Origin: Candidatus Moraniibacteriota bacterium
GTDB lineage: Bacteria > Patescibacteriota > Minisyncoccia > Moranbacterales > UBA2206
DNA length: 64,000 nt
Direction: 5' to 3'
Assembly: GCA_049304095.1 (NCBI GenBank)
Contig: JBAQNU010000029.1
Coordinates: 34,222-98,221 of the forward strand
In this document: one piece after another, positions 1 through 64,000 of the stretch
Numbering within the stretch: position 1 is the first letter of the stretch
Layout: each line of letters opens with the position of its first letter
Notes under the pieces: generated by a model
Told to the model about the DNA's origin: nothing
Database searches by the model: none
Seen by the model: the letters and a program-made list of their open reading frames with translations, nothing else
Made by a program: the position numbers and the translations under genes

Positions 1-1
1 T

Positions 2-706
2 ATTCTCACATTAGCTGTCCGTTCACAAGAAATTTCCGGTTTAGGTTTTTTGGGTGTGGATGTGGCTATTGACAATGAGCGCGGTCCGGTCATTTTGGAA
101 CTTAATGCTCGACCAGGGCTTTCCATCCAAGTAGCTAATCTTGATGGCTTAAAAGGACGCTTGAGAAAAGCCGCTGGCATCAAAATTAAAACTCTCAAAA
201 AAGGCATTCGCGTCGGCATGGATCTTTTTGGTGGAGAAATCGAAGAAGAATTGGAAGAAATTTCCGGTAAAAAAGTGATTGGCACCGTGGAAAAAGTGAA
301 ACTCATCGGCAAGGATGGCAAAGAAATCGAGGTGGAAGCCAAAATTGATACGGGAGCCGGATTCTCATCGATTGACGAGAACTTAGCAATAAGCCTAGGT
401 TTCGCAGAGACAATTGAAAAATTCAAAGAGCAAGGCTTTCCTCAATTCTTATCCCAAGAAGACGCACGCAATCTGGATAAAGAAGAAAAAGATAAACTAT
501 TGAAAACAATTCCGGATTTAGCAGACACAGCCATTATCCATTCGTCCCATGGAACAACTTACCGGCCGATGATAAAAATAAATATCCTGATGGATAACCT
601 TGATGTTTTGGCAAAAGTATCCATCATCAACCGCTCTGATCTGAACTACCCAATTATTATCGGCAAAAGAAATCTGACTAAATTTTTAATTGATGTGAAC
701 AAATAA
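2..706 (+). CDS. 5'-truncated CDS: C-terminal end of a RimK-like ATP-grasp domain fused to a retropepsin-like (RimB/DUF785 'putative ATP-dependent zinc protease') domain
   Basis: The reading frame is open from window position 2. GPVILELNARPGLS is a typical RimK ATP-grasp C-terminal motif. It is followed by AKIDTGAGFSSID, a DTGA aspartic-protease-like signature as in RimK-associated protease domains. Confidence 0.6.
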   Translation: MLTLAVRSQEISGLGFLGVDVAIDNERGPVILELNARPGLSIQVANLDGLKGRLRKAAGIKIKTLKKGIRVGMDLFGGEIEEELEEISGKKVIGTVEKVKLIGKDGKEIEVEAKIDTGAGFSSIDENLAISLGFAETIEKFKEQGFPQFLSQEDARNLDKEEKDKLLKTIPDLADTAIIHSSHGTTYRPMIKINILMDNLDVLAKVSIINRSDLNYPIIIGKRNLTKFLIDVNK

Positions 707-1668
707 TGCTAAAAAATCAAACTATTATAAAAAAAGTTGTCCAGGAAATGGGCGGGACTATAGAAAGGATAATTCCCGAAAGAAGTTATTATTATATCAA
801 ACTAGGAGAAGAAAAAATATTTATCAATCAAAAATTCGTCATTAACAGCGACTTATTCTCCAGAAAACAACCAACTAACTTCAAAGACTTAACCTATGTA
901 TTTCTAAGGGATAATGACATTCCTACGCCCAATACGGTTTGTTTCTACAGAAAATCCCTGACCGAAGAAAAGATGGCGCAAGAACTTCAAAAGCTTTCCT
1001 ACCCCATTGTAATAAAAGACGCCAGTGGATCGTATAGTCTAGGTGTTTTTACTGATATAAAAGATCAGGAAGAGGCGAGAGAGGTTATTTTAAAAGAAAT
1101 AAAAAAATTTCCCTCTCTTATTGCCCAAGAGATGGTTTTTGGAAGAGAATATAGAATATTAGTCTTGGAAGACAGGATTATTGGTGCTCTGGAAATGATC
1201 CCTCCTAGAATTTTTGGAGATGGAGAAAAGACCACCAGAGAATTAATAGAAAATAAGCAAGAAAAAACAGAGAAAAGAACCCCGCTTGATACAATTCTTG
1301 TAGAGCTTTTGCAAAAACAAGCAGAGACGCTAACTAGCATACCAAAGAAAGGCAAGGAGATATGGCTAAGAACGAGCTCCTGCCTGGCTGAAGGAGGAGA
1401 AACAACTGATTCAACCGACATCATCAATGAGGATGTTAAAAAGCTCTGCATAAAGGCAGCCAGGGCTGTTGATAAAAAATTAGCTGGCCTGGATGTTATA
1501 TGTGACGACATAACAAAAAGTCCGCTAGAGCAAAAGATAAACATCATCGAAGCTAACCGCAGGCCTGATTTATATATACATTACAACCCTACTCATGGAA
1601 AAACTAGGGATGTGATAAAAAATATCATCGAATTTATCTTAAAACTAAAAAGGGATTCTAAAATTTAA
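706..1668 (+). CDS. ATP-grasp protein resembling the N/G (ATP-grasp) domain of cyanophycin synthetase CphA
   Basis: 320 aa ORF whose ATGA start overlaps the upstream stop. It carries an ATP-grasp core (KDASGSYSLGV, RIFGDGEKTTRELIE). The C-terminal IIEANRRPDLYIHYNPTHGKTRDV matches the CphA G-domain end pattern (V)IEVN..PG..MH..P..G.PRNV. Confidence 0.6.
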   Translation: MLKNQTIIKKVVQEMGGTIERIIPERSYYYIKLGEEKIFINQKFVINSDLFSRKQPTNFKDLTYVFLRDNDIPTPNTVCFYRKSLTEEKMAQELQKLSYPIVIKDASGSYSLGVFTDIKDQEEAREVILKEIKKFPSLIAQEMVFGREYRILVLEDRIIGALEMIPPRIFGDGEKTTRELIENKQEKTEKRTPLDTILVELLQKQAETLTSIPKKGKEIWLRTSSCLAEGGETTDSTDIINEDVKKLCIKAARAVDKKLAGLDVICDDITKSPLEQKINIIEANRRPDLYIHYNPTHGKTRDVIKNIIEFILKLKRDSKI

Positions 1669-1684
1669 ATTTAATCGAAAAACT

Positions 1685-2644
1685 ATGAAAAAAGTAATGA
1701 TACTTTTCGGCAAAAGCGATTGGAGAAAAGCTAAGCCTTTTTCCAATAAAGAGTATATGTATTCTTATGAATATTTTTATGACATCTGCAAAAAAGGAGG
1801 AATTCAAATGTATCGAGCCTCCTATGAATGGTATGATTATAAAAATCATATCTTTAGGCATGCCTGGATATTTGAAGGCAAGGGCGGAAAATGGAAGAAA
1901 GTTGATAATATTAAGCCTGATCTAATATATGACAAGACTAAGGCTAGGATGGAAGTATATTATAAAAAAGAGTTAATGAGAGAGCATTATCCGTTTATAA
2001 ATGATCTGAACTTCACTCAATTGATTGATGATAAACTCACAATAAGTCTATTGCTTGAAAGATGGTGCAAAAAAAACTGGGTCATAAATAACAAGGCTGA
2101 TTTGAAAAAATTTCTTCCTAACATAAAAACTTCCCTAGCCGTTCTGAAACCCATGATAGAGAGCGGTGGAAAAGGCATACAAATTCTGACCAAGAAAAAA
2201 CTTCTAGAAAAATCAACCATCGACCGCCCTTATATTCTTCAGGAGTTTGTAGATTCATCTTCCGGGGTGCCGGGTGTAAGTTATGGAATGCATGATCTTA
2301 GATTGGTTTTCGTGAACAATAAGATAATCTATACCTATATCCGTGAGCCTCAAAAAGACAGTTTTTTGGCTAATCTTTCCCAGGGCGGTCGCCTGTTTAT
2401 TGTTCCTAAAGATAAACTTCCGAAATCTCTGCGACCTATAATTAGTTACGCCAACAGGCTATTTAAAACTTTCGAACCCAGAATATATTCTATTGACCTC
2501 ATGTTTGATAAAAAAAAGCGTCCATGGATCGTTGAACTCAATTCGATGCCTGGTTTATTTTTTACTCCCGAGGAAAAACCCTATATGCTGGAAATGTACG
2601 CTTCTTTATTGGCTATCTTTAGGCAAAAACTAGAACTTAAGTAA
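1685..2644 (+). CDS. second ATP-grasp family protein (RimK/CphA-like)
   Basis: 319 aa ORF whose C-terminal IDLMFDKKKRPWIVELNSMPGLFF is the ATP-grasp closing motif. It sits between the CphA-G-like and Mur-ligase-like genes. Confidence 0.5.
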   Translation: MKKVMILFGKSDWRKAKPFSNKEYMYSYEYFYDICKKGGIQMYRASYEWYDYKNHIFRHAWIFEGKGGKWKKVDNIKPDLIYDKTKARMEVYYKKELMREHYPFINDLNFTQLIDDKLTISLLLERWCKKNWVINNKADLKKFLPNIKTSLAVLKPMIESGGKGIQILTKKKLLEKSTIDRPYILQEFVDSSSGVPGVSYGMHDLRLVFVNNKIIYTYIREPQKDSFLANLSQGGRLFIVPKDKLPKSLRPIISYANRLFKTFEPRIYSIDLMFDKKKRPWIVELNSMPGLFFTPEEKPYMLEMYASLLAIFRQKLELK

Positions 2645-2657
2645 TAAACATTCTTTT

Positions 2658-3923
2658 ATGAAAATAATTTCAATCACCGGAACAAAAGGAAAAACAACCA
2701 TCACAAGAGGGCTCAGCTATTTGATCAACAAGCTTGGAATCACAACTCTCCGCGTCGATACTGATGGCCACTATATCAACGAAAAGCAAAAAAGCACTCT
2801 TCGCGATAGCGCCGACTTTTTCCATTTGGTTCCAACGGTATGTCCCGGAAAATTTCTTTGGGAAATGAAAAAATTTCATCCAAACTTCACCGCCATACTT
2901 GAAACAGCCATCGGAAGTAGCAACCTTCCTGGATTGGGATATGGATATCACAATATTGGAATTTTTTCTAACGTTTTTGAGGATCATCTCGGTGCAACAA
3001 AAAGGCTCAAAAAGAGAAGTGATATTGCTAAGGCCAAGCGCTTTATATTTTCCGAAGTCAGCAAATACGGTTATCTAATTTTTAACGCCGATGATAAGCT
3101 GGTTTGTTCACAGCTAAAATTTATCCCAAAAAGATTTATTGGAACACTTATTCCGGTTGGTTTTAATTTTAAATATTTTCCCCTGAAAAGCCACTTAGAT
3201 TCTGGTGGAATGGCTATTTCAAAAAAAGATGATTATCTCATTTTAAAAACTAAGACGACCATAAAAAAAATTCTTAACCTGAAAAATATCCGCTGGACAT
3301 TTGAAGGAAACTATTTGCCCTCAATTTATAATTTAATGTTTATTATCGGAGGAATATACGCTCATCAGGATAAAAGAATACCTAAAAATTTAACTGCGCT
3401 GTTAGAAAAATATACCCTAGACGAGCAGGGTGGAAGACTAACGTTGTTTGAAAACAAAAAAGGAGTAAAAATAATTCTCGATTTTGCCCATGAAAAATAT
3501 TCCTTAAGAGAAATTGGAAAATTAGCTAAAAAAATAACTACCAAAGGAAAAGCTGTCGGAGTTTTGCGACTTTCTCCCGACAGAACCGATGAGATGATTA
3601 TCAATACGGGCGAGTTTATTGCCCAAAATTATGACTATCTACTTATTTATGACAAAATTGACGGTGTAAATAAAAAAACTCATAAGGGCTCTGGGAATAT
3701 TCCTTCTCGAAAAATAGGGGAGGTTTCCAGCCTTTTTCTTAAAGGAATTTTGCGATCAAAAAAACGCGGGGTGGCGGAAAGAATTATTCTCGAAAAATCT
3801 GCCATAGAAAAAGCCTCAAAAATAGTAACGCCTGGAGATGTTGTTGTTGTTATATCAGGGGAAAATCACAAAAAAACCATTGGTTATATAAAAAAATATT
3901 TCGAAGCCAATTTGGCAAAGTAA
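2658..3923 (+). CDS. Mur ligase family protein resembling the M domain of cyanophycin synthetase
   Basis: ITGTKGKTTITR is a Mur-ligase P-loop. VDTDGHYI, AILETAIGSSNLPGLGY and NVFEDHLG parallel the CphA M-domain motifs TTTDGIYI, AVLETARGG..GLGF and NVAADHLG. Confidence 0.65.
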   Translation: MKIISITGTKGKTTITRGLSYLINKLGITTLRVDTDGHYINEKQKSTLRDSADFFHLVPTVCPGKFLWEMKKFHPNFTAILETAIGSSNLPGLGYGYHNIGIFSNVFEDHLGATKRLKKRSDIAKAKRFIFSEVSKYGYLIFNADDKLVCSQLKFIPKRFIGTLIPVGFNFKYFPLKSHLDSGGMAISKKDDYLILKTKTTIKKILNLKNIRWTFEGNYLPSIYNLMFIIGGIYAHQDKRIPKNLTALLEKYTLDEQGGRLTLFENKKGVKIILDFAHEKYSLREIGKLAKKITTKGKAVGVLRLSPDRTDEMIINTGEFIAQNYDYLLIYDKIDGVNKKTHKGSGNIPSRKIGEVSSLFLKGILRSKKRGVAERIILEKSAIEKASKIVTPGDVVVVISGENHKKTIGYIKKYFEANLAK

Positions 3924-3988
3924 TCCCTTGATACTCCCCCCAAAAAATGCTAAACTGCGTATTAGCTAATTAGTTTAGAATTAGTTTT

Positions 3989-6571
3989 ATGCAAAATATC
4001 GTATCTCCCAAGCTTCCTTCCCAGTTTAAGCCAAAAAAACGACATTGGTTCTCGGGAAAGTGGAATTGGAAATTGATTTTCAAGTTTTTTGGCATTGGCG
4101 CAGGCGTTGTTTTTCTGTTCGTTATTAGTGTTTTCGCCTATTTCTACAAGGATCTCCCTAATCCCAACAACCTCAATAATCGCTTCATTGCCGAATCAAC
4201 CAAAATCTATGACCGCACCGGCGAGCATTTGCTCTATGATGTGCATGGCGAAGAAAAACGCACTCAAATTCCCTTCTCTGAAATGCCTGATGTGCTTAAA
4301 TTTGCCACAATCGCCCTGGAAGACCAAGGTTTCTATTCTCATCATGGCATTGAGCTGAGCGCTATCGTCCGCGCCGTTTTGAAAGATATTCTGCATCGTG
4401 GTGTTGCGCAAGGCGCATCAACCATCACTCAGCAACTCATCAAGCAATCCGTGCTTTCCCCGGAAAAAACCATTTCGCGCAAAGTCAAAGAAGTAATTCT
4501 TTCACTAGAACTGGAAAGAAAATTTTCCAAAGATGAAATTTTGGCGATGTACCTCAATCAGATTCCCTATGGCTCCAATGCCTATGGGGCCGAATCTGCC
4601 GCGCGAACTTTTTTTAGCAAAGCCGCCAAAGACCTCACTCTCGACGAATCGGCCCTGCTCGCCGCTCTGCCTCAAGCTCCATCATATTATTCCCCCTATG
4701 GTAGCCACACGGACGCCCTAAAGGGTCGCCAGGAATACGCACTTACTCAACTAGCAAAGCTGGGTTATATCTCACAAGAAAAAGCTGATGAGGCCAAACA
4801 AGTGGACGTTCTTTCTAAGATAAAAAGACCATCGGAAAACATTTCTGCCCCACATTTTGTGATGTATATTAAAGAATATTTAGAAAAAAAGTATGGTGGT
4901 GATGCAGTTGAACAGAGTGGTCTCAAGGTCTACACCACGCTCGATTGGGACAAACAAATGGCCGCTGAAAAAGCCGTGCGTGAAGGCGCAGAAAAAAACG
5001 CCAAAATCTATGGCGCCGGCAATGCCGCGCTTGTAGCAATGGACCCGAAAACCGGACAAATTCTCGCAATGGTGGGTAGCAAAGACTATTTCAAAGAAAG
5101 CGAGCCAAAAGGTTGCTCTTCCGGAAAAAATTGTGTCTTTGAGCCAAATGTTAATGTCGCGACATCACTCCTGCAACCAGGCTCATCCTTTAAACCCTAT
5201 GTCTATCTCACCGCTTTTGAAAAAGGCTACACACCAGAAACTAATCTTTGGGATGTAGACACTAATTTCAGCACAGATGATGGAAAAATTTATGATCCCA
5301 AAAACTATGACGGAAAAAATTCTGGACTTCTGCAGATGAAAGACTCCCTCGCCCGCTCGCTTAATGTTCCAGCCGTCAAAACCCTCTATTTGGCTGGCGT
5401 AAAAGAATCGATCGAAACAGCCAAAAAGATGGGCATCACTACGCTCAATGAGCCGGATCGCTATGGACTATCACTTGTTTTGGGTGGCGGCGAAGTAAAG
5501 TTACTTGACCATGTCAATGCCTTTTCCACCTTTGCTACCGGCGGAATCCAACATCCCACTGCATCCATCCTACGCATTGAGGATAATAAAGGCACTGTCT
5601 TGGAAAAATATACGCCAAAAACGGGCGAGCAAGTGATTGAAGAAAAATATATCGCCATGATTGATTATATTCTTTCCACCAACGCTCTACGCGCTCCGGT
5701 TTTTGGCGATAAAAATCCCTTGAGTTTTACTGACCGCCCAGTGGCTGCCAAAACCGGCACAACCAACGAATGGCGTGATGGTTGGACAATGGGCTACACG
5801 CCGTCTCTGGCTGTCGGAGTTTGGGCAGGCAACAATGATCATTCCATCATGAAACAAGGTGCGGATGGTGTTTTTGTGGCCGCTCCGATTTGGCGTAGTT
5901 TTATGGATCAAACGCTTTCCAACTACAATATTGAACAGTTTCCTAAATATGAACCAGAAGAAACCGGAAAAGCCGTCCTTGATGGAAAATTAGAAATGAA
6001 AAAAGAATTAAAGGTCTGCAAAATTCCCGGCTCCAAAAATGATTATTGCCTCGCCTCTTCTGCTTGCCCTGATGATGAGGTGGAAAAAAAGAAATTTTCC
6101 GATTCGCATAGTATTCTCTATTATGTCAATAAAGATGATCCACGCGGAGATCCACCCAAAAATCCCGAGGATGAACCACAATTTAAAAATTGGGAAAAAG
6201 CTATTAAGGATTGGTTGAAAAGTAATAAGGATTCTGCCAATGCCGCTCCTACGGAGGATTGCACCGACAAGGATTTTTCAAAATATGAAATCAGTATTGA
6301 CAACATTTCCGCTTCCGGCGGAAATCCAATCACCTCCTCCTCTTTTGATATTTCGGTTAAAATCTCCGCTCCTTTCGGCGTTAAAAAAGCCACCATCAGT
6401 GTTGACGGAAAAGAGATTTCTTCTAACGGCTCCGACTCCTTTAGCACCTCCTATTCCGTTCCGGATGACAAGAAAAAATCCACACTAACAATCAAAGTTG
6501 AGGCGGAAGATGACAAGGGTAACTCCGATTCGGATTCAATCAAAGTCGACACTAATATTCCGACGACGTAA
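3989..6571 (+). CDS. class A penicillin-binding protein (PBP1A, bifunctional transglycosylase/transpeptidase) with a C-terminal extension
   Basis: N-terminal TM anchor and GT51 motifs (ALEDQGFYSHHGIE, TITQQL). Transpeptidase motifs SSFKP (SxxK) and KTGTT. Confidence 0.9.
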   Translation: MQNIVSPKLPSQFKPKKRHWFSGKWNWKLIFKFFGIGAGVVFLFVISVFAYFYKDLPNPNNLNNRFIAESTKIYDRTGEHLLYDVHGEEKRTQIPFSEMPDVLKFATIALEDQGFYSHHGIELSAIVRAVLKDILHRGVAQGASTITQQLIKQSVLSPEKTISRKVKEVILSLELERKFSKDEILAMYLNQIPYGSNAYGAESAARTFFSKAAKDLTLDESALLAALPQAPSYYSPYGSHTDALKGRQEYALTQLAKLGYISQEKADEAKQVDVLSKIKRPSENISAPHFVMYIKEYLEKKYGGDAVEQSGLKVYTTLDWDKQMAAEKAVREGAEKNAKIYGAGNAALVAMDPKTGQILAMVGSKDYFKESEPKGCSSGKNCVFEPNVNVATSLLQPGSSFKPYVYLTAFEKGYTPETNLWDVDTNFSTDDGKIYDPKNYDGKNSGLLQMKDSLARSLNVPAVKTLYLAGVKESIETAKKMGITTLNEPDRYGLSLVLGGGEVKLLDHVNAFSTFATGGIQHPTASILRIEDNKGTVLEKYTPKTGEQVIEEKYIAMIDYILSTNALRAPVFGDKNPLSFTDRPVAAKTGTTNEWRDGWTMGYTPSLAVGVWAGNNDHSIMKQGADGVFVAAPIWRSFMDQTLSNYNIEQFPKYEPEETGKAVLDGKLEMKKELKVCKIPGSKNDYCLASSACPDDEVEKKKFSDSHSILYYVNKDDPRGDPPKNPEDEPQFKNWEKAIKDWLKSNKDSANAAPTEDCTDKDFSKYEISIDNISASGGNPITSSSFDISVKISAPFGVKKATISVDGKEISSNGSDSFSTSYSVPDDKKKSTLTIKVEAEDDKGNSDSDSIKVDTNIPTT

Positions 6572-6590
6572 AAAGTTTAGACCTTGCGCT

Positions 6591-6626
6591 AAAAAACAGT
6601 CCTGGAAATCGGGACTGTTTTTTGTG
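6591..6626. terminator. bidirectional rho-independent terminator between the convergent PBP1A and fic genes
   Basis: aaaaaACAGTCCtggaaatcgGGACTGTtttttg: an 8-bp stem flanked by an A-run and a T-run. Confidence 0.55.
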
Positions 6627-6640
6627 TTGCTAGTAAATTC

Positions 6641-7972
6641 TTAAAATAATTCTTTTATTTTTTCTGCACCATAATAAAACACTTCTCTTCCAATTTTTTT
6701 TGAAAAAAGAAATTTATTGTTTTCAAGATATTTTAAGTCATTAAAGGCAGTCATCCTTGAAATATCATTAATACTCATGTGCGCCCGAATGGCGGTTCTT
6801 CCGTCTGGATTGTCACACAAATATTGAAGAAGTTTTATTTGCCTATCATTAAGCTCGTGCTTACTTTTAGCAATAGCCCCCATTTGAGAATTTTTCCTTG
6901 ACTGGTCACTTAAATAATCATCAAACTCTCTACGCGCCAATTCGATTTTTCTCGTATTATAATCAATGAAATAAGTAAGATCTTGCTCATCTTGTTCAGT
7001 ATACACATAGGCCTTAATATATTGAGCATGCGCCCTTTTTATTGTCCGAGAAATAGGCAAATACGCGAAAGCCCAATAATTTTTCTTCAACAAATACCAA
7101 TAAAACATAAGCCGTGCCAATCTTCCGTTTCCGTCCACAAATGGATGCAAATATCCAATCCAAAAATGGAGCATTATCGCTTTTATCACTGGGTGCAAAA
7201 AAGCCTCTTCCAAGTCATCATTCGCAAAGGCAATAAACCGCTCAATTTCAATCTTCACAAACTTTTCACTAGGTGGCTCATGATAAATTAGATTTTCTTC
7301 ATTAGCTACAATAATTTCATCGCTGTCCAGGCGTAAACGCCCCTGATCCCCTGGATTAACTTGGGTATTTTTGGTGATTATCCGGTGAAGCTCTAAAAGT
7401 AATGCTAAATCTAACTTCTTATTTTTATAGTCTTCCTCGATCAATTTGATCGCTTCGTAATTATTGACAATCATATGCTCTGAAATTGTCTTTGGTTTTT
7501 TCCCTTCTCGAAGCATCTGCTTAGCTAATTTTCTAGTTGTTACGGCGCCTTCTAACTGAGAAGACGCGATCGCCTCCTCCATGACACCTTTCGAGATAAA
7601 TTTGTATTTTGTTTTATCGTTTATGTCTTTGCTGAAGGAAAATAAATTTCCACCCATATTAAGATCAATTTCATGCAAAAATTTTTCCAACCTAGGCAAT
7701 TTTAACCATTTAAAGTTTTCTCCTGTTTCTGTCCTGATTGGACTCCTTGCGAATTGAGCCTCCCTTATTGTTTTCACAAGAAACCAAAATTCTTCGGCAG
7801 AGATTCCTAGTGGTAAGCTTTTGTATTTTACCTTATCCCAATATTGATAAACCGGCTCCATTGTCTCATCAATAAGTGGAAAAAGCTCTTCTTTCCTCTC
7901 TGAAATAAGCAATTTTATTGCTTTTTCCTTGTCAACATTTGATAAATCGGGTTTTTCTAGCTTATAATGCAT
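6641..7972 (-). CDS. fic: Fic/DOC family protein (class II Fic with an internal inhibitory motif)
   Basis: Canonical Fic motif HPFVDGNGRLARLM. An SxxxEG-type inhibitory motif (SSQLEG) lies N-terminal. 443 aa. Confidence 0.9.
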   Translation of the reverse strand: MHYKLEKPDLSNVDKEKAIKLLISERKEELFPLIDETMEPVYQYWDKVKYKSLPLGISAEEFWFLVKTIREAQFARSPIRTETGENFKWLKLPRLEKFLHEIDLNMGGNLFSFSKDINDKTKYKFISKGVMEEAIASSQLEGAVTTRKLAKQMLREGKKPKTISEHMIVNNYEAIKLIEEDYKNKKLDLALLLELHRIITKNTQVNPGDQGRLRLDSDEIIVANEENLIYHEPPSEKFVKIEIERFIAFANDDLEEAFLHPVIKAIMLHFWIGYLHPFVDGNGRLARLMFYWYLLKKNYWAFAYLPISRTIKRAHAQYIKAYVYTEQDEQDLTYFIDYNTRKIELARREFDDYLSDQSRKNSQMGAIAKSKHELNDRQIKLLQYLCDNPDGRTAIRAHMSINDISRMTAFNDLKYLENNKFLFSKKIGREVFYYGAEKIKELF

Positions 7973-7993
7973 ATAATTTAGGATATATACAAC

Positions 7994-8074
7994 TTATACA
8001 TATATTATACACGTTCTATACATATTGTCAATACATGTATAATTTATACATATATTATACATATTCTATACACT
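7994..8074. repeat. two copies of a roughly 30-bp direct repeat (ttatacatatattatacaYRttctatacaY) at 7994-8024 and 8044-8074
   Basis: Read directly from the sequence: 2 mismatches, 50-bp period. The repeats overlap the fic promoter, and an atacatgtat palindrome lies between the copies. Confidence 0.7.
8004..8031 (-). promoter_or_regulatory. sigma70-like promoter of fic (TTGACA-N16-TATAAT on the minus strand)
   Basis: The reverse complement reads ttgacaATATGTATAGAACGTGtataat, about 32 nt upstream of the fic ATG. It is embedded in a roughly 30-bp direct repeat. Confidence 0.5.
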
Positions 8075-8159
8075 TCCATCTCCTAATACCCCTAATTAAT
8101 CTCTTATCCTCGGATTTGATTTTTCCTAAATTCTGCATTTTTTCTATTTCATCTCAATA

Positions 8160-8984
8160 TCAATTTTCCTCATACCTTCTAAAAAGATTCATTTTCCCCG
8201 TAGCATATCTTTTTGCTTTTTCTGTAATAATGACGAGTTGCTTGAACCGACCAACGACATCTTCCAAGTTACAATCTTCCTCCCCGCCAAGTTGAATCAT
8301 TATGTCGCGACTGCTTTCTTCTAAGTTTTCCAACGCCGACGCAACGTGTCCCAAACTGCGCGAATCCTCCCTGACCCCTCCAGTCATCGGCACGTCTTTT
8401 CCAAAGGCATCGACAGCTCCAACTATTTCAAGAATAGCTTGTCCAATCTCTTCCGGCTTAGCCCTTTTGCTTTGAATCATTTCTTCCAAGCTACTTGCCT
8501 TGGAATAAAGATAGCTTGCTACGCCAGGATGGATGATAGGCGTCAACTCATGTTCGTTTCTTGCACGCAAAGCTCTCGCCAAGCCAATGACTTGATCTGA
8601 AAAATTATATAATTTTATCTTTTCTAACGCCACTTCTGCCGGTGATTGTTTTTCAATCTCTCTCCCGTTTTCATTTTGCTTAGTCAATTCCTCTATTTCG
8701 GATAACTTTTCATTTGCCCCTGCCAAGCTTTCTTTTGCTAGCACAATACTCGGCGCGTTTTCAATTTCAGGCTCCGCGATGCCTAATTTTTCTCGGGCAG
8801 CTTTCAGTTCGGCTTTATTCTTTTCAATGACTTGCTCTGTTTGGGTTGCACTTTCAGCTAATTCTTGTTTTTTAGTCAGCAAAACTAACCCTGGATCTAA
8901 AATTTCCTCAGTCGCTTTTTCATCTGGAGTTTTTGGCATTTCTTCTGCTCCAGATTTATATTCTCCTTGATTATCTATGCTCAT
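8160..8984 (-). CDS. hypothetical coiled-coil-rich protein directly upstream of fic (same strand)
   Basis: 274 aa ORF rich in E/K/L/A with no recognisable motif. A 188-nt gap separates it from fic. Confidence 0.45.
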   Translation of the reverse strand: MSIDNQGEYKSGAEEMPKTPDEKATEEILDPGLVLLTKKQELAESATQTEQVIEKNKAELKAAREKLGIAEPEIENAPSIVLAKESLAGANEKLSEIEELTKQNENGREIEKQSPAEVALEKIKLYNFSDQVIGLARALRARNEHELTPIIHPGVASYLYSKASSLEEMIQSKRAKPEEIGQAILEIVGAVDAFGKDVPMTGGVREDSRSLGHVASALENLEESSRDIMIQLGGEEDCNLEDVVGRFKQLVIITEKAKRYATGKMNLFRRYEEN

Positions 8985-9111
8985 ATTTTTTTAGATTATA
9001 TTTTACACACCATCCTATTTGGATTATATCACTTTTCGCATACAAAGAAAAAACACCCTCAACATTTCTGCTGGGGTGCATAACCGTTCAGTATATAGAA
9101 CGATAAACTTT

Positions 9112-9285
9112 TTATGATATCTTATACCTCCTTCTGACGATAAATATCGCCATTGCGATCGGTAATAATCCAACGGGGGCCACAATCCAGTGTGAGCCAG
9201 AAACTGCGCCGGCCACAACACCTCCACCGATAGAAAACAAAAGTCCAGCAAACAGCAAATCAACAATCCACTTTAATTGAGCCAT
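9112..9285 (-). CDS. small (57 aa) hydrophobic membrane protein not in the ORF track
   Basis: ATG is preceded by GGAGGT. It encodes MAQLKWIVDLLFAGLLFSIGGGVVAGAVSGSHWIVAPVGLLPIAMAIFIVRRRYKIS, one or two TM helices with a positively charged tail. The overlapping 80-aa ORF 9024..9266 in another frame looks spurious. Confidence 0.4.
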   Translation of the reverse strand: MAQLKWIVDLLFAGLLFSIGGGVVAGAVSGSHWIVAPVGLLPIAMAIFIVRRRYKIS

Positions 9286-9402
9286 TATTACCTCCGCTCT
9301 ATTTTTACCCGCCGAAGCTGGCGGTAACTAAGGTTAAAGAACTTGTTAAATATGGTCTTGCTCCATTTCAACTGCATATCATAGCACATCCCGAGATAAA
9401 AG

Positions 9403-10197
9403 TCAAGGCCTGCTGGTAATGTCCGCGTCCATACTGTTATTTTTATCAAATAAATACTTCCCGGGTCTTAAATAGAACGACAAAGCAGTGAGATTATGCC
9501 CAAGAAACTTATTATCCTTGTAGAAAATATTATACTTAAACGCTTTCATTTCTTCCAAAAATTTCTGTCCACAATGAAAAGGAATTATCACATCGGCTTT
9601 GCTGAGAAAAATTGAAATTTTTTGGCATTTCAACCGATTAATATTATTTTCCGGAGCCAGCTTGCGCCAGTAGGCTCTTAGTTTTCTTAGGGTGATTTTA
9701 TTTTTTTCATAGGCCCGCCTTATCTCTTGCGTACTAATCCCTTTCCACAAAGATTCAGCTAAACAACGCCCAGGAATAATCAAAAAAATTTCATCAATGA
9801 GCGAATTGCCATTGGCCACCATGCAAGTATTGATGCAACCAATGCTAACGCCGATGAGATTTATTTTTTTAAATCTATGCTTTCTTTTAATTTTTTTAAC
9901 TTCTTCCTTGACAGCCTCTCGTATTTTGCCAAAATTCTCTACGGTCGTTTCCCAATTTGAAGATAAAATCGCTTCGGGAAATTCATACTCAAGCAATGAG
10001 TATCCGCGCCTCAGCAATTTTTTCCTGAGAAAATAATTAAGATAAAGTCGCCCTCCCCAAGGAGGGAGAACGACAAACAACTCCTCTGATCCTTTTTTGT
10101 GCCAGAGCTTCTTTTTCACAAGCTTTCTGGCAGGAATTTTTTCGTTGAAAACTTGCTTGCTATTTCTTATGTAAAAAAATATTTTATCAAAAATCAT
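9403..10197 (-). CDS. alpha/beta hydrolase fold protein
   Basis: GVSIG nucleophile elbow (GxSxG). 264 aa. Confidence 0.55.
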   Translation of the reverse strand: MIFDKIFFYIRNSKQVFNEKIPARKLVKKKLWHKKGSEELFVVLPPWGGRLYLNYFLRKKLLRRGYSLLEYEFPEAILSSNWETTVENFGKIREAVKEEVKKIKRKHRFKKINLIGVSIGCINTCMVANGNSLIDEIFLIIPGRCLAESLWKGISTQEIRRAYEKNKITLRKLRAYWRKLAPENNINRLKCQKISIFLSKADVIIPFHCGQKFLEEMKAFKYNIFYKDNKFLGHNLTALSFYLRPGKYLFDKNNSMDADITSRP

Positions 10198-10320
10198 TTG
10201 AAATTATTGTTTAGGTTTTTTATTGAAATCTATGTAGCACCTAAATCATACCACAGATTTTTTTGACTTATATTGCTTTTCTCCCCTCGCACACTCTCAA
10301 AAATTGCTCGAAAAGCATCA

Positions 10321-11073
10321 TCATTTAATTCCTTTCCAAATAAAATTGATAAAGTTTTTCTGCAAATCAGCAATCGCCTTATCTTTAATGATAACACCGA
10401 TTAGATTTTTGAAAGAGATGAAAGCAACTGTATCATCCACTACAAGAAGATTAGTTTCAAATTTGAATCCTTCTGGCAGTTGTTTGCTTTTGATAAATTT
10501 TTTATATTCCGGATTATTTAGTGTTTCAATATTATTTTCAGTTTTTTCGACTAAACTATAAAGCATTCCGCCATTATTATAGAGAATCATGAGCAAGTCA
10601 TGATTTTCTTTTATTGAGAAGAGGTTAAAGAGATTGTCAGGAGAAAACATGGAATAGATATTTTTATGCGTATCAAAGATCTGCTGATAAACCTTTTTTA
10701 TCCCTTCCTTGCCTTCATAGAAACTGATGTTGGGTTTTTGAAATTTTGCGGAATAAAGCGACTCGAGCTCTGGAATAACTTTTTCCATTTTTCTTTTTTT
10801 TTCTTCAATTTGTCTTTTTTGCACATCCAAAAGCCCCGTGATTTTTCTTGGATTTTCAAGACAATAGGAAATCCGCTTTCCATCAACTGTTTTATAGACC
10901 AAGCCGGAACTAGAAAGACTTTCAATGTATTCATAGACAGTCGTTCTTTTAATGCCAGTTTTGCGAGAAATATCCGTGATCGTTCCTTTGCCTAAAACTA
11001 AAATAGCCAGATAAACAGCTATTTCTTTAGCGGATAAGCCTAAAATGCTAAGTTTTTCTTTAATATTTTCCAT
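10321..11073 (-). CDS. TrmB-like HTH transcriptional regulator, paralog 1
   Basis: The N-terminal LGLSAKEIAVYLAILVLGKGTITDISRKTGIKRTTVYEYIESL is a TrmB-type winged HTH. It is paralogous to 12688..13452 and 20778..21515. Confidence 0.7.
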   Translation of the reverse strand: MENIKEKLSILGLSAKEIAVYLAILVLGKGTITDISRKTGIKRTTVYEYIESLSSSGLVYKTVDGKRISYCLENPRKITGLLDVQKRQIEEKKRKMEKVIPELESLYSAKFQKPNISFYEGKEGIKKVYQQIFDTHKNIYSMFSPDNLFNLFSIKENHDLLMILYNNGGMLYSLVEKTENNIETLNNPEYKKFIKSKQLPEGFKFETNLLVVDDTVAFISFKNLIGVIIKDKAIADLQKNFINFIWKGIK

Positions 11074-11200
11074 AAGCCTAGATTAGCATGTTTTCCAAGT
11101 TTCGTCAATAATTTTCGTCACATTTTATACTAATATAAAATAACTATGGCTATTTTAAAGCTTTTTAACATAATTAGTCATCGCTATTAGTCCGATATTA

Positions 11201-11229
11201 TTGACGTATTGACTAAAATTTGCTATACT
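11201..11229 (+). promoter_or_regulatory. sigma70-like promoter TTGACG-N17-TATACT sharing the AAATTTGCTATACT motif with the promoters of the other two TrmB-like paralogs
   Basis: ttgacgTATTGACTAAAATTTGCtatact. It is oriented toward the small ORF at 11287. Confidence 0.45.
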
Positions 11230-11286
11230 AGCTTGTCATAGTTCATTAATAATCAATGGTCAGTGATTACTGGCGAAGGAGGTAAA

Positions 11287-11439
11287 ATGTACGAAAGAAA
11301 AAAAATAACGCTAGTCGACTGGCTTTTATTGCCAGTTGCGATAATCCTAAACATCCTAGAATATCTAGGATGGCAGAGAATCGCATTGTTAGTCGTGACA
11401 GTACTGCTAACGCGATTCTTTTGGGTATTTCTTTGGTAG
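11287..11439 (+). CDS. 50-aa hydrophobic peptide (mini transcription unit: promoter, RBS, ORF, terminator)
   Basis: aGGAGGtaaaATG RBS. Product MYERKKITLVDWLLLPVAIILNILEYLGWQRIALLVVTVLLTRFFWVFLW. A terminator follows immediately. Confidence 0.45.
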   Translation: MYERKKITLVDWLLLPVAIILNILEYLGWQRIALLVVTVLLTRFFWVFLW

Positions 11440-11444
11440 TCTCA

Positions 11445-11483
11445 AGGGAAGTGTTCATCGCGACACTTCCCTTTTTTATTTTT
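11445..11483 (+). terminator. rho-independent terminator (GGGAAGTGT..ACACTTCCC plus a T-run); near-duplicate of the terminator at 14410
   Basis: aGGGAAGTGTtcatcgcgACACTTCCCttttttattttt. It shares the 17-nt aagggaagtgttcatcg with 14409-14425. Confidence 0.65.
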
Positions 11484-11514
11484 AAAAAATCGACAAATTC
11501 TTTTTGGTTCTGGC

Positions 11515-11620
11515 TTTTGTTTTTTTCTTTATTCAACCTCAAACGCACCACCTTTGTTTGAGTTTTTCGCCCCAAGCCACATGCTCTCAAAAATCGCCCG
11601 AAAGCCATTGTGGATTTTTT
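11515..11620. repeat. 106-bp direct repeat copy A (about 96% identical to 12674..12779); an intergenic relic of a TrmB-like gene 3' end
   Basis: Compared directly with copy B: 4 mismatches. The minus-strand translation gives FESMWLGAKNSNKGGAFEVE*, matching the C-terminus of the TrmB-like protein 12688..13452. Confidence 0.8.
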
Positions 11621-11696
11621 ATGCTATAATCAAAATACGGTAAAATTACCTACCTGAGCCATAAATGTTAAAAATTAATACTAGCTAGTAAGAAAT

Positions 11697-12437
11697 ATGA
11701 GACTAAAAAATAAAATTGCCTTAATAACCGGATCAAGCAGGGGGATTGGTAGGGCCACCGCCTTGTTATTCGCAAAAGAAGGCGCAAAAGTTGTAGTTAA
11801 TTATTTTTCCTCTGAGAAAGAGGCATTTGCCGTTGTTGATGAAATTAAAAAAATAGGCTCAGAAGTAATTGCAATAAAATGTGATATTTCCAAAGAAAAT
11901 GAAGTTATTGAAATGATTAACCAAGCAGTGGAAACTTTCGGAGGAATTGACATTCTTGTTAATAACGCAGGAATTGTTTATGATGTCCCGCTTTTTGAAA
12001 GAAGCGTTGAACAATGGAAAAGGACGTTGGATGTCAATTTGCTCGGAACTTTTCTTTGTAGTAAATATGCTTCCGAGCAAATGCTAGAAAAGACTGGCGG
12101 AAGAATAATTAACATATCTTCAACAAATGCCATAAATAGCTTCAGCCCAGACGCGATTGATTATGACGCTTCAAAAGCGGGCATAATAACCCTAACTAAA
12201 GATTTCGCGAAAGAACTTGCTCCAAAGATACAGGTTAATGCAATTGCTCCAGGTTGGGTAGATACTAACATGAATAAAGATTTATCCAAAGAATTTATTG
12301 AAGATGAAACAAGCAAGATATATCTGAAAAGATTTGCGCAACCAGAGGAAATAGCAAAAGCAATTTTATTTTTTGCAAGTGATGATGCTAGTTATATTAC
12401 AGGAAGCGTTCTAGTCGTAGATGGCGGACACGATTAA
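11697..12437 (+). CDS. short-chain dehydrogenase/reductase (FabG-like SDR)
   Basis: TGSSRGIG cofactor motif, NNAG, and the YDASKAG catalytic YxxxK. 246 aa. Confidence 0.85.
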   Translation: MRLKNKIALITGSSRGIGRATALLFAKEGAKVVVNYFSSEKEAFAVVDEIKKIGSEVIAIKCDISKENEVIEMINQAVETFGGIDILVNNAGIVYDVPLFERSVEQWKRTLDVNLLGTFLCSKYASEQMLEKTGGRIINISSTNAINSFSPDAIDYDASKAGIITLTKDFAKELAPKIQVNAIAPGWVDTNMNKDLSKEFIEDETSKIYLKRFAQPEEIAKAILFFASDDASYITGSVLVVDGGHD

Positions 12438-12673
12438 TTTGGTTGCTCAATATAACGTCTTCTCCCCTTTCAACTTAAATGTTTTTCGCCTCTCGCGTGC
12501 TCTTGAATATCGCCCAAGTCTTGGCTTTTTTTCCAGCGGATGGCCCGAGCGATGTGGACAAATAAAAAAAGACCCTCCGCTAAGTGTGGTGTATAAACCA
12601 CGGCCGAAAGCCTTTTTCTATCTCTAATATTACCAGGTTCTGAGAATATGTCAATAGCGCAATTCCGCACTGG

Positions 12674-12779
12674 TTTTGTTTTTTTCTTTATTCAACCTCA
12701 GACGCACCACCTTTACTTGAATTTTTCGCCCCAAGCCACATGCTCTCAAAAATCGCCCGAAAGCCATTGTGGATTTTTT
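12674..12779. repeat. 106-bp direct repeat copy B, forming the 3' end of the TrmB-like gene 12688..13452
   Basis: See copy A. The two copies flank the SDR gene about 1.16 kb apart. Confidence 0.8.
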
Positions 12780-13452
12780 GACTCTCAATGATAATCCCGA
12801 GATCCTCCCCATAGGAAATGATACCGATTTTCGTTTTGCCATAGATTTTTATTTCAATATCAAACTCAGAAAAAACATTATTGGACACAAACTGGGTTAC
12901 GACAATGAATTTTTGCATTTTTTGTGAGGCTTCCCTATTCACCTGTGTATCCGGAGCAAGCACGCGCATCCAAATCTTTTTCTCTACTCGCTTGGGATTG
13001 TAATATTCCCAAAAAAACTCTTCGCCCAAATTGAGATAGGGATAGGGCATCCAAGTCAGGATTTCGCTGTCTGGATATTTTAGTGTATCTTCAAAAATTT
13101 CTTTCACACTCTCCACTCCTTCAAAATAGCTAATCCGTGGCTTTTTTTCCAAAAGGTTCATCATGGAGATCAGCTGGGGCATCGCTTCTTCCAAGCCTTT
13201 TTTCTTTTCTTCCAACGAATCAATCATTTTTTGCGGGTTTTCAGCGAAAAAAACCGGCCGGGTTTTGTGACGCGATTGATTGATGAGCCTTTTTTCCTTG
13301 AGAATTTCCAGCATATCATAGACCGTAGAGCGCTTTATCTGCGACTTTTTTGTAATTTGGACAATTGTCGCCTCGCCCAACTCCAAAATCGCCAGATAGA
13401 CCTTGGCCTCGCGCTCCCCCAGTCCTGCCTTGATTAATTGTTGTAAAACCAT
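12688..13452 (-). CDS. TrmB-like HTH transcriptional regulator, paralog 2
   Basis: N-terminal LGEREAKVYLAILELGEATIVQITKKSQIKRSTVYDMLEILKEKRL. Its last ~25 aa are encoded by repeat copy B. Confidence 0.7.
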   Translation of the reverse strand: MVLQQLIKAGLGEREAKVYLAILELGEATIVQITKKSQIKRSTVYDMLEILKEKRLINQSRHKTRPVFFAENPQKMIDSLEEKKKGLEEAMPQLISMMNLLEKKPRISYFEGVESVKEIFEDTLKYPDSEILTWMPYPYLNLGEEFFWEYYNPKRVEKKIWMRVLAPDTQVNREASQKMQKFIVVTQFVSNNVFSEFDIEIKIYGKTKIGIISYGEDLGIIIESQKIHNGFRAIFESMWLGAKNSSKGGASEVE

Positions 13453-13491
13453 ATATTTCTAGCTATTAACGCCATTTGCGTCGTTATTCTA

Positions 13492-13520
13492 AGTATAGCA
13501 AATTGTGCCTATTTTGTCAA
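13492..13520 (-). promoter_or_regulatory. promoter of TrmB-like paralog 2: TTGACA-N17-TATACT with the AATTTGCTATACT motif
   Basis: The reverse complement reads ttgacaAAATAGGCACAATTTGCtatact, 40 nt upstream of the ATG. Confidence 0.5.
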
Positions 13521-13579
13521 TATATAAGCCAAATTACGTAATCTATATTTCTATTATATTCAAGACACTATCGCAACTA

Positions 13580-13608
13580 GTGACAAAATTGTCAAAATGA
13601 GCTATAAT
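13580..13608 (+). promoter_or_regulatory. promoter GTGACA-N17-TATAAT overlapping a TGACA-N4-TGTCA palindrome (operator-like)
   Basis: agTGACAaaatTGTCAaaatgagcTATAATgac. It drives the gene starting at 13671. Confidence 0.5.
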
Positions 13609-13670
13609 GACAAGTCATGAAATAATTCGTGACATGCACATTAAAAACTATAAAAAAAGGAGTGAATACC

Positions 13671-14402
13671 ATGGAAAGAATAAATAGGTGTGACCACCTG
13701 ACTGCGTTGATTAAAGCCAATTGTATTGAAAAAGCCTTGGAGATAATTATTTCAGAAAAAGAGTGCCATTTGGCATCTAGCGCTGTTTGTGCAGCACTAA
13801 ATTGCGAGAATGCACCGACGGGGCTAATCGAAGTGGCGCTCGAAAAATTCCGGAGCACCTATGAATATAATGGGGCGGCACATCAACAATGGACCTACCA
13901 ATATTCCCAGTTCTCTGACAGGCTGTGGAAAAGGAGGCTAACCAAATGGATACGCGAGTTCAACGAGGTGTCCTTCAGAGGAACAAGTCGGTTTGGTTGT
14001 CACCGACTAGAATGTTCCGATCGTTTCGTTCATGATTTTGTAAGATTTTCCACTTGGAGTGATGACCCAGCAAAATTTCATCTGACTTTAGAAAATTTGA
14101 AGTGGCTGGATTGGAAAACTCAATGTTGGTGTGATTCTATAGAATACGGAAAAGCTCGCATAGGGGCGAGCAAGTTTGAAACGGAGAAAGATTTCTTGCT
14201 ATGGGAACTTTCTCTGCCACTCGAGACTTTTCGAGAGTTGGATTATCAGACTCAAAAAAAAGCCATTCCCGTAGTAAAGCTGTATAGTCGTTTATGCAGA
14301 CTTGAAGAACTCTTTGTAAACACATCCACTTGCGAATTCCTGAATCTCAGGAAGGAGCTCGCGAGAATTGAACTAGAGCAAATTGAAGATCTTGAGAAGT
14401 AG
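13671..14402 (+). CDS. hypothetical Cys/Trp-rich protein, GC-richer than its surroundings by eye
   Basis: Start chosen at the ATG preceded by aaaGGAGtgaatacc; the ORF track begins at 13629. There is no recognisable family motif. Many Cys and Trp residues. Terminator at 14410. Confidence 0.5.
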   Translation: MERINRCDHLTALIKANCIEKALEIIISEKECHLASSAVCAALNCENAPTGLIEVALEKFRSTYEYNGAAHQQWTYQYSQFSDRLWKRRLTKWIREFNEVSFRGTSRFGCHRLECSDRFVHDFVRFSTWSDDPAKFHLTLENLKWLDWKTQCWCDSIEYGKARIGASKFETEKDFLLWELSLPLETFRELDYQTQKKAIPVVKLYSRLCRLEELFVNTSTCEFLNLRKELARIELEQIEDLEK

Positions 14403-14409
14403 TACCTAA

Positions 14410-14449
14410 GGGAAGTGTTCATCGTAACGCTTCCCTTTTTTTATTTTTC
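14410..14449 (+). terminator. rho-independent terminator, near-duplicate of the one at 11445
   Basis: aaGGGAAGTGttcatcgtaaCGCTTCCCtttttttattttt. Confidence 0.65.
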
Positions 14450-14456
14450 ATACCAA

Positions 14457-15227
14457 CTAGCACCCTTCCATAAACTCTATCATTTTCTTGATTTCGCTTT
14501 TTTTAATATTTTTGCGAAAATATTCTTTGGTCATATCTTTGGGGAAATGCGCAGCTGAGGTGTGGGTAATCAGAAGATTTGATGCCTCGGCTTGAAACTT
14601 ATGAATAATTTTGTCCGCCAAAACTGAACCGTCGTGCTTATTTATTACTAAAATATACGGGCGGTTTCCAAGAGAACAACCATGATTCTTATTAACCAAA
14701 AGTATCTTAGCCGTTTCAAAAAAAGTTCGCGCATCAATTTCGTTCAAATATTTTTTGATTTTTTCGTTAATGTTCGCGCTAGAGCCGAACAAAAATTTTC
14801 CTTGAAAAAACGGGCTGTGCCACGCGCGATAGAAAATATTGAAAAACCGCAAAACTGAAATCATACCAACAAAAAGAATTTTTTGTCTAGTTGATAGGTT
14901 CAAAGAAGCTGTTCCCAGATATGGCTCTATTGCGAGAATCCCTTTGCAATGCTTTTTGTCTTTGACTAAATTCACCACCACAAACCCAAAAGAAACCCCA
15001 GCGATCCAGTAGCTTTCCAATTTGAGTTTTTTGATTTCTTTTTTTACATAGAGCGCATAGCTCTCCAACTCGATTTTTTTCAGCGGCGCAATCGTTTTAA
15101 CAAAGCCAGGCAGATCGATTGGATAAACCGTGAAATAGTCTCGCAAAAAATCATAGAAGCCCTTGAGAATAAAGCTATTGGTCGGAAATGAATGCACAAT
15201 GACTAGATTTGGTTTTGGTTTTTTCAT
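14457..15227 (-). CDS. alpha/beta hydrolase fold protein
   Basis: IAGVSFG nucleophile elbow. Start taken at the internal MKKPKPNLVIVHS (15227) because the ORF-track start at 15278 would overlap the upstream dinD-like gene. Confidence 0.55.
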   Translation of the reverse strand: MKKPKPNLVIVHSFPTNSFILKGFYDFLRDYFTVYPIDLPGFVKTIAPLKKIELESYALYVKKEIKKLKLESYWIAGVSFGFVVVNLVKDKKHCKGILAIEPYLGTASLNLSTRQKILFVGMISVLRFFNIFYRAWHSPFFQGKFLFGSSANINEKIKKYLNEIDARTFFETAKILLVNKNHGCSLGNRPYILVINKHDGSVLADKIIHKFQAEASNLLITHTSAAHFPKDMTKEYFRKNIKKSEIKKMIEFMEGC

Positions 15228-15249
15228 TTTATTATAATCTTGTTCCTGT

Positions 15250-16098
15250 TTATTTATTTCTTTTTTTCTTCCCCGCACCCCTAATTAACTTCTTATCCTC
15301 CGACTTTATTTTCCTTTCCACCTTTTTCACATCCTCTTCCGGTGGCAAATTTTCTGGCACAATGCCACGACTCATTAAAGTTTTTCTGACACTTTTATTG
15401 TTTGTGATATGCTCATTGGAAATGGCGCTCTCTGTTTGCATATTTTTCCTTTTCGCATTAAAAATCGTGATCTCCGTCGCAAAATCCTTAGCTTTGAGAA
15501 GAATGGTTGGCATAAAATCAGCCAGCGGCTTGCTATCTTTAATATTCCATCTTACTTTCATCTCCTGTGTCGTTTTACTAAAAAGCGCCTTATCTCCTTT
15601 GCTACGAATAAAAGCAAAGTTTCGATTATCGCCCGTTTGTTCAAAAATAACAACAGAAAGTTCTTTTTCTGTTTTTGAAAGTTTTTTTCTGGCTTGTAAT
15701 CTTTCTGATTCCAAAATCCGCTTCTCAATTATTTCTAATTTCCTTGTCTGAACGGCAAAATATGTTTGAGCGAAAGCGATTTCATTTTTCTTCGGATCAC
15801 CATTTTGGGCTATAAGATAACACGCATAGCGCGTAAGCATAATATCATCTATCTCCTTTTTCGCACCCGAGCCGATGGTGACCATTTTGTTGACGTCAAC
15901 AAAATGGTCTGGAATAGATTGTCCTGAAACATCGCAGGCTATTTTGGCCTTTTCTATAACACCTACAAAATTTCTCCATTCATTGTAGCCAAGCAAATAT
16001 TGCAAGTCACGAGCCAACCAAAACTCTAAACCATTGACTGCTTTTTGACCAATTGATTCAAAATTCTTGGTCAGTGATTTTATAATTTCTTTTTCCAT
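15250..16098 (-). CDS. dinD: DNA damage-inducible protein D (DinD) homolog
   Basis: [44 protein letters not shown] and QTYFAVQTR parallel E. coli DinD (WSARELAPLLDYRDWRNF, DHFVETTKMV, LSRYACYLVVQNGDP, QTYFAIQTR). Confidence 0.7.
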
Positions 16099-16362
16099 AA
16101 ATTCATTTTAAATAAAGCTAATTATGACCCTAGCTAGATTATATCATGTCTCGTTCCACGCTATCATTCTCCCAGCTCCCACAAAGAATCAAAAAATTCT
16201 TGCTGGCTTTTGGCTTTGCGGTTAAAAAATTTCTTAAGTATTTAGCATTTTAGGTTAACTGAGGAGCTCAGCTATTTTAGCCGCGCACCGCTCTCCATAT
16301 CCCACCACCACAATTCCTTCCAGCTGAGTTTGACTAGGCTGTAAATTTCAAAATCTAAGTTT

Positions 16363-17493
16363 TTACTTTTCTACAATTTTATTCGCGGCATATATGCCGG
16401 TTATAAATGCATCTTCCAGCCCTACCACATTATAATCACCAATAAGATATAAGTTGTCATCCACATTTGCCTCAATTAAACTGTGCCCGTTGATATTGCC
16501 GACCGGTTTCCAAAATTTGTGCTCAATCACGGAAGCTTCTGTGAAAAATTCTCTAAAATTCGGCTTTTGTTTTTTTGAATAATAAAGATACGTACCGTCT
16601 AGCTGGCGAGAGATCGCCAGAGTGTCCATATTTGGATCAAACATTTGAAACTCCCCTTTTTTGATTTTGAAATTCGGTTTTCCCTTAACATGGAACATGT
16701 GCGCATCAACTGGCTTATTAATTTTTTCTTTTATTTTTATTAGTTTTCTCGATGTCTCGATTTGAGTGGCTAAAACAACGTTTTTTGTTTTATAAGTAGC
16801 TGTTTTTGTGCAGACAATATAGTTATTTTTTTCCTTCTCAATCTTAATCACACAATCTATAATGATTTTATTTTTAAACCGAGCAATCATTGAATCCTTT
16901 TTGAATCTAAATTCATAAAATGGCACAATAAGTGGCAATGAAAATTGCAAATAATTAAAAGCATTCATATCACTAATCGGAGAAAATGTGCACGCGTTCA
17001 GACTTTGAGCAATAATATTTCTTGTCAACTCTTCTAATTGATGCTTTTTGATAAAATCCTCAACCTTAGTTTTAAAAAGCTGCAAAAGGTAGTCATCCTC
17101 TTCAAGCGCCTGCTTTTGCGATATAGTTTCAGACTTTTTTCTGAATACATAGAAGTGTTTTCTAAATTTTCTCAACAAAAAAATCAGACGCACGAATTGT
17201 GGCAAATAAATCAGTGATCTCAAGCTAAAAAGCAAATAATTTCTAGACTTTTTGTGAAACAAAAATTTTGACAATCTGATTCTCCTGCCCAAAAAAACAT
17301 GCTGAAGAAAATGGTTGTAGTCCTCACAAACAAAATACGCGCCATAATTAACATTTCCATCATCTGACGTTAAAATTCTCCCGCCGATATCTTCTGAAAT
17401 TAACAAAAAATCTTTTTTAGCCTCATCCAACCTCTTCGCACAGGCCAGTCCAGCTATACCACCACCAATAATTATTGTTTCGATATTTTTCAT
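16363..17493 (-). CDS. FAD/NAD(P)-binding oxidoreductase (amine-oxidase-like fold)
   Basis: N-terminal IIGGGIAGLACA dinucleotide-binding motif. 376 aa. Confidence 0.55.
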   Translation of the reverse strand: MKNIETIIIGGGIAGLACAKRLDEAKKDFLLISEDIGGRILTSDDGNVNYGAYFVCEDYNHFLQHVFLGRRIRLSKFLFHKKSRNYLLFSLRSLIYLPQFVRLIFLLRKFRKHFYVFRKKSETISQKQALEEDDYLLQLFKTKVEDFIKKHQLEELTRNIIAQSLNACTFSPISDMNAFNYLQFSLPLIVPFYEFRFKKDSMIARFKNKIIIDCVIKIEKEKNNYIVCTKTATYKTKNVVLATQIETSRKLIKIKEKINKPVDAHMFHVKGKPNFKIKKGEFQMFDPNMDTLAISRQLDGTYLYYSKKQKPNFREFFTEASVIEHKFWKPVGNINGHSLIEANVDDNLYLIGDYNVVGLEDAFITGIYAANKIVEK

Positions 17494-17533
17494 ATTCGCA
17501 ACGCTCCCCTTTTTTATTTTAAATGCCTTGATT

Positions 17534-17974
17534 TTAATTCAGTTCTTTCTCTTCCATTTCTCGCTCCTGTTTTTTCTCCTTTTCGACGACATATTCTTCC
17601 GTTTTTTCAAAAACAGCCTTAGCATCTTCTCCTTTTTCAGCTAATTTTTTTGCAAATTCAAAAACATCTCTTACTTCTTCCAAGTTTTTACCCACATCCC
17701 AGACAGAATAGCCACCAATATTCAAACAATGCTGGCCCTCGCTGGGGCTGAATTCAGTAATAAACATCTTAATTCCATTAAATTCTCCGCTACACTGATG
17801 GCCGATATTAACTGATTGCATGTAATCCATTTGGCCATCAGTCAAATTAAAACGCCCATCCTTTCCTTCAATCGCTCCACCACTTTTTAAACGATCATCG
17901 GACTTCTTTCTTTTTTCCTTAAAATTTTTTATTTGTTCAGCTGTTAATGGTTTTGGCATTTCATTGATTCCCAT
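17534..17974 (-). CDS. hypothetical protein
   Basis: 146 aa ORF with an acidic C-terminal tail and no recognisable motif. Confidence 0.35.
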   Translation of the reverse strand: MGINEMPKPLTAEQIKNFKEKRKKSDDRLKSGGAIEGKDGRFNLTDGQMDYMQSVNIGHQCSGEFNGIKMFITEFSPSEGQHCLNIGGYSVWDVGKNLEEVRDVFEFAKKLAEKGEDAKAVFEKTEEYVVEKEKKQEREMEEKELN

Positions 17975-18060
17975 ATTTTTTTGCTGGCAAATGAATTGCC
18001 AAAGTTATTGATTAAATCTCTATAATCAATATTATAGCAAAACAGCCACAAATCACAAAC

Positions 18061-18627
18061 TTAAAGCGCCATATCCATAAACTCTTTTCTCTTCTCGTGG
18101 TCTTCCTTGAAAATTCCCCGGGCGTCCATTGTGGTCATTTCGCCGTTACTTTTTTTGACTCCACGCATTTCTTTGCAGAGATGTCGGGCTTTCATGATCA
18201 GGATTGTGCCTTTTGGTTTTAACTCTTTTTCAATCGCATCAAGAATTTCTCTGGTTAGAGTTTCCTGAACTTGCAGTTTGGCGCAGTAATAGTCAACTAG
18301 GCGAGCAATTTTACTCAGACCAATGATTTTGCCATTTGGGATGTAGCCAAAATAATATTCTCCAAAAAATGGCACCATATGATGTTCACAGTGGCTATAG
18401 AAATAGCCATGATCAGAAACTAGTTGCTCAGAACTTGAATTGGAATTGCTAAAGCTGGTCAACTTGGGCTTCTTTTTTAGATCATAGCCCAAAAACATTT
18501 CCTGATACATCCGCGCCACCCTATCTGGCGTGTCCCCGAGTCCCTCTCGAGATGGATTTTCGCCAAGTTCAATTAGAATATTTCTTACTAAATTTGCTAA
18601 TTTTTTCGTGTTCATATTATTCAGCAT
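18061..18627 (-). CDS. folE: GTP cyclohydrolase I
   Basis: GLGDTPDRVARMY, CEHHMVPF and GLSKIARLVDYYCAKLQVQE are signature FolE motifs. Confidence 0.85.
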   Translation of the reverse strand: MLNNMNTKKLANLVRNILIELGENPSREGLGDTPDRVARMYQEMFLGYDLKKKPKLTSFSNSNSSSEQLVSDHGYFYSHCEHHMVPFFGEYYFGYIPNGKIIGLSKIARLVDYYCAKLQVQETLTREILDAIEKELKPKGTILIMKARHLCKEMRGVKKSNGEMTTMDARGIFKEDHEKRKEFMDMAL

Positions 18628-18967
18628 AAGTTATTGATGAATTATCTGCTTCCCAAACTGTAATCGCTATATTTGTGTTTTTGTTGTTTTTAAAATTAAG
18701 CTTGATCTTATCGTGAATATATTTGGAGATTAATTCCGCTGTTGGTTCAAAAGGCAAAAGCTTGTTGAGATTTTTGTGATCAAGTTCATTCACGATTTCT
18801 TTCAACTTAGTAAAGTCGATGACCATATTTTTTTTAAGTTTTTTTGAATTTATTTCAATCAAAACTTTCCAGTTGTGGCCATGAATCGAATCGTTGCATT
18901 TTTTATCATAGGCATTGGTCAGTTGATGCGCTGCACTGAAATTTGTGGTTAATCTTAGAGTGTACAT
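18617..18967 (-). CDS. queD: 6-carboxy-5,6,7,8-tetrahydropterin synthase / 6-pyruvoyl-tetrahydropterin synthase family
   Basis: FSAAHQL and HGHNW motifs. 116 aa. The gene overlaps folE by 11 nt. Confidence 0.75.
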   Translation of the reverse strand: MYTLRLTTNFSAAHQLTNAYDKKCNDSIHGHNWKVLIEINSKKLKKNMVIDFTKLKEIVNELDHKNLNKLLPFEPTAELISKYIHDKIKLNFKNNKNTNIAITVWEADNSSITYAE

Positions 18968-18986
18968 ATTGTTGTTACTTTAAAAA

Positions 18987-19694
18987 TTATTTTATTCTTA
19001 GCTCATATAATCTCCATTTGTAATCCATGCGAAAGGGTTTTTCGGCAATGATTTGCAACTCATACCCGGCATCAATAATCATTTTTTCTAAACCATCAAA
19101 GTCTGCATTTGAATTTTCCCTCTTTCCACTTTGCAAATTAGCATGAGGCAACAAAATTCGTCCGTCATTAGTAAGATGTTTTTTAGCTTGCGCTAGAAAG
19201 TTTTTGTGGATTATGTGATTATTGTCATATAGCGCCAAGTCGATTAAGTCTTTTCCTCCGTCAAAATCAATAAAGGGAAGATTAGCTAAGATTAAATCAT
19301 ATTTTTTAGAGCTCTCAATCCTCGCGAAAAGATCTGACAATATGAATGTTATTTTTTCATCTACTTTGTTTATTTGAGCATTTTCCTTGGAACATTTTAA
19401 CGCTTCGGGATTTATATCAATCGCGTCAACATGCTTTGCTCCAAAAAGAGCTGCGCTAATTGCTTCAATTCCACTCCCCGTGCCAATGTCAGCAACTTCG
19501 GCATTCGCGAGATTAGGAAAATTCTTCACAAATTCGCCGAGCAAAAATTCTTGTTGCGGCGGAAATACTTCGGGAAAGATCTTGAGTGAAATGTTTTTTC
19601 CCACGCAATTAACACTCATCGGATATGCTCCTTTTTCAGATTCACGTTTAATTTGATTGCGAAAATAAATTGTTGATTCTGGATTGATTTTCAT
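18987..19694 (-). CDS. class I SAM-dependent methyltransferase (small-domain HemK/RsmC-like)
   Basis: DIGTGSGIEAI (motif I) and ANLPF (NPPY-like motif IV). Confidence 0.6.
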   Translation of the reverse strand: MKINPESTIYFRNQIKRESEKGAYPMSVNCVGKNISLKIFPEVFPPQQEFLLGEFVKNFPNLANAEVADIGTGSGIEAISAALFGAKHVDAIDINPEALKCSKENAQINKVDEKITFILSDLFARIESSKKYDLILANLPFIDFDGGKDLIDLALYDNNHIIHKNFLAQAKKHLTNDGRILLPHANLQSGKRENSNADFDGLEKMIIDAGYELQIIAEKPFRMDYKWRLYELRIK

Positions 19695-19761
19695 AAATTT
19701 TTTCTAATAGTTAAGTTATTTTGCTTGATTATATGAAAAATGTTGCTTGATAAAATTAGGT

Positions 19762-19794
19762 GAGTCAGGATGCCTACAATAAACATCCTGACTC
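19762..19794 (-). terminator. stem-loop (11-bp perfect stem) immediately downstream of the GC-rich methyltransferase gene
   Basis: GAGTCAGGATGcctacaataaaCATCCTGACTC. The minus-strand 3' flank is only moderately T-rich. Confidence 0.4.
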
Positions 19795-19798
19795 GTGG

Positions 19799-20557
19799 TT
19801 ATTTTTTGGCGATTACCTGCCAGAAGGCAGGGTAGCCAGTCTCGCCAGACTGGTTGCAGGCAGCCAGGGCCTCTGCCGTGACATACTTGCTTTGCGAGTG
19901 CATTACACTGAAACCTGCCTCTACTAGGAGATCCACGAGCGCCTGGTGCGGATGGCACCAAATCACCGAATGAAATACTTCTCCTAGTGAGTTGGCGTAT
20001 TCCTCACGGAATTGCTGACTCTCCGTTAGTGGCCTATCACTGAGCGGGAAATATTTTGCCCAGTTAGACCGACCGGTCCGATTTGGACTATCTACACTAA
20101 ACAAATACTCGTTTAATGTAGATACGACTACACGACCGCCAGATCTCAGAACTCGGTAAGCTTCTCGAAAAAAGCTTAGGCACTCATCGGGGCTATCCTG
20201 CAACAAAACTGCGATGCAGGCAATTGCGTCAAAGGAGTTACTGGCGTATGGCAGATTGGTGATATCTGCCATAGAATATTCAATGTCCAAAGGCTTTGAA
20301 TATTCCAAGTCTCTGGCCGCTGAGAGCAAGACTTCTGCTCTATCGCAACCAAGAACCTTTGCCCCTGACCACGCCAGCCGGCGAGTGCAAAATCCCGCGC
20401 CGCATCCGGCATCAAGGATTTTCTCTCCCACCTGTGGATTGAGCAGTTCAATAGCTGGCAGGCGACCAAGATAGTCGCCCATAACCATTAATCTGTCGCC
20501 CTTTTCGGTCCAAAATGACGCATTGTCATCGTAGACCTTTATTTCTGGAATTATCAT
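19799..20557 (-). CDS. class I SAM-dependent methyltransferase (Methyltransf_11-like), markedly GC-rich
   Basis: LDAGCGAGFCTRRL motif I. By eye the gene is roughly 50-55% GC against roughly 35% in the surrounding DNA. Confidence 0.7.
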   Translation of the reverse strand: MIIPEIKVYDDNASFWTEKGDRLMVMGDYLGRLPAIELLNPQVGEKILDAGCGAGFCTRRLAWSGAKVLGCDRAEVLLSAARDLEYSKPLDIEYSMADITNLPYASNSFDAIACIAVLLQDSPDECLSFFREAYRVLRSGGRVVVSTLNEYLFSVDSPNRTGRSNWAKYFPLSDRPLTESQQFREEYANSLGEVFHSVIWCHPHQALVDLLVEAGFSVMHSQSKYVTAEALAACNQSGETGYPAFWQVIAKK

Positions 20558-20718
20558 GGAGTTTCTCCTTTTTTCTTAGCTTAATTTAAGGTACTGCGTC
20601 TCGCTTTGGCCATTCCTCAGCTTGACTCAAAACTATACCATAAATTCAAGAAAATGGTGGAAAGTATGTCAAATTGCTAAAATAGCAAAATTAAATCAAC
20701 GTAAAAATGGCTTATTAA

Positions 20719-20747
20719 TTGACAAAATAAACTAAATTTGCTATACT
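20719..20747 (+). promoter_or_regulatory. promoter of TrmB-like paralog 3: TTGACA-N17-TATACT with the AAATTTGCTATACT motif
   Basis: ttgacaAAATAAACTAAATTTGCtatact, 30 nt upstream of the ATG at 20778. Confidence 0.5.
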
Positions 20748-20777
20748 ATTAGTGATGACATAAATAATATCATTTAT

Positions 20778-21515
20778 ATGCAAACACCCCATAAAGACCT
20801 CGAGGAAGCTGGGCTAAAAGAAAAGGAGGCTAAAATCTATCTCGCCATCCTTGAGCTTGGAGAGGCTAATATCGCTCAAATTAGCCTTAGATCAGGCATA
20901 AACCGTAGCACAGTCTATTTGGCGCTGAAAACCTTAAAAGAAAAGGGCTTGCTTTTAACTGTCAAAAAGAATAAAACGCTTTTTTATGCCGAAGATCCGC
21001 GAAAAATGCTGGGTGATTTGGAAAAAAAGAAGGTTGTGTTGGAACGGATAATGCCCAACCTTTTGGCTAGCTTTGCTTTTATTGATAATAAGCCGGAAGT
21101 AAAGTATTTCGAGGGCGAAGAAGGGATCAAGAAAATCTATGAAGACGTCCTAAAAACGCCCAACTCGGAGATGTTGGCCTGGTATTCCAATGATTATCAG
21201 GAATTTTTTGACGAAAAATTCTTTTTTGAATATTTTATTCCCGAGCGGAAAAGAAAAAAAATTTGGCTCCGCTCAATCTACCCAGAAGACCCATCAATGC
21301 GCGCCCTGGCTTCAAATAATGAGGAGCAGTTGCGCCAATCGCGCTTTATCAGCAATGAAAAATTTAAAATTGAAAGTGAAATTTGTCTTTATGAGCACAA
21401 TAAAATAGGCATCATTGCCTATAAAGATAAGCTAGGGATCATAATCTCCAGTCAGACTATTTTCAACACTTTGAAATCAATTTTTGAGGTGATGTGGGAC
21501 GGGGCAAGCAAATAA
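20778..21515 (+). CDS. TrmB-like HTH transcriptional regulator, paralog 3
   Basis: LKEKEAKIYLAILELGEANIAQISLRSGINRSTVYLALKTLKEKGLL. 245 aa. Confidence 0.7.
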   Translation: MQTPHKDLEEAGLKEKEAKIYLAILELGEANIAQISLRSGINRSTVYLALKTLKEKGLLLTVKKNKTLFYAEDPRKMLGDLEKKKVVLERIMPNLLASFAFIDNKPEVKYFEGEEGIKKIYEDVLKTPNSEMLAWYSNDYQEFFDEKFFFEYFIPERKRKKIWLRSIYPEDPSMRALASNNEEQLRQSRFISNEKFKIESEICLYEHNKIGIIAYKDKLGIIISSQTIFNTLKSIFEVMWDGASK

Positions 21516-21572
21516 TTTCTTTTATGCTATAATTCGATCAGTTACGAGGCCAACTACTAACATATTCAATAT

Positions 21573-22289
21573 ATGGAAAAACTCACTTCAACAAACGAAC
21601 TCAAAAAAGATTCCTCCATCTCTTTTTTTGATAAACACGGAAAAGAATATGTCGAAAATCAAAGAAAATTCTATTCCCAGGCTCCTGATACGGGACGTGA
21701 ATTTTTTCGAGACTCATTGCGAGCTGACATTGAAAAAATGACTATCGCTGATATCGGTTGCGGTGCCGGAGATGATCTCATAACCTACAGAGAACTAGGA
21801 GCGAAAAAAGTAATTGGGATTGAGCCGTCCCTATCCATGCTTTCTGAAGCTAAAAAAACACTCGGCGAAAACTATCCTGATATAGAACTAGTTGCTGGTA
21901 ATTGGAAGCATCTTCCCCTTGCCGACGATAGTATGGATGCCATCATGGGACGTTACTCGTTCCATGTCATGTCAGATTTTGACGAGGCCATCTTGGAAGT
22001 CGCGCGCGTTCTTAAAAAAGACGGGCTATTCTTGATTGCCGCACCTCATCCAGATCATGATGCAAAAATAGCTGCCGAACAAAATTTGAAACTGGGAGAA
22101 AAAATGAGAATTCCAATTTTCGAAGGAAAATTCATCGTTGAAAATCCTCCGCACACACTGAAAGACTATCTTTCAAAAACTTGCCTTGAAAATTTTATCC
22201 TGGAAGAACAAAAAGACTATTCGATGTTCGAAGATGAAAATGAAACCGATCCGACAGGGATATTACTAAAATTAAGAAGGAAAAACTAA
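21573..22289 (+). CDS. class I SAM-dependent methyltransferase
   Basis: IADIGCGAGDDL motif I and an acidic motif II. 238 aa. Confidence 0.7.
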   Translation: MEKLTSTNELKKDSSISFFDKHGKEYVENQRKFYSQAPDTGREFFRDSLRADIEKMTIADIGCGAGDDLITYRELGAKKVIGIEPSLSMLSEAKKTLGENYPDIELVAGNWKHLPLADDSMDAIMGRYSFHVMSDFDEAILEVARVLKKDGLFLIAAPHPDHDAKIAAEQNLKLGEKMRIPIFEGKFIVENPPHTLKDYLSKTCLENFILEEQKDYSMFEDENETDPTGILLKLRRKN

Positions 22290-22324
22290 AAAAAACAACC
22301 AGCAACAATTCTGCATTTTCCGTA

Positions 22325-22352
22325 GGGACAAATCTTGTATTTGTCCTTTTTT
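22325..22352 (+). terminator. rho-independent terminator of the methyltransferase gene
   Basis: GGACAAATcttgtATTTGTCCtttttt. Confidence 0.6.
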
Positions 22353-22395
22353 GGGGGTTTGCGGTTTCCCCATGTCTTGTGATTTTCCTGGGTTC

Positions 22396-22595
22396 GGGAC
22401 AGACACAAGGTCTGTCCCTACGATATTGTTTATAATTCCATCTGGATATATTTTCAATATTATTCCCTCCGTAGGGGTTTGATTCATCAAACCCTGGCGC
22501 GGTAAACCCTTGCAAAATAAACCCCGATTCGTCAAACCTCGACATATCCACGCCTATTGCGATTGGATTACACCTGGGTTCGATGAATCGAACCC
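22396..22595. repeat. cluster of three further perfect hairpins and short repeated motifs (ccgtaggg..., cctgggttcg...) in a 347-bp convergent intergenic region
   Basis: Hairpins GGGACAGACacaagGTCTGTCCC (22396-22418), GGGTTTGAttcaTCAAACCC (22475-22494) and GGGTTCGAtgaaTCGAACCC (22576-22595). The ccgtaggg and cctgggttcg motifs each occur twice. Confidence 0.45.
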
Positions 22596-22636
22596 CTACA
22601 ATATTTTGATTTATTTCAATTATCATGTGAATATTT

Positions 22637-22918
22637 TTATTTCATCCGAATCCGCTCCACCACCACCTCGCCAATTTCTTTGTTGATTAAATCGGCAACT
22701 TTTCCGCGATTGGTCCAAAGCTCGGTTTTCCAGACTGAGCTTTCGCTTTTTACAAACAGGGTTTTTCCGGCGAAATAGTCCGGCACAAATTTTTCGGCGC
22801 CAATATTGCCAAACTGCGCGCGAATGACTTTGCGAAAGACAAAAAAGACTGTTTTATCATCCAGCACTTGGACTTTTTTGAAGTTTTTGCCACCCAAAAG
22901 GTCGCCTAGAGCTTTCAT
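22637..22918 (-). CDS. DUF721 (DciA-like) small protein downstream of dnaN
   Basis: SSVWKTELWTNRGKVADLINKEIGEVVVERIRMK matches the DUF721 C-terminal pattern SSVW..EL...K..L..KIN...G...V..I.F. The position after dnaN is typical. Confidence 0.65.
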   Translation of the reverse strand: MKALGDLLGGKNFKKVQVLDDKTVFFVFRKVIRAQFGNIGAEKFVPDYFAGKTLFVKSESSVWKTELWTNRGKVADLINKEIGEVVVERIRMK

Positions 22919-22923
22919 AGGGA

Positions 22924-24087
22924 CTAATTTTTAATTGGCATCACGATATAGGTAAAGCCAGTGACAAGCTCTCCATTTTCAGAAGCCACCTCACGCAATG
23001 CCACTGGCGAAGCATCACTGTTGGCTAGGAGAGCTAGTTTATTAGAGGTGATAGCGTTGATTCCTTCAAGAAGATATTTCAGATTGAAAACCACCTCTTG
23101 AGATGCGCCCTGCACTTCAAATTTAATCTCAGTGGAGTTTTCACCCACTTCCGCGCTCTTGGTGTTGAGAAAAATATTTTTCGCCGTCTCGTCGATTTTA
23201 AGCACCACTTCACTGGATTTACTATTCACAAAAACTCCCGCGATTTTTAGCGCATTTTGTAATATCTTTTTTTCTCCTAAGATAGTTGTTTTATAACTCT
23301 CCGGCATAATATGCTTATATTCAGGATATTTTCCATTAATGAGGCGCGAAACAATTTTTATTCCATCAACCTCAAAAAATATCTGTCCTTCTTCAATAAA
23401 AATTTGCACCACACTTTTTTCATCCAAATTACCAGAAATAATCCGATTAAGTTCCACTATTGTGCTCGCGGGAACAATAATACTTTTGGTTTTTTCCATA
23501 AAACTTTGATATCTCACTAGATCACACTCACAATCCGTGATCGCTAGCACATATTCTGATAAACGAAAACCATCAGTGGAAGCAAAAAAGATAAATTTTT
23601 CATCAAAAACCACATTTATCCCAGAAAGTTCCTGTCTAGCGTCACTGCGCGCAACGGAAATTAAAATTTTAGCAAAAATATCCCGCAAGCGCCCACTAGA
23701 AACACCCAAAATTGCTTCGGTGCTTTTTTGAGGAATAAGTGGAAAATCTTCCGCTGAAAAACCTTTAATATTTGCCTTTGTTAGGCCACTTTTTATTTTC
23801 AAATTATCTCCATTTTTTTCTAATTCAATATTCTCTCCATCAATTAAATTAGTAGAAAAACTACCCAAAAACTTAGCTGGAATAGTGATTTTCCCTTCCT
23901 GCTCAATTTTCGCTCCAATTTTAATTTCAATTCCAATCTCTAAATTTGTTGCCACAACCTTCAGATAACTCTTAGTTGCTTCAAGGAGGATATTATTTAA
24001 GATTGGTAGTGAATTTTGCTTAGATACAATTCGTTCAGAATTAATAATGGCTTTTTTAAAATTCTCTCCTGTGCAAATCAGTTTCAT
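22924..24087 (-). CDS. dnaN: DNA polymerase III beta sliding clamp
   Basis: 387 aa three-domain clamp. N-terminal MKLICTGENFKKAI..SLPILNNILLEA. It lies directly downstream of dnaA and oriC. Confidence 0.9.
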   Translation of the reverse strand: MKLICTGENFKKAIINSERIVSKQNSLPILNNILLEATKSYLKVVATNLEIGIEIKIGAKIEQEGKITIPAKFLGSFSTNLIDGENIELEKNGDNLKIKSGLTKANIKGFSAEDFPLIPQKSTEAILGVSSGRLRDIFAKILISVARSDARQELSGINVVFDEKFIFFASTDGFRLSEYVLAITDCECDLVRYQSFMEKTKSIIVPASTIVELNRIISGNLDEKSVVQIFIEEGQIFFEVDGIKIVSRLINGKYPEYKHIMPESYKTTILGEKKILQNALKIAGVFVNSKSSEVVLKIDETAKNIFLNTKSAEVGENSTEIKFEVQGASQEVVFNLKYLLEGINAITSNKLALLANSDASPVALREVASENGELVTGFTYIVMPIKN

Positions 24088-24353
24088 ATTAGTATTCTTT
24101 ATTATTAAATATTTAAAAGACTTATTGTTATTATTGAGTAAGGTATATCTGGGGATAAGTATGTTTTTTAGTTTAGTTATGGGATAGGTGTGGTGATTAA
24201 GTTGTGGATAAGTGTTGGTTTTTGAGGATTTGAGGTTGTGGATAGGGATTGGCGTGTTTTTGGTTGGGATGGTTTATTTCAGTTAATTAACAGGTTGTGG
24301 TGGGGGTTATGCTCTGAATATGGGGAGGTTCTAAACAACTTATACACAAGTTA
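24088..24353. promoter_or_regulatory. putative oriC: DnaA-box cluster plus an AT-rich stretch between dnaA and dnaN
   Basis: TGTGGATAA (perfect box, about 24204-24212), TGTGGATAG, TGGGGATAA and TTATACACA within roughly 200 bp. AT-rich DUE-like run at 24090-24140. Confidence 0.6.
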
Positions 24354-25742
24354 TTAGACTATTTTGTAAATTTGCTCTTGAATTGCGGTGAGCTCTTCTT
24401 TTAATTTTTGATCTTTTTCCAAATCCTTAGTTATTTTCTCATAAGCGTGAATGGCGGTGGTGTGATCTCGGCCACCCATTTTTTCCCCAATACCAGGAAA
24501 TGAACAATCCAACTCGCTACGCATAAGATACATGGCGATTTGACGGGGGCGAATAATCTCCTTTTTGCGGTTTTTTGCGACTAGTTCGTCAAGAGTGGTG
24601 TCATAAAAAAGAGCAACAGCTTTGAAGATATGTTTATAGGTAACACCCTTCTTTTTTCCACTGGAAATTAGTTCTGAGAGTTGTGCCTCGGCAAAAGTCT
24701 TGGTGATTTCATTAATATTGCCTAGTTGCGCCAAGACGGCGAGGCGGTTTAGGGCGCCTTCCAGCTCGCGGATGTTGTTTTTAATGTTTGTGGCAATGAA
24801 TAGCAGCGCGTTGTCATCAATGGGAATGTGCTCCGCAACAGCTTTTTTCTTAAGAATAGCGATTCTAGTTTCGAGATCGGGTTTTGAAACATCGGCGATC
24901 ATTCCGCCCTCAAAGCGTGAGCGCAAACGATCTTCCAGAATTTGAATTTCTTTGGGTGGTCGGTCGCTAGTGAGGACGATTTGCTTGTTTAGTTGATAGA
25001 GGAAGTTAAAAATGTGAAAAAATTCTTCCTGGGTTTTTTCTTTGCCTGAAATAAATTGAATGTCGTCAATAATTAAAATATCAATTTTTTGATAATAGGC
25101 TTTAAATTCGTTAATTTTTTGATTTTGGAGTGCGTCTACCAGGTTCGCTGTGAATCTTTCTGAGGTGATGTATTTTATGCGAAAACCGGGATCTGTTTTG
25201 AGTAGCTCATTGCCAATCGATTGAGCGAGGTGGGTCTTTCCCAGTCCCACGCCTCCATAGAGAAAAAGAGGATTGTAGATACGGCCTAGGTTTTGTGAAA
25301 CAGCGAAGCAGGCCGCTCTAGCTAACTCATTGTTGGAGCCAACTACAAAGTTTTCAAAAGTATATTTTGGATTAAGATTATTTTCTAGGTCGATAGGTGT
25401 TGCTTCGGCGTAGGTTTGGTTTCTTGCCGGTTGTTTTGGTGGCGCAATAATCGCATCCATCATCACCTCTCGGCGGATGGGCTTTTCTGTTTCTTTTGTG
25501 GCATCAATGACGCAAGAAATTGATTTGATGTCAGGTTGAATATTGCGAAGAGCCTTTAGGATGTGAGAATTGAATTTATTTTCCAGCCATTCTTTGGCAA
25601 AACCATTAGGAACGCTGATTATGACGTGCCCAGAGTTGTTTGATTGAATGGCGGTTTTTTTAAACCAAGTGATGAAGGTAGCCCTTGAAAGAGAGACCTC
25701 GATTTCAGCTAAAGTGGCTTGCCAAAGCTCTTCGTTGGTCAT
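24354..25742 (-). CDS. dnaA: chromosomal replication initiator DnaA
   Basis: AAA+ Walker A GGVGLGKTHL. The C-terminal DNA-binding domain IAMYLMRSELDCSFPGIGEKMGGRDHTTAIHAYEKI is a DnaA signature. Confidence 0.95.
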   Translation of the reverse strand: MTNEELWQATLAEIEVSLSRATFITWFKKTAIQSNNSGHVIISVPNGFAKEWLENKFNSHILKALRNIQPDIKSISCVIDATKETEKPIRREVMMDAIIAPPKQPARNQTYAEATPIDLENNLNPKYTFENFVVGSNNELARAACFAVSQNLGRIYNPLFLYGGVGLGKTHLAQSIGNELLKTDPGFRIKYITSERFTANLVDALQNQKINEFKAYYQKIDILIIDDIQFISGKEKTQEEFFHIFNFLYQLNKQIVLTSDRPPKEIQILEDRLRSRFEGGMIADVSKPDLETRIAILKKKAVAEHIPIDDNALLFIATNIKNNIRELEGALNRLAVLAQLGNINEITKTFAEAQLSELISSGKKKGVTYKHIFKAVALFYDTTLDELVAKNRKKEIIRPRQIAMYLMRSELDCSFPGIGEKMGGRDHTTAIHAYEKITKDLEKDQKLKEELTAIQEQIYKIV

Positions 25743-25977
25743 GGGAATGGTGGAAAATAATTAGAAATATAGAACGCAATTTAAGGCGTTGCTATTTAGA
25801 GAGAGTATAGCACAGCAAAAACAAATCGCAAGAAAAATGGTGCATAAATCTGGGGATAAGCTGTGTATAGACATGTAAAACCTATTTTTGGCCGTAGTTA
25901 GTTGACTTTTTTGGGGATTATTGGTAAGCTTTGAATACGTCTAGGAACTAATTATTTAAGGAGCAGACTCTAAAAAT

Positions 25978-26115
25978 ATGAGCGAGACATATAAGCCAAA
26001 AAGCCTAAAAAGAGCGAGAAGACACGGCTTTAGAAAAAGAAATAGCACTCCTTCGGGGCAAAATGTTTTGAAAGCAAGGCGCAGAAGTGGTCGGGCAAAG
26101 CTTACGACAGTTTAA
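25978..26115 (+). CDS. rpmH: 50S ribosomal protein L34 (45 aa; absent from the ORF track because it is under 60 aa)
   Basis: MSETYKPKSLKRARRHGFRKRNSTPSGQNVLKARRRSGRAKLTTV follows the L34 consensus [50 protein letters not shown] lies upstream. Confidence 0.85.
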   Translation: MSETYKPKSLKRARRHGFRKRNSTPSGQNVLKARRRSGRAKLTTV

Positions 26116-26139
26116 TTGTTTTTTAAAAAAACAAACTGG

Positions 26140-26475
26140 ATGTTGCCTTTCCAAAATAGACTAAAAAACAAAGAAGACTTTGAAAAGACTTATCGCTATG
26201 GAAAGTCTCTTTTTTGTGATAAACTAGTGATGAGGGTGGCGAAAAACGGGCTTCCGGTTGTGCGCGTTGGCATTTCTATTGGAGTGAACTTCTCAAAAAG
26301 TGCCGTTTTGCGCAATCAGTTAAAGCGTCAAATTAGAGCATTCTTTCGAGCGGAGTTAGAAAAAATCAAGCCCGGGCAAGATATTGTTATCATTTTGCAA
26401 AAAGGCTATGACTCTTCCAAAAGTCCAGTCGAAATTATTTCAAAGTTACTTGCCAAGAGTGGTCAATATATCTAA
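26140..26475 (+). CDS. rnpA: ribonuclease P protein component
   Basis: Basic 110-aa protein directly after rpmH. LPFQNRLKNKEDFEKTYRYGKS is RnpA-like. Start taken at the ATG at 26140; the ORF track begins at TTG 26116. Confidence 0.75.
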   Translation: MLPFQNRLKNKEDFEKTYRYGKSLFCDKLVMRVAKNGLPVVRVGISIGVNFSKSAVLRNQLKRQIRAFFRAELEKIKPGQDIVIILQKGYDSSKSPVEIISKLLAKSGQYI

Positions 26476-26495
26476 AAATTATTATTTAAAACAAA

Positions 26496-27269
26496 ATGGC
26501 TTTTTTATTTAACGAACTGGTTTATCGCCCAATCTATAATCTTTTGATTTTTATCTATAACATACTGCCTTGGCATGATTTTGGTGTGGCGATCATTTTT
26601 GTGACTATAATTATTAAATTAGTGCTTGTCCCTCTGAGTAAAAAACAAATCGAGTCGCAAAAGAAAATGCAGGAACTTCAGCCAAAGCTGAAAGCCGTGC
26701 AAGATAAATATAAAAACGACAAGGAAAAGCAAACCAAGGCGGTGATGGAGTTTTATAAGGAAAATAAGGCTAATCCTTTTTCCGGTTGCTTGCCTTTGAT
26801 TTTTCAGATGGTTTTTCTGATTGCCATTTATCGCGTATTGTATAATATTTCTCAAAACGGGCTCATGGCAAATAGCGCTGATTTGTATGCTTTTGTGCAC
26901 AATCCTGGACAGATAAACCACTTTTTTCTAGGACTCGTTGATCTTTCTGGCGCGGCGATTAATTTTGGCGCGCTCAATGTGTCCACTGTCGCGCATATTC
27001 TTTTGGTCGTGGCGGCTGCCGGGGCGCAATATGTGCAGACTAAAATGCTAATGGCGACTAAAAAAGAAAAAGAAGTTGTCGTGAAAGATAAAAAAGACGC
27101 TAAGGAGCCAGATTTTGCCAGCATGATGTCTAAGCAGATGCTCTATCTTGCTCCGATTATGACTCTGTTTATTGGAATAAAATTTCCCGCCGGTCTTGCA
27201 TTGTATTGGCTGGTTTCAACTTTGTTTATGATTATACAGCAGAAACAGTTGGAGAAAAGAAAGAGTTGA
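26496..27269 (+). CDS. yidC: membrane protein insertase YidC (short form)
   Basis: Conserved rpmH-rnpA-yidC-jag order. Multi-TM protein with LPLIFQMVFLIAIY and a basic C-terminal tail. Confidence 0.85.
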   Translation: MAFLFNELVYRPIYNLLIFIYNILPWHDFGVAIIFVTIIIKLVLVPLSKKQIESQKKMQELQPKLKAVQDKYKNDKEKQTKAVMEFYKENKANPFSGCLPLIFQMVFLIAIYRVLYNISQNGLMANSADLYAFVHNPGQINHFFLGLVDLSGAAINFGALNVSTVAHILLVVAAAGAQYVQTKMLMATKKEKEVVVKDKKDAKEPDFASMMSKQMLYLAPIMTLFIGIKFPAGLALYWLVSTLFMIIQQKQLEKRKS

Positions 27270-27309
27270 AGCTGAAAAAGATAATTTAATTTTTTTATAA
27301 ATAATTTTT

Positions 27310-27783
27310 ATGGAAAAGAATCAGATAGAATGCGAAATTAGTGCTATCGCGCAGGAACTGCTTGAAAAGATGGGTTTTTCGGTGGAACTAGAGACAACGC
27401 AGAGCTCGGAAAGAGAAGGCGTTTTATTTATTTGCAATATCAAGACAGAGGAATCTAGCTTTCTTATTGGCCAATATGGCACCAATTTACAAGCCTTGCA
27501 ACACATTGTTCGCGTATTGGTGCGTAAGAGAATTGCTGAGCCGGTTAATTTTGTGTTAGACGTGAATGATTATCGCAAAGAAAAAAATGAGGCCATTTCA
27601 AGATTGGCGCTAAATTTAGCTTCTGAAGCTTGTGCCAAAAAAGAGGCTGTCGTTATGCGTCCAATGACGGCATATGAACGGCGGATTGTTCATATGGAAC
27701 TTGATAAAGATGATCGCGTGAAAGTGGTGAGTATTGGCGAGGGAGAAGAGAGGCGTATCGAGATCACCCCACTAGAGCGATAA
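27310..27783 (+). CDS. jag: Jag/KhpB RNA-binding protein (KH + R3H)
   Basis: R3H motif PMTAYERRIVHMEL. Positioned after yidC. Confidence 0.8.
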   Translation: MEKNQIECEISAIAQELLEKMGFSVELETTQSSEREGVLFICNIKTEESSFLIGQYGTNLQALQHIVRVLVRKRIAEPVNFVLDVNDYRKEKNEAISRLALNLASEACAKKEAVVMRPMTAYERRIVHMELDKDDRVKVVSIGEGEERRIEITPLER

Positions 27784-27848
27784 ATTTCAATTGCCGGACA
27801 GGGACTTGAATTGAAAATTTAAAATTATAAATTGAAAATTATACTTTT

Positions 27849-29291
27849 ATGGTTATTGCCAGAAAAATAGCCTATAACGTGCTCATTAGTAGCGTCTCAA
27901 AAGTCCTTTCTACGGTTTTGGCGTTAGTCTCGATTGGCTTTATTACGCGCTATTTGGGCAAAGATGGTTTTGGTGACTATGCCACAGTTCTCGCTTTTTT
28001 AGCTTTCTTTTCGGCCATTTCTGACCTTGGCCTCTATCAGTTTTCTACCAGAGAGATTTCTCGTCCCAAGGCGAATCAGAATGAGATCATGAGTAACGCT
28101 TTCTCAATGCGCGTTACTTTTTCTCTATTTGTTTTGCTACTTGCGTCACTATTGGTCTATTTTTTGCCCTACACCCCGGAAGTTAGGTGGGGCATTATTC
28201 TCGTGGCGGCTTCTTTTATTTTTTCTTCTAGCTATCAAGTGTTGAATGGTGTTTTCCAAAAACATCTAGCTATGGATCGCGTGGCTATCGCCGAGCTTTT
28301 AGGGAAAACCTTGCAGCTTTTGATGGTGATTTTGGCAATCAAGCTGCGCCTGGGATTCTCTTGGATCATGGCCTCTCTTTTGTTTAATATGGTTTTAAGT
28401 TTTGCGTTAATCTATTTTTGGTCAAAAAAATATTTGAAACTTTCTTGGCGCTTTGACTTTTCCTATTGGAAAGCCTTTCTTCGCGAATCCTATCCAATCG
28501 GCATTATGGCTATTGTGGTTTTTATTTATTTCAAGATGGACACAATCCTTCTTTCTATGCTCAAGAGCAATGTTGAAGTGGGAATTTATAATGTGGCCTA
28601 TAAGGTTTTGGAAAATATTACTTTTTTCCCAGCTATGATTGTCGGTCTTATTTTTCCCATTATTGCCGAGGCGATTTTTGTGGACAAGATGAGATTTCGG
28701 GATATTTCTAATAAAACATTTAAAGTGTTTGTGCTTCTCGTGTTTCCCCTGGTTATTGGTGCGGTTTTTCTTTCTGAGGGAGTCGTGAGTCTCATTGGAG
28801 GCGCTGGTTTTTTTGAATCTGCCAGCGTGCTGCGAATTTTAGTTTTTGCTTTAGCTGCCATATTTTTTAGTAATTTTTTCAATGCGATTCTCATTGCAGG
28901 AAATCTGCAAAAAAAACTGATGTACATTCTATCTTTTGCAGCCATTTTCAATGTGTCGGCAAATTTAATTTTTATCCCCTATTTTTCCTATTTGGCAGCT
29001 GCAGTTGTTTCTGTAGCAACTGAGGTGTTTGTGGCGGTTGCAGCGGGAATTTTAGTTTATCGAAAGCTAGATTATGCGCCAAAAGTATCGAAATTGGGAC
29101 GAATTTTTCTCTCTGGACTCATGATGTTTATTTTCTTGGTTATTTTTCACGGTAACAACTTCTATCTGGTTGGATTTTTCAGTATTTGTATATATGCTTT
29201 CTCGCTGTGGCTGTTTGGTGCAGTTGAAATCTCAGAGCTTTCCAGCATAATTAGCAAAAAAGGATTAAAAGATTATGAAACCATTTCCTAG
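27849..29291 (+). CDS. polysaccharide biosynthesis protein / oligosaccharide flippase (MOP superfamily, Wzx-like)
   Basis: 480 aa with about 12-14 TM helices. It leads a cluster of glycosyltransferases. Confidence 0.65.
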   Translation: MVIARKIAYNVLISSVSKVLSTVLALVSIGFITRYLGKDGFGDYATVLAFLAFFSAISDLGLYQFSTREISRPKANQNEIMSNAFSMRVTFSLFVLLLASLLVYFLPYTPEVRWGIILVAASFIFSSSYQVLNGVFQKHLAMDRVAIAELLGKTLQLLMVILAIKLRLGFSWIMASLLFNMVLSFALIYFWSKKYLKLSWRFDFSYWKAFLRESYPIGIMAIVVFIYFKMDTILLSMLKSNVEVGIYNVAYKVLENITFFPAMIVGLIFPIIAEAIFVDKMRFRDISNKTFKVFVLLVFPLVIGAVFLSEGVVSLIGGAGFFESASVLRILVFALAAIFFSNFFNAILIAGNLQKKLMYILSFAAIFNVSANLIFIPYFSYLAAAVVSVATEVFVAVAAGILVYRKLDYAPKVSKLGRIFLSGLMMFIFLVIFHGNNFYLVGFFSICIYAFSLWLFGAVEISELSSIISKKGLKDYETIS

Positions 29292-30126
29292 GGTTAGTAT
29301 TGTAGTTTTGAATTATAATGGAAAAGATGATTTGCGAAGATGTCTCATCAGTCTTTTTCGTCTGAATTATCCCAATTTCGAAGTGGTGGTGGTGGATAAC
29401 GCTAGCGAGGATGGTTCCCTGGAGGAGGCTAAGCAATTTTTCCCTAAAGTTAGTTACATTAAAAATGATCAAAATCTGGGTTTTTCGGCGGGCAACAACG
29501 TGGGAATTCGCTATTCTTTAGAAAAAATGGCTGATTTTGTGTTGCTTTTGAATAATGACACGGAAGTAGAAGAGAATTTTTTGACAAAAATAGTTGATGA
29601 GGCGCAGAAGAATCCAAGGGCGGGCTTGGTTAGTCCACTGATTTTGGCGGGCAGTGCGGAGGACGTGTGGTTTTCCGGTGCAAAAATTGATTGGCTGCGC
29701 ATGAAAACACTACATATTGATGGGGCGCTTGACGCTCTTTCTGGTTGCGCAATGCTTATTCGCGCGGAAGTTTTCGCAAAAATCGGTCTTTTTGATGAAG
29801 ACTTTTTTCTCTACTGGGAGGATACAGACTTTTCGCTAAGAGCTAGGCGGGCCGGGTTTGAGAGTTTACTTGTGCGCGAAGCAGTTGTGCGTCATTTTGA
29901 AAAAAGTGAAAAAAACAAAAAAAACAAAACTTATTGGCTGGTGCTTTCAGGACTAATTTTTTTCCAGAAAAATTCCTCCAATTATCTTAAAGCTTGGTAT
30001 GGTTTCTATGTGTATTTGCGTAAAATAAAAAATAAACTTGATTTAAGAAAAGATGCGCATAATGAAATTGCGCAAGCTGTGCAAAAGGCTTACCGGGATT
30101 TTAAGCAGTTTAGAGCTAAACAATGA
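29275..30126 (+). CDS. family 2 glycosyltransferase
   Basis: VSIVVLNYNGKDDL....VVVVDNASEDGS is a GT2 N-terminal signature. Confidence 0.8.
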   Translation: MKPFPRVSIVVLNYNGKDDLRRCLISLFRLNYPNFEVVVVDNASEDGSLEEAKQFFPKVSYIKNDQNLGFSAGNNVGIRYSLEKMADFVLLLNNDTEVEENFLTKIVDEAQKNPRAGLVSPLILAGSAEDVWFSGAKIDWLRMKTLHIDGALDALSGCAMLIRAEVFAKIGLFDEDFFLYWEDTDFSLRARRAGFESLLVREAVVRHFEKSEKNKKNKTYWLVLSGLIFFQKNSSNYLKAWYGFYVYLRKIKNKLDLRKDAHNEIAQAVQKAYRDFKQFRAKQ

Positions 30127-30896
30127 AACTCTCAATTATTATTGTAAACTATCAAAGCCGGAGTTATCTGGAGCAGTGTTTGCAATCAGTTTTTGATAAA
30201 ATTAACAACGCCTGCGAATTTGAAGTAATTGTTGTGAATAATGGACTTGAGCAGGAACTGTTTGGCTTGGTGGCGCTTTTCCCGCAGCTGAAAATTGTGC
30301 AAAATCAGCAAAATCTTGGTTTTGGCCACGGTAATAATTTAGGCGCGCAGTTAGCTCAGGGAGAAATCCTGTTTTTTCTTAATCCAGATGCAGAAATTTT
30401 TTCTAAAGATATCTCTTTAGTGATTCGCCAGTTTGAGAAAAATAATAATATTGGCATTGTTGGCAGTCGGCTACTTACGGAAAAAAGGGAGGTGCAGGAA
30501 TGGAGCGCGGGACGTGAAATAAACCTAGTTCAAATTTTGAAAAATAACCTAGGGCAAAAGGAAATTTTAGGCGAGAAAGAGCAAGAATTGTCTTGGGTGT
30601 CCGGCACCGCGATGTTTGTGAGAAAAAGTCTTTTTGAAAAGCTTGGTGGTTTTGATTCGCGATTCTTTATGTATTTTGAAGACGTGGATTTGTGCACGCG
30701 TGCAAGAAAACTGGGTCAAGTGGTGCTCTATTTTCCTGCTTTTTCGGTTGTGCACCATGGTGGTAAGAGTTATGGCGAAAAAAGAACCCAAAAGAAAAAT
30801 TACTATGAGTCTCAGGATTATTATTTTCAAAAACATTATGGACTGGGAAAGATGTGGTTACTAAAAATATTACGCACCATCACTTATGTTTTTTAG
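30123..30896 (+). CDS. family 2 glycosyltransferase
   Basis: LSIIIVNYQSRSYL...VIVVNNG plus the YFEDVDLCTRA motif. Confidence 0.8.
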   Translation: MKLSIIIVNYQSRSYLEQCLQSVFDKINNACEFEVIVVNNGLEQELFGLVALFPQLKIVQNQQNLGFGHGNNLGAQLAQGEILFFLNPDAEIFSKDISLVIRQFEKNNNIGIVGSRLLTEKREVQEWSAGREINLVQILKNNLGQKEILGEKEQELSWVSGTAMFVRKSLFEKLGGFDSRFFMYFEDVDLCTRARKLGQVVLYFPAFSVVHHGGKSYGEKRTQKKNYYESQDYYFQKHYGLGKMWLLKILRTITYVF

Positions 30897-32151
30897 ACTT
30901 TGTCTAATTTTTTGTTTCTATTTGCCATTTCAGCTGGCACTTAACCCAAGTGCGGGAATTGATTTGGCGAGTGGTCGAGTGTTTATTTTGCTACTCTTTT
31001 TTTTGTGGCTTTTGGAAGGACTGAAAAATAAAAAGGTGCTTATTGGCAATAGCTTGGCTAATTTTTTTGTGGTTTGTTTTTTGGCTGTAAATTTATTTTC
31101 ATTAGCAGTTGCCAAAAATACTGATTGGTCGGCGCGAAAATTGTTGTTTTTGTTTTCTGTTTTTCCCTTGTATTTTGTTTTTTCAACTCTCGCTGATACA
31201 AAAGAAAAGCTTGAGCGAGTTATGAAAACATTGGTGGTTAGCGGTTTTGTTGTGGCAACCATGGCGCTAGTCCAATTCTTTTTTCAATTTATTTTTGGCT
31301 TGAATCGGGTTTATCAGTTTTGGGCAGCTTTTATTTCACCTGTTTTTTTGGGTCATAATGTGACAGCGGCAGTTTTGAAAAATCCTAGTTGGCTGGTGAA
31401 TATTTCTGGGACGACCTATTTGCGCGCTGTGGCAACCTTTCCTGATCCACACATGCTAGCCTTTTTTTTAGGCATGCTTCTTCCTCTTGCGTTGGGACTA
31501 TATTTAAAAAGCAAAAGGAGGATTTATCTAGTGGCTTTTTTTGTGATGTTTCTAGCTGATCTTTTGACTTTTTCTCGGGGAGGATATCTGGGCCTATTTG
31601 CGGGCTTTCTTTTGGCGATTGGTTTTTTTTGGAATAGGCTGGGCAAATCAGCAAGAACGGGTTTTGGGGTTGTTTTTTTGGCCGGAGCGATAATGCTTTT
31701 TGTTCCTGGTCCGATCTCAGAGCGCTTCGTTTCCAGTTTTAACTTCAAGGAAGGGTCAAATATGGGCAGGATTGAAACTTGGAAAAAGGCGGGAAAAATA
31801 ATTAGGGAGCATCCTTTTTTGGGCGTCGGCATTGGCAATTATGCATTGGAAATTGATCCAAAAGCGGATTATCGTGATCCAATTTATGCGCACAGTCTCT
31901 ATTTGGATGTTGCGGCAGAAACAGGACTACTTGGTCTTTTGGCTTGGCTTGGCTTTCTAGTTGCGCTGAGCGTGGGTTTTTTAAAAAAGGCAAGCAGGGA
32001 AACTTATTTTTTCTGGCTCTTTTTAAGTCTAGTGGTTTTTTCTGCGCACGCGCTGGTGGAGACACCGCTCTATTCCCCGATAATTTTACCCTTATTTCTA
32101 ATTATTGCCTCTTTGGGCGTTGTGAAAATTACCGATGAAAAAAATAATTAA
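30886..32151 (+). CDS. O-antigen ligase / polymerase-like (Wzy/WaaL family) membrane protein
   Basis: 421 aa polytopic protein with a large loop carrying AHSLYLDVAAETGLLGL (the Wzy_C-like H...E.G motif). Confidence 0.6.
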   Translation: MFFRLCLIFCFYLPFQLALNPSAGIDLASGRVFILLLFFLWLLEGLKNKKVLIGNSLANFFVVCFLAVNLFSLAVAKNTDWSARKLLFLFSVFPLYFVFSTLADTKEKLERVMKTLVVSGFVVATMALVQFFFQFIFGLNRVYQFWAAFISPVFLGHNVTAAVLKNPSWLVNISGTTYLRAVATFPDPHMLAFFLGMLLPLALGLYLKSKRRIYLVAFFVMFLADLLTFSRGGYLGLFAGFLLAIGFFWNRLGKSARTGFGVVFLAGAIMLFVPGPISERFVSSFNFKEGSNMGRIETWKKAGKIIREHPFLGVGIGNYALEIDPKADYRDPIYAHSLYLDVAAETGLLGLLAWLGFLVALSVGFLKKASRETYFFWLFLSLVVFSAHALVETPLYSPIILPLFLIIASLGVVKITDEKNN

Positions 32152-33298
32152 GCTGGAGAATTTGATTTATTTTTCAATACTGGCTTTGCCAAGTTATCTT
32201 TGGAAAGTGAGTTTTTTTGGTTTGCCAAGTAATCTTTTGGAAGTATTGATTGGAGTCTGTTTAGTTTGGTGGCTATTGCTCCGGGCGAAAAAAAATAGTT
32301 GGCTTGATTTTTTTGGAAAGTATAAAGCATTTTTTTTACCAGTTGGCTTGATTTTTTTAGGTTTTATTTTGTCAATGTGTATAAATAAAAGTTATGTGGT
32401 AAGCGCAGGAAGCATAAAGGCTTGGTTTGTTTTGCCGATACTTTTTTCTTTTGTGGCGATTTCTGCTATCAAAAAAGAGAGACGAGCTGCTCTGTTTGGC
32501 GCCTACTATGCATCTGCAAGCTTCGTTGCGATAATCTCACTCGCCTATTTCATTTCCGGTCGCTTGACGTATGATGGAAGACTTGCGGGCATCTTTAACT
32601 CTCCCAATTATTTGGCGATGTATCTGGCGCCGGCTATTTTTGTGGGTTATTTCTTGCTTTTTCCAGAAACGAAAATAAAGCGCTGGCAAAAAGGCATTCT
32701 ATTTTTGCTGAGCTTGCTTATATTTGCGGTTTATCTGACTTATTCTTATGCGACGTGGCTAGCACTGGCGGTGGCTTTTGCACTAGTGTTTGTAATAGAA
32801 AAGAAGGCGATTTTCCGTAAGGCTTTCGCAGTCTTTCTGATTATAGGGACGCTTATTTTTCTTCAGCTAGGAAAGGATAAATTTTCCAATCTCATTAGCT
32901 TTGATGCAAGATCATCTTTGACGTCAAGAGAAATGATTTGGCGATCAGCTGAAAAAATGATTAGAGAGGATTGGCTTTGGGGCATTGGCGTGGGGAATTT
33001 TCAAACCAAATATCTGGAGTATCAAAAATATTTTTCGCCCTATTTAGAATGGGCAGTGCCTCATCCGCATAATTTATATCTCGCTTTTTGGCTTTATGCA
33101 GGACTGATTGGTTTGGTTAGTTTTTTTTGGCTGATTATTCTTTGGTTTCGAGCTATTTTTGCACAACAAAAAAATCCCAATTTAAAACTTATGGGACTGG
33201 GCATAATGCTCTATATTCTCCTGCACGGTCTTTTTGATACGACCTATTTTAAAAATGACCTAGCGGTCATTTTTTGGCTCCTATTCACATTGCTTTAA
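32135..33298 (+). CDS. second O-antigen ligase / polymerase-like membrane protein
   Basis: 387 aa polytopic protein with HPHNLYLAFWLYAGLIGL (Wzy_C-like). Confidence 0.6.
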   Translation: MKKIIKLENLIYFSILALPSYLWKVSFFGLPSNLLEVLIGVCLVWWLLLRAKKNSWLDFFGKYKAFFLPVGLIFLGFILSMCINKSYVVSAGSIKAWFVLPILFSFVAISAIKKERRAALFGAYYASASFVAIISLAYFISGRLTYDGRLAGIFNSPNYLAMYLAPAIFVGYFLLFPETKIKRWQKGILFLLSLLIFAVYLTYSYATWLALAVAFALVFVIEKKAIFRKAFAVFLIIGTLIFLQLGKDKFSNLISFDARSSLTSREMIWRSAEKMIREDWLWGIGVGNFQTKYLEYQKYFSPYLEWAVPHPHNLYLAFWLYAGLIGLVSFFWLIILWFRAIFAQQKNPNLKLMGLGIMLYILLHGLFDTTYFKNDLAVIFWLLFTLL

Positions 33299-33301
33299 CG
33301 G

Positions 33302-34462
33302 CTAAAGAGTGATGCGATAGATTTTTCCATCAGTACGATTTTGGAAAAAAAGCAAGCTTTCATCGGAATTGAGAAAAAGATTGGTGGCGTCATATTTTTG
33401 ATCAATTTTAGTAGGTTCGATGAGGCGTGATTTTTCTCCCGTTTGGGTGTTTATGCGCCAAAAAGTATCTGCAGTAAAAAATTTTCCATTATCATAATCA
33501 TTGGGCAAAACGGCATTTACTGGGATTTCTCCAGGGAGGGCGCAAAGAATGGTTTTGTTGTCACCAAGCCAAGTGCATTTAGACGCAAAAGTTGGTGTAT
33601 TGAGGTTTTTCAACTCTCCCCCATTAGAATTGATAGTAGACAGCTGGATTTTTGTTCCACCCTTGGAATCGGAACTGCTAATAAGTGCGTTTGTGCCGGT
33701 TCTGTTCCAGAGATAATCAGCGCCATAAGCTTCTTTGAAGATTTCCTTTTCCGCTCCACCCATAAGGGGAAGAGTTTTGAGACTAGTGGTAAAAAAAGCA
33801 TCAGGCTTATTCCAATAGGAAATTAACCCTCCTGTTCCAGGAATCGTGGCGATTTTGATGTTTCCAGTGGTAAGATCTGTTAGTTTTTTCCAATTAGTTC
33901 CATCAGGAGCGGAAAGATTAAGCGTGCTTTTCTTGCTCTTGGGATCGAAGTATTTGTAGAAAATAAGGTTGTTGCTGTTTTGCCAAGTGATCGAGTCGAT
34001 GTTTTCAGGAAGAGGACTGCTTTTAAGAGTGGCATAATCATAGGAATAGAAGTTAGCATTTCCTCCATTTACTATTTTTGTGATTACCTTGCTTTTGTCT
34101 GGGGACCATAGCACAAAAACTAGGCCAGGTAATGTTTTTGCGGAAAGTGTTCTTTTGCCGTTACCATCAAAATCAACCTGATAAACTTGGCCAGAGAGTT
34201 TGGAATAATATTTGATTGCGCTTTCACCGCTTGCAATGGTTGGAGCGAGCACAGCTTCATCGCTAAGGGCTAGAATTGGCGCAAGGCTCATTTTTGGGGC
34301 CTCATTGGGTGTTTCTGTTTGTGGTTTGGGATTCGTGTTCTCAATTGTAGCTATGGGCGTGGGAGCTGTTTTTTTGAAAGCGAGATTATAGATGCCAAAA
34401 AACAAAAGCGAGAGGCAAAAGAGGGTTAATGAAATATAGAAAATCAATTTACTTTTAGGCAT
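33302..34462 (-). CDS. secreted/anchored hypothetical protein, probable beta-propeller fold
   Basis: N-terminal signal anchor. Repetitive S/T/N/G-rich blades such as LISYWNKPD and IYRITL. This is the last gene of the minus-strand T4SS-like array. Confidence 0.4.
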   Translation of the reverse strand: MPKSKLIFYISLTLFCLSLLFFGIYNLAFKKTAPTPIATIENTNPKPQTETPNEAPKMSLAPILALSDEAVLAPTIASGESAIKYYSKLSGQVYQVDFDGNGKRTLSAKTLPGLVFVLWSPDKSKVITKIVNGGNANFYSYDYATLKSSPLPENIDSITWQNSNNLIFYKYFDPKSKKSTLNLSAPDGTNWKKLTDLTTGNIKIATIPGTGGLISYWNKPDAFFTTSLKTLPLMGGAEKEIFKEAYGADYLWNRTGTNALISSSDSKGGTKIQLSTINSNGGELKNLNTPTFASKCTWLGDNKTILCALPGEIPVNAVLPNDYDNGKFFTADTFWRINTQTGEKSRLIEPTKIDQKYDATNLFLNSDESLLFFQNRTDGKIYRITL

Positions 34463-34485
34463 AACTCTTGTTTTCGTTAAAAAGA

Positions 34486-35394
34486 TTATAAACCGGCATC
34501 ACACCCACAACCACCAGGAACGCTGATGTGTGTGTGCGTCCCTTCGGCTTTATGTTTTGCATTGCATTTGTCGGCAGCAGCGTCAATTGTGCTGTTAACT
34601 TCAGACACATCAATTGCGTATGATTTTCCGGCGCAACTAGCGTTGGTTCCACCATAGTGACAGGAGGTTTTGGCGTGATGGCAGCAGTTTTGTTGTGAAT
34701 CTTCGGTGCATTGAATCCAGGAAGGGTTGTTTCCATAGCAATTAGCTCCACCACCATTATTGTCAGAAATTGAATTTATGGTAAAGTTGCCTGCCCCACC
34801 TAGTTTTTCCGCGAGGCAATTGAGCAGAAGCTGTAGGTCTGATGATGCATCGCCATTGGTATATTGAGCTTTAATATTGTCTGTTTGGAATTTTAATGAG
34901 TTGGCATCGGTAACGGTACTAACAACCGGAATACCTGATCCGCTTGTGGCAGTGACAGTGGCGCTCTCAACCGAACAAGAAAATTTATACCAACCGTCTT
35001 TTTGAATGCCGAGGTCAGTTTTTACAGATAAGAGTGTGAGTGTTGTATTGATAATAAGCCAAGCTCCAAGCATGATAGCAAAACCGATTAAGGAATTAGT
35101 CAATAGTCCTTTTGCTGATGTGATTAGGCCAGGATTGCCGGAAGAAATGATATACATTACACCGGAAATGGTAACGGCAGTGATTGCGGCGACAACGAGA
35201 ATGGTCATACCCCAATCTAGGAGACCTTTGAAGCCGACAATGAGGTGGCAAAGTGTGCAAGGATCAGTCGCGCCAGTGCCACAAGGCACAAGCCCACTGG
35301 CAGCGGAAGCAAAGCGAAAAAAACCAAAGATAACGAGAAAAACTAAGAAAAAAGAAACGCTAAGAGCTGATTTTTTAATAAATATTTTTTGCAT
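34486..35394 (-). CDS. VirB2/TrbC-like pilin-type protein (signal peptide plus two TM helices) with a Cys-rich C-terminal domain
   Basis: Topology: signal peptide, PCGTGATDPCTLC, TM (MTILVVAAITAVTISGVMYIISSGN), TM (LIGFAIMLGAWLIINTTLTLL), then a roughly 170-aa Cys-rich domain. Start taken at the internal MQKIFIKK (35394) to avoid overlapping the upstream gene. Confidence 0.45.
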   Translation of the reverse strand: MQKIFIKKSALSVSFFLVFLVIFGFFRFASAASGLVPCGTGATDPCTLCHLIVGFKGLLDWGMTILVVAAITAVTISGVMYIISSGNPGLITSAKGLLTNSLIGFAIMLGAWLIINTTLTLLSVKTDLGIQKDGWYKFSCSVESATVTATSGSGIPVVSTVTDANSLKFQTDNIKAQYTNGDASSDLQLLLNCLAEKLGGAGNFTINSISDNNGGGANCYGNNPSWIQCTEDSQQNCCHHAKTSCHYGGTNASCAGKSYAIDVSEVNSTIDAAADKCNAKHKAEGTHTHISVPGGCGCDAGL

Positions 35395-35407
35395 AAGACA
35401 TTTTAAA

Positions 35408-35848
35408 TTATTTAGGAAAAGCTTTCCCATTAGGACAAAAGCTGAGGCGATAGTTTTTTCCAGAAGCGTTTTCATTAACATCAAAAGGGACGGACAGGGT
35501 TACTTTTAGTTTGCAAGCAGCTGCTTTGGTGATGTCGAGTGTCTTCAGGAAATCTTTTTCTGCTGCATCTCGAGCGGCTTGAATATTGGGATTAAGAATA
35601 GCGATAATAAATCCTTGATCTTGCGGATAATAATCAATGGAATAGTTGGTGTTTTCCTTAAAGTTGACACCGTCCATGGAAAGAGGCTTTCCGCTGGGAA
35701 GTTTATGTGGATCGTTAATGGAAACTGTTCCGCTGGGCGTTTTTACAATTAATTGATTTTCTTTTTGGGGAAAAACAAAATAAATAATTAGGCCAATGAT
35801 TGTTAGGCCAAGAAAAATAGATAAAAGTATGGTTGCCTTTTTGGACAT
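35408..35848 (-). CDS. small membrane-anchored hypothetical protein
   Basis: N-terminal TM (MSKKATILLSIFLGLTIIGLIIYFVF) followed by a periplasmic domain. Start taken at the internal Met. Confidence 0.4.
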   Translation of the reverse strand: MSKKATILLSIFLGLTIIGLIIYFVFPQKENQLIVKTPSGTVSINDPHKLPSGKPLSMDGVNFKENTNYSIDYYPQDQGFIIAILNPNIQAARDAAEKDFLKTLDITKAAACKLKVTLSVPFDVNENASGKNYRLSFCPNGKAFPK

Positions 35849-35879
35849 AAGATGAATATAAAATGAATTAGTAGAAAAA

Positions 35880-36767
35880 CTAATTAGGAAAACCGCACTC
35901 TGAATTGGCTCCCCACTTACCCCAGTGTGTTCCATTACTAGAAAGGGCGCAAGCGGTTTGAATGTTGCAATCTTTGTTGGTGGCGGAGTCTACACAACTA
36001 GTATAATTTGTCCCTTTAGTGCAATAAACATTCTTCTTTTTCCCAGTGTACATTGGTGCGGCGGCGGAAGTGGCGCAGGTTTGTTGAGAACAAGAACTGC
36101 CCGTGAGATTGTTAGCAGAAAGGTTGATTTGAAATAGTCCCAAGGAAATTGAAAAGTTTTCTGGCTGGCACTTGTCACCACTTTCTTTGTTTTCCTGTCC
36201 ACTGCTTTCTTTCATGCAAATAGCCGAGGCCATTTCAGCATTAGTGCCAAAGCAAGTATTTTTAAGGTTTTCAACTGAGCAGGGACCAGTTGTAATCGGC
36301 TCGCATTTTCCTGTCCCCCCGCTACCACCGCTACCGCCACTACCGCCACTAATACCATTAGTAACTCCGCCACTAATCATATCCGGTAGACTAATTTGTA
36401 AAAGTGCAGGATTGATGGTGTAGAGCAGAACATAGGAAACCATAGCCAGGACTACGCCGGAGATAGCATCAATAATTATTCCTTTGGCTTTATTGGCAGA
36501 ATTGGAATTGCCGGCGCTGGTTATATACATAAACGCACCAATGGAAATCATAACCATCGCCGAGATGCCAATAGTCCAAAGGCCAAATTTATAGATAGCT
36601 GTTAGATATCCGCTATAGCTTGTCGGCCTGTCAAATCCAGGAATTTCTTCCATTGGAGTATAGACTAATTCTTCGGCACTTAGCGTGGCATAGGAAAATG
36701 TCGGCAAAAAAAGCACCAAGAAAAGCAAGGAAAATAGTATTTTTTTGAAATTGATTTTAATATTCAT
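35880..36767 (-). CDS. second VirB2/TrbC-like pilin-type protein with a Gly-Ser linker and a Cys-rich C-terminal domain containing an SLT-like (lytic transglycosylase) motif
   Basis: Signal peptide, then TM (LWTIGISAMVMISIGAFMYITSAGN), TM (IIDAISGVVLAMVSYVLLYTINPALL), a (GGS)n linker, and CMKESSGQENKES...SLGLFQIN, which resembles the SLT family E-S...GLMQ catalytic motif. Start taken at the internal MNIKINF. Confidence 0.45.
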   Translation of the reverse strand: MNIKINFKKILFSLLFLVLFLPTFSYATLSAEELVYTPMEEIPGFDRPTSYSGYLTAIYKFGLWTIGISAMVMISIGAFMYITSAGNSNSANKAKGIIIDAISGVVLAMVSYVLLYTINPALLQISLPDMISGGVTNGISGGSGGSGGSGGTGKCEPITTGPCSVENLKNTCFGTNAEMASAICMKESSGQENKESGDKCQPENFSISLGLFQINLSANNLTGSSCSQQTCATSAAAPMYTGKKKNVYCTKGTNYTSCVDSATNKDCNIQTACALSSNGTHWGKWGANSECGFPN

Positions 36768-39609
36768 TATAATAATTTTTCGCTTTAGGCAGGATAAAAA
36801 AAATAATTTTTGTCGCAAAAATAATCACAAAACCAGCAAGGACTAGGCGGAAAAGAAAAGCGATGTAGGTGGGGATTCCAGCTGAAATGGTGGCGAGAAT
36901 AGCTTTTTTACCCGCTTGGGCTTTCGCCAGCTCCACACTAGCCATTTTGATTTTAATAGAATGACTCAATTTCTTTTCATAGAAGTCATTATAGCCAACA
37001 TTCCAATAGCTGTTAAGTGCTTGTTTTTTATCTGAATCTTGCGTATAAAGAGTCGAAAATTCAATCGAATAGGTTTCGCTGTAGGCTTTGGGTGGCAAAG
37101 TGAGTGTTCCGTCTTTAATGCCGTATCCTCCATATTCTGTGACATTGGTCTCTGAAATAGTATTTCCATCAACAATCCATTGGAATTTTTTACGATCAGT
37201 TTCTTGAGACAGGTTTGCTCCGGTAAAAACTGGGGTTAGTTTAATTTCACTTCCAGTGAGAGCTTGGAATTCTGTCGTGCTTCGATCATCCCATGCACGT
37301 CCATCAAGGTCGATATATTGCCCTAAAAGATTTCCTCGGCAAGTATATTTATTAGCATCAGTTGAGTCAGCGTGTTCGACGGGAGTGATTTTGACAGAAG
37401 GATTAACCACCTTGAAAGCGCGAGATAGGCTGAGTTGCTTTCCGGAGGACTTGTCAACAGCGGACAGATTAATGGTAAATTCCTCGTCAATTTCTTTGAG
37501 AACTGGAAAATAGCTGGTGTTGGTTTGGGTTGGTGCCGCATCAGCTGACAAGCAATTTTGAAAATTACTACTAGGACAAGTGAGTGTTTTTCCGTCAAAC
37601 GTCCAGAGAAAATCATTATAAGCGGTAGTGTCAACTTTCACTGCCAAAATTTCATTTTTGGTCACCTCACAAATAGCGTCCGGGGTGGTGGATGAATCCT
37701 CTGGGGTTAGTTTGAAAAGGCAAAGTTCTTTCGCATCAGCTGAGACGCTAATCAAAGATTCGCCATTTGCGTTAAAACTAGCTATTGTGGGATAGATTTT
37801 AATCCTTTCGGAAGCGGATGAAATTGGAATGACCACATCGGTATGCCCTTCTTTTGTTTCGGTATCAGAAATACTATCTTTAGCAATTAATTTTACCTTG
37901 AGATATTTTGGAACATTTTTGGTAAAATTTAGCTTAAATTTAAAACTATCAATGCCCAAACCAATTGTTTGGGTCGCGTCAGGCAAGTCAGCTTTTGCTA
38001 TTTGGGTCCAATTGTCAGTGTCCGGAGCGTCCCCAGAAAAAACTTGCCATTCATAGTTCAAATAGTCCGGATTTTGCGCGCCAGTAACCGTTCCTTTGAA
38101 AGAGAGTTGATCGCCATTGCCCAAATCACTAGCATCGTTTAGCGGATTTTGTGGTCCATAGGTAATGGCTACATCCATTTTTTGATTAGCTCCACCGCCC
38201 TCTGAGGGTGTGACTAAATTATCATAAAGACATTTGTTAAGACTTTTGACGGTTGGTATTGAATCGCTATCAAGAGCAGATTGATTGTCCTCATCCGCTC
38301 CTGAGCAAGTAATGCCATTATTTGGTCCAGCTTCAGTAGCGCCAAGTGTGCGTGGCTGATCACCTTCGGAATAGCTGGCTGGACAGGTTGTTGTTTGTGT
38401 GATGATGGGTGTCGTGCAGGGAGCAGGAGTGGTTGGTGCTCCCGTGATCTGATCGACGCAGGTAATGTTGGTGGTGGTTGTGGTGAGTGTGCGGATGGTA
38501 ACTAAGTCATTGATTCTTGTTCCATCAACAATTGAAGCCTCGGTCTCAACGGTGTTAGTGGCTGTGCAGGTGTTTCCTGCTGGAACTGTGCAAGAAGATG
38601 GTAGGGTTGTCGAGGTTGGTCCAACAGAAGCGCTCTTTGGATAGTCATCTCCAGTTGGGTCGGCGTTTAATTTGTCGGCGTCACAGGTATTATTGGAAAA
38701 GGCCCACATAGTTTTGTAGCTAGCGTCGGGTTCCGTGGTTGGTTGAGTGGCAATGCCTTCAACTACAACGCCCACCTTATCTCCAGTGCTATAGGTAAAA
38801 GTGAAACTTTGCATTCCCATTCCCGCCACATTAGCTTCATCAACATTGCCAGTTCCCGCTGTGTCGTCAGAATTTGGGTTGGTGTGCCAAAAAGATTCTT
38901 CGCTTGCGCCGAAACTTCCATCCCCGGTTTTTTCTCCATTGGCCTTGGGAAAAAGATGTCTGCTGGAGATGTTATTATCATCACAACCAGAAAGTTCATA
39001 GTCATTGCCGGACGCGACATCATGAAAAAAACAATGCGGTTCTTTGCCTTTTTGATCATCTCCTCCGCTAGACGCTTCATAGCCATCATGATCGGAATCG
39101 GAAGTATAGAGCGTGCTTGGCGTATCCCAAACAAAATCATTACCAGCGATGATGCGTCCCGCTTTGATTTTGTAGTCTTCAATGTCAATAATTTGATTGG
39201 TATCAAGATCGCAGTCGCTAACATAGCTATATTTATCCTTATCAGACTCTTTGTCGGTACATTTTTTGTTTTTGAGGTACCAGGTGAAATATTGACTTTC
39301 GGTTGGATTAAGGAAGTAGGTAGGTGTGGCAGTGACAGTTACTTTTTCTCCTGGGACAGGATTTGCGGGCGAAAAAGAGAGCATTAGTTGCGGTGGGGTA
39401 ACTTTCTGGCGCATCACATTCATCGTGCTTATCGTGTTTTTAAGCTCTGCTTGGTTAACGCCGAGACTATTCATGATTTCATCCTTGATTCCGACGGGAT
39501 TTCCCAAGAGAAAAGATTCTATGCCAGCAGAGGCTGATGGCACGCTGAGTGAAAAAATGTTAATAACAACAAATAAGGTTAGAAAAATTTTTTTGAATAT
39601 TTTTTTCAT
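36757..39609 (-). CDS. large (950 aa) Cys-rich secreted protein with a C-terminal membrane anchor
   Basis: N-terminal signal peptide, dozens of Cys residues and T/S/D-rich segments. C-terminal hydrophobic segment AILATISAGIPTYIAFLFRLVLAGFVIIFATKIIFFILPKA. Confidence 0.5.
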   Translation of the reverse strand: MKKIFKKIFLTLFVVINIFSLSVPSASAGIESFLLGNPVGIKDEIMNSLGVNQAELKNTISTMNVMRQKVTPPQLMLSFSPANPVPGEKVTVTATPTYFLNPTESQYFTWYLKNKKCTDKESDKDKYSYVSDCDLDTNQIIDIEDYKIKAGRIIAGNDFVWDTPSTLYTSDSDHDGYEASSGGDDQKGKEPHCFFHDVASGNDYELSGCDDNNISSRHLFPKANGEKTGDGSFGASEESFWHTNPNSDDTAGTGNVDEANVAGMGMQSFTFTYSTGDKVGVVVEGIATQPTTEPDASYKTMWAFSNNTCDADKLNADPTGDDYPKSASVGPTSTTLPSSCTVPAGNTCTATNTVETEASIVDGTRINDLVTIRTLTTTTTNITCVDQITGAPTTPAPCTTPIITQTTTCPASYSEGDQPRTLGATEAGPNNGITCSGADEDNQSALDSDSIPTVKSLNKCLYDNLVTPSEGGGANQKMDVAITYGPQNPLNDASDLGNGDQLSFKGTVTGAQNPDYLNYEWQVFSGDAPDTDNWTQIAKADLPDATQTIGLGIDSFKFKLNFTKNVPKYLKVKLIAKDSISDTETKEGHTDVVIPISSASERIKIYPTIASFNANGESLISVSADAKELCLFKLTPEDSSTTPDAICEVTKNEILAVKVDTTAYNDFLWTFDGKTLTCPSSNFQNCLSADAAPTQTNTSYFPVLKEIDEEFTINLSAVDKSSGKQLSLSRAFKVVNPSVKITPVEHADSTDANKYTCRGNLLGQYIDLDGRAWDDRSTTEFQALTGSEIKLTPVFTGANLSQETDRKKFQWIVDGNTISETNVTEYGGYGIKDGTLTLPPKAYSETYSIEFSTLYTQDSDKKQALNSYWNVGYNDFYEKKLSHSIKIKMASVELAKAQAGKKAILATISAGIPTYIAFLFRLVLAGFVIIFATKIIFFILPKAKNYYNEY

Positions 39610-40286
39610 CTGGCTAAATAAATTAGAACACTATCTAGAATTATTATAACAAAAAAATGCATAAAATACGAATAAAGAAAAGATTTAGTTTTGTAGGCCA
39701 AAATCCCCCCACTCACGGAAAATAAAATGAAAGGCAATATTTGCCAAGAAAAAGAATTAGTGAGCCATAGGGCTAAAAAATAAATCAGTGCTTGGAGCGC
39801 AATTGCCCAATAAGTTAATTTTTCACGGAAAAGAGAAAGGATGAATCCGCGAAAGAAAAATTCATTAATAAAAACGATAAAATTAACTAAGAGCAGTTCA
39901 TAGCCAAGAAAAAACCAAAAATTAGACATGATTTCCGGAGAAAGTTTGTAGTTTGTGCGAAAAGAGGTGTAATTGAGCAAAAGATAAAAAGTTAAAAGGA
40001 GAAAAAGGGCTAAAACAGAGCTCCAAACTAATCCCGCGTGCCTATTTTTCAAATTAAGGCCTAGCTCTGGTAATTTCATCTTGAGGATTATTCTAGCGTA
40101 GATTGTTGGCAAGAGAATAAGAAAAAAAATATTTTTAGTAATCAATTGAGCGGAATTTTGCGAGGGAAAGAAAAGACCCAAAAATAGGCAAAGCAAGGCT
40201 ACGCCAAAGCTAATTAGCAATTCTTGATTAAGAGAGAGTGAATTCAGATTAATTTTAAGTTTTTTTGGCTGGTACATTTTAATCAA
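39606..40286 (-). CDS. CPBP family (CAAX/Abi-like) intramembrane metalloprotease
   Basis: Polytopic protein. NEFFFRGF is an EExxxR-like motif 1, and FMHFFVII is His-containing motif 2/3. Confidence 0.55.
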   Translation of the reverse strand: MIKMYQPKKLKINLNSLSLNQELLISFGVALLCLFLGLFFPSQNSAQLITKNIFFLILLPTIYARIILKMKLPELGLNLKNRHAGLVWSSVLALFLLLTFYLLLNYTSFRTNYKLSPEIMSNFWFFLGYELLLVNFIVFINEFFFRGFILSLFREKLTYWAIALQALIYFLALWLTNSFSWQILPFILFSVSGGILAYKTKSFLYSYFMHFFVIIILDSVLIYLAR

Positions 40287-40320
40287 ATTTTTTAGGTCAC
40301 TACATTAAGAATCAAAAAAA

Positions 40321-40866
40321 TCAATTGTCGCTCTTAGCATTATTTTCAGCCTCTTCTTTTTTTAGTTCCGTTCTTTCAAGAAGCATCAATCCAAAAGTAA
40401 TAAGTGCGGTCAGGGTTTCCACGGGAAGAAAGTTAACGCCAAACAAAAGCTCTGTCAATGTTCCACCAGCTAATGTTCCCCAGCGTTTAATTGCTCTTTT
40501 CACGTTGGATTTATTTTTCTTCCCTGATTTGTAGCTTCCTGAGACAAGCATTCCCGCAATAATGGTTATGGAAGCCATCAGAGTAAGCACTGTTCCAATA
40601 ACTGGGATGGACCCCATTCCAGGAAAATCGGAAATATCTTTTAGGACAGCCATCATTATGGCTCCGATAAAAAAAATATCACGCATTTCAATGGAAAAGA
40701 GCATTGCTTTTGCGGTGGTGGAAGCCTTTTTTAGATTATTGAGTAGCTTTTTTTGAGGAGATTTGGTCGGTGTGGATTTTTTTTCAGGTTTTTTGTTTTC
40801 CGCTTTTTGGCGATCTTCTTGTCGCGCATCAGCTAAATTTTGCTTACGCTCTTGTTCGTCAGGCAT
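40321..40866 (-). CDS. hypothetical membrane protein (basic N-terminus, 3-4 TM helices)
   Basis: 181 aa. K/E-rich N-terminal 50 aa followed by hydrophobic helices. Confidence 0.4.
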   Translation of the reverse strand: MPDEQERKQNLADARQEDRQKAENKKPEKKSTPTKSPQKKLLNNLKKASTTAKAMLFSIEMRDIFFIGAIMMAVLKDISDFPGMGSIPVIGTVLTLMASITIIAGMLVSGSYKSGKKNKSNVKRAIKRWGTLAGGTLTELLFGVNFLPVETLTALITFGLMLLERTELKKEEAENNAKSDN

Positions 40867-40883
40867 ATTTTTTATCGCTTAAT

Positions 40884-42722
40884 CTAGGCATTTTCTTCAT
40901 CAAAATCTTTTTTGGCTTGCTCGATTTCCAAAAGTTGCGATGGATCAGTAGTGATGATTTGATCTTCAGAATAGGACGCAACCACTTTAATGGCAACATG
41001 TTTGGTGCCGGCGAAAAAGATTCCTTCTCCCACATTACTTTCAAGAAGTAGAAACTTCTCTTGATCAGTGAGATAGAAAGTATCGCAAATCACGTCAATA
41101 CCAGCTGGCGATTGCTTGAGTAGGAGTTGAAGTGAAGAGTTAGTCACGATTGCTTTGCCATAGCGTGAAGACAAAAAGTCATTAACATCTTGCGTGATTG
41201 TGGTGAGGCCAGTGAAATATTTGCGACAACGCTTGGCAATGCCAAAAAGAAAAGAAGCGGCGTCTTCTGATTTCATCATCACCCAGGCTTCATCGACTAG
41301 AACGACCCGTTTTTTGACATTAGTCCGCATTTCATTCCAGATAAATTGCAAAATGGTATACATTGCTACGGGACGAAGTTCTTCTTCCATATCGCGAATA
41401 TTGAAAACGACTAATTGGTTGTCTACTTTAATGTTGGTGGTGTGATTGAGAAAGCCAGCAAAAATTCCTTCCGTATATTTTTCCAGGCGAATAGCAATCA
41501 TCTCTCCACCTTCCATGCTGCGAAGAACTTGATGCAAATCAGACATAGTAGGAAAGGCATCTCGAGAAAGCTTATTGAAATCGGTTTCCACTGTGATGTC
41601 TCTGATAGAATATGTTTCATGAATAGCGCGATCGAGAATGGAATCTTCCTCTGGAGTGATGGAGCCGAGCATAATGTGAAGTAGTCCCAGAAGATTAGCA
41701 ATATTTCCGCGCAAAACATCCTCTGGATCATCATCTTCGGTGATACGTGGCAAATCAAAAGGATTGAGATGGTTGTCTGAGTTGAGTGAGATTTTGATAA
41801 AAGAGCCTTCTACTGTGTCACAAAGGTGGCGGTATTCATTTTCCGGGTCAATGATAATCACGTCAGTCCCCACCATCATTGAGCGCAGAACTTCCAATTT
41901 CACGGTATAGCTTTTTCCAGCGCCAGACTTGGCAAAAACGACCATATTGGCATTTTCCATTTGAAAGCGATCAAAGATGATAAGACTATTATTGTGTCTG
42001 TTAATTCCATAGAGAATGCCAGTGTTGGTGGAAAGGGTGGAAGAAACAAAGGGAAATGTTGTAGAAAGTGGAGAGCTATTCATGTTAGTGCCAATATTGA
42101 GCTCATCATTGGCGAGTGGTAGCGAAGAATTGAAGCCTTGTTCCGACTTGAAAATAGCCGGTTTGACATAGACTAGTTGTGCTTCCAGAACCGCTTCAAT
42201 GCTTTTTATAATTTCCGTAACTGATTTTTCGCTGTCGCCATAGGCTGTGATATAGAGCGAGAAACGGAAAAACTTTTCCGTTCCTTGTTGCAACTTATCG
42301 CGCAAATCATCAATGTCTTCCTTGGCAGTTTCTAGCGCTGGATCACGAATGAGACCCTTCTCTCCTTCAATTTGAATTTGGGATTCAACCTGAGTAGCGC
42401 TTTTACGTAAAGTTTTCAAGATATCGCTCGTGTCAATGGGGTGGACAAACATAGAAATATCAATCGGCATATTGATATTTATAATAGGAGAAAACCAGTT
42501 GCTGTGAAGAAATCTTGGATAAGCAATGACAAAAATTGTCTGAGCGATGGTTTCTCCCACGCGAATAGATTTGGGCATAATTTGGATGGCTGCTGGTGCA
42601 ATCAAATCATTCAGGCGCGCTAAGCCTTCTTGGTAATATTTTTCCGATTCCAAAACAGCATCCGTTGGTGGGGCGGGTTTTTTGCTATTCTCTGGGTTTT
42701 TGTTGGCAAAAGGGTTTAGCAT
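40884..42722 (-). CDS. VirB4/TrbE/CagE-family type IV secretion ATPase
   Basis: Walker A VVFAKSGAGKSYT, Walker B VVLVDEAW and a TrbE-like RxF/HxxNP region. 612 aa. Confidence 0.8.
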   Translation of the reverse strand: MLNPFANKNPENSKKPAPPTDAVLESEKYYQEGLARLNDLIAPAAIQIMPKSIRVGETIAQTIFVIAYPRFLHSNWFSPIININMPIDISMFVHPIDTSDILKTLRKSATQVESQIQIEGEKGLIRDPALETAKEDIDDLRDKLQQGTEKFFRFSLYITAYGDSEKSVTEIIKSIEAVLEAQLVYVKPAIFKSEQGFNSSLPLANDELNIGTNMNSSPLSTTFPFVSSTLSTNTGILYGINRHNNSLIIFDRFQMENANMVVFAKSGAGKSYTVKLEVLRSMMVGTDVIIIDPENEYRHLCDTVEGSFIKISLNSDNHLNPFDLPRITEDDDPEDVLRGNIANLLGLLHIMLGSITPEEDSILDRAIHETYSIRDITVETDFNKLSRDAFPTMSDLHQVLRSMEGGEMIAIRLEKYTEGIFAGFLNHTTNIKVDNQLVVFNIRDMEEELRPVAMYTILQFIWNEMRTNVKKRVVLVDEAWVMMKSEDAASFLFGIAKRCRKYFTGLTTITQDVNDFLSSRYGKAIVTNSSLQLLLKQSPAGIDVICDTFYLTDQEKFLLLESNVGEGIFFAGTKHVAIKVVASYSEDQIITTDPSQLLEIEQAKKDFDEENA

Positions 42723-43408
42723 TATTTTAATTCCATTTTAGTTGTATCAACATAACCCATTGTATCAAAAATTGTCGGGTTATACGAATTAAACAGCAGT
42801 TCAATTAGTTCCGCGGTTTTGAGCGGGGCAATTTTGAGTCCAATACCAGAAAGTCCAGCGGTGATGTGGTCAACGCGTTGATAGAGTTGGCTCTTGTAAG
42901 TTTCAAAATTCTCTCTTTTTTCCAAAATATTTTTCTGGGGATTGAGCAATCCGGTTATATTGCTAAAGAAGCCTTTCTCGGTATTTTCCATCGGAGAAAA
43001 GGGAACGACAATATAGAAGCTTTTGTCCATAATATCAGACAGGGAAACAAGTTGTTTAATGAAGTTTTTATATTCCGAAATCTGCAAGCGCATCAGTTCC
43101 GTTTTTTGTAATTTTTCTTTTCCCGTGAGAAACTCAATATAAGTGTCGATGTTTAATTTTCGTGAACTGATGAGGATTTGCAAAGGAAAATCAACTGAAT
43201 TGAGGAAATTTTGATATTGACTAATAATTGCTTCTTGCTCATCAGAGGCTTTGAGGTCAAAATTGATGGCAGAAATATCCAAAACTGCTCGAAGTGAGCC
43301 ACTTTTGAGCACAATTACATCTTCTTTGACTTCCGCCACGTCCAAATATCTTTGTGTTGGCGAGGCGGCCGCCTCTTTGGCTAGTTTTTTTGAATAGAGA
43401 TCTTCCAT
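42722..43408 (-). CDS. hypothetical protein translationally coupled to the VirB4-like gene (possibly a separate VirB4 N-terminal-like component)
   Basis: 228 aa. Its stop overlaps the VirB4-like start (ATGA). No diagnostic motif. Confidence 0.35.
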   Translation of the reverse strand: MEDLYSKKLAKEAAASPTQRYLDVAEVKEDVIVLKSGSLRAVLDISAINFDLKASDEQEAIISQYQNFLNSVDFPLQILISSRKLNIDTYIEFLTGKEKLQKTELMRLQISEYKNFIKQLVSLSDIMDKSFYIVVPFSPMENTEKGFFSNITGLLNPQKNILEKRENFETYKSQLYQRVDHITAGLSGIGLKIAPLKTAELIELLFNSYNPTIFDTMGYVDTTKMELK

Positions 43409-43412
43409 GGAG

Positions 43413-43805
43413 TTATTTTTTATCTAATATTTGTGAAATACTTTCAGCTTTTTTGCTATCAAAGCTTTTTTTAGTAATGGTTGTTGCTAAGCCCTGGGAA
43501 GAGCTTTCTCTTTTGGTCTCTTTTATCACTTCTCTTTTCCAGACATACATTTTGGGTCTGGTGGCAAACATAATAGAGGAGGTGATGAATTTAATGAGTG
43601 GTTGGTTATATGGCCTGTAGAAGGCTAGTCCGCCAAAAATAATGGCGACGATAATTACTGAAAAGACAAAAGATGATTTGTCCAAGAGGCCATAGAGGAT
43701 GAGTGTAATGATGCTGCCCAAGGCCAACCAGCCAAGTTGTCTGGCTGTCAGTGGCCCAACGATCTTGTCTTCAATATCAATAAATTGTGGAACATTAAAT
43801 AGCAT
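43413..43805 (-). CDS. small two-TM protein, VirB3/PrgI-like by size, topology and position
   Basis: LTARQLGWLALGSIITLILYGLL followed by a second TM (FVFSVIIVAIIFGGLAFY). Start taken at the internal Met (43805). The 5' end lies inside a tandem 14-nt repeat. Confidence 0.35.
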   Translation of the reverse strand: MLFNVPQFIDIEDKIVGPLTARQLGWLALGSIITLILYGLLDKSSFVFSVIIVAIIFGGLAFYRPYNQPLIKFITSSIMFATRPKMYVWKREVIKETKRESSSQGLATTITKKSFDSKKAESISQILDKK

Positions 43806-43894
43806 ATAGCATGTAGCATATAGCATGTAGCAGGAAACATATAGCAGCGTTTAAATGCTTTTTTGTTATATGTTGCATGTTACATGTTGCATGG
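43801..43894. repeat. two pairs of 14-nt-period tandem repeats (agcatatagcatgt x2; atgttgcatg(t/g)(t/g)ac x2) spanning the start of the VirB3-like gene and its upstream region
   Basis: Read directly from the sequence: 43801-43828 and 43869-43894. Confidence 0.6.
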
Positions 43895-43896
43895 AA

Positions 43897-44958
43897 TTAT
43901 TCCTCTCTCAAGTTTACCACATTTTTTGGCATCGGTCTTCCTTGCGGTGAGTTGATTTGCTTCTGTGGTGGAAATGGCGAATATTTTCTGGTCAAAGTTG
44001 GCGTAGTGCGGTCGATTTTTTCGGTGGAAAAGGTCTGGGGAGAGGAAAAACTGATTTTTTCTGGCAGGATAACTTCTGGTTCTTTTTCTAGCGTTTCTTT
44101 TTGGGGTAGGTTTTTGCGCCAAGCGCTGAGGCGATCGGTGTCAGTTGCAAAAACAGGCGAAACGGAATTTGTGGCAGAAGTTTGTTGAGTTGGTAGTGGT
44201 TTTTCACTTCTTTTCTCTGTTGGCGGGAGAAAAATAATTTGCTTGGTTTTGGTGTTCACAATGAGTAGTGTTTTTTCTTCAAAGGATTTCAAGATTTCTG
44301 CCAGTTTTTCACGGTCAGATGAGTTGAGGTTTCGTCCGTTTTCACTTTTGAAAAGATAGTTTCCGCGCACAATCGGATCGTGGTTGCTGATGCCGACGAC
44401 ATAGGAATAGTCCGCCAACCAGTTTTTGATTGAAGGTCGCACTGGATCAGGAAAAACAGCCAATTTGATGCGGTTTTGGGTGATTAATTGTTCGCCGAGT
44501 TCGGGATATTTTTGGATGGCAATTGTGATAGGGAGTTTTTCTAGCTGAGCGACGTAGGCTTTTTCTTGTGAGTCGTCATTTATAATTCTTTGAATCACCA
44601 ACTCAGAAATTTTTTGCGCGGTAATCTGGTCAACACCCATTTCTTTTGATAGGATTGCCGGAAAATTTTCCAGTTGAATCTCACCAAAATAATAACCACG
44701 AACAGCGCGAGCGATGTCAGTCAATTGCAGAAGTTCCAAATTGAAATTTTTACCGATAGTTTGGATTTTTTGAGCAGTTTCTTCGGAGACAAGTTTATCT
44801 TTTACTGATTCTGACAATGTTAGAAATTTTTCTTGTCTTTTGAAAACATGTTCTGAAGTTTCATCGTCAGGATTTTTGGTTACAAAAACAGCATAGGGAG
44901 ATGCGCATCTCATTTCTGACAAGTTCTCATTTATTTCCAATGATGACATATTGGGCAT
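43897..44958 (-). CDS. hypothetical protein (T4SS-cluster member)
   Basis: 353 aa with no motif recognised. P/T/S-rich C-terminal third. Confidence 0.4.
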   Translation of the reverse strand: MPNMSSLEINENLSEMRCASPYAVFVTKNPDDETSEHVFKRQEKFLTLSESVKDKLVSEETAQKIQTIGKNFNLELLQLTDIARAVRGYYFGEIQLENFPAILSKEMGVDQITAQKISELVIQRIINDDSQEKAYVAQLEKLPITIAIQKYPELGEQLITQNRIKLAVFPDPVRPSIKNWLADYSYVVGISNHDPIVRGNYLFKSENGRNLNSSDREKLAEILKSFEEKTLLIVNTKTKQIIFLPPTEKRSEKPLPTQQTSATNSVSPVFATDTDRLSAWRKNLPQKETLEKEPEVILPEKISFSSPQTFSTEKIDRTTPTLTRKYSPFPPQKQINSPQGRPMPKNVVNLREE

Positions 44959-44975
44959 GTAATGTTTAATATTTT

Positions 44976-46979
44976 TTAAACTATTCCAGTATTGACCTCA
45001 AGCGCGGATGCGTTATTAGCAGAAAGCCTTTTATGAATTTCTGCTCTTGCTTCAGCTTTCATAGAGGCCCATGCTGTTCGCGTGGCTCGTATGACACTAT
45101 CTCTTTCTGCATTTCTATTGTTTGCCCGTATTGTGTAGGCCGCTAAGGATTCTCCTGGTCTTTGCGGACCTACTGGTTGGAGTATATCTGTCCAATTTTG
45201 ATCATTCCATTGTTCAGCCGTGAGACTGCCCATTTGTTGATTTGCAATATATTGTTCAGTGGTTACTCGAGTGCTTGAAATAGCAGTGGCTATCGCTGGT
45301 GTTAGGCCTGCCCTTGTTGCGTTATCGTACAACGCTAATTGTGCAGCAGGCGTGCTTGCAGCTGTACCACCGTCTATATTTGATTGCTTTGCCTGCTCCC
45401 CTGCATCATTCGATTTGTTAATAGCAACCAAATCATTTCTGTTTTGTTTAACCTTAGCATTTATAGCGCCTCTGAGTGATGCGTTAGTGTTTGTTCTCGT
45501 AAAGCCATCATAAGTGGCCTGGTCCATTTTTTTATCTTCCGCCAATCTAAATGCAGCTCCAGCATCGCCTGCAGCAGCCAAAGATTTAAGTTCGTTATCA
45601 GTCGTGTCATTTTTCTTGTGCTCTGCAGCTCTTCTGCGCATATCTTTTTCTTCCGCTCCTTTTACATTAAAGCGAGCTGCCATCTTAGCTTCTCTTTGCG
45701 CAGTTTTTTCAGATCCCAACCAGCTGTTTTTCTTGGTTTGTTCCCATTTTTGTTTGGCGGCGCCAGAAAGTCCAGATTTTTTGGATATGAAGCCCACTGA
45801 TCCAAGTGCGGGATTTTTGGCGAGCCATTTTCCGGCTTTTTTCCCTGTCTTTACCACCGCTTCTGCGCCTTTGATACCAGAGCTTTGAGCCAGGATAATG
45901 CCATACCAAAGCACGATAATCGGGAGGACAAAAATAGAAACCCCAGTGATTAGTTGGCTGATGTTGCCCGGGTCTTCAAGTCCGTTGACTTGCATGTTGG
46001 CAATAGTTTTAATTTTTCCTCCCGAACTGGCCATGGCACTCATTAGCACATTAGCGACATAGAGCATAAAAACAATAATTGGTCCGGCAAAACAGTTTTT
46101 CATGAAATCCGTCCACCATTCGTTGCCGGCGCTATCTAGTTTGGTGCCAGGAAGGACCGATCCAACAAAGGCTAGTGGAGAAAAGATAATGTAGAGCGTG
46201 AGAGAAACAGTTCTAATTATGAGCAAAACAGCAATTACTAAAAGTGTAATAGCAAGAATAAAAGTAAAAACAATAGCAGAGAGAAGAAACAAAGCATTGG
46301 GGCTTGTTCCACCGACAATCCAATCCAGTCCAGAACCCTTAATAATAGACATAAATGAGTTGTCTCCGCCCATACTTTGCAAAAATCCAAACATAATAAT
46401 GTTAGAAAGATCGATAATGAATCGCGCGATTGGATAACTGAAATTGACCAAAAGGGCCATAAGCACAAGATTTCGCAGAACACTTTTATAATTATATTTG
46501 CTATATTGAAAAACAGTGGCAAAAGCGGAGAATAGAAGCACCATAATGAAAACCACATTGAGCACATCGCGCACGGCGCGCCATGTTGTATAAACGGCGC
46601 TATTGGTCATGATAGCTTTCATTGTATTTGGATTGACAATCCATTGGAATAATGTTTCTGCAATATTGAGCAGTATGGTAACAAATTTTAGAACAATTTT
46701 GAGTAAAAATATAATAGCTTGTTCGATTAGTCCAGGAGTGCCCGCAGGATCATTTTCTGATTTGGTGTCGACTAGGCCTGTTTCGCCTTGGGATACTGAT
46801 TTGCTCTGATTGCATGTGCTAACGCAAACATCTTTATCGCTTTGATCTTGAAATCTATCACAATCACTTACGCAATCGGCTAAAACTGTTTTTGTCAAAC
46901 TAACCAACGGCAAAACAACCGCAAGGCAAAAAACTGCGAGTAAAATTTTTAACTTGTGTTTTTGGAGGTAGGCGTTCAC
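44976..46979 (-). CDS. polytopic membrane protein, VirB6/TrbL-like by architecture, with a long hydrophilic Ala/Lys/Asn-rich C-terminal tail
   Basis: Signal peptide plus a Cys-rich N-terminal region, then at least 6 TM helices and a roughly 280-aa tail. Adjacent to VirB3/VirB4-like genes. Confidence 0.45.
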   Translation of the reverse strand: MNAYLQKHKLKILLAVFCLAVVLPLVSLTKTVLADCVSDCDRFQDQSDKDVCVSTCNQSKSVSQGETGLVDTKSENDPAGTPGLIEQAIIFLLKIVLKFVTILLNIAETLFQWIVNPNTMKAIMTNSAVYTTWRAVRDVLNVVFIMVLLFSAFATVFQYSKYNYKSVLRNLVLMALLVNFSYPIARFIIDLSNIIMFGFLQSMGGDNSFMSIIKGSGLDWIVGGTSPNALFLLSAIVFTFILAITLLVIAVLLIIRTVSLTLYIIFSPLAFVGSVLPGTKLDSAGNEWWTDFMKNCFAGPIIVFMLYVANVLMSAMASSGGKIKTIANMQVNGLEDPGNISQLITGVSIFVLPIIVLWYGIILAQSSGIKGAEAVVKTGKKAGKWLAKNPALGSVGFISKKSGLSGAAKQKWEQTKKNSWLGSEKTAQREAKMAARFNVKGAEEKDMRRRAAEHKKNDTTDNELKSLAAAGDAGAAFRLAEDKKMDQATYDGFTRTNTNASLRGAINAKVKQNRNDLVAINKSNDAGEQAKQSNIDGGTAASTPAAQLALYDNATRAGLTPAIATAISSTRVTTEQYIANQQMGSLTAEQWNDQNWTDILQPVGPQRPGESLAAYTIRANNRNAERDSVIRATRTAWASMKAEARAEIHKRLSANNASALEVNTGIV

Positions 46980-47001
46980 TGGTTTTTTTCTGGATTAACT
47001 T

Positions 47002-48120
47002 TTATTTTTTATATAACGCTCCCGGACCATAGGCGTTGACTTTTTGGTTGACTTGATTGACGGCTTTATCTGTCACGCTATTGAGTTTTTGATCAACTGC
47101 TCTTTGTGCTCCGGAGATGGCACTTTCGGTGAGACTGGAAATGGCTTTAGAAACCGTGGCGGCAATAATTTCCGGCAGACTCTTAGCATAGGCCATGGCC
47201 ATGTTGGGGAGATTTTCCACATTGGCTTTCATGTCAGCAATAAGGGAACCTGGTTTGGTGACTGAGCCATCATCCGCCACGTTGCCAAGAAAACCTTTGT
47301 AGGCGATACTTTGGGCTGTGGCAGTTGCGGTCTCGTCTTTTTCCACTTTGTCCATGTAGGCTTGGGTGTACATAGCAATATCTGAGGGCATATTATTTTC
47401 CAAAACATAGAGATTGAGATTGGATAGATCCTTCCCCGCTAGCAGATTCTCAGTATCAATATTGGGGAATGTTTTTGGTTCTGGATTAATTACTTCCTTG
47501 TCAACCATTGTTATCATTTTCTCGGCATAACTCTCCGTTGGAGCAGGAGATCCATTGACAGAAGAACATTCCATTACGTTTCCACCCATTGGTTGGCAAG
47601 TTCCGATGGTGCCGTCTGCCATTTGGCATTCAGTGCCAGTGTTAGCCACGCTGCAATCTGTGACGGCTGCCAAAACTCGGGCGCCAAAACCTTCCGACTC
47701 CGTGCTGGCTCCCAAGACAAGGCCACTAGTACTGCGATAATTGGACATTCCGCGACCGGCAAAAGCTTGACTGATATAATCATTGGCATAGGCACGGGCG
47801 GTGCGCTTGGGAGAGTCGACAAGGTAGTCTTTCCAGTTGGTGATGAAGCGCGCCCCGTTGCCTGAGACACCGGAGATGAAACGATCAACTTGATTGGAAA
47901 CCATTTGAATCGCGCTTTGTTTGAGAGAGGCGAGCATCGTTTCTTGAATAAAATCCCAAATTTTGGTTTGAGCAAAAATTGCTTCTCCAGCTGGCAGGGC
48001 GTCCCACGCCAGGGCTTTTGAGGTGCCTAGGGGAGAAAAAGTGAGCAAAAAAGCAACCAAAGACAACAAAAATGTTTTCTTGATGGGCTGAAAAAAAGAA
48101 TTTGTTTTCGGCTGATTCAT
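47002..48120 (-). CDS. secreted hypothetical protein
   Basis: Signal peptide (LLSLVAFLLTFSPLGTSKALA). Cys cluster CSVANTGTECQMADGTIGTCQPMGGNVMECS. Confidence 0.4.
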   Translation of the reverse strand: MNQPKTNSFFQPIKKTFLLSLVAFLLTFSPLGTSKALAWDALPAGEAIFAQTKIWDFIQETMLASLKQSAIQMVSNQVDRFISGVSGNGARFITNWKDYLVDSPKRTARAYANDYISQAFAGRGMSNYRSTSGLVLGASTESEGFGARVLAAVTDCSVANTGTECQMADGTIGTCQPMGGNVMECSSVNGSPAPTESYAEKMITMVDKEVINPEPKTFPNIDTENLLAGKDLSNLNLYVLENNMPSDIAMYTQAYMDKVEKDETATATAQSIAYKGFLGNVADDGSVTKPGSLIADMKANVENLPNMAMAYAKSLPEIIAATVSKAISSLTESAISGAQRAVDQKLNSVTDKAVNQVNQKVNAYGPGALYKK

Positions 48121-48132
48121 TTTGATGAGTGT

Positions 48133-49188
48133 TTAATTTTGTTCAAGTAGTTTGCCAATTTCCTCGAGACTTTCTGGCGCTGAAATGCCATAGCTTTCTA
48201 ATTTTTTTTGAATGGTTTCATTGTAGTCCAGTCCATATTCCGAGAATTTGGCTTGTGCTTCCATGGTAAAGTCGGAAAAGGCAGAAAGTAGGCCAGAAAT
48301 TTTTGCAAGACTGGCAATGTCTCCCAGAGGGTCCTCATCTTTGGGTCTTAGTGTTTGAGCGAGCTCATTAGAATAGAGCGCGAGATTTAGGGCTTTTATG
48401 TGCAGATCAACCAGATTTTCCGGCACTTCCAGGGCTTTTAGCTGTTCAATGATTTTGGTTTGACTTTCAGCGAGTTTTTCGATTCCGGCGGTGTTTCGAC
48501 TGGAAATGGCCGAAATGATGATGTTTTGGATGTTTTGAATAACTTTTGGGGCGTCACTGAGCGAGGTGATTGGTTCAGGCGAATTGCTGGAAAGAATATA
48601 GATGAGCGCGGTGAGATAGTTGGTGGCGTCCTCTTTGATTTTCTCAAGTGCTCTTTTTTCGCTTAAATTAGCATAACTAGCTTGACTTTTGATGTTTAAA
48701 TCCTCTCTTTTTATTTCTGGTAGATTCGTTTCTCCGAGATTGTTATCGCCTGCGATTGTTTGATCAATGAGCGACTGAACATCTTCCAAGGAAGGGGGGC
48801 TGTCGGATGATGCGGTGAGCTTGGAAAGTCTTTCTGAGAGATCAGTGGTGAGATTTTTTTGAGTGGAGTCGCCAAGTACACTATCGGCAGAAGCGATTTT
48901 TGAAGCGGTAGTGTCTGCGATTATTTTGTCTCCAGGAGCGGGCTTTAGCGGGTTGTATCCAGCGCGCACTTCCGCTCCGTCGGAATAGCCATCACCATCC
49001 GTGTCACTTTTTTGCGGATCGGTTCCATACATCTTTTCTTCTTCGTTAGTTAGTCCATCTTGGTCACTATCAAGAAAGACACTACTGGTAGTGTTAGCCT
49101 TGTCTTCAGCGCCTACATAGAAGGCAAAACTCAAAACGAGCAAACATCCCAAAACCAAAAAAGTCGAGTTGATATTTTTTATTTTCAT
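48133..49188 (-). CDS. secreted protein with thrombospondin-type-3-like calcium-binding repeats
   Basis: Signal peptide. DSDQDGLTNEEE...DTDGDGYSDGAEV (DxDxDG repeats). Confidence 0.45.
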   Translation of the reverse strand: MKIKNINSTFLVLGCLLVLSFAFYVGAEDKANTTSSVFLDSDQDGLTNEEEKMYGTDPQKSDTDGDGYSDGAEVRAGYNPLKPAPGDKIIADTTASKIASADSVLGDSTQKNLTTDLSERLSKLTASSDSPPSLEDVQSLIDQTIAGDNNLGETNLPEIKREDLNIKSQASYANLSEKRALEKIKEDATNYLTALIYILSSNSPEPITSLSDAPKVIQNIQNIIISAISSRNTAGIEKLAESQTKIIEQLKALEVPENLVDLHIKALNLALYSNELAQTLRPKDEDPLGDIASLAKISGLLSAFSDFTMEAQAKFSEYGLDYNETIQKKLESYGISAPESLEEIGKLLEQN

Positions 49189-49272
49189 ATGTCTGGATTA
49201 TACCACAACCACTGTCAAGTTGTGAAGGGGAAAAGATTTGCTTTGAATTTTTTTGAGTGCTAAATTAGAGTT

Positions 49273-50889
49273 ATGCAAAAATTGACTAAATTTATCGAAC
49301 ATATTTTGGAAAAAAGAGTCAGTCCGGTGGCCTGGTTTTTTAATTTTTTGGGGATTGTTGTGGTGCGGTTATATCTCGATAAATTTATTGCACGAGCTCG
49401 CTCTCCCCTGTTTGATTTGATTATGGATTTGCATAATCTGCTCTTCTTTTTTTTGTCGTTTGCTCTTTTGTGGCTTGTTTTGACTCTAGTGCTCAAAAAG
49501 AAGCCTTTTGATCTGAGTTATTTGATGCTTTGGACAAGTCTGGCTATTATTTTTCCACCACTATTTGATTTGGCGCGCACCGGCGGAGAGGTTTTTTGGA
49601 GCTTCTATCTGCTTAGTTCTCCGCAGGACCTATTTTTGGAATATTTGACATTTTTTGGCCATCTTCCTTCAGGAATAGTGTATTTTGGCACCAGGATAAC
49701 TGCACTGGCAGGAGTATTTTTTCTAACGCTTCTAGTTTGGGTAAAAACTAAAAAAGTTTCTCGCTCACTGCTCACACTTATTGGGACATATTCCGGGTTA
49801 TTTCTGATGGCCGCTTTCCCCTCGCTGTTTTTCTATCTGGTCACTTTTTTGGAAAAAAAGAGCTTGCTTGCGGTTCAGTCTTTTCAAATTATTCAATTTT
49901 TTTCGCAAACGAAAAATTTCGGCATTAAATTGGTTGATCCGACCTATGCCTTGGCCGCCAATTTGAATCTGATCTATTTCCTGCTTATTTTCATTTTATT
50001 GAGCTATTTTTTTTGGAAATCAGAGGCAAAAGTATTTTGGTCGGTGGCGCGAAATTTGCGTTATCCGCAAATCTTTTTCCACTGCGGACTGTTGTTTTTT
50101 GGCTTGGGGATTGGAGCACTCGCCTATCCGGAAAACTTTAATCTTAATTTGTTTTCTATTTTAGCAATTTTGGTGATTTGGCTCAGTGTGTTTTTGGCTT
50201 GGGAAGCATCGGTGGTGGTAAATGATATTTTTGATTATTGGGTGGATTTGATTTCCAACAGGGAGCGACCTTTGCAGGTTGGTCTTTTCACAGTCGAAAA
50301 GTATGCTCAATTTGGTGCAATACTTTTCTTTCTTTCTTTTATTGGCGGGATGCTGGTGCATTACAAATTAGGCATATTGCTCATCGTCTATCAAATTCTC
50401 GCTTGGTTCTATTCGGCGGAGCCATATCGCTTGAAGCGTTTTCCTGTCATTGCCTCTTTTCTAAGTGCTGCAACGTTGCTCACAGTCTTTTTTGCGGGTT
50501 TTATTTTTTTCTCCCCGACGCAAAATCTGGATCATTTGCCATGGCGAATTGTTTTTCTGCTTCTTATTGCCTATACCCTATCTTTGCCGATTAAGGATTT
50601 CAAAGATATCGCCGGAGATAAAAAAGATGGTGTGTGGACAATTCCTGTAATCTTTGGTGAGGAGAAGGGGCGCTTAATTGTTGGCGCAGGAATCTTTATT
50701 TCCTATGTGTTGAGCATTTTTTTCATCAATGAAATGCGCCTATTTTGGTGGGCGATTATTTTTGGCTCGCTTTCTTTTTTGGTTATGAATAATAAAAAAA
50801 TCCACCCCAGAAGTGTTTTTTGGTGGATTTTGCCGTTGGTTACGATTTATGGTTTTATTGCTGTAGGGATTATTTTTTTCTCTGCTTAA
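49273..50889 (+). CDS. UbiA-family prenyltransferase domain fused to a roughly 270-aa N-terminal polytopic membrane extension
   Basis: NDIFDYWVDLISNRERPLQ is the UbiA NDxxDxxxD...RPL motif. KDFKDIAGDKKDG is the second Asp-rich motif. 538 aa. Confidence 0.65.
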   Translation: MQKLTKFIEHILEKRVSPVAWFFNFLGIVVVRLYLDKFIARARSPLFDLIMDLHNLLFFFLSFALLWLVLTLVLKKKPFDLSYLMLWTSLAIIFPPLFDLARTGGEVFWSFYLLSSPQDLFLEYLTFFGHLPSGIVYFGTRITALAGVFFLTLLVWVKTKKVSRSLLTLIGTYSGLFLMAAFPSLFFYLVTFLEKKSLLAVQSFQIIQFFSQTKNFGIKLVDPTYALAANLNLIYFLLIFILLSYFFWKSEAKVFWSVARNLRYPQIFFHCGLLFFGLGIGALAYPENFNLNLFSILAILVIWLSVFLAWEASVVVNDIFDYWVDLISNRERPLQVGLFTVEKYAQFGAILFFLSFIGGMLVHYKLGILLIVYQILAWFYSAEPYRLKRFPVIASFLSAATLLTVFFAGFIFFSPTQNLDHLPWRIVFLLLIAYTLSLPIKDFKDIAGDKKDGVWTIPVIFGEEKGRLIVGAGIFISYVLSIFFINEMRLFWWAIIFGSLSFLVMNNKKIHPRSVFWWILPLVTIYGFIAVGIIFFSA

Positions 50890-50977
50890 TTGACTTTTTA
50901 GCCGATTTGTGCGAGGATGTAAAGTCGAGAAAGGAAAATAAGCGATAACCAGCAACTTAAAAATTAGGAGGTGACGC

Positions 50978-51382
50978 ATGACTTGGCAGACAAAAGAAAG
51001 AAATAATCGGCTTGAGCAACAAAAAGTGCAAGAGATTTTAGAGACAGAAAACAGACGAAAGAAAGAAAAAGAAAATTATGGGAAGAATGTGGTTTTGGAT
51101 TTCTGGGATAATCTATTGAAAGCGAATAAGAAACTTCTTCCAGAAGTAGGAGCAAGGCTTACAAGCGAGCGAAGTTTGCAAGGGCTTGAACGCGAAATAG
51201 CTTGCGTGGAATACGAGAATGAAATCTTGATTTTCGAACCAACTGGAGGCGGTCAGCGTATCAGTTATTCTCATGAAAAAGAAGGGCTATGTATTGGGAA
51301 AAAACAAATAACCAAAAAACACATAGACCACATTCTGAGAAATATATGCACCGGGAAGTATTTTTATGCAGGGTTAGCTTAA
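50978..51382 (+). CDS. hypothetical protein
   Basis: aGGAGGtgacgcATG RBS. 134 aa with no motif recognised. Confidence 0.4.
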   Translation: MTWQTKERNNRLEQQKVQEILETENRRKKEKENYGKNVVLDFWDNLLKANKKLLPEVGARLTSERSLQGLEREIACVEYENEILIFEPTGGGQRISYSHEKEGLCIGKKQITKKHIDHILRNICTGKYFYAGLA

Positions 51383-51470
51383 TATCCCCTGCCTAGAGAT
51401 ATTTATTTTTATTTGTGTCTTGCAAAAAAAGGTAATGTCTAGATTCTAGATGTTACCTTTTTTCTTTTAT

Positions 51471-51880
51471 GTGTCATCCCCGCGAAGGCGGGGATCCAGG
51501 CACCACAAGGCTAATTATTATACAAAATCGAGAAATAAATCTCTCCACTTACTATTATCACTTTCAATTAATTTTATTTTCCAACTTCTGTTCCATTTCT
51601 TGAGTTGCTTTTCTCTGGCAATTGCGCTGACAATATCATTCGTCTGTTCAAAATAAACTAGAATTTTTGTTTTGTATTTTTTAGTAAATCCCTCTGCCAA
51701 TCCTTCTTTGTGCTGCCAGACTCTTTTTACTAAATCAGAAGTTACGCCAATATACAAAGTTCCGTTTTTCTCACTAGCTAGAATATATACGAAATAATCT
51801 TTAGTTCTCATTGTAATAATTCGTTTTTTCTTTATGTAAAAATGGAGGTGCCTGGATTCCCGCCTTCGCGGGAATGACAC
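51471..51880. mobile_element. candidate small mobile/selfish element: GIY-YIG nuclease gene bracketed by 34-bp terminal inverted repeats
   Basis: IR-L 51471-51504 is gtgtcatccccgcgaaggcggggatccaggcacc. The reverse complement of IR-R 51847-51880 is gtgtcattcccgcgaaggcgggaatccaggcacc. They match 32/34, and the two differences are a compensatory pair that preserves an internal hairpin. Confidence 0.4.
51518..51811 (-). CDS. GIY-YIG nuclease family protein
   Basis: YFVYILASEKNGTLYIGVTSDLVKRVWQH is the GIY-YIG motif. Start taken at MRTKDYF, because the N-terminal extension in the ORF track is translation of IR-R. Confidence 0.7.
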   Translation of the reverse strand: MRTKDYFVYILASEKNGTLYIGVTSDLVKRVWQHKEGLAEGFTKKYKTKILVYFEQTNDIVSAIAREKQLKKWNRSWKIKLIESDNSKWRDLFLDFV

Positions 51881-51887
51881 CGTTTTT

Positions 51888-52670
51888 TTATAATAATTCC
51901 ACCAACTTCTTCCAGTCGTCTAAGTTTAATTCTTGCGCTCGTTGGTTTGGTGTGATTCCAATTTGCTTTAATTTTTCTTCAATAATAGTTTTTTCTAATT
52001 GCAAGCTGGTGGAAAGATTATTGACCAGCGTTTTTCTTTTGGCAGAAAAACCGGCTTTGACAAGTTTGAAAAATTTTTGAGTGGTCTTTTTCTCTGCACG
52101 TTTTTCGTTTAGGTTTATTCTAATAACGGCGCTGTCTACTTCTGGCACAGGAAAAAAAGCCGTTTTTGGCACCGTAAAAAGCAGTTCCGGAGTGGCATAA
52201 TATTGCACAGACAAAGCCAGGATGCTCAGCTTTCCGGCTTTGGCACAGATTCTTTCAGCCACTTCTTTTTGTACCATAAGGATCATTTCTGTTGGCGGAT
52301 ATTTAGTTTCCAAAAACAAACGAATAATCGGTGAAGTAATATAATACGGAATATTGGCAATGACTTTGTATTTTGTAAAATTATTTTGTTTAATCAATTC
52401 CGGCAAATTAATTTCCAAAATATCAGCGTTGATAATATCCAGATTCTTAGTAGTCTTAAGTCTGTCATTTAATTTTTTGGCTAATTCTTTATCGATTTCG
52501 ATTGCTACAACTTTTTTGGCATACTTCGCTAATCTTTCTGTCAAAACACCTTCGCCTGGTCCGACTTCCAAAACAAAATCATCCGCGCTCAAATTAGCGG
52601 TCTTGATGATTTTATCCAAAACAGCTTTATCTCGAAGAAAATTTTGACCTAAAGATTTTTTTGGTTGCAT
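51888..52670 (-). CDS. rsmA: 16S rRNA (adenine1518/1519-N6)-dimethyltransferase
   Basis: SLGQNFL, EVGPGEGVLT and NIPYYITS are KsgA/RsmA signatures. Confidence 0.9.
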   Translation of the reverse strand: MQPKKSLGQNFLRDKAVLDKIIKTANLSADDFVLEVGPGEGVLTERLAKYAKKVVAIEIDKELAKKLNDRLKTTKNLDIINADILEINLPELIKQNNFTKYKVIANIPYYITSPIIRLFLETKYPPTEMILMVQKEVAERICAKAGKLSILALSVQYYATPELLFTVPKTAFFPVPEVDSAVIRINLNEKRAEKKTTQKFFKLVKAGFSAKRKTLVNNLSTSLQLEKTIIEEKLKQIGITPNQRAQELNLDDWKKLVELL

Positions 52671-52692
52671 GATATTTAGCTTAAGACAATAA

Positions 52693-53634
52693 TCAGTTTA
52701 ACACTTCTTCAACTTTCACACCAATTACGCCGGCTCCAAGAGAAGCGATTTTTTGGAAAGCCACCTTATCAAGATCGATAATGCGACCCTTGCCCTGGGG
52801 GCCATAATCATTAATTTGGACGATAACCGATTTGCCATTGGCGGTGTTGGTAACCCTGGCATAATTACCTCTTGCGATGGTTGTGCTAGCGGCGAATAGC
52901 CCGCCCTTCCAGGCATACCATGTCCCCTGGCCCTTTTTGGCTGGCCCAGTTTTGACATATGTTCCCTGGGTCTCAACTTCAGTGACTGGCTCTTTGGTGA
53001 TGTTTTTTTTCAGTGCGACGCGGGAAACTTCTTTGCCGTCTTTGTATGTAATTTTATAATTTACTTCCAAAATTCCTTTTTCACCCTCAATCTCTGTCTT
53101 TTTTTCGCGCCAGCCAAGTTTACTGTCTAGTTTGGTGGTGACTTTATAGGGGATATCCTCCGGGATGACTTTCTCTTCCACATTGATGCGGGTGACTGTG
53201 ATTTTTAGATCATTTTCCAGGAGGCCAAGAGTTCCTGGAATAGTTTTGTCTAGACGTCCGAGCATGATGTCATTTTCTTCTAGGGCAAACAGTAGGCTAC
53301 GAGAAAGTGTGTGATTTTCGATGGTTTTTCCATCAACGAAGATAGTTATTTTGACTGCGCGACGAATTTGAATGTTTTCTCCCGGAAAAAGTTGACTGGA
53401 ACGATCTGGCAAGATTTCATCATGAGGGGAAAGTGAAATTTTTTGCTCCAAAAGAAAGTTATCCACAGTCTGCGCACTGGTTTCTAGCTTCATTTCAAGC
53501 CCATTATCATAAAGAGTAACCAATTTTGGCTGTTCTGAGAAAAGCAATTCTCTTTTTTGGGAATGAAAAAAAAATCTCCATGAGGTGAAAATTATAAGCG
53601 TGAAAACTATAAGTTTGAGGAGTTTTTTGGGCAT
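52693..53634 (-). CDS. G5 and RlpA-like double-psi beta-barrel domain protein (YabE/RlpA-like cell-wall-binding protein)
   Basis: N-terminal TM. Central G5-like segment (VTEVETQGTYVKTG). C-terminal YAWKGGLFAASTTIARGNYARVTNTANGKSVIVQINDYGP...IIDLDKVAF is an RlpA/DPBB signature. Confidence 0.6.
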   Translation of the reverse strand: MPKKLLKLIVFTLIIFTSWRFFFHSQKRELLFSEQPKLVTLYDNGLEMKLETSAQTVDNFLLEQKISLSPHDEILPDRSSQLFPGENIQIRRAVKITIFVDGKTIENHTLSRSLLFALEENDIMLGRLDKTIPGTLGLLENDLKITVTRINVEEKVIPEDIPYKVTTKLDSKLGWREKKTEIEGEKGILEVNYKITYKDGKEVSRVALKKNITKEPVTEVETQGTYVKTGPAKKGQGTWYAWKGGLFAASTTIARGNYARVTNTANGKSVIVQINDYGPQGKGRIIDLDKVAFQKIASLGAGVIGVKVEEVLN

Positions 53635-53654
53635 TAAATTTGAAATTTATGCGT

Positions 53655-55181
53655 CTATTCAGTCTTAAACCGATATTGAATGGCTTCGGCGATGTGCATA
53701 GGCTTGATGTCGGTTGATTCTTCCAAATCAGCGATGGTGCGGGCAACTTTAATGATGCGGAAATAGGATCGGGCGCTTAGATAGAAGCGTGCAAGAGCGT
53801 TTTTCATTAGTTCTGTTCCAGCAGCATCCAGGGCGCAATGTTTTTTTATCTGCTCGGCTTCCATTTCACTGTTGGTAATAATGGTTAAGTCGGAAAAACG
53901 CTCCGCTTGAATTTGACGAGCCTTTTCTACGCGTTTTTGAATAACACTGGACTCTTCCGCCTGCTTTTCTTCAGAAAGTTTTTCAAATTTTAGGCGTGGC
54001 ACTTCGATGTGCAAATCGATGCGATCGAGGATTGGTCCGGAAATTTTGGCTTGATAGCGAATAATGTTGCCAGGACTGCAAGAGCAGGCTTTTTCTGGGT
54101 CGGTGGCATTGCCACAGGGGCAAGGGTTCATAGCAGCAACTAGTGTGAAGCGAGCGGGAAACTCCAGTGTGCCACGTGCACGTGATACAGTAATCGATCC
54201 GTTTTCCAGCGGTTGACGCAGATTTTCCAAAACAGAGCGAGAAAATTCAGAGAACTCGTCAAGAAACAAAATGCCTCGGTGAGCCAAACTAATCTCTCCT
54301 GGCTTTGGGATTGTTCCTCCGCCGACAAGAGAAGCTGCGCTGGCTGAGTGATGCGGAGCGCGGAACTGTCTTTTGGTGATGAGACTGGTTTCTTTTGGCA
54401 AATAGCCGGAAACAGAAAATATTTTTGTTACCTCTAGGGCTTCGGGAACGCTCAGGCGGGGCAAGATTGAAGTCATTGTTTTGGCAAGTAAAGTCTTTCC
54501 CGATCCTGGTGGACCGTTTAAGAGAATGTTGTGTCCGCCGGCAGCGGCAATTTCCAATGCGCGCTTGACATGTTCTTGACCGCGAATATTTTTCATATCA
54601 TAGACGGGGCTTTCTTTTTCGAATAATTTCTCCAGGTCTGTGCGGGGAAAATTGTCAAGAATAGTTCTCTCTTCCAAGTGCTCAATCAATTCTCGCAAGG
54701 TGGAAACAGCAATGATTTTTAGTCCAGAGATGATTGAAGCTTCTTTAGCGTTCTCTTTTGGGACAAAAATAGTGTCAATCTTTTTTTCCTTCGCGAGGAT
54801 GGTCACCAGAAGAACACCTTTGACAGGACGAATACGTCCATCAAGGGACAGTTCTCCTATGAAGAGTTTGTGACCGTAGTCAAAATTTAACTGATTGGTG
54901 GCCAAAAGAAAGCCCAGGGCAATCGGCAAATCATAGAGCGGGCCAACTTTTGGCAAGTCAGCCGGAGCAAGATTAACTGTGATGCGACCACACCTGTGCG
55001 GAGGAACAAAGCCACTATTTTTCACGGCTGAACTGACCCGATCCTGGGCCTCTTTAATGGCAGTGTCGGGAAGTCCTACAATATTGAAGTGATGCATGCC
55101 AGCGGTGACTGTGTCCACCTCAACTTCAACTAGTTCACTTTTCAGGCCAATAACAGCGGCCGAGAGTACTTTTGAGGACAT
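53655..55181 (-). CDS. comM: Mg-chelatase-like AAA+ ATPase YifB/ComM
   Basis: The N-terminal region parallels E. coli YifB (GLPDTAIKEAQDRV, NLAPADLPK). Walker A LNGPPGSGKT. Start taken at MSSKVLSAAVIGL. Confidence 0.85.
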   Translation of the reverse strand: MSSKVLSAAVIGLKSELVEVEVDTVTAGMHHFNIVGLPDTAIKEAQDRVSSAVKNSGFVPPHRCGRITVNLAPADLPKVGPLYDLPIALGFLLATNQLNFDYGHKLFIGELSLDGRIRPVKGVLLVTILAKEKKIDTIFVPKENAKEASIISGLKIIAVSTLRELIEHLEERTILDNFPRTDLEKLFEKESPVYDMKNIRGQEHVKRALEIAAAGGHNILLNGPPGSGKTLLAKTMTSILPRLSVPEALEVTKIFSVSGYLPKETSLITKRQFRAPHHSASAASLVGGGTIPKPGEISLAHRGILFLDEFSEFSRSVLENLRQPLENGSITVSRARGTLEFPARFTLVAAMNPCPCGNATDPEKACSCSPGNIIRYQAKISGPILDRIDLHIEVPRLKFEKLSEEKQAEESSVIQKRVEKARQIQAERFSDLTIITNSEMEAEQIKKHCALDAAGTELMKNALARFYLSARSYFRIIKVARTIADLEESTDIKPMHIAEAIQYRFKTE

Positions 55182-55183
55182 AG

Positions 55184-55636
55184 CTATTTTTTGTTTAATT
55201 TTATTATCAAAAAGAAAATACCTGTGCAAATAAATATATCCGCTAGATTGAAAACTGGCCAAATTTTAAAATCAATGAAATCAATTACGCAACCATTATA
55301 CAGCCGATCAAGCAGATTGGAAATAGCACCTGAGATAACTAAAATTAGGGGGAAATTTAAATTTTTAATTTTTGAATTTGAAAATTGATTTAAAACCTTG
55401 CCTATAGGCAGACAGGTTTCAAACTTTAAATTTAAAATTAGCAGGCCAATAAATGAAATGATAGCTATAGTGGCTAGCAAAATCAACCAAGATGGCAAAA
55501 CCACGCCAAAAGCTATCCCTTTGTTGCAAATATAAAATCCGCGGGATGTGCGGATGATATATTTACTGAGCTGATCAATAAAGATGAGCAGAATAAAAGA
55601 GAAGACTAATAATTTTTTAGATTTAGATAATCGCAT
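55184..55636 (-). CDS. lspA: lipoprotein signal peptidase II
   Basis: 150 aa with 4 TM helices, plus the NLLDR and FNLADIFI motifs. Confidence 0.8.
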   Translation of the reverse strand: MRLSKSKKLLVFSFILLIFIDQLSKYIIRTSRGFYICNKGIAFGVVLPSWLILLATIAIISFIGLLILNLKFETCLPIGKVLNQFSNSKIKNLNFPLILVISGAISNLLDRLYNGCVIDFIDFKIWPVFNLADIFICTGIFFLIIKLNKK

Positions 55637-55642
55637 TAGTTG

Positions 55643-55990
55643 CTAGCATTTAATGCAAGTTTTAGCGCTGGGGTTGGCGCGTAAGCGGTCAAGATCGATT
55701 TCTTTTTGGCAGTTTTCACAAAATCCATAGGTGCCTTTTTCCATTCGTTCCAAGGCAGAAATAACGTCTTGCAAGTTTTTTTCCAGTGTCAGTTCTACTG
55801 GCAGATTTTCTGTGTATTCCTCTACTTCTGTGGTATTATCTTCTCGGTCAGTGCCGATTGTGTCAAAATTTGTTTCATAGTCACCTTTTTCTTTGTCGAG
55901 TGGCCTGGCGATGCGTTCCAGGCTTTTTTCTAAATCCGCTTTTTCACTAAGTAGTATCGCTTTGAGTTCGTCTAGGTTTTTTTGATCCAT
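55643..55990 (-). CDS. DksA/TraR-family C4 zinc-finger protein
   Basis: CENCQKEI...RLRANPSAKTCIKC four-Cys finger, with a coiled-coil N-terminus. Confidence 0.7.
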   Translation of the reverse strand: MDQKNLDELKAILLSEKADLEKSLERIARPLDKEKGDYETNFDTIGTDREDNTTEVEEYTENLPVELTLEKNLQDVISALERMEKGTYGFCENCQKEIDLDRLRANPSAKTCIKC

Positions 55991-56065
55991 AGTTGCTTTG
56001 GGTTATTGATTATTCGCTTATAGGTTAATTTTAGCAAAAATGTGGGAAGTTGTCTATTTTTGTTT

Positions 56066-56452
56066 TTAGATTGCTTTAATGTGCTTAATCCTTGCTCTTC
56101 TTGTGTTCATGTTAATCCAAATAGCAATTACATCAAAACGATAAGCATAAGCTAGGAGATTGTTAATTTTTAGATAAAAATAGGCGATTTTGTCTAACTT
56201 TTGCATTTTATGGTAATTGACATTTTCTTCTGGCAAGGTGTCTCGAAATTTTTGCATTTCTCTGGATTTTACCTCAACAAAAACTAATTCATTTTTTTTC
56301 AAATCTTTGGCAATGATGTCAATCTCTCCTAGTCGACGGCCACTTGGGTTGGCATAGTTCATGGCGATAATCTCATAACCCTTGCTTTTGAGATAGTTGG
56401 CGGCAATGCTTTCACCAAGATTGCCAAGTGCTTTTTTGGCTGTAATGCTCAT
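56066..56452 (-). CDS. yraN: YraN-family (UPF0102) endonuclease
   Basis: GESIAANYLKSKGYEII..N......GEIDIIA.......VFVEVKSR is the YraN/Holliday-junction-resolvase-like signature. Confidence 0.75.
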   Translation of the reverse strand: MSITAKKALGNLGESIAANYLKSKGYEIIAMNYANPSGRRLGEIDIIAKDLKKNELVFVEVKSREMQKFRDTLPEENVNYHKMQKLDKIAYFYLKINNLLAYAYRFDVIAIWINMNTRRARIKHIKAI

Positions 56453-57163
56453 ATTTAAAGTTTAGCAGAAATTTTTAGGGAAAACAAAAAACACCCTTTC
56501 TTTGGTGCTTATTTTTTCTATCATACTATTAAATCCCCTCTCTTTTTCGTCGGTTTTCAGAGCTAGGCTGAAAACCGACGGGCTCAACACCCAATAAAAA
56601 ATAAATTTGGCGAGAGCCCGCCAGCTGTTTGTCATATACTAACAGGTGATGCGGAAACGATTTAGTCCGGGTGAGACATCGTCGTTATGACACGCCTGTA
56701 TTTTATGTATATAACGCAAGATTATTTCTATCCTGACGTTAGAAATGTTGTTTTACCATTCTCTGGTGATTTTTCACCTTTGAATTTGAAAGAACTATTG
56801 TTTTTATTATTTATTTTTATATTTTTATAAATAATTTTTGTTTTTATTTTGGGTCTCCGATGTCAGAAATCGAAGCGGTCTCGACGCGTTGGTCGTGACA
56901 CTTGAACAGTAAAACAATTTTCAATCACAAATAGGGGGAAATTGTGATTGAAAATTGTGTTACCGTTCCGTTACTTTCAAGTTTTTAATGTTCAATATAT
57001 CTATTATAGCAAAACTTGGAGTGTGCGTCAACGCTAAAATTAGTTTTGGCTTTGAATCGCGTTATCTGCAATTAAATGAGCGGAATTTTTTTAAAATGGG
57101 ATATGGGATAAATTGGCGAAAATAAAAAGTCAGCTACTTTTTTAGGGCTAGGGCAAGCGTTTT
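56453..57163. other. 711-bp non-coding region containing very stable stem-loops (candidate structured ncRNA or leader)
   Basis: 13-bp perfect hairpin CGTCGGTTTTCAGagctaggCTGAAAACCGACG (56538-56570). 10-bp perfect hairpin TCAATCACAAatagggggaaaTTGTGATTGA (56921-56951). No ORF of 60 aa or more on either strand. Confidence 0.35.
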
Positions 57164-58363
57164 TTATTGGCCCATAGAATTATCCACAGATTCTTCTTCA
57201 TCTAGTATGACTGATGGAGCTGCTTGACTAGAGACTTGACCTAGGTGATCAATAAGGGCATACATGGTCATTTTTGTAGTGCCAATCAGCAATTTATTTT
57301 TCGTGACAGCATAATCAACAGAAAGATTCTCCGGGGAGATGATATTTTGATAGCGAATATTTACATTCTTATACTCATTGTCATAGAAAGGCTCGTCCTT
57401 GCTGTAGTTGGCTACAAAAAAGAGTGAGCTAATTTCATCAGCCAGATTTTTTTCTTCCTGAATCAGAGCCTTACTAAGAACTGTTTCATCTTTGGCATCA
57501 ATTACCAGGCCAACTCTTGATACGACAGTGTCATTGTAGATAAAGAGGCTAAAGGTGTTTCCTAGGCTGCTTGTAAGAGTAGGAGAAAGACTTAGGCCAA
57601 ATCGAACAGAAAAATCATTAAAAGTTAATGGAGCATTTTTTTCGTCAGTAGGGATAAACTCTATTGGCTTGGTGTAGCCCTCAGTGGTGACTTTTTGGAT
57701 ATATTGAGCAAGAAGGTCTTTGGTTTTTTGTGTGTCTCCGCTATTTTCTCCAAGTGGAAGATAGTTTGGTGAGCTTTCGGAAAAAGAAAGAGAAGGCATC
57801 GTTGGTTGTTCGGGGATGGTTGGAGCAACTTCTTCTGTGGGTGTTTCTTCTGAGTTCTCTGACTCCGGGTTGATTAATGGGGGCTGTTCGTTGGTTTGGG
57901 TAGCTTTTTTTTGCCAAAAGGAGTAACCAGCAAATGCTAGTGCAAAAACTAAAACCAGTGAAATAAGAAAAAGAGTGACCACTTTCCAGTTGATGGGCTC
58001 TGTCTTTGTCGGCGAAGTTATCTTAGGTGTTTCTATCGGAGCGCTTTTGGGGGTGGTGATTTTTGTTTGAGGCGTTGTTGCGCCAGGTGCTTCGCTGAGG
58101 ATGGAACGTTCGTTCCAAGAATTTTCAGGACTAAGAAAAGGGCTAGTTTTTTGTTTTTCAGATAGATTTTCTTCTGTGGTAGTGTTTTTATTTTGGACAG
58201 AAGGAACATTTTTTGCGTTGGTAGGATTTTTTATTTGCGCCATGTCATCTGCCATTGTATGAACAGGAAAATCTTCAATATTAAAGCTATCTTTCTGATT
58301 TAGGTTGGCGGAAGAGGGGTTAGTTTTGAGATTAGTGTCAGCGTTATTTTTTAGACCAAACAT
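57164..58363 (-). CDS. hypothetical single-pass membrane protein (P/T/N-rich N-terminal region)
   Basis: 399 aa. TM at INWKVVTLFLISLVLVFALAFAGYSFW. No motif recognised. Confidence 0.4.
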   Translation of the reverse strand: MFGLKNNADTNLKTNPSSANLNQKDSFNIEDFPVHTMADDMAQIKNPTNAKNVPSVQNKNTTTEENLSEKQKTSPFLSPENSWNERSILSEAPGATTPQTKITTPKSAPIETPKITSPTKTEPINWKVVTLFLISLVLVFALAFAGYSFWQKKATQTNEQPPLINPESENSEETPTEEVAPTIPEQPTMPSLSFSESSPNYLPLGENSGDTQKTKDLLAQYIQKVTTEGYTKPIEFIPTDEKNAPLTFNDFSVRFGLSLSPTLTSSLGNTFSLFIYNDTVVSRVGLVIDAKDETVLSKALIQEEKNLADEISSLFFVANYSKDEPFYDNEYKNVNIRYQNIISPENLSVDYAVTKNKLLIGTTKMTMYALIDHLGQVSSQAAPSVILDEEESVDNSMGQ

Positions 58364-58387
58364 TTTTTTGTTTTTTTAGTTTAAATT

Positions 58388-58420
58388 AAAAAAAATAGAA
58401 GTGGACACTTGTCCACTTCT
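58388..58420 (-). terminator. rho-independent terminator of pnp
   Basis: The minus strand reads AGAAGTGGACAagTGTCCACTTCT followed by T8, immediately after the pnp stop. Confidence 0.7.
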
Positions 58421-58454
58421 ATTATATAGCACAATCTAAATTTTGACTAATTTT

Positions 58455-60563
58455 TTATTCTTGAGGTTTGGCGAGTCTCGCTGAAAGATTAATTCGGCCT
58501 TGTGCATCAATCTCTTTTACCTTGACCGGAACGACATCTCCAACGCTCAAAACATCTTCCACTTTTTCAATTCGACGCTCAGCAATTTCAGAAATATGAA
58601 TGAGGCCTTCTTGTCCAGGGAGGATTTCAGCAAAAGCGCCAAACGCCATGATGCGTGTGACTTTAGCATTGAAAAGTTCTCCCGCTTTTACTTCATGGGT
58701 AAGGTTGTCAATCCATTCTTTAGCTTTTCCGGCAGAAACTTGATCGGGAGAAGTGATGAAGATCATACCGCTATCCTCAATGTCAATTTGCACTCCAGTT
58801 TGGTCGATAATTTCATTGATAATTTTGCCACCAGTGCCAATAACATTACGGATTTTCTCCGGATTAATTTGCATGGTGATGATTCTTGGCGCATATTGAG
58901 ACATTTCTTTGCGCGGTTCTGGCAGAGTATCGGTGATTTTCTTTAAAATCTCCAAGCGATTTCGGTGTGATTGAGCAAGAACAGCGGAAAGCATTTCCAG
59001 TGTGACACCATCTACTTTCACATCCATTTGCATTGCCGTGATGCCTTTTTCCGTTCCAGCAACCTTGAAGTCCATGTCGCCATAGTGATCTTCGAGTCCC
59101 TGGATATCGGTGAGAATTTTAAATTTATCATCTTTTCCCACAATTATTCCCATGGCAATGCCAGAAACTGGGCGCTTAATTGGCACACCAGCGTCCATCA
59201 GCGATAGTGTGGAACCACAAGTAGAAGCCATCGAAGAAGAGCCGTTGGAGGAAAGAATCTCAGAAACTAAGAGGATGGTGTAGGGAAATTCTTCCTTGGA
59301 AGGTAAAACTGGCACGAGTGCTTTTTCAGCGAGAGCGCCATGGCCTACTTCGCGTCGGCCAGGTCCTCGCATTGGTCGCACCTCACCAACGGAATATGGT
59401 GGGAAGTTATAATGATGGATGTAGCGTTTTTTCATATCCACTTCCATCGTGTCAATTACTTGTTCGTCTCCAGGAGAACCGAGTGTTGTGACTGTGAGAG
59501 CTTGTGTTTCTCCACGGGTGAATAGTCCCGTGCCGTGGGTGCGTGGTAAGATGCCGGTGCGACATTCGATGTGACGAATTTCATCTAGTTTTCTTGAGTC
59601 CGGTCGCAGTTCATGTTCCAAAATATTTTGATGCACAATCTCATCAGACACTTCTTCAAAGACAATCTCAGCTACTTCTTTGAGTTTATCCACCTCTTGG
59701 GGAAAAGTTGCCTTAATATATTCCTTAACCTTGTCTTGGATGGCGCTCATTTTTTCTTCGATCACTTTTTTGTCTTTGTCATAGAGCGCTTCAGCCAAGT
59801 TTTCAGTCAAGAGGATTTCCTTTACTTTTTCTTCAAACTCAGGCGTTCCAGCCACAAGCGTAGGCATATTTTTTTCTTTTCCAATTTCTTTTTGAATTTC
59901 TAAAATAAAGTCTACGATTTTTTTAATTGCAAGTTGTCCAAAAGTGAAGGCTCGGAGCATCTCTTCTTCAGAAATTTCCATTGCTCCGCTTTCAATCATA
60001 TTGACTTTGTCGGCACTGCCGGAAATAAGTAAGTCTAGTCCACCCTCAGTCAATTCTCCATTAGTGACAGGATTTAGCACAAATTCGCCATCAGCCTTTT
60101 CAACACGCACTGCCGCGACTGGTCCATTCCAGGGAATATTGGAAATGGCGAGAGCTGTTGATGCAGCAATAATAGCAATTGTGTCAGGATCATTTTCGCA
60201 GTCATAGGAAAGCACGGTGACAATCACTTGCACATCGTTTCGCATTCTATGATTGAAAAGTGGTCGAATTGTGCGGTCCACTGCACGTCCTGAAAGAACT
60301 GCGTCGTCTGATGGTCGTCCCTCACGCTTGATAAAACGTGATCCTTTGATTTTTCCAGCGGCATAGTAGCGCTCTTCGAAATCTACCATCAATGGAAAAT
60401 AGCCACTGACGCGCGAAGCGCCTTTGCTCATTACAGCTGTTGCGAGCACGACTGTGTCGCCATAGCGCACCGTTACGGCGCCATTAGCTTGTCCGGCGAG
60501 TAGCCCGGTTTCGATTTCCAAAATTCGTCCTCCAATCTGGAGTGACCATTTTTTTTGGTTCAT
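58455..60563 (-). CDS. pnp: polynucleotide phosphorylase
   Basis: 702 aa with two RNase PH domains, KH and S1. FLREGRPSD and GGTRGE-like motifs. Typical N-terminus MNQKKWSLQIGGRILEIETG. Confidence 0.95.
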   Translation of the reverse strand: MNQKKWSLQIGGRILEIETGLLAGQANGAVTVRYGDTVVLATAVMSKGASRVSGYFPLMVDFEERYYAAGKIKGSRFIKREGRPSDDAVLSGRAVDRTIRPLFNHRMRNDVQVIVTVLSYDCENDPDTIAIIAASTALAISNIPWNGPVAAVRVEKADGEFVLNPVTNGELTEGGLDLLISGSADKVNMIESGAMEISEEEMLRAFTFGQLAIKKIVDFILEIQKEIGKEKNMPTLVAGTPEFEEKVKEILLTENLAEALYDKDKKVIEEKMSAIQDKVKEYIKATFPQEVDKLKEVAEIVFEEVSDEIVHQNILEHELRPDSRKLDEIRHIECRTGILPRTHGTGLFTRGETQALTVTTLGSPGDEQVIDTMEVDMKKRYIHHYNFPPYSVGEVRPMRGPGRREVGHGALAEKALVPVLPSKEEFPYTILLVSEILSSNGSSSMASTCGSTLSLMDAGVPIKRPVSGIAMGIIVGKDDKFKILTDIQGLEDHYGDMDFKVAGTEKGITAMQMDVKVDGVTLEMLSAVLAQSHRNRLEILKKITDTLPEPRKEMSQYAPRIITMQINPEKIRNVIGTGGKIINEIIDQTGVQIDIEDSGMIFITSPDQVSAGKAKEWIDNLTHEVKAGELFNAKVTRIMAFGAFAEILPGQEGLIHISEIAERRIEKVEDVLSVGDVVPVKVKEIDAQGRINLSARLAKPQE

Positions 60564-60763
60564 TTAGTTGTTGAGAAGTCTCATTTGGCTTTTTCTTAAG
60601 CCAAAGACAAGTTGCGTGACGATGATTTACGAATTGGGACCGGCAAATTTTTGCCAACCTTAATTCATAAATCCTCAAACATTTTGCCTTTAAAAGTGAC
60701 TTCGAGATAAATAGTTAACTGTTTAATGCTAGCCTATTTTTGTTATTTTGGCAAGCTTTCGTA

Positions 60764-61183
60764 TCATACTGACGCGATTATGGTTGGGCCTTGGCTATTT
60801 TCATTTCTATTGGAAAAAGCTAAATAAGCGGGGATGATTAGGTTGATTGGCGTAATTATCATAAGAATTCCAATCCATTGGGGTTTTCCTAAGGCCTTGG
60901 AGATACCCATCCAAAGCAAAATACCAGTGATAATGTTTATTATTGGCACAAAAAGCAAGATTATCCACCAATCTGGTTTTTTGGCGATGCGGACCATAAG
61001 GAAAAAGTCAAGAATGGGAAGCCAGGCAAACCAGGCATTTTCCGTGGCAGTCTTTTTAGCAATCCTAAAAAGACAAAAAGCAAAATAGAGGTAATAAATA
61101 ACGACGAAGATAAAAAGAAACAAAATCATTCCTTCGCCCTTTGATAAGATGCTAAAAAAATCAGCAGCATTATTTTGGTTCAT
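60764..61183 (-). CDS. hypothetical small polytopic membrane protein
   Basis: 139 aa with 3-4 TM helices and no motif recognised. Confidence 0.4.
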   Translation of the reverse strand: MNQNNAADFFSILSKGEGMILFLFIFVVIYYLYFAFCLFRIAKKTATENAWFAWLPILDFFLMVRIAKKPDWWIILLFVPIINIITGILLWMGISKALGKPQWIGILMIITPINLIIPAYLAFSNRNENSQGPTIIASV

Positions 61184-61201
61184 TTTTTTGTTTTTTTTAA
61201 A

Positions 61202-61699
61202 TTAAATTAGAAACTTTTTCTTGTTTTCACTTAGATTGATGAAGTCGTCTAGTTCCTCAACTAATTTGTTGCTAGTAGATTCTACAAAAGCAATGCCTTC
61301 TACGCGGCAACCAGTTGTGGATTGGATATACTTAACCAGAGGAATATAATCTCCATCACCAGAAACCAAAACAATTGCATCAAGCGTTTTGGACATTTTG
61401 ATGGCATCTACCGCAATTCCCACATCCCAATCCCCCTTTTTGGCTCCACCGGGGAAAATTTGCAAGTCTTTGGTTTTGACTTCATAACCGACTTTTTCCA
61501 ATGCATCAAAAAATTTCTCCTCCTGACCTTCTAATGTTTTGATGCCATAAGCGATGGCGCGGATGAGTTTTCGGTCTCCTACAGCTTCTTTTAGAACCTG
61601 ACCGAAGTTGACTTTTTTTTGATGCAAGACTTTCGCGCTATAGTAGAGATTTTGGATGTCCACCAACACGCCAATGCGTTGTTCTTTATATATACTCAT
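61202..61699 (-). CDS. NYN-domain (LabA-like) putative RNase
   Basis: IGVLVDIQNLYYS...LVSGDGDYIPLV matches the NYN/LabA acidic-residue pattern. Confidence 0.7.
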   Translation of the reverse strand: MSIYKEQRIGVLVDIQNLYYSAKVLHQKKVNFGQVLKEAVGDRKLIRAIAYGIKTLEGQEEKFFDALEKVGYEVKTKDLQIFPGGAKKGDWDVGIAVDAIKMSKTLDAIVLVSGDGDYIPLVKYIQSTTGCRVEGIAFVESTSNKLVEELDDFINLSENKKKFLI

Positions 61700-61723
61700 A
61701 ATTTTTGTTGTTTTAAGCTAAAA

Positions 61724-61746
61724 AGCAAAATGATAATCATTTTGCT
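61724..61746 (-). terminator. stem-loop with T-runs on both sides, directly downstream of rpsO (terminator/attenuator)
   Basis: AGCAAAATGAtaaTCATTTTGCT flanked by A/T runs. Confidence 0.4.
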
Positions 61747-61758
61747 TTTTAGGTATAG

Positions 61759-62028
61759 CTAGCTTTTTAGATCTAATTTTTTGATAAGCGCTTTATAGTC
61801 TTTCTCGTTAGTTTTTTTCAGGTAATCCAGGAGTTTTCTCCTTTTGGAAACCATTTGCAGAAGTCCGCGACGAGAATGAAAATCTTTTGGATTCTTTTTG
61901 AGATGGGTTGTTAGTTTTTTGATTGTTTCGGTAAAAAGCGCAACTTGGTATTCTGGTGAACCAGTGTCCTTGTCGTGTCTCTTAACTTCCTTGGTAACCT
62001 TGTCTTTTTGCTTGCCTGTGAGAGCCAT
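61759..62028 (-). CDS. rpsO: 30S ribosomal protein S15
   Basis: 89 aa. [31 protein letters not shown] is the S15 signature. Confidence 0.9.
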
Positions 62029-62226
62029 AGCGTTTTTGAGGCAAAACAGAAGTTGCGACTGCGCGTCAACTGCTGTTTGCTAGTAATGAATGATTATAAA
62101 TAAACTGTATACTAGAATTGGAGTTTTGGCAAGCTCCAGGAATATTTTATACTAGCAGAAGCGTATTATCATGCTGGCCCACCTGGCAGACAGGCATCTC
62201 TACTGCTCTTGTGCTACAATACTTCT

Positions 62227-64000
62227 ATGACTAATATCTTAGAGAATTTAAATCCTTCCCAGCGTGAGGCGGTGGAAACGACCGAAGGGCCGGTTTTGGT
62301 CATTGCGGGGGCAGGATCAGGCAAAACGCGAGCATTGACTTTTCGCACAGCCTATTTAATTTGCGAAAAAGGTGTGCGAACTGGGCAGATTTTGGCTGTC
62401 ACTTTTACCAATAAAGCAGCCAAAGAAATGCAAGAACGAATCGCGCAACTACTTTCCGAGCAGGGTTTCAAGGGGCATCTTCCTTTGGTGGGCACTTTTC
62501 ATTCGATTTGTGCAAGGCTTTTGCGCTCAGAAATTGGCAAAATTGGCTTTGAAAGTAATTTTAATATCTTCGATGCCCAAGATCAGCAAAGTCTCATCAA
62601 AAAAACAATGAAAGAATTGGGCGTTGACCCGACGCAATTTCGTCCGCAAAGCATTCTCGGGACAATTTCCAAGGCCAAAAATGAACTAATTGACGCGCGT
62701 ATGTTTCAAGCCTCGGTTAGTGGTTATTGGGAGGAAATTGTTTCGAAAATCTATCTGGCTTATCAGGAAAGACTTAAAAAGAATAACGCGCTGGATTTTG
62801 ATGATATTTTGATGCTTTTGGTCAAGATTTTTCAGTCATATCCAGAAGTATTGGAAAAATATCAAAATATTTTTCGCTATATTATGGTGGATGAATATCA
62901 AGACACTAATCACGCGCAATATGTGCTCATTAAAATGCTCTCCGATAAGCACAAAAATATCTGTGTTGTGGGAGACGACTGGCAAGGAATTTATTCTTGG
63001 CGCGGAGCCAATATTCAAAACATTCTCGATTTTGAAAAAGACTATCCGACTGCCAAAGTGGTGAAATTAGAGCAGAATTATCGCTCAACCCAGCAGATCC
63101 TGGACGCGGCCTATGGTGTGATTTCCAAAAATATCAATCGCAAAGACAAAAAAATCTGGACGGATAACAAGGCGGGGCATCTTCTCGCTTCCTATGAGGC
63201 CGAAGATGAGGGTGATGAGGCGCAATTTATTGTTTCTGAAGTGCTTAATCTGCGCAATAAAGGCGTGAAGTTAAATAATGTGGTTGTTCTTTACAGGACT
63301 AATGCTCAATCGCGTATCATTGAGGAGGCTTTTTTGGGCAACTCGATTCCCTATCGTATTATCGGTGGATTAAAATTTTATCAACGAAAAGAAATTAAAG
63401 ACATTATCGCCTATTTGCGCCTGGTTGAGAATTTTAATGATGAGATCTCCTTGGAGCGAATTATAAACGAGCCAAAAAGAGGGATTGGAGATAAAACGGT
63501 AGAAAAATGGGTGGCTTTTGCAAAAGTGAATAATTTCAATCTGGTTGAGGCGGGACTATTGATGTCAATCCGCCAGCCGGCGGAAGGCTCATTGAGTACT
63601 AAAATTATTAAAACTAAGCTAGATAATATTACCAAATTTTGTGAGTTTATAAAACGAATGCAAGAGGTGAAAAATAAACTGACTCTGGCGGATTTTATTC
63701 AAAAGATTTTTGCGGAAAGTGGCTATGAAAGACAACTAATGGACGGCACGGATGAAGGACAAATGCGCGTGGAGAATGTGCGGGAACTTTTGACTGTGGC
63801 CAAAAAATATGACGCTTTCAAAGAGGGAGATGGCTTGCGTTTATTCTTAGAAGAAGTGGCACTTGTTGCAGACACGGACAGCATTGATCAATCGAGTGAA
63901 GCAGTTCATCTAATGACACTTCACTCAGCCAAGGGCTTGGAGTTTCAATATGTTTTCATTGTTGGGCTAGAAGAAGGCATCTTGCCTCATTCGCGCAGTA
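62227..64000 (+). CDS. uvrD: 3'-truncated CDS: UvrD/PcrA-type superfamily 1 DNA helicase
   Basis: LNPSQREAV, AGAGSGKTRALT (Walker A), VDEYQDTN (motif II), QNYRST. The ORF runs off the window end, so it is absent from the ORF track. Confidence 0.85.
   Translation, partial: MTNILENLNPSQREAVETTEGPVLVIAGAGSGKTRALTFRTAYLICEKGVRTGQILAVTFTNKAAKEMQERIAQLLSEQGFKGHLPLVGTFHSICARLLRSEIGKIGFESNFNIFDAQDQQSLIKKTMKELGVDPTQFRPQSILGTISKAKNELIDARMFQASVSGYWEEIVSKIYLAYQERLKKNNALDFDDILMLLVKIFQSYPEVLEKYQNIFRYIMVDEYQDTNHAQYVLIKMLSDKHKNICVVGDDWQGIYSWRGANIQNILDFEKDYPTAKVVKLEQNYRSTQQILDAAYGVISKNINRKDKKIWTDNKAGHLLASYEAEDEGDEAQFIVSEVLNLRNKGVKLNNVVVLYRTNAQSRIIEEAFLGNSIPYRIIGGLKFYQRKEIKDIIAYLRLVENFNDEISLERIINEPKRGIGDKTVEKWVAFAKVNNFNLVEAGLLMSIRQPAEGSLSTKIIKTKLDNITKFCEFIKRMQEVKNKLTLADFIQKIFAESGYERQLMDGTDEGQMRVENVRELLTVAKKYDAFKEGDGLRLFLEEVALVADTDSIDQSSEAVHLMTLHSAKGLEFQYVFIVGLEEGILPHSRS

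Follow-up and report, generated by a model that had tools for sequence, protein, structure and literature searches.

A cluster of about 16 kb on the minus strand of a Candidatus Moraniibacteriota contig has the look of a type IV secretion system (T4SS), but VirD4 and VirB11 are absent from the array, which raises the question of where such a machine comes from and what it might do. The locus (33302-49188) was analysed within its window, i.e. the whole stretch of 64 kb. It comprises 14 tightly packed genes forming one compact operon, and the same 14 genes are called in an independent Logan assembly. An earlier note, made from the sequence, had delimited this cluster, and its outline is borne out, every ORF that it cited being present with coordinates that are exact or a few codons off. 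The region is very probably a chromosomal, vertically inherited Moranbacteria T4SS that descends from MPF_FATA conjugation systems and is no longer conjugative. The genes and the predicted promoter are given below in the order of transcription.

49197..49226, minus strand: best match to a sigma-70-like promoter (TTCACA-18-TATAAT, extended TG), predicted from a consensus match only
48133..49188, minus strand: g01, secreted protein of 351 aa with bacterial thrombospondin-type-3 (Ca-binding) repeats (Pfam TSP3_bac, 4e-16)
47002..48120, minus strand: g02, secreted or anchored protein of 372 aa with a hydrophobic N-terminal segment
44976..46979, minus strand: g03, VirB6/TrbL-like polytopic membrane protein of 667 aa (precomputed PF19590 TrbL_3)
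43897..44958, minus strand: g04, cytoplasmic protein of 353 aa with no TM segment and a conserved central domain
43413..43826, minus strand: g05, PrgI/VirB3-like protein with two TM segments (Pfam PrgI, 5e-11)
42722..43408, minus strand: g06, TrsD-like protein of 228 aa, the VirB4 N-terminal domain as its own gene (NCBIfam TrsD)
40884..42722, minus strand: g07, VirB4 ATPase of CD1110/MPF_FATA type, 612 aa (NCBIfam NF045971, Pfam P-loop_TraG)
40321..40866, minus strand: g08, three-TM protein of 181 aa with a charged N-terminus (synteny, topology)
39606..40286, minus strand: g09, membrane protein of CPBP/Rce1-like fold with a degenerate active site (Pfam Rce1-like, 5e-8)
36757..39609, minus strand: g10, surface protein of 950 aa with a signal peptide and a C-terminal TM anchor
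35880..36767, minus strand: g11, VirB2-like pilin module, Gly/Ser linker and apparent SLT_3 lytic transglycosylase domain (PF18896)
35408..35935, minus strand: g12, small protein with one TM segment, its exported domain about 120 aa long (topology)
34486..35394, minus strand: g13, VirB2-like pilin module, flexible linker and Cys-rich domain with LAS/M15/Hedgehog-N zinc-hydrolase motifs
33302..34462, minus strand: g14, N-terminally anchored exported protein of 386 aa, which ends the operon

The predicted promoter lies directly 5′ of g01, within an 84-bp divergent intergenic region. Downstream, g09 and g10 overlap by 4 nt and g10 and g11 by 11 nt.

The VirB4-centred membrane core

The VirB4 assignment of g07 is firm (NF045971 conju_CD1110, E 8e-112; P-loop_TraG, 2.5e-29), with a Walker A (KSGAGKS) and a Walker B (VVLVDEAW) motif read off the sequence. 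Identity is 70-89% across 80 Moranbacteria-type genomes and 80-89% with proteins named Candidatus Moranbacteria or Moraniibacteriota, so that the attribution of the cluster to the CPR type was correct. The closest plasmid VirB4 proteins are 28-36% identical, and all belong to the CD1110 family of Firmicutes and Actinobacteria. In this Gram-positive-type MPF_FATA ancestry, a missing VirB11 is normal and no peculiarity of the operon. The gene upstream, g06, corresponds to the N-terminal domain of VirB4 (NCBIfam TrsD, 1.7e-7; N-terminal region of VirB4_plasma, 6e-11; precomputed PF26593, TraC-like), is found in 78 of 81 loci at 53-85% identity, and is translationally coupled to virB4 through a TAATG junction with a one-base overlap. 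Its TrsD-like identity had been overlooked by the earlier note.

The small protein g05 had been proposed as PrgI/VirB3-like, and both its two TM segments and its Pfam match agree with this; the likely start is, as given earlier, 43805 (Met8), where conservation among orthologs begins, and the gene occurs in 76/81 loci. For the VirB6-like protein g03, seven hydrophobic segments followed by about 300 aa of hydrophilic tail at the C-terminus confirm the topology proposed earlier, and the precomputed TrbL_3 assignment points the same way. The homology of the window protein itself is weak, hmmscan giving no match; TrbL (PF04610) matches 4 of 43 orthologs, with a best value of 4e-4. The gene that immediately follows virB4 in 73/81 loci, those of a divergent Moranbacteria clade among them, is g08, a core component with invariant residues K76, D77, D80 and P148 and no match in the PDB. 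Together, g03, g05, g06, g07 and g08 are the expected parts of a VirB4-driven cytoplasmic-membrane translocon. VirB4 is thus not the sole T4SS homolog, as PrgI, TrsD-like, VirB6-like and VirB2-like pilin modules and an SLT-type hydrolase adjoin it. No VirB8-like protein was found. The cytoplasmic protein g04 matched nothing in the PDB, Pfam or NCBIfam; invariant positions of its central domain in the ortholog alignment include Q157, R174, N179, W180, D183 and Y184.

Pilin modules carrying putative enzyme domains

The two proteins described earlier as having VirB2-like pilin topology, g11 and g13, each possess a signal peptide and two TM helices. Their matches to T4SS_pilin (PF18895) are below threshold in the window copies (8e-4 and, for g11, 4e-3) and above it in orthologs. 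The NCBI name of g13 is ‘pilin’. The large Cys-rich C-terminal domains reported for both are real as regards composition (15 Cys in g13 and 13 in g11, counted on the longest ORFs), but they are better described as apparent peptidoglycan hydrolase domains. These extensions are non-standard for a T4SS as fusions, whereas the hydrolase role itself (VirB1/PrgK) is standard.

The extension of g11 appears to be a lytic transglycosylase: SLT_3 scores 30.7 bits against a cutoff of 27 bits, the catalytic E-S motif and the GLFQ.N motif are invariant in nine orthologs, and in sister loci the same pilin fusion in this slot carries a canonical SLT domain (PF01464, E 1e-11 to 1e-14). That of g13 is probably an M15/Hedgehog-type (LAS) zinc peptidase, judging from its sequence profile and from its residue pattern (S-x-H...A-x-D...H-x-H), in which S244, H246 and D262 are invariant and H240, H287 and H289 near-invariant among orthologs. 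The domain profile matches 23 PDB sequences of Hedgehog N-domains (E 1.3e-4 to 7e-3), in alignments that cover the zinc motifs SxHYxG and NHvHvSv. No Pfam M15 model was significant, and a Foldseek search of the PDB and BFVD returned no match supporting an M15/LAS fold; the AlphaFold2 model (pLDDT 84.7 overall, >90 in the C-terminal domain) orders the elements of this domain as beta-loop-beta-alpha-beta-beta. Among full-length representatives of the g13-type domain, 117 of 127 also contain the pilin module. The linkers are flexible (a GGSGGSGGSGG run; pLDDT <50 at residues 144-147).

Exported and surface proteins

The 950-aa g10 is, as proposed, a Cys-rich anchored surface protein, with a signal peptide, 17 Cys and a C-terminal TM helix. 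Its AlphaFold2 model (pLDDT 81.5) comprises a mixed alpha/beta head and about eight Ig-like beta-sandwich domains ahead of that helix, and all 113 PDB matches at E<1e-3 in Foldseek are tandem Ig, cadherin, complement-MG, Hoc, GhpA or S-layer proteins. As modelled, g10 is a membrane-anchored, adhesin-like chain of Ig-like domains. Its homologs are confined to Moranbacteria/Parcubacteria, and, wherever a locus extends far enough, g09 is present with it. The label of CPBP intramembrane protease given to g09 (start at 40277 according to the gene callers) stands as regards the family match. However, the protein has only two His, the motif-2 His is absent, and, of 53 orthologs, 3 retain H210, 36 retain E142 and 23 retain R146; both catalytic histidines being missing, a protease function is doubtful.

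The extracellular set is completed by the Ca-binding TSP3 protein g01, with a signal-like N-terminal segment and a position conserved in 45 loci, and by two more exported proteins. Among the remaining genes, g02 is syntenic in 46 loci and its profile matched no PDB sequence; g12 (likely start 35845) is poorly conserved, detected in nine loci only and without a PDB match; and g14, which keeps its position in 39 loci (40-66% identity), shows weak TolB-like similarity (E 0.026 and 0.055), possibly indicating a beta-propeller fold.

Descent, competing readings and probable role

The gene order is common to about 50 species genomes, and so are the flanks, with UbiA, KsgA and G5-DPBB on one side and Wzy and GT2 on the other. 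The distance to dnaA/oriC is about 8 kb, and dnaA, dnaN, rpmH, rnpA and yidC are located 8-10 kb away, together with a DnaA-box cluster and a GC-skew switch. This shared order between housekeeping flanks argues for vertical inheritance rather than an integrated conjugative element. No relaxase, coupling protein (T4CP/VirD4), VirB11 or integrase was found in the scanned ORFs of at least 120 aa of the 64-kb window (the scan covered all but ORFs downstream of 21.5 kb and the final 2 kb), in agreement with the earlier report that VirD4 and VirB11 are absent from the array; nor does the window hold a complete conjugative T4SS or a tRNA. In many Patescibacteria, T4CP homologs are sited far from virB4, and this genome too may encode a T4CP at another locus. 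The whole pattern matches the published Patescibacteria T4SS (PMC12102498, PMC10633639, PMC12857230, PMC11665869), as had been suggested, and specifically the class of Wang 2023 and Quinonero-Coronel 2025, which derives from MPF_FATA, lacks a relaxase and is located near dnaA/ksgA, with TrsD, PrgI, VirB6 and VirB2 arrays.

An ordinary integrated conjugative element, or its decayed remnant, is accordingly very improbable. The homology of VirB4, PrgI, TrsD and VirB6 to Gram-positive conjugation genes speaks for it, as does the fact that the nearest plasmid VirB4 relatives come mostly from plasmids predicted to be conjugative. This reading is largely refuted: the scanned ORFs include no integrase, relaxase or T4CP and the window no tRNA, G+C content differs little between the operon and its flanks, the operon is next to oriC, and in some 50 species the ORFs are intact, at 40-89% protein identity, in the same position between the same housekeeping genes. 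An unlikely reading, too, is a ComB-like or Ced-like machine importing host DNA as a nucleotide source. The cluster has neither relaxase nor T4CP, nucleotide acquisition through a T4SS has been raised in the literature, and VirB4 resembles archaeal CedB, if weakly and below threshold (1.8e-16 at 59.9 bits, cutoff 700). However, that resemblance is generic to the VirB4/HerA family, and the operon encodes no recognisable DNA-binding or DNA-processing protein. According to published genetics, the Saccharibacterium Southlakia epibionticum requires T4P and ComEC for competence, and comEC deletion abolishes competence and spares viability, while the T4SS is essential, as described for Saccharibacteria; this weakens a ComEC-linked uptake, ruling out the ComEC route and leaving a separate T4SS route.

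Two other readings concern the distal half. That g09-g14 constitute a separate cell-envelope/S-layer and wall-remodelling module, simply transcribed along with a minimal T4SS core, is improbable. In its favour, the divergent clade keeps PrgI, TrsD, VirB4 and g08 together, with CPBP-like, Ig-repeat, TSP3 and propeller genes undetected within 10 kb, and S-layer proteins figure among the matches of g10. Yet orthologs in that clade may be hidden by divergence, gene overlaps and strict order across the 50 or so genomes argue for one functional unit, and the pilin modules and wall hydrolases inside this half are genuine T4SS functions. It is possible, at a tentative level, that there is no pilus and that g11 and g13 are membrane-tethered wall hydrolases opening the cell’s own peptidoglycan for a short channel of Gram-positive type. 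Gram-positive T4SSs are normally pilus-less, the linkers suit a tethered enzyme, and a bare pilin is missing from the cluster: each module is extended at its C-terminus by at least 160 aa, and no further pilin module is found in any window ORF of at least 50 aa. Against this, a bare pilin stands next to the fused one in many sister loci, and in the divergent clade a bare pilin accompanies a tandem-module pilin, which suggests that the module still serves as a pilin. This genome may also encode bare pilins at other loci, and assembled pili can display C-terminal additions made to F-pilin. Pilus assembly is uncertain, as both modules carry domains of about 160 aa.

In the favoured reading of a vertically inherited, non-conjugative T4SS, g11 and g13 would supply the VirB1/PrgK function as pilin fusions, cutting glycan strands and peptide stems beside the machine to let it span the wall of its own cell; the same hydrolases might also help to breach the host’s wall. 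In S. epibionticum, by comparison, a structural homolog of Peptidase-M15B and a lysozyme are separate essential genes beside a 612-aa VirB4 (PMC12102498). The Ig-repeat protein g10, the TSP3 protein g01 and the possible propeller protein g14 would hold the host surface, and the machine would move cargo that supports an epibiotic lifestyle, either exporting effector proteins or taking in molecules from the host. The epibiotic role is inferred from a comparison with S. epibionticum, whose T4SS is essential; that species belongs to another class (Saccharimonadia), and essentiality is likewise extrapolated from it. The kind of system is already known as the chromosomal non-conjugative T4SS cluster typical of ultrasmall Patescibacteria, described in 2023-2025; the fresh detail is that both ‘pilin’ genes appear to carry cell-wall-cutting enzyme domains, that of g13 being probable.

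Operon layout and translocon genes

Fourteen co-directional ORFs (g01-g14, numbered in the order of transcription) occupy the minus strand at 33302-49188, with intergenic gaps of at most 70 nt and overlaps of 1 nt at 42722, 4 nt at 39606-39609 and 11 nt at 36757-36767. The best promoter-like site of the region (49226-49197, a consensus match only) lies directly 5′ of the first gene. The same 14 genes are called in the independent Logan assembly SRR28062512, and the T4SS-like cluster that an earlier note had described in this interval is real.

The VirB4 ATPase named in that note (40884-42722, 612 aa) is secured by matches to NCBIfam conju_CD1110 (NF045971, 8e-112) and Pfam P-loop_TraG (2.5e-29). 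It falls in the MPF_FATA/CD1110 lineage, a placement made by family match and identity. Its nearest relatives are Moranbacteria/Moraniibacteriota proteins (80-89% identity), while the nearest plasmid-borne VirB4s, of the CD1110 family of Firmicutes/Actinobacteria, share only 28-36% identity. The adjoining ORF (42722-43408, 228 aa), overlooked in the earlier note, is a TrsD-like protein, in other words the N-terminal domain of VirB4 encoded as its own gene (NF041427 TrsD, 1.7e-7; NF045975, N-terminal region, 6e-11; PF26593), and the two genes are coupled through a TAATG overlap. A single VirB4, broken into 228-aa and 612-aa ORFs by a sequencing error, was considered and rejected, since the same TAATG split recurs in the independent assembly and in 78/81 related loci, and since separate TrsD-like genes are the rule in Patescibacteria (PMC12102498).

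The PrgI/VirB3-like protein beside virB4 (43413-43826) is likewise confirmed (Pfam PrgI 5e-11; 43.4 bits for a cutoff of 27). The VirB6-like assignment of the 667-aa g03 (44976-46979, minus strand) is tentative: seven hydrophobic segments, a long tail and a PF19590 TrbL_3 entry in the precomputed annotation favor it, but hmmscan of the window protein against a Pfam-A copy gave no match, a result at odds with the precomputed entry, and no VirB6 or TrbL model of NCBIfam matched. A weak TrbL signal (PF04610) appears in only 4/43 orthologs, and the g03 profile searched against PDB sequences retrieved no VirB6, only coiled-coil noise in the tail. Directly 3′ of virB4, g08 (40321-40866, minus strand) encodes a three-TM protein with invariant K76, D77, D80 and P148, kept in 73/81 loci of both clades described below, including the divergent one; it has no detectable homolog among PDB sequences, Pfam or NCBIfam, and is likely an unrecognized core T4SS component. 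No protein of the cluster matched a VirB8-like component (PrgL/TcpC, NTF2 fold), and PDB sequences searched with g02 and g12 profiles gave nothing of the kind either.

Chromosomal setting and inheritance

The window is core chromosome. It holds, about 8 kb from the T4SS operon, the replication origin region (22924-27783), in which the GC skew switches sign near 24 kb. The features of this region are given below, and rnpA is followed by yidC and jag on the plus strand.

Features of the replication origin region (window positions)
22924-24087, minus strand, dnaN
24150-24348, cluster of DnaA-box-like sites
24354-25742, minus strand, dnaA
25978-26115, plus strand, rpmH
26116-26475, plus strand, rnpA

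Polysaccharide genes adjoin the operon at one end, and genes for UbiA, ksgA and a G5-DPBB protein at the other. The exact pilin and 950-aa proteins of the window were found in an NCBI MAG of Moraniibacteriota, a group (Moranbacteria/Moraniibacteriota) that belongs to Parcubacteria, Paceibacteria in GTDB terms.

The 14 proteins were compared with 80 species-representative loci retrieved via VirB4. The full order (TSP3-repeat protein, g02, VirB6-like, g04, PrgI, TrsD-like, VirB4, g08, CPBP-like, 950-aa protein, pilin gene(s), g14) is kept in about 50 genomes, and the same housekeeping flanks in about 40. Such conservation of order between the same flanks indicates a vertically inherited locus and not an integrative and conjugative element (ICE). 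Furthermore, no relaxase, coupling protein (T4CP), VirB11 or integrase was found among the ORFs scanned against Pfam across the 64-kb window, as the earlier note had claimed of VirD4 and VirB11 within the array, and the window contains no tRNA or Rfam RNA. On gene content and conserved flanks, an ICE was rejected, and an ICE remnant is just as remote an explanation.

In a second clade, with VirB4 proteins about 71% identical, only PrgI, TrsD-like, VirB4, g08 and the pilins stay together. This divergent clade also shows an arrangement of its own, unlike that of the window pilins, in which one ORF carries two tandem pilin modules (L058:7718-8530, and likewise in loci L056, L057, L059, L060 and L062-L079) and lies beside a bare pilin, 5′ of PrgI.

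Elsewhere in the window, three HTH regulators of the TrmB family, paralogs each about 250 aa long (10321-11073, minus; 12688-13452, minus; 20778-21515, plus), are found within 11 kb, with unannotated ORFs in between. Housekeeping genes surround both a 443-aa Fic-domain protein (6641-7972, minus) and a protein with a Bro-N domain (15250-16098, minus), a domain common in phages. At 50-3923 on the plus strand, three ATP-grasp (RimK-like) ORFs and a Mur-ligase-like ORF precede, on the 5′ side, a class A PBP (3989-6571); this run possibly serves peptide ligation or modification of the cell wall.

Pilin modules, predicted wall hydrolase domains and surface proteins

Two proteins, g13 (34486-35394) and g11 (35880-36767), had been called pilin-like. 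Their topology, a signal peptide followed by a two-helix hairpin, bears this out, and the T4SS_pilin model PF18895 is significant in orthologs; the window copies themselves score below threshold (8e-4 and 4e-3). NCBI labels g13 'pilin'. Signal peptide and hydrophobic hairpin are shared with the VirB2/TrbC/TraA pilins of diderms, and family members show similarity to both PF18895 and PF04956. However, those pilins, which polymerize into a pilus, are short (~70-100 aa; 70-120 aa for mature VirB2/TrbC), whereas the mature window proteins reach ~270 aa and bear a folded, enzyme-like domain of ~160 aa after helix 2. No bare pilin is encoded in this cluster; sister loci often have one.

In g11, a Gly/Ser linker leads to an SLT_3 lysozyme-like domain (PF18896, 30.7 bits for a Pfam cutoff of 27), in which the C..ES motif (with the catalytic E-S) and the S.GLFQ.N motif are invariant among nine orthologs. 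With these motifs of family-1 lytic transglycosylases (SLT/SLT_3), the domain is a predicted enzyme of that type. In the same slot, sister genomes have the pilin module joined to a canonical SLT domain (E-values of 1e-11 to 1e-14).

The g13 domain is more divergent. Among 50 full-length homologs S244, H246 and D262 are invariant and H240, H287 and H289 nearly so, the last two being kept in 48-49/50 sequences and E284 in 30/50. The zinc motifs of the LAS/MEROPS M15 superfamily (VanX, VanY, DD-peptidase, phage L-Ala-D-Glu peptidases and Hedgehog-N) are SxHxxGxAxD and ExxH/HxH, and g13 has the like series S-x-H-x-x-G ... A-x-D ... (E-x-x-)H-x-H. Around them, the secondary-structure elements are predicted to succeed one another as beta-loop-beta-alpha-beta-beta, in agreement with the LAS/M15 fold. 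A profile of the domain matched 23 PDB sequences of Hedgehog N-terminal domains (1.3e-4 to 7e-3) over SxHYxG and NHvHvSv, and one family member weakly matches Pfam HH_signal (1e-3). Unlike LAS/M15 enzymes, g13 has 7-9 extra residues separating its His motif from its Asp motif, inserted after the G and before AxD, and carries numerous cysteines of disulfide type; none of the Pfam M15 models was significant, and Foldseek gave no structural neighbor. In the AF2 model (mean pLDDT 84.7), the signal helix and two long helices precede a C-terminal domain that is compact (pLDDT >90). Judged by its sequence, this Cys-rich domain carries His-Asp-His zinc-ligand motifs of LAS/M15 type and is a predicted zinc-peptidase-like domain.

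The g13-type domain (window 34489-34947, minus strand), a family that has no Pfam model, forms 195 clusters among 1.84 billion representative proteins; with few exceptions it is the C-terminal part of a protein of ~300 aa. The pilin module is also present in 117/127 full-length representatives, which defines a dedicated pilin-attached family. Over the 80 loci, C-terminal extensions of pilin modules comprise 17 LAS-like and 10 SLT_3-like domains; most of the others are canonical SLT domains, and one is a weak NlpC/P60 match. A putative glycosidase and peptidase pair thus appears here to be tethered to VirB2-like hairpins.

The polytopic g09 matches the Pfam Rce1-like domain above threshold (5e-8) and resembles CPBP/Rce1 (Abi) glutamic proteases in fold and in a motif-1-like sequence, (Q/N)EFFF(R/K)GF. 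Nevertheless, it lacks the full set of catalytic motifs (EExxxR, FxxxH, HxxxN/D): H83 and H210 are the only histidines of the window protein, the motif-2 histidine is replaced (position of L173), and the motif-2 and -3 histidines are lost in the window or in most orthologs, H210 being kept in 3 of 53; the Glu and Arg of motif 1 are only partly conserved (E142 in 36, R146 in 23). By these residues g09 is probably not an active protease, contrary to the intramembrane protease of the earlier note. The gene always accompanies that of the 950-aa g10, which it overlaps by 4 nt. A role in maturing the C-terminal anchor of g10 (MrtS/Synerg-CTERM-like) or in cleaving the pilin fusions was considered and set aside because the catalytic histidines are missing and the MrtS match is at noise level (E-value 0.072).

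As modelled by AF2 (pLDDT 81.5), g10 begins with a signal peptide and a head of mixed alpha/beta structure, continues with about eight beta-sandwich domains and ends in a C-terminal TM helix. All 113 Foldseek matches below 1e-3 are tandem Ig-like proteins (cadherins, complement MG domains, phage Hoc, the grappling hook GhpA and an archaeal S-layer), and the architecture is the generic one of an adhesin or stalk. Beyond Moranbacteria/Parcubacteria g10 has no homologs, and those found there have no annotation. Among the remaining genes, g01 encodes Ca-binding TSP3 repeats (Pfam), g04 a conserved cytoplasmic protein, g02 and g12 exported proteins, and g14 a protein weakly TolB-like at best (TolB alone against PDB sequences, 0.055). 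Profiles of g02, g04, g08 and g12 had no match among PDB sequences, and NCBIfam gave nothing for g01, g02, g03 and g10 beyond relatives of TSP3 repeats.

Relation to known systems, possible function and significance

Quinonero-Coronel et al. 2025 described a clade of VirB4 that is specific to Patescibacteria and descends from MPF_FATA, with TrsD as its commonest partner (PMC12102498). These T4SS include PrgI, VirB6 and arrays of VirB2-like PF18895 pilins, have almost no relaxases and seldom a T4CP near virB4, and in Paceibacteria lie close to dnaA, dnaN, rnpA, rpmH and ksgA (PMC12102498). The window cluster belongs to this recently described type: it is chromosomal and near the same five genes, has a 612-aa MPF_FATA-type VirB4 preceded by a TrsD-like gene and PrgI, and includes PF18895 VirB2-like pilins and a putative VirB6-like protein, with no relaxase or T4CP nearby. 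Its reading as a CPR-type T4SS-like machine is upheld, with corrections. Most VirB2-bearing genomes of the 2025 survey have no detectable VirB1, and the survey makes no mention of pilin-hydrolase fusions, CPBP or SLT_3 (PMC12102498). Such fusions may account for part of this VirB1 gap; together with the degenerate CPBP-like partner they are annotation details of practical use and modest novelty.

The prototype of this type, the homologous locus SEML1_0006-0019 of Southlakia epibionticum, is essential for epibiotic growth by Tn-seq (Wang et al. 2023, PMC10633639), and such a requirement for host-dependent growth is known for this species alone (PMC10633639). Table S2 of Wang et al. lists a 612-aa VirB4, TrsD-like, PrgI, two VirB6-like and NTF2-like proteins and six bare pilins, with a lysozyme-like protein and a structural homolog of Peptidase-M15B adjoining virB4 (PMC10633639). 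In the window, too, a lysozyme-type and a probable M15-type wall hydrolase belong to the locus. In S. epibionticum, however, the hydrolases are encoded by genes of their own and the six pilins are bare (104-185 aa), while in the window both pilin modules are fused to the predicted hydrolase domains. The window lineage has in addition the pair of degenerate CPBP-fold and 950-aa Ig-repeat proteins, the TSP3 protein, a possible propeller, g02 and g04, and no NTF2/VirB8-like protein was detected in its cluster.

With Gram-positive MPF_FATA systems (pCF10 prgH-prgL/pcfC; CTn2, CD1110 family; pGO1 trs), the cluster shares VirB4 (PrgJ/CD1110) and PrgI (VirB3), and with the pGO1 subclass also the TrsD-like protein; its polytopic g03 is a putative counterpart of their VirB6-like protein. 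A dual wall hydrolysis by glycosidase and peptidase, as in PrgK/TraG/CD419, is predicted here; the domains differ, being SLT_3 and LAS-type on pilin modules instead of SLT and CHAP on a single-TM anchor, and the Gram-positive systems have no VirB2-like pilin modules. Unlike conjugative MPF_FATA systems, the cluster is inherited vertically at a fixed chromosomal site and has no T4CP (PcfC), relaxase, oriT, detected PrgL/VirB8-like protein or PrgB-type adhesin.

Reviews leave the function of Patescibacteria T4SS unsettled and speculate that they deliver effectors or take up molecules from the host. In the explanation favored here, the VirB6-like protein, PrgI, the TrsD-like protein, VirB4 and g08 would constitute the translocon in the membrane. 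The SLT_3 and LAS-type enzymes on the pilin modules would open peptidoglycan locally, in the cell's own wall and possibly in that of the host, and surface contact would be made by the Ig-repeat protein, the TSP3 protein and the possible propeller, the cargo moved by the machine supporting a host-dependent lifestyle. As a sub-variant, the enzymes could be tethered without any pilus, which the lack of a bare pilin in the window cluster favors and the frequent bare pilins of sister loci disfavor; the chances of this are appreciable, if short of even. Conversely, the hydrolase-bearing modules could be true (minor) pilins, which VirB4 would pull out of the membrane and assemble into a T4SS filament, so that a pilus displays lytic transglycosylase and zinc peptidase on its surface or tip. 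A conserved dedicated fusion (117/127), exported domains, flexible linkers and the lack of another pilin in the cluster are compatible with this idea, which we nonetheless regard as improbable. If true, it would mean an enzymatic 'drilling' pilus that cuts the wall of the host bacterium and sets up a conduit between epibiont and host.

Two further readings are about equally doubtful. One is a machine for DNA uptake; a ComEC-linked form of it is weakened by genetics in S. epibionticum, where deletion of comEC abolishes competence and leaves viability intact, so that the essentiality of the T4SS does not run via ComEC. The other holds that a separate envelope module is co-transcribed with a minimal T4SS core.

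Patescibacteria T4SS are of wide interest, being essential in the sole genetically tractable representative and spread over a huge uncultured radiation. What the window contributes to this picture is not another kind of machine but a clean and complete Moranbacteria example, in which a lineage-specific extracellular set (Ig-repeat anchor protein, TSP3 protein, possible propeller) travels with the T4SS core. It also suggests that a seemingly missing VirB1 can hide within proteins scored as VirB2 pilins, in the form of pilin-SLT and pilin-LAS fusions, and it offers, in the two small exported enzyme-like domains of g11 and g13, concrete and cheap biochemical targets for as yet uncultured organisms.

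Follow-up and report, generated by a model that had tools for sequence, protein, structure and literature searches.

Organization of the locus

The 64-kb stretch of DNA analysed here, referred to throughout as the window, comes from a Candidatus Moraniibacteriota (CPR) MAG. The features at the locus of interest are listed below with their coordinates and strand.

50882-51884, no strand assigned: lineage-specific insertion of 1,003 bp (orphan gene, terminator hairpin and cassette); a relative (L135) has 49 bp instead
50978-51382, forward: orphan ORF of 134 aa with an AGGAGG ribosome-binding site; no homologues, absent from relatives
51425-51463, forward: AT-rich, terminator-like hairpin that belongs to the orphan gene and lies directly outside the cassette (fold -12 kcal/mol, z -7.3)
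51463-51471, forward: predicted Ssn cleavage zone just outside the cassette, placed by analogy with SsnA, which cuts a few nt 5' of the NTS (PMC11893778)
51471-51880, reverse: complete NTS-ssn-NTS cassette of 410 bp, defined by its similarity to cassettes at other loci
51471-51504, forward: left arm (IR-L), ATCCCC allele, with an NTS-type hairpin core at 51472-51499 on the forward strand (TGTCATCCCCGCGAAGGCGGGGATCCAG)
51518-51811, reverse: ssn gene, encoding a single-domain GIY-YIG protein of 97 aa (PF01541, homology to Neisseria SsnA)
51812-51851, reverse: leader of 40 nt from the upstream NTS to the ATG, with a block in it that is conserved among cassettes (CATAAAGAAAAAACGAATTATT, from the cassette alignment)
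51847-51880, reverse: right arm (IR-R), ATTCCC allele, with the NTS core at 51852-51879 read on the reverse strand (TGTCATTCCCGCGAAGGCGGGAATCCAG)
51880-51887, reverse: predicted Ssn cleavage zone from the cassette to the rsmA stop codon, on the same SsnA basis (PMC11893778)
51888-52670, reverse: rsmA, the housekeeping neighbour (PF00398, E 3e-66); the cassette begins 8 nt past its stop codon

A preliminary description of the locus had placed a gene for a 97-aa GIY-YIG protein between inverted arms of 34 bp, 32 of them identical, and had located this unit between an orphan gene and rsmA; the repeat search, the PF01541 match and the positions of the two neighbours agree with it on each point. 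The arms are complementary at 32 of 34 positions (94%) across a spacer of 342 nt, and their motif occurs twice in the 64-kb window against 0.00 expected in shuffled sequences. Both differences between the arms fall in a single stem pair, one on each side of it: the left arm reads ATCCCCGC..GCGGGGAT where the right arm has ATTCCCGC..GCGGGAAT. Folded as single-stranded DNA, the left arm has a dG of -11.1 kcal/mol (z -3.6) and the right arm one of -12.0 kcal/mol (z -3.9). The right-arm core lies 40 nt upstream of the ssn start codon and the left-arm core 18 nt downstream of its stop codon; the 40-nt leader presumably holds the expression signals of ssn.

The GIY-YIG protein is the product of the sole ORF in the cassette. 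A 120-aa version of this ORF, starting at the GTG at 51880, adds residues beginning MSFPRRRESR, which are the hairpin in translation, as had been recognised earlier, and the close homologues are all 97 aa long with the N-terminus MRTKDYF. The one terminator-like site between 50800 and 52100 is the hairpin of the orphan gene, and Rfam at gathering thresholds finds no family anywhere in the 64-kb window. The orphan ORF itself has no Pfam match, and a search of 1.84 billion representative proteins returned the ORF itself and three weak matches.

The encoded protein belongs to the Ssn family

The 97-aa ORF matches the GIY-YIG domain PF01541 over residues 6-79 (E 9e-16), and the Pfam search reveals neither a second domain nor a DNA-binding extension; searches of NCBIfam, PADLOC and PHROGs give sub-threshold matches to the GIY motif only. 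There is no solved structure of an Ssn protein. WD40 proteins head the matches to solved structures, which we reject as an artefact of summed weak repeats, each with E > 20.

The protein is 61% identical to the SsnA orthologue of Neisseria gonorrhoeae over 90 ungapped residues (E 3e-43); Chenal et al. (Nat Commun 2025, PMC11893778) took a blastp E < 1e-10 as their criterion for homologues. The Neisseria reference is a 94-aa ORF (L349, 2489-2773) from two N. gonorrhoeae chromosomes in PLSDB, and it is called an SsnA orthologue by its 94-aa length, its residues Y6, Y17 and E64 and the ten NTS copies around it, not by accession. The two chromosomes, NZ_CP119140.1 and NZ_CP119142.1 (2.17 Mb), are filed as plasmids in PLSDB in error. 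Flagging of DNA uptake sequences revealed no Neisseria Ssn among the genome and viral loci examined. Residues Y9, Y20 and E67 of the window's protein align with Neisseria Y6, Y17 and E64; in the alignment of homologues Y9 and E67 are invariant and Y20 is nearly so, with one His (P0012).

SsnA of N. meningitidis is a 94-aa single-domain GIY-YIG protein and a site-specific endonuclease of ssDNA, which binds the NTS only as ssDNA and cuts the same strand a few nt upstream (PMC11893778). It is inactive on dsDNA, RNA and the complementary strand, its cutting is abolished by each of the substitutions Y6A, Y17A and E64A, and it modulates transformation in this species (PMC11893778). The Ssn family corresponds to CDD cd10448, and its members across bacteria carry flanking NTS/SRM repeats (PMC11893778). 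In an independent set of 65 homologue loci from metagenomes (60-73% identity, GC 33-67%), properly oriented NTS/SRM repeats lie on both sides of the gene at 24 loci, on one side at 25 and on neither at 16, so that 49 of the 65 loci have at least one such repeat.

Among the cassette copies described below, dN/dS ranges from 0.08 to 0.18 at a dS of 0.47-1.24, and the non-coding hairpins are almost invariant. The nuclease gene evolves under purifying selection, and these values together with the near-invariant hairpins indicate that the nuclease and its sites are both constrained. Judged from its sequence, the feature is a member of the Ssn/NTS system. By analogy with SsnA, the 97-aa protein is expected to bind the 28-nt NTS exclusively in single-stranded form and to cleave that strand a few nt 5' of the hairpin.

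The flanking hairpins are NTS/dRS3 repeats

The arms contain the neisserial dRS3 core and correspond to the 28-nt NTS of Chenal et al. (CGTCATTCCCGCGMAVGCGGGAATCYRG). Both match the SRM pattern and face inward, one on each side of ssn, and these two matches in 64 kb compare with 0.06 expected. Against the published NTS pattern the right arm has one mismatch and the left arm three. The CGTC-1/dRS3 class is defined by a CGTC or TGTC tag, an 8-bp stem starting with AT, a 4-nt loop and a CCA tail, with ATTCCC-N8-GGGAAT as its core. The right arm, TGTC-ATTCCCGC-GAAG-GCGGGAAT-CCAG, fits this pattern; the ATCCCC..GGGGAT allele of the left arm departs from the strict dRS3 core. In the survey of Di Nocera et al. 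(BMC Genomics 2013, PMC3733652), CGTC-1 REPs often have TGTC as their tag, occur mostly as head-to-head dimers and are in some cases located within genes, and no dedicated enzyme was found for the CGTC repeats.

The preliminary description had proposed that the repeat be sought elsewhere, and it proves to be widespread. A scan of species-representative genomes with a 26-nt core, its loop left free, finds the repeat in at least 120 genome stretches from Proteobacteria, Chloroflexi, Planctomycetes, Desulfobacterota, Nitrospirae, Bacteroidetes, several CPR groups and others, and the NTS motif occurs in at least 120 stretches of viral contigs. Among the matches listed the repeat is found both solo and in head-to-head pairs, with 23 close pairs in the head-to-head ('+ then -') arrangement against 1-2 in the opposite one ('- then +'). 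Over 157 copies among these matches, cCGTCATTCCCGCGAAGGCGGGAATCCAG is the conserved unit, set in unrelated flanks. The two stem positions that vary read T..A in 137 of these listed copies and C..G in the other 20, and no copy is mixed. The compensatory change in the window, from which selection on the hairpin had been argued earlier, is therefore the difference between two widespread hairpin alleles, and the absence of mixed copies upholds the claim that the pairing is under selection.

Several observations on the distribution of the repeat and of ssn may be recorded here. An Ssn homologue is encoded in 7 of the 120 listed IMG/VR loci with an NTS (L223, L249, L268, L292, L315, L324 and L325, from L222-L341), and in curated phage genomes the Ssn matches are distant only (~33% identity) and all from Rhizobium phages. 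One exact NTS match (L054) lies in a MAG labelled Nanoarchaeota and may be either mis-binned CPR DNA or a real archaeal copy. In the Ssn cassette of L195 the NTS, at 89-116 (+) and 403-430 (-), is a variant in which a further stem pair is compensated (ATTCCTGC..GCAGGAAT); some 2.5 kb from this cassette, at ~2877-3398, lies a weak RAYT-like ORF (Y1_Tnp E 0.006, HIH motif), which is preceded by hairpin repeats of its own that are unrelated to NTS. Finally, a Logan contig with an identical rsmA (L001) ends inside the right-arm hairpin (4978-5006), consistent with a break in the assembly graph at a sequence common to several cassettes in the sample.

Complete cassettes lie at different loci in related genomes

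The closest homologues of the window's protein (77-86%) are encoded at gatB/miaA, between glycosyltransferase and recG genes, at ychF/rpsF and between solute-binding protein and T4SS pilin genes; a homologue with 71% identity is flanked by alaS and a pgi-like gene. Four complete cassettes from Moraniibacteriota (the window, L122, L125 and L129) occupy four loci with an identical geometry of NTS, 40 nt, gene, 18 nt and inverted NTS, and the DNA of the other three is 88.9% (L122), 85.8% (L125) and 85.1% (L129) identical to that of the window. Similarity between the cassettes runs from GTGTCAT to ATGACAC, which are the outer edges of the hairpins, and the flanks are unrelated. The two ends differ in allele, with ATTCCC..GGGAAT upstream of the gene and ATCCCC..GGGGAT downstream of it, in the window, L125, L129, L134 and L115; the cassette of L122 has one allele at both ends. 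The Ssn of L115 is 57% identical to that of the window, and among the matches listed this is one of two loci from the genome collection with ssn beside the motif.

The 64-kb window holds one cassette and no solo NTS, and thus gives no sign of proliferation in its genome. A candidate second cassette in the same genome (P0044) was rejected; the protein comes from another MAG. With a dS of up to 1.2 the cassette copies are old relative to each other, and movement may be rare or ancient.

Occupied and empty sites

Relatives of the window's genome, in which the preliminary description had suggested looking for empty sites, provide them at two junctions. At 71-91% DNA identity, these relatives represent other species rather than variants within one population. 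At rsmA/UbiA, L135 is collinear with the window at ~91% DNA identity, its positions 1-4855 corresponding to window 56664-51885 and its positions 4905-8851 to window 50881-46936; the intervening 49 bp of L135 face the 1,003-bp insertion of the window. In L137 and L138, which are more distant than L135, rsmA directly abuts UbiA and the cassette is absent. The orphan ORF is missing from all three relatives and, to judge from this comparison, was inserted with the cassette or beside it; it may or may not be cargo of the element. Since the 1,003-bp insertion includes this unrelated gene, its history is not a simple one-step insertion of the cassette.

At gatB/miaA, L122 is occupied; L343, which shares its samples of origin and is 84-94% identical to it in the flanks, has a spacer of 89 nt. 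In L346 the junction carries an unrelated gene for a 191-aa hypothetical protein and no cassette (L346-L348 come from the same sequencing run as L001). These three states mark the gatB/miaA junction as a variable spot. The cassette of L122 lies within the last codons of miaA (4298-5272, reverse strand), whose product ends in RVIPAKAGIQAPQG, the hairpin in translation, versus KKFLDL.

Neither rsmA/UbiA nor gatB/miaA, where the flanks are AT-rich and diverged, shows an evident target-site duplication or footprint, and the 1-kb insertion of the window retains no convincing remnants of the 49-bp spacer of L135. Both empty sites, rsmA/UbiA in L135 and gatB/miaA, lack an NTS, and the cassette is therefore not simply homing into hairpins that were already there.

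The rsmA gene has a repeat history of its own. A solo NTS lies in frame inside rsmA in L135 (4199-4226), L137 (2742-2769) and L138 (4208-4235), where it encodes LDSRLRGNDK and varies at the loop base only, a synonymous position of a Leu codon. The homologous stretch of the window (52445-52472) is identical at ~13 of 30 positions, versus ~27 of 30 in the neighbouring blocks, and its length is unchanged, which indicates that the hairpin in rsmA was erased in the lineage with the cassette beside rsmA. A second hairpin repeat forms a 54-nt in-frame insert in rsmA (alignment columns ~300-360), AAGACGCAGCAATGCTGCGTCTCTACA in L135 and AAGACGAGGCAATGCCTCGTCTCTACG in L138, with compensatory changes in its stem; it encodes QCCVST or QCLVST within a longer stretch and is absent from the window and L137. 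This repeat does not fit the SRM pattern; another nuclease-repeat pair may have its site here. L137 has a DUF6922/AbiEii-like gene pair (1671-2527) between a G5-domain gene and rsmA, a further sign of a neighbourhood that accepts insertions.

Proposed model and alternative explanations

We are confident that the locus consists of an Ssn-family gene with two cognate recognition hairpins, which together form a 410-bp cassette that has been inserted at different sites in related Moraniibacteriota. In the model that we propose, the two NTS copies, facing inward on opposite strands, would direct cuts just outside the cassette, one per strand; by analogy with SsnA these are predicted to the left of 51472 on the forward strand and to the right of 51879 on the reverse strand. 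Ssn would cut at the hairpins while the DNA is single-stranded, in replication or in DNA uptake. The cassette has been inserted as a unit at intergenic sites or at the 3' ends of genes, as at the present position downstream of rsmA, a junction that is empty in relatives. That repair or recombination by the host then completes the copy is a guess, which we offer with low confidence. GIY-YIG enzymes are hydrolytic nucleases, and we know of none that carries out strand transfer.

The preliminary description regarded the unit as a candidate minimal selfish element akin to hairpin-ended GIY-YIG mobile elements. All the checks it had suggested favour this view, which is upheld in part. Mobility is supported by the sequence comparisons as an insertion history (different loci, sharp boundaries and empty sites), not as a mechanism; hydrolytic GIY-YIG nucleases are not known to mobilise anything. 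Selfishness is unproven because the Neisseria nuclease has a host-level effect on transformation. The published Ssn/NTS system (PMC11893778) had gone unrecognised in that description. A host-level role as in Neisseria, the cutting of NTS-bearing ssDNA at uptake, appears equally possible and would be compatible with movement.

The host-level role leads to the strongest of the alternatives, a possibility that we take seriously and consider unlikely: ssn may be a domesticated, immobile gene that serves the cell, for example by restricting NTS-bearing ssDNA at uptake as in Neisseria, and the different loci would be old insertions followed by vertical descent and loss. The effect of SsnA on transformation in N. 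meningitidis (PMC11893778), the strong purifying selection and the high synonymous divergence among the copies all agree with such a gene; so does its single copy in the window. Domestication would be compatible with a mobile origin. Against immobility, presence and absence differ between genomes with 91% identical flanks, and with three successive outgroups that have no cassette at rsmA/UbiA, a gain in the lineage of the window is more parsimonious than three losses. In the occupied gatB/miaA allele, moreover, the C-terminus of MiaA is derived, its reading frame running on into the hairpin.

The inserted cassette of our preferred reading could also be more than that. NTS-ssn-NTS might be an autonomous mobile element with a hydrolytic GIY-YIG ssDNA nuclease as its only enzyme, and Ssn the missing mobiliser of the CGTC-tagged REPs; this extension is speculative and we advance it tentatively.

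It is improbable that the hairpin pair is REPIN-like and was moved in trans by a RAYT (an HUH Y1 transposase), with ssn as cargo or sitting inside a REP pair. Head-to-head doublets predominate among the matches listed, as they do in REPINs, and Bertels and Rainey (10.1101/2021.07.10.451892) assign the Neisseria repeat (ATTCCCGCGCAGGCGGGAATC, 241 copies) as REPINs of a Group 2 RAYT. However, Di Nocera et al. (PMC3733652) found no gene for a RAYT or another transposase flanked by CGTC repeats, and when the meningococcal proteome was screened without bias, ssnA emerged as the gene associated with the NTS (PMC11893778). Our own phmmer and tblastn searches find no RayT-like ORF in the window or in 240 listed NTS-centred loci, with a query that retrieves the Neisseria RAYT at E 2e-35. 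A frameshifted gonococcal RAYT (L351, NZ_CP119140.1 1073625-1077097) is directly flanked by hairpins of the GTCGGATTCGAGAATCCGAC type, not by NTS; the closest NTS lies upstream, ending ~210 nt before the RAYT start codon (~240 nt from the start of the NTS to the tblastn match). This arrangement suggests some tension with the published assignment of NTS-type REPINs to the gonococcal RAYT.

That the two hairpins are mere transcription terminators of convergent neighbours is very improbable: they are stable, GC-rich, intergenic and placed at the 3' ends of genes, but neither of them has a T-tract or is classed as terminator-like, the orphan gene is served by a canonical terminator of its own beside the cassette, the same 28 nt including the asymmetric unpaired flanks are conserved across phyla, and relatives carry the hairpin in frame within rsmA. 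The preliminary description had itself raised a terminator pair as the possible sole function, which these observations do not support.

A free-standing homing endonuclease of the phage or intron type is scarcely credible, since its weak matches (TIGR01453, 20.4 bits; PHROG 314/5123, E 3e-4 to 3e-3) cover the N-terminal GIY motif only and fall far under the cut-offs (56 bits for TIGR01453), and the protein is a single 97-aa domain with no DNA-binding extension, no intron or phage context and only distant matches (~33% identity) in the phage collection.

Comparison with known systems

The published Ssn/NTS system (PMC11893778) shares with the inserted cassette a single-domain GIY-YIG protein of ~95 aa (61% identity) with its catalytic residues, the 28-nt hairpin and the inward-facing NTS-gene-NTS arrangement; this IS-like layout was already described by Chenal et al. 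for NTS-ssnA-NTS (PMC11893778). The present case differs in its host, a member of the Moraniibacteriota (CPR), CPR/Patescibacteria being unmentioned in the main text of that paper; in having two flanking copies in 64 kb rather than hundreds; in its TGTC tag instead of CGTC; in the different stem alleles at its ends; and in the pairs of occupied and empty sites, which Chenal et al. do not report (PMC11893778). With the CGTC-1 REP/dRS3 repeats (PMC3733652) it has in common the CGTC/TGTC tag, the 8-bp stem starting with AT, the 4-nt loop, the CCA tail, head-to-head dimers and intragenic copies, whereas here the pair encloses an Ssn gene and its arms are 342 nt apart as against tens of nt.

As in the REP/REPIN-RAYT systems, a tetranucleotide gives the hairpin repeats their orientation, doublets are head-to-head and a small nuclease gene in single copy lies between inverted copies of its own repeat; in place of an HUH Y1 transposase the locus has a hydrolytic GIY-YIG enzyme, its tag is CGTC rather than GTAG, and no RAYT was found. 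IS200/IS605 elements are also minimal and have subterminal hairpins that are recognised as ssDNA. In those elements one strand carries both hairpins and the ends are joined through a covalent tyrosine intermediate, whereas the present hairpins are inverted and no joining activity is known for the nuclease. Terminal inverted repeats and occupied and empty sites are shared with autonomous insertion sequences, but no DDE, HUH, serine or tyrosine recombinase is present here and the sole ORF is GIY-YIG. The UPF0213/YhbQ proteins have a similar size and the GIY-YIG fold; the only similarity to this family is a weak match to the solved structure 1ywl (E 0.003), and we know of no flanking repeat in it.

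Significance

The Ssn/NTS system and its layout are already known, and as another instance of a system published in 2025 the locus changes little; its value is mainly comparative. What is added here are the sharp boundaries, the different loci, the pairs of occupied and empty sites and the selection on the nuclease. CPR genomes are small and poor in repeats, and in the present case the cassette appears as a clean 410-bp unit at different sites, with matched empty sites in relatives. Such pairs are a kind of evidence that the original paper did not have for its suggestion that NTS-ssnA-NTS is or was mobile (PMC11893778). The comparison also joins two literatures: the CGTC-tagged REPs were without a dedicated enzyme in 2013, and the Ssn nucleases now look like that enzyme, which makes them a concrete candidate for the spread of a pan-bacterial repeat family. 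If the tentative reading as an autonomous element were true, Ssn would be to the CGTC REPs what RAYT is to the GTAG REPs, and the cassette would represent a class of transposable elements outside the DDE, HUH and serine/tyrosine recombinase types.
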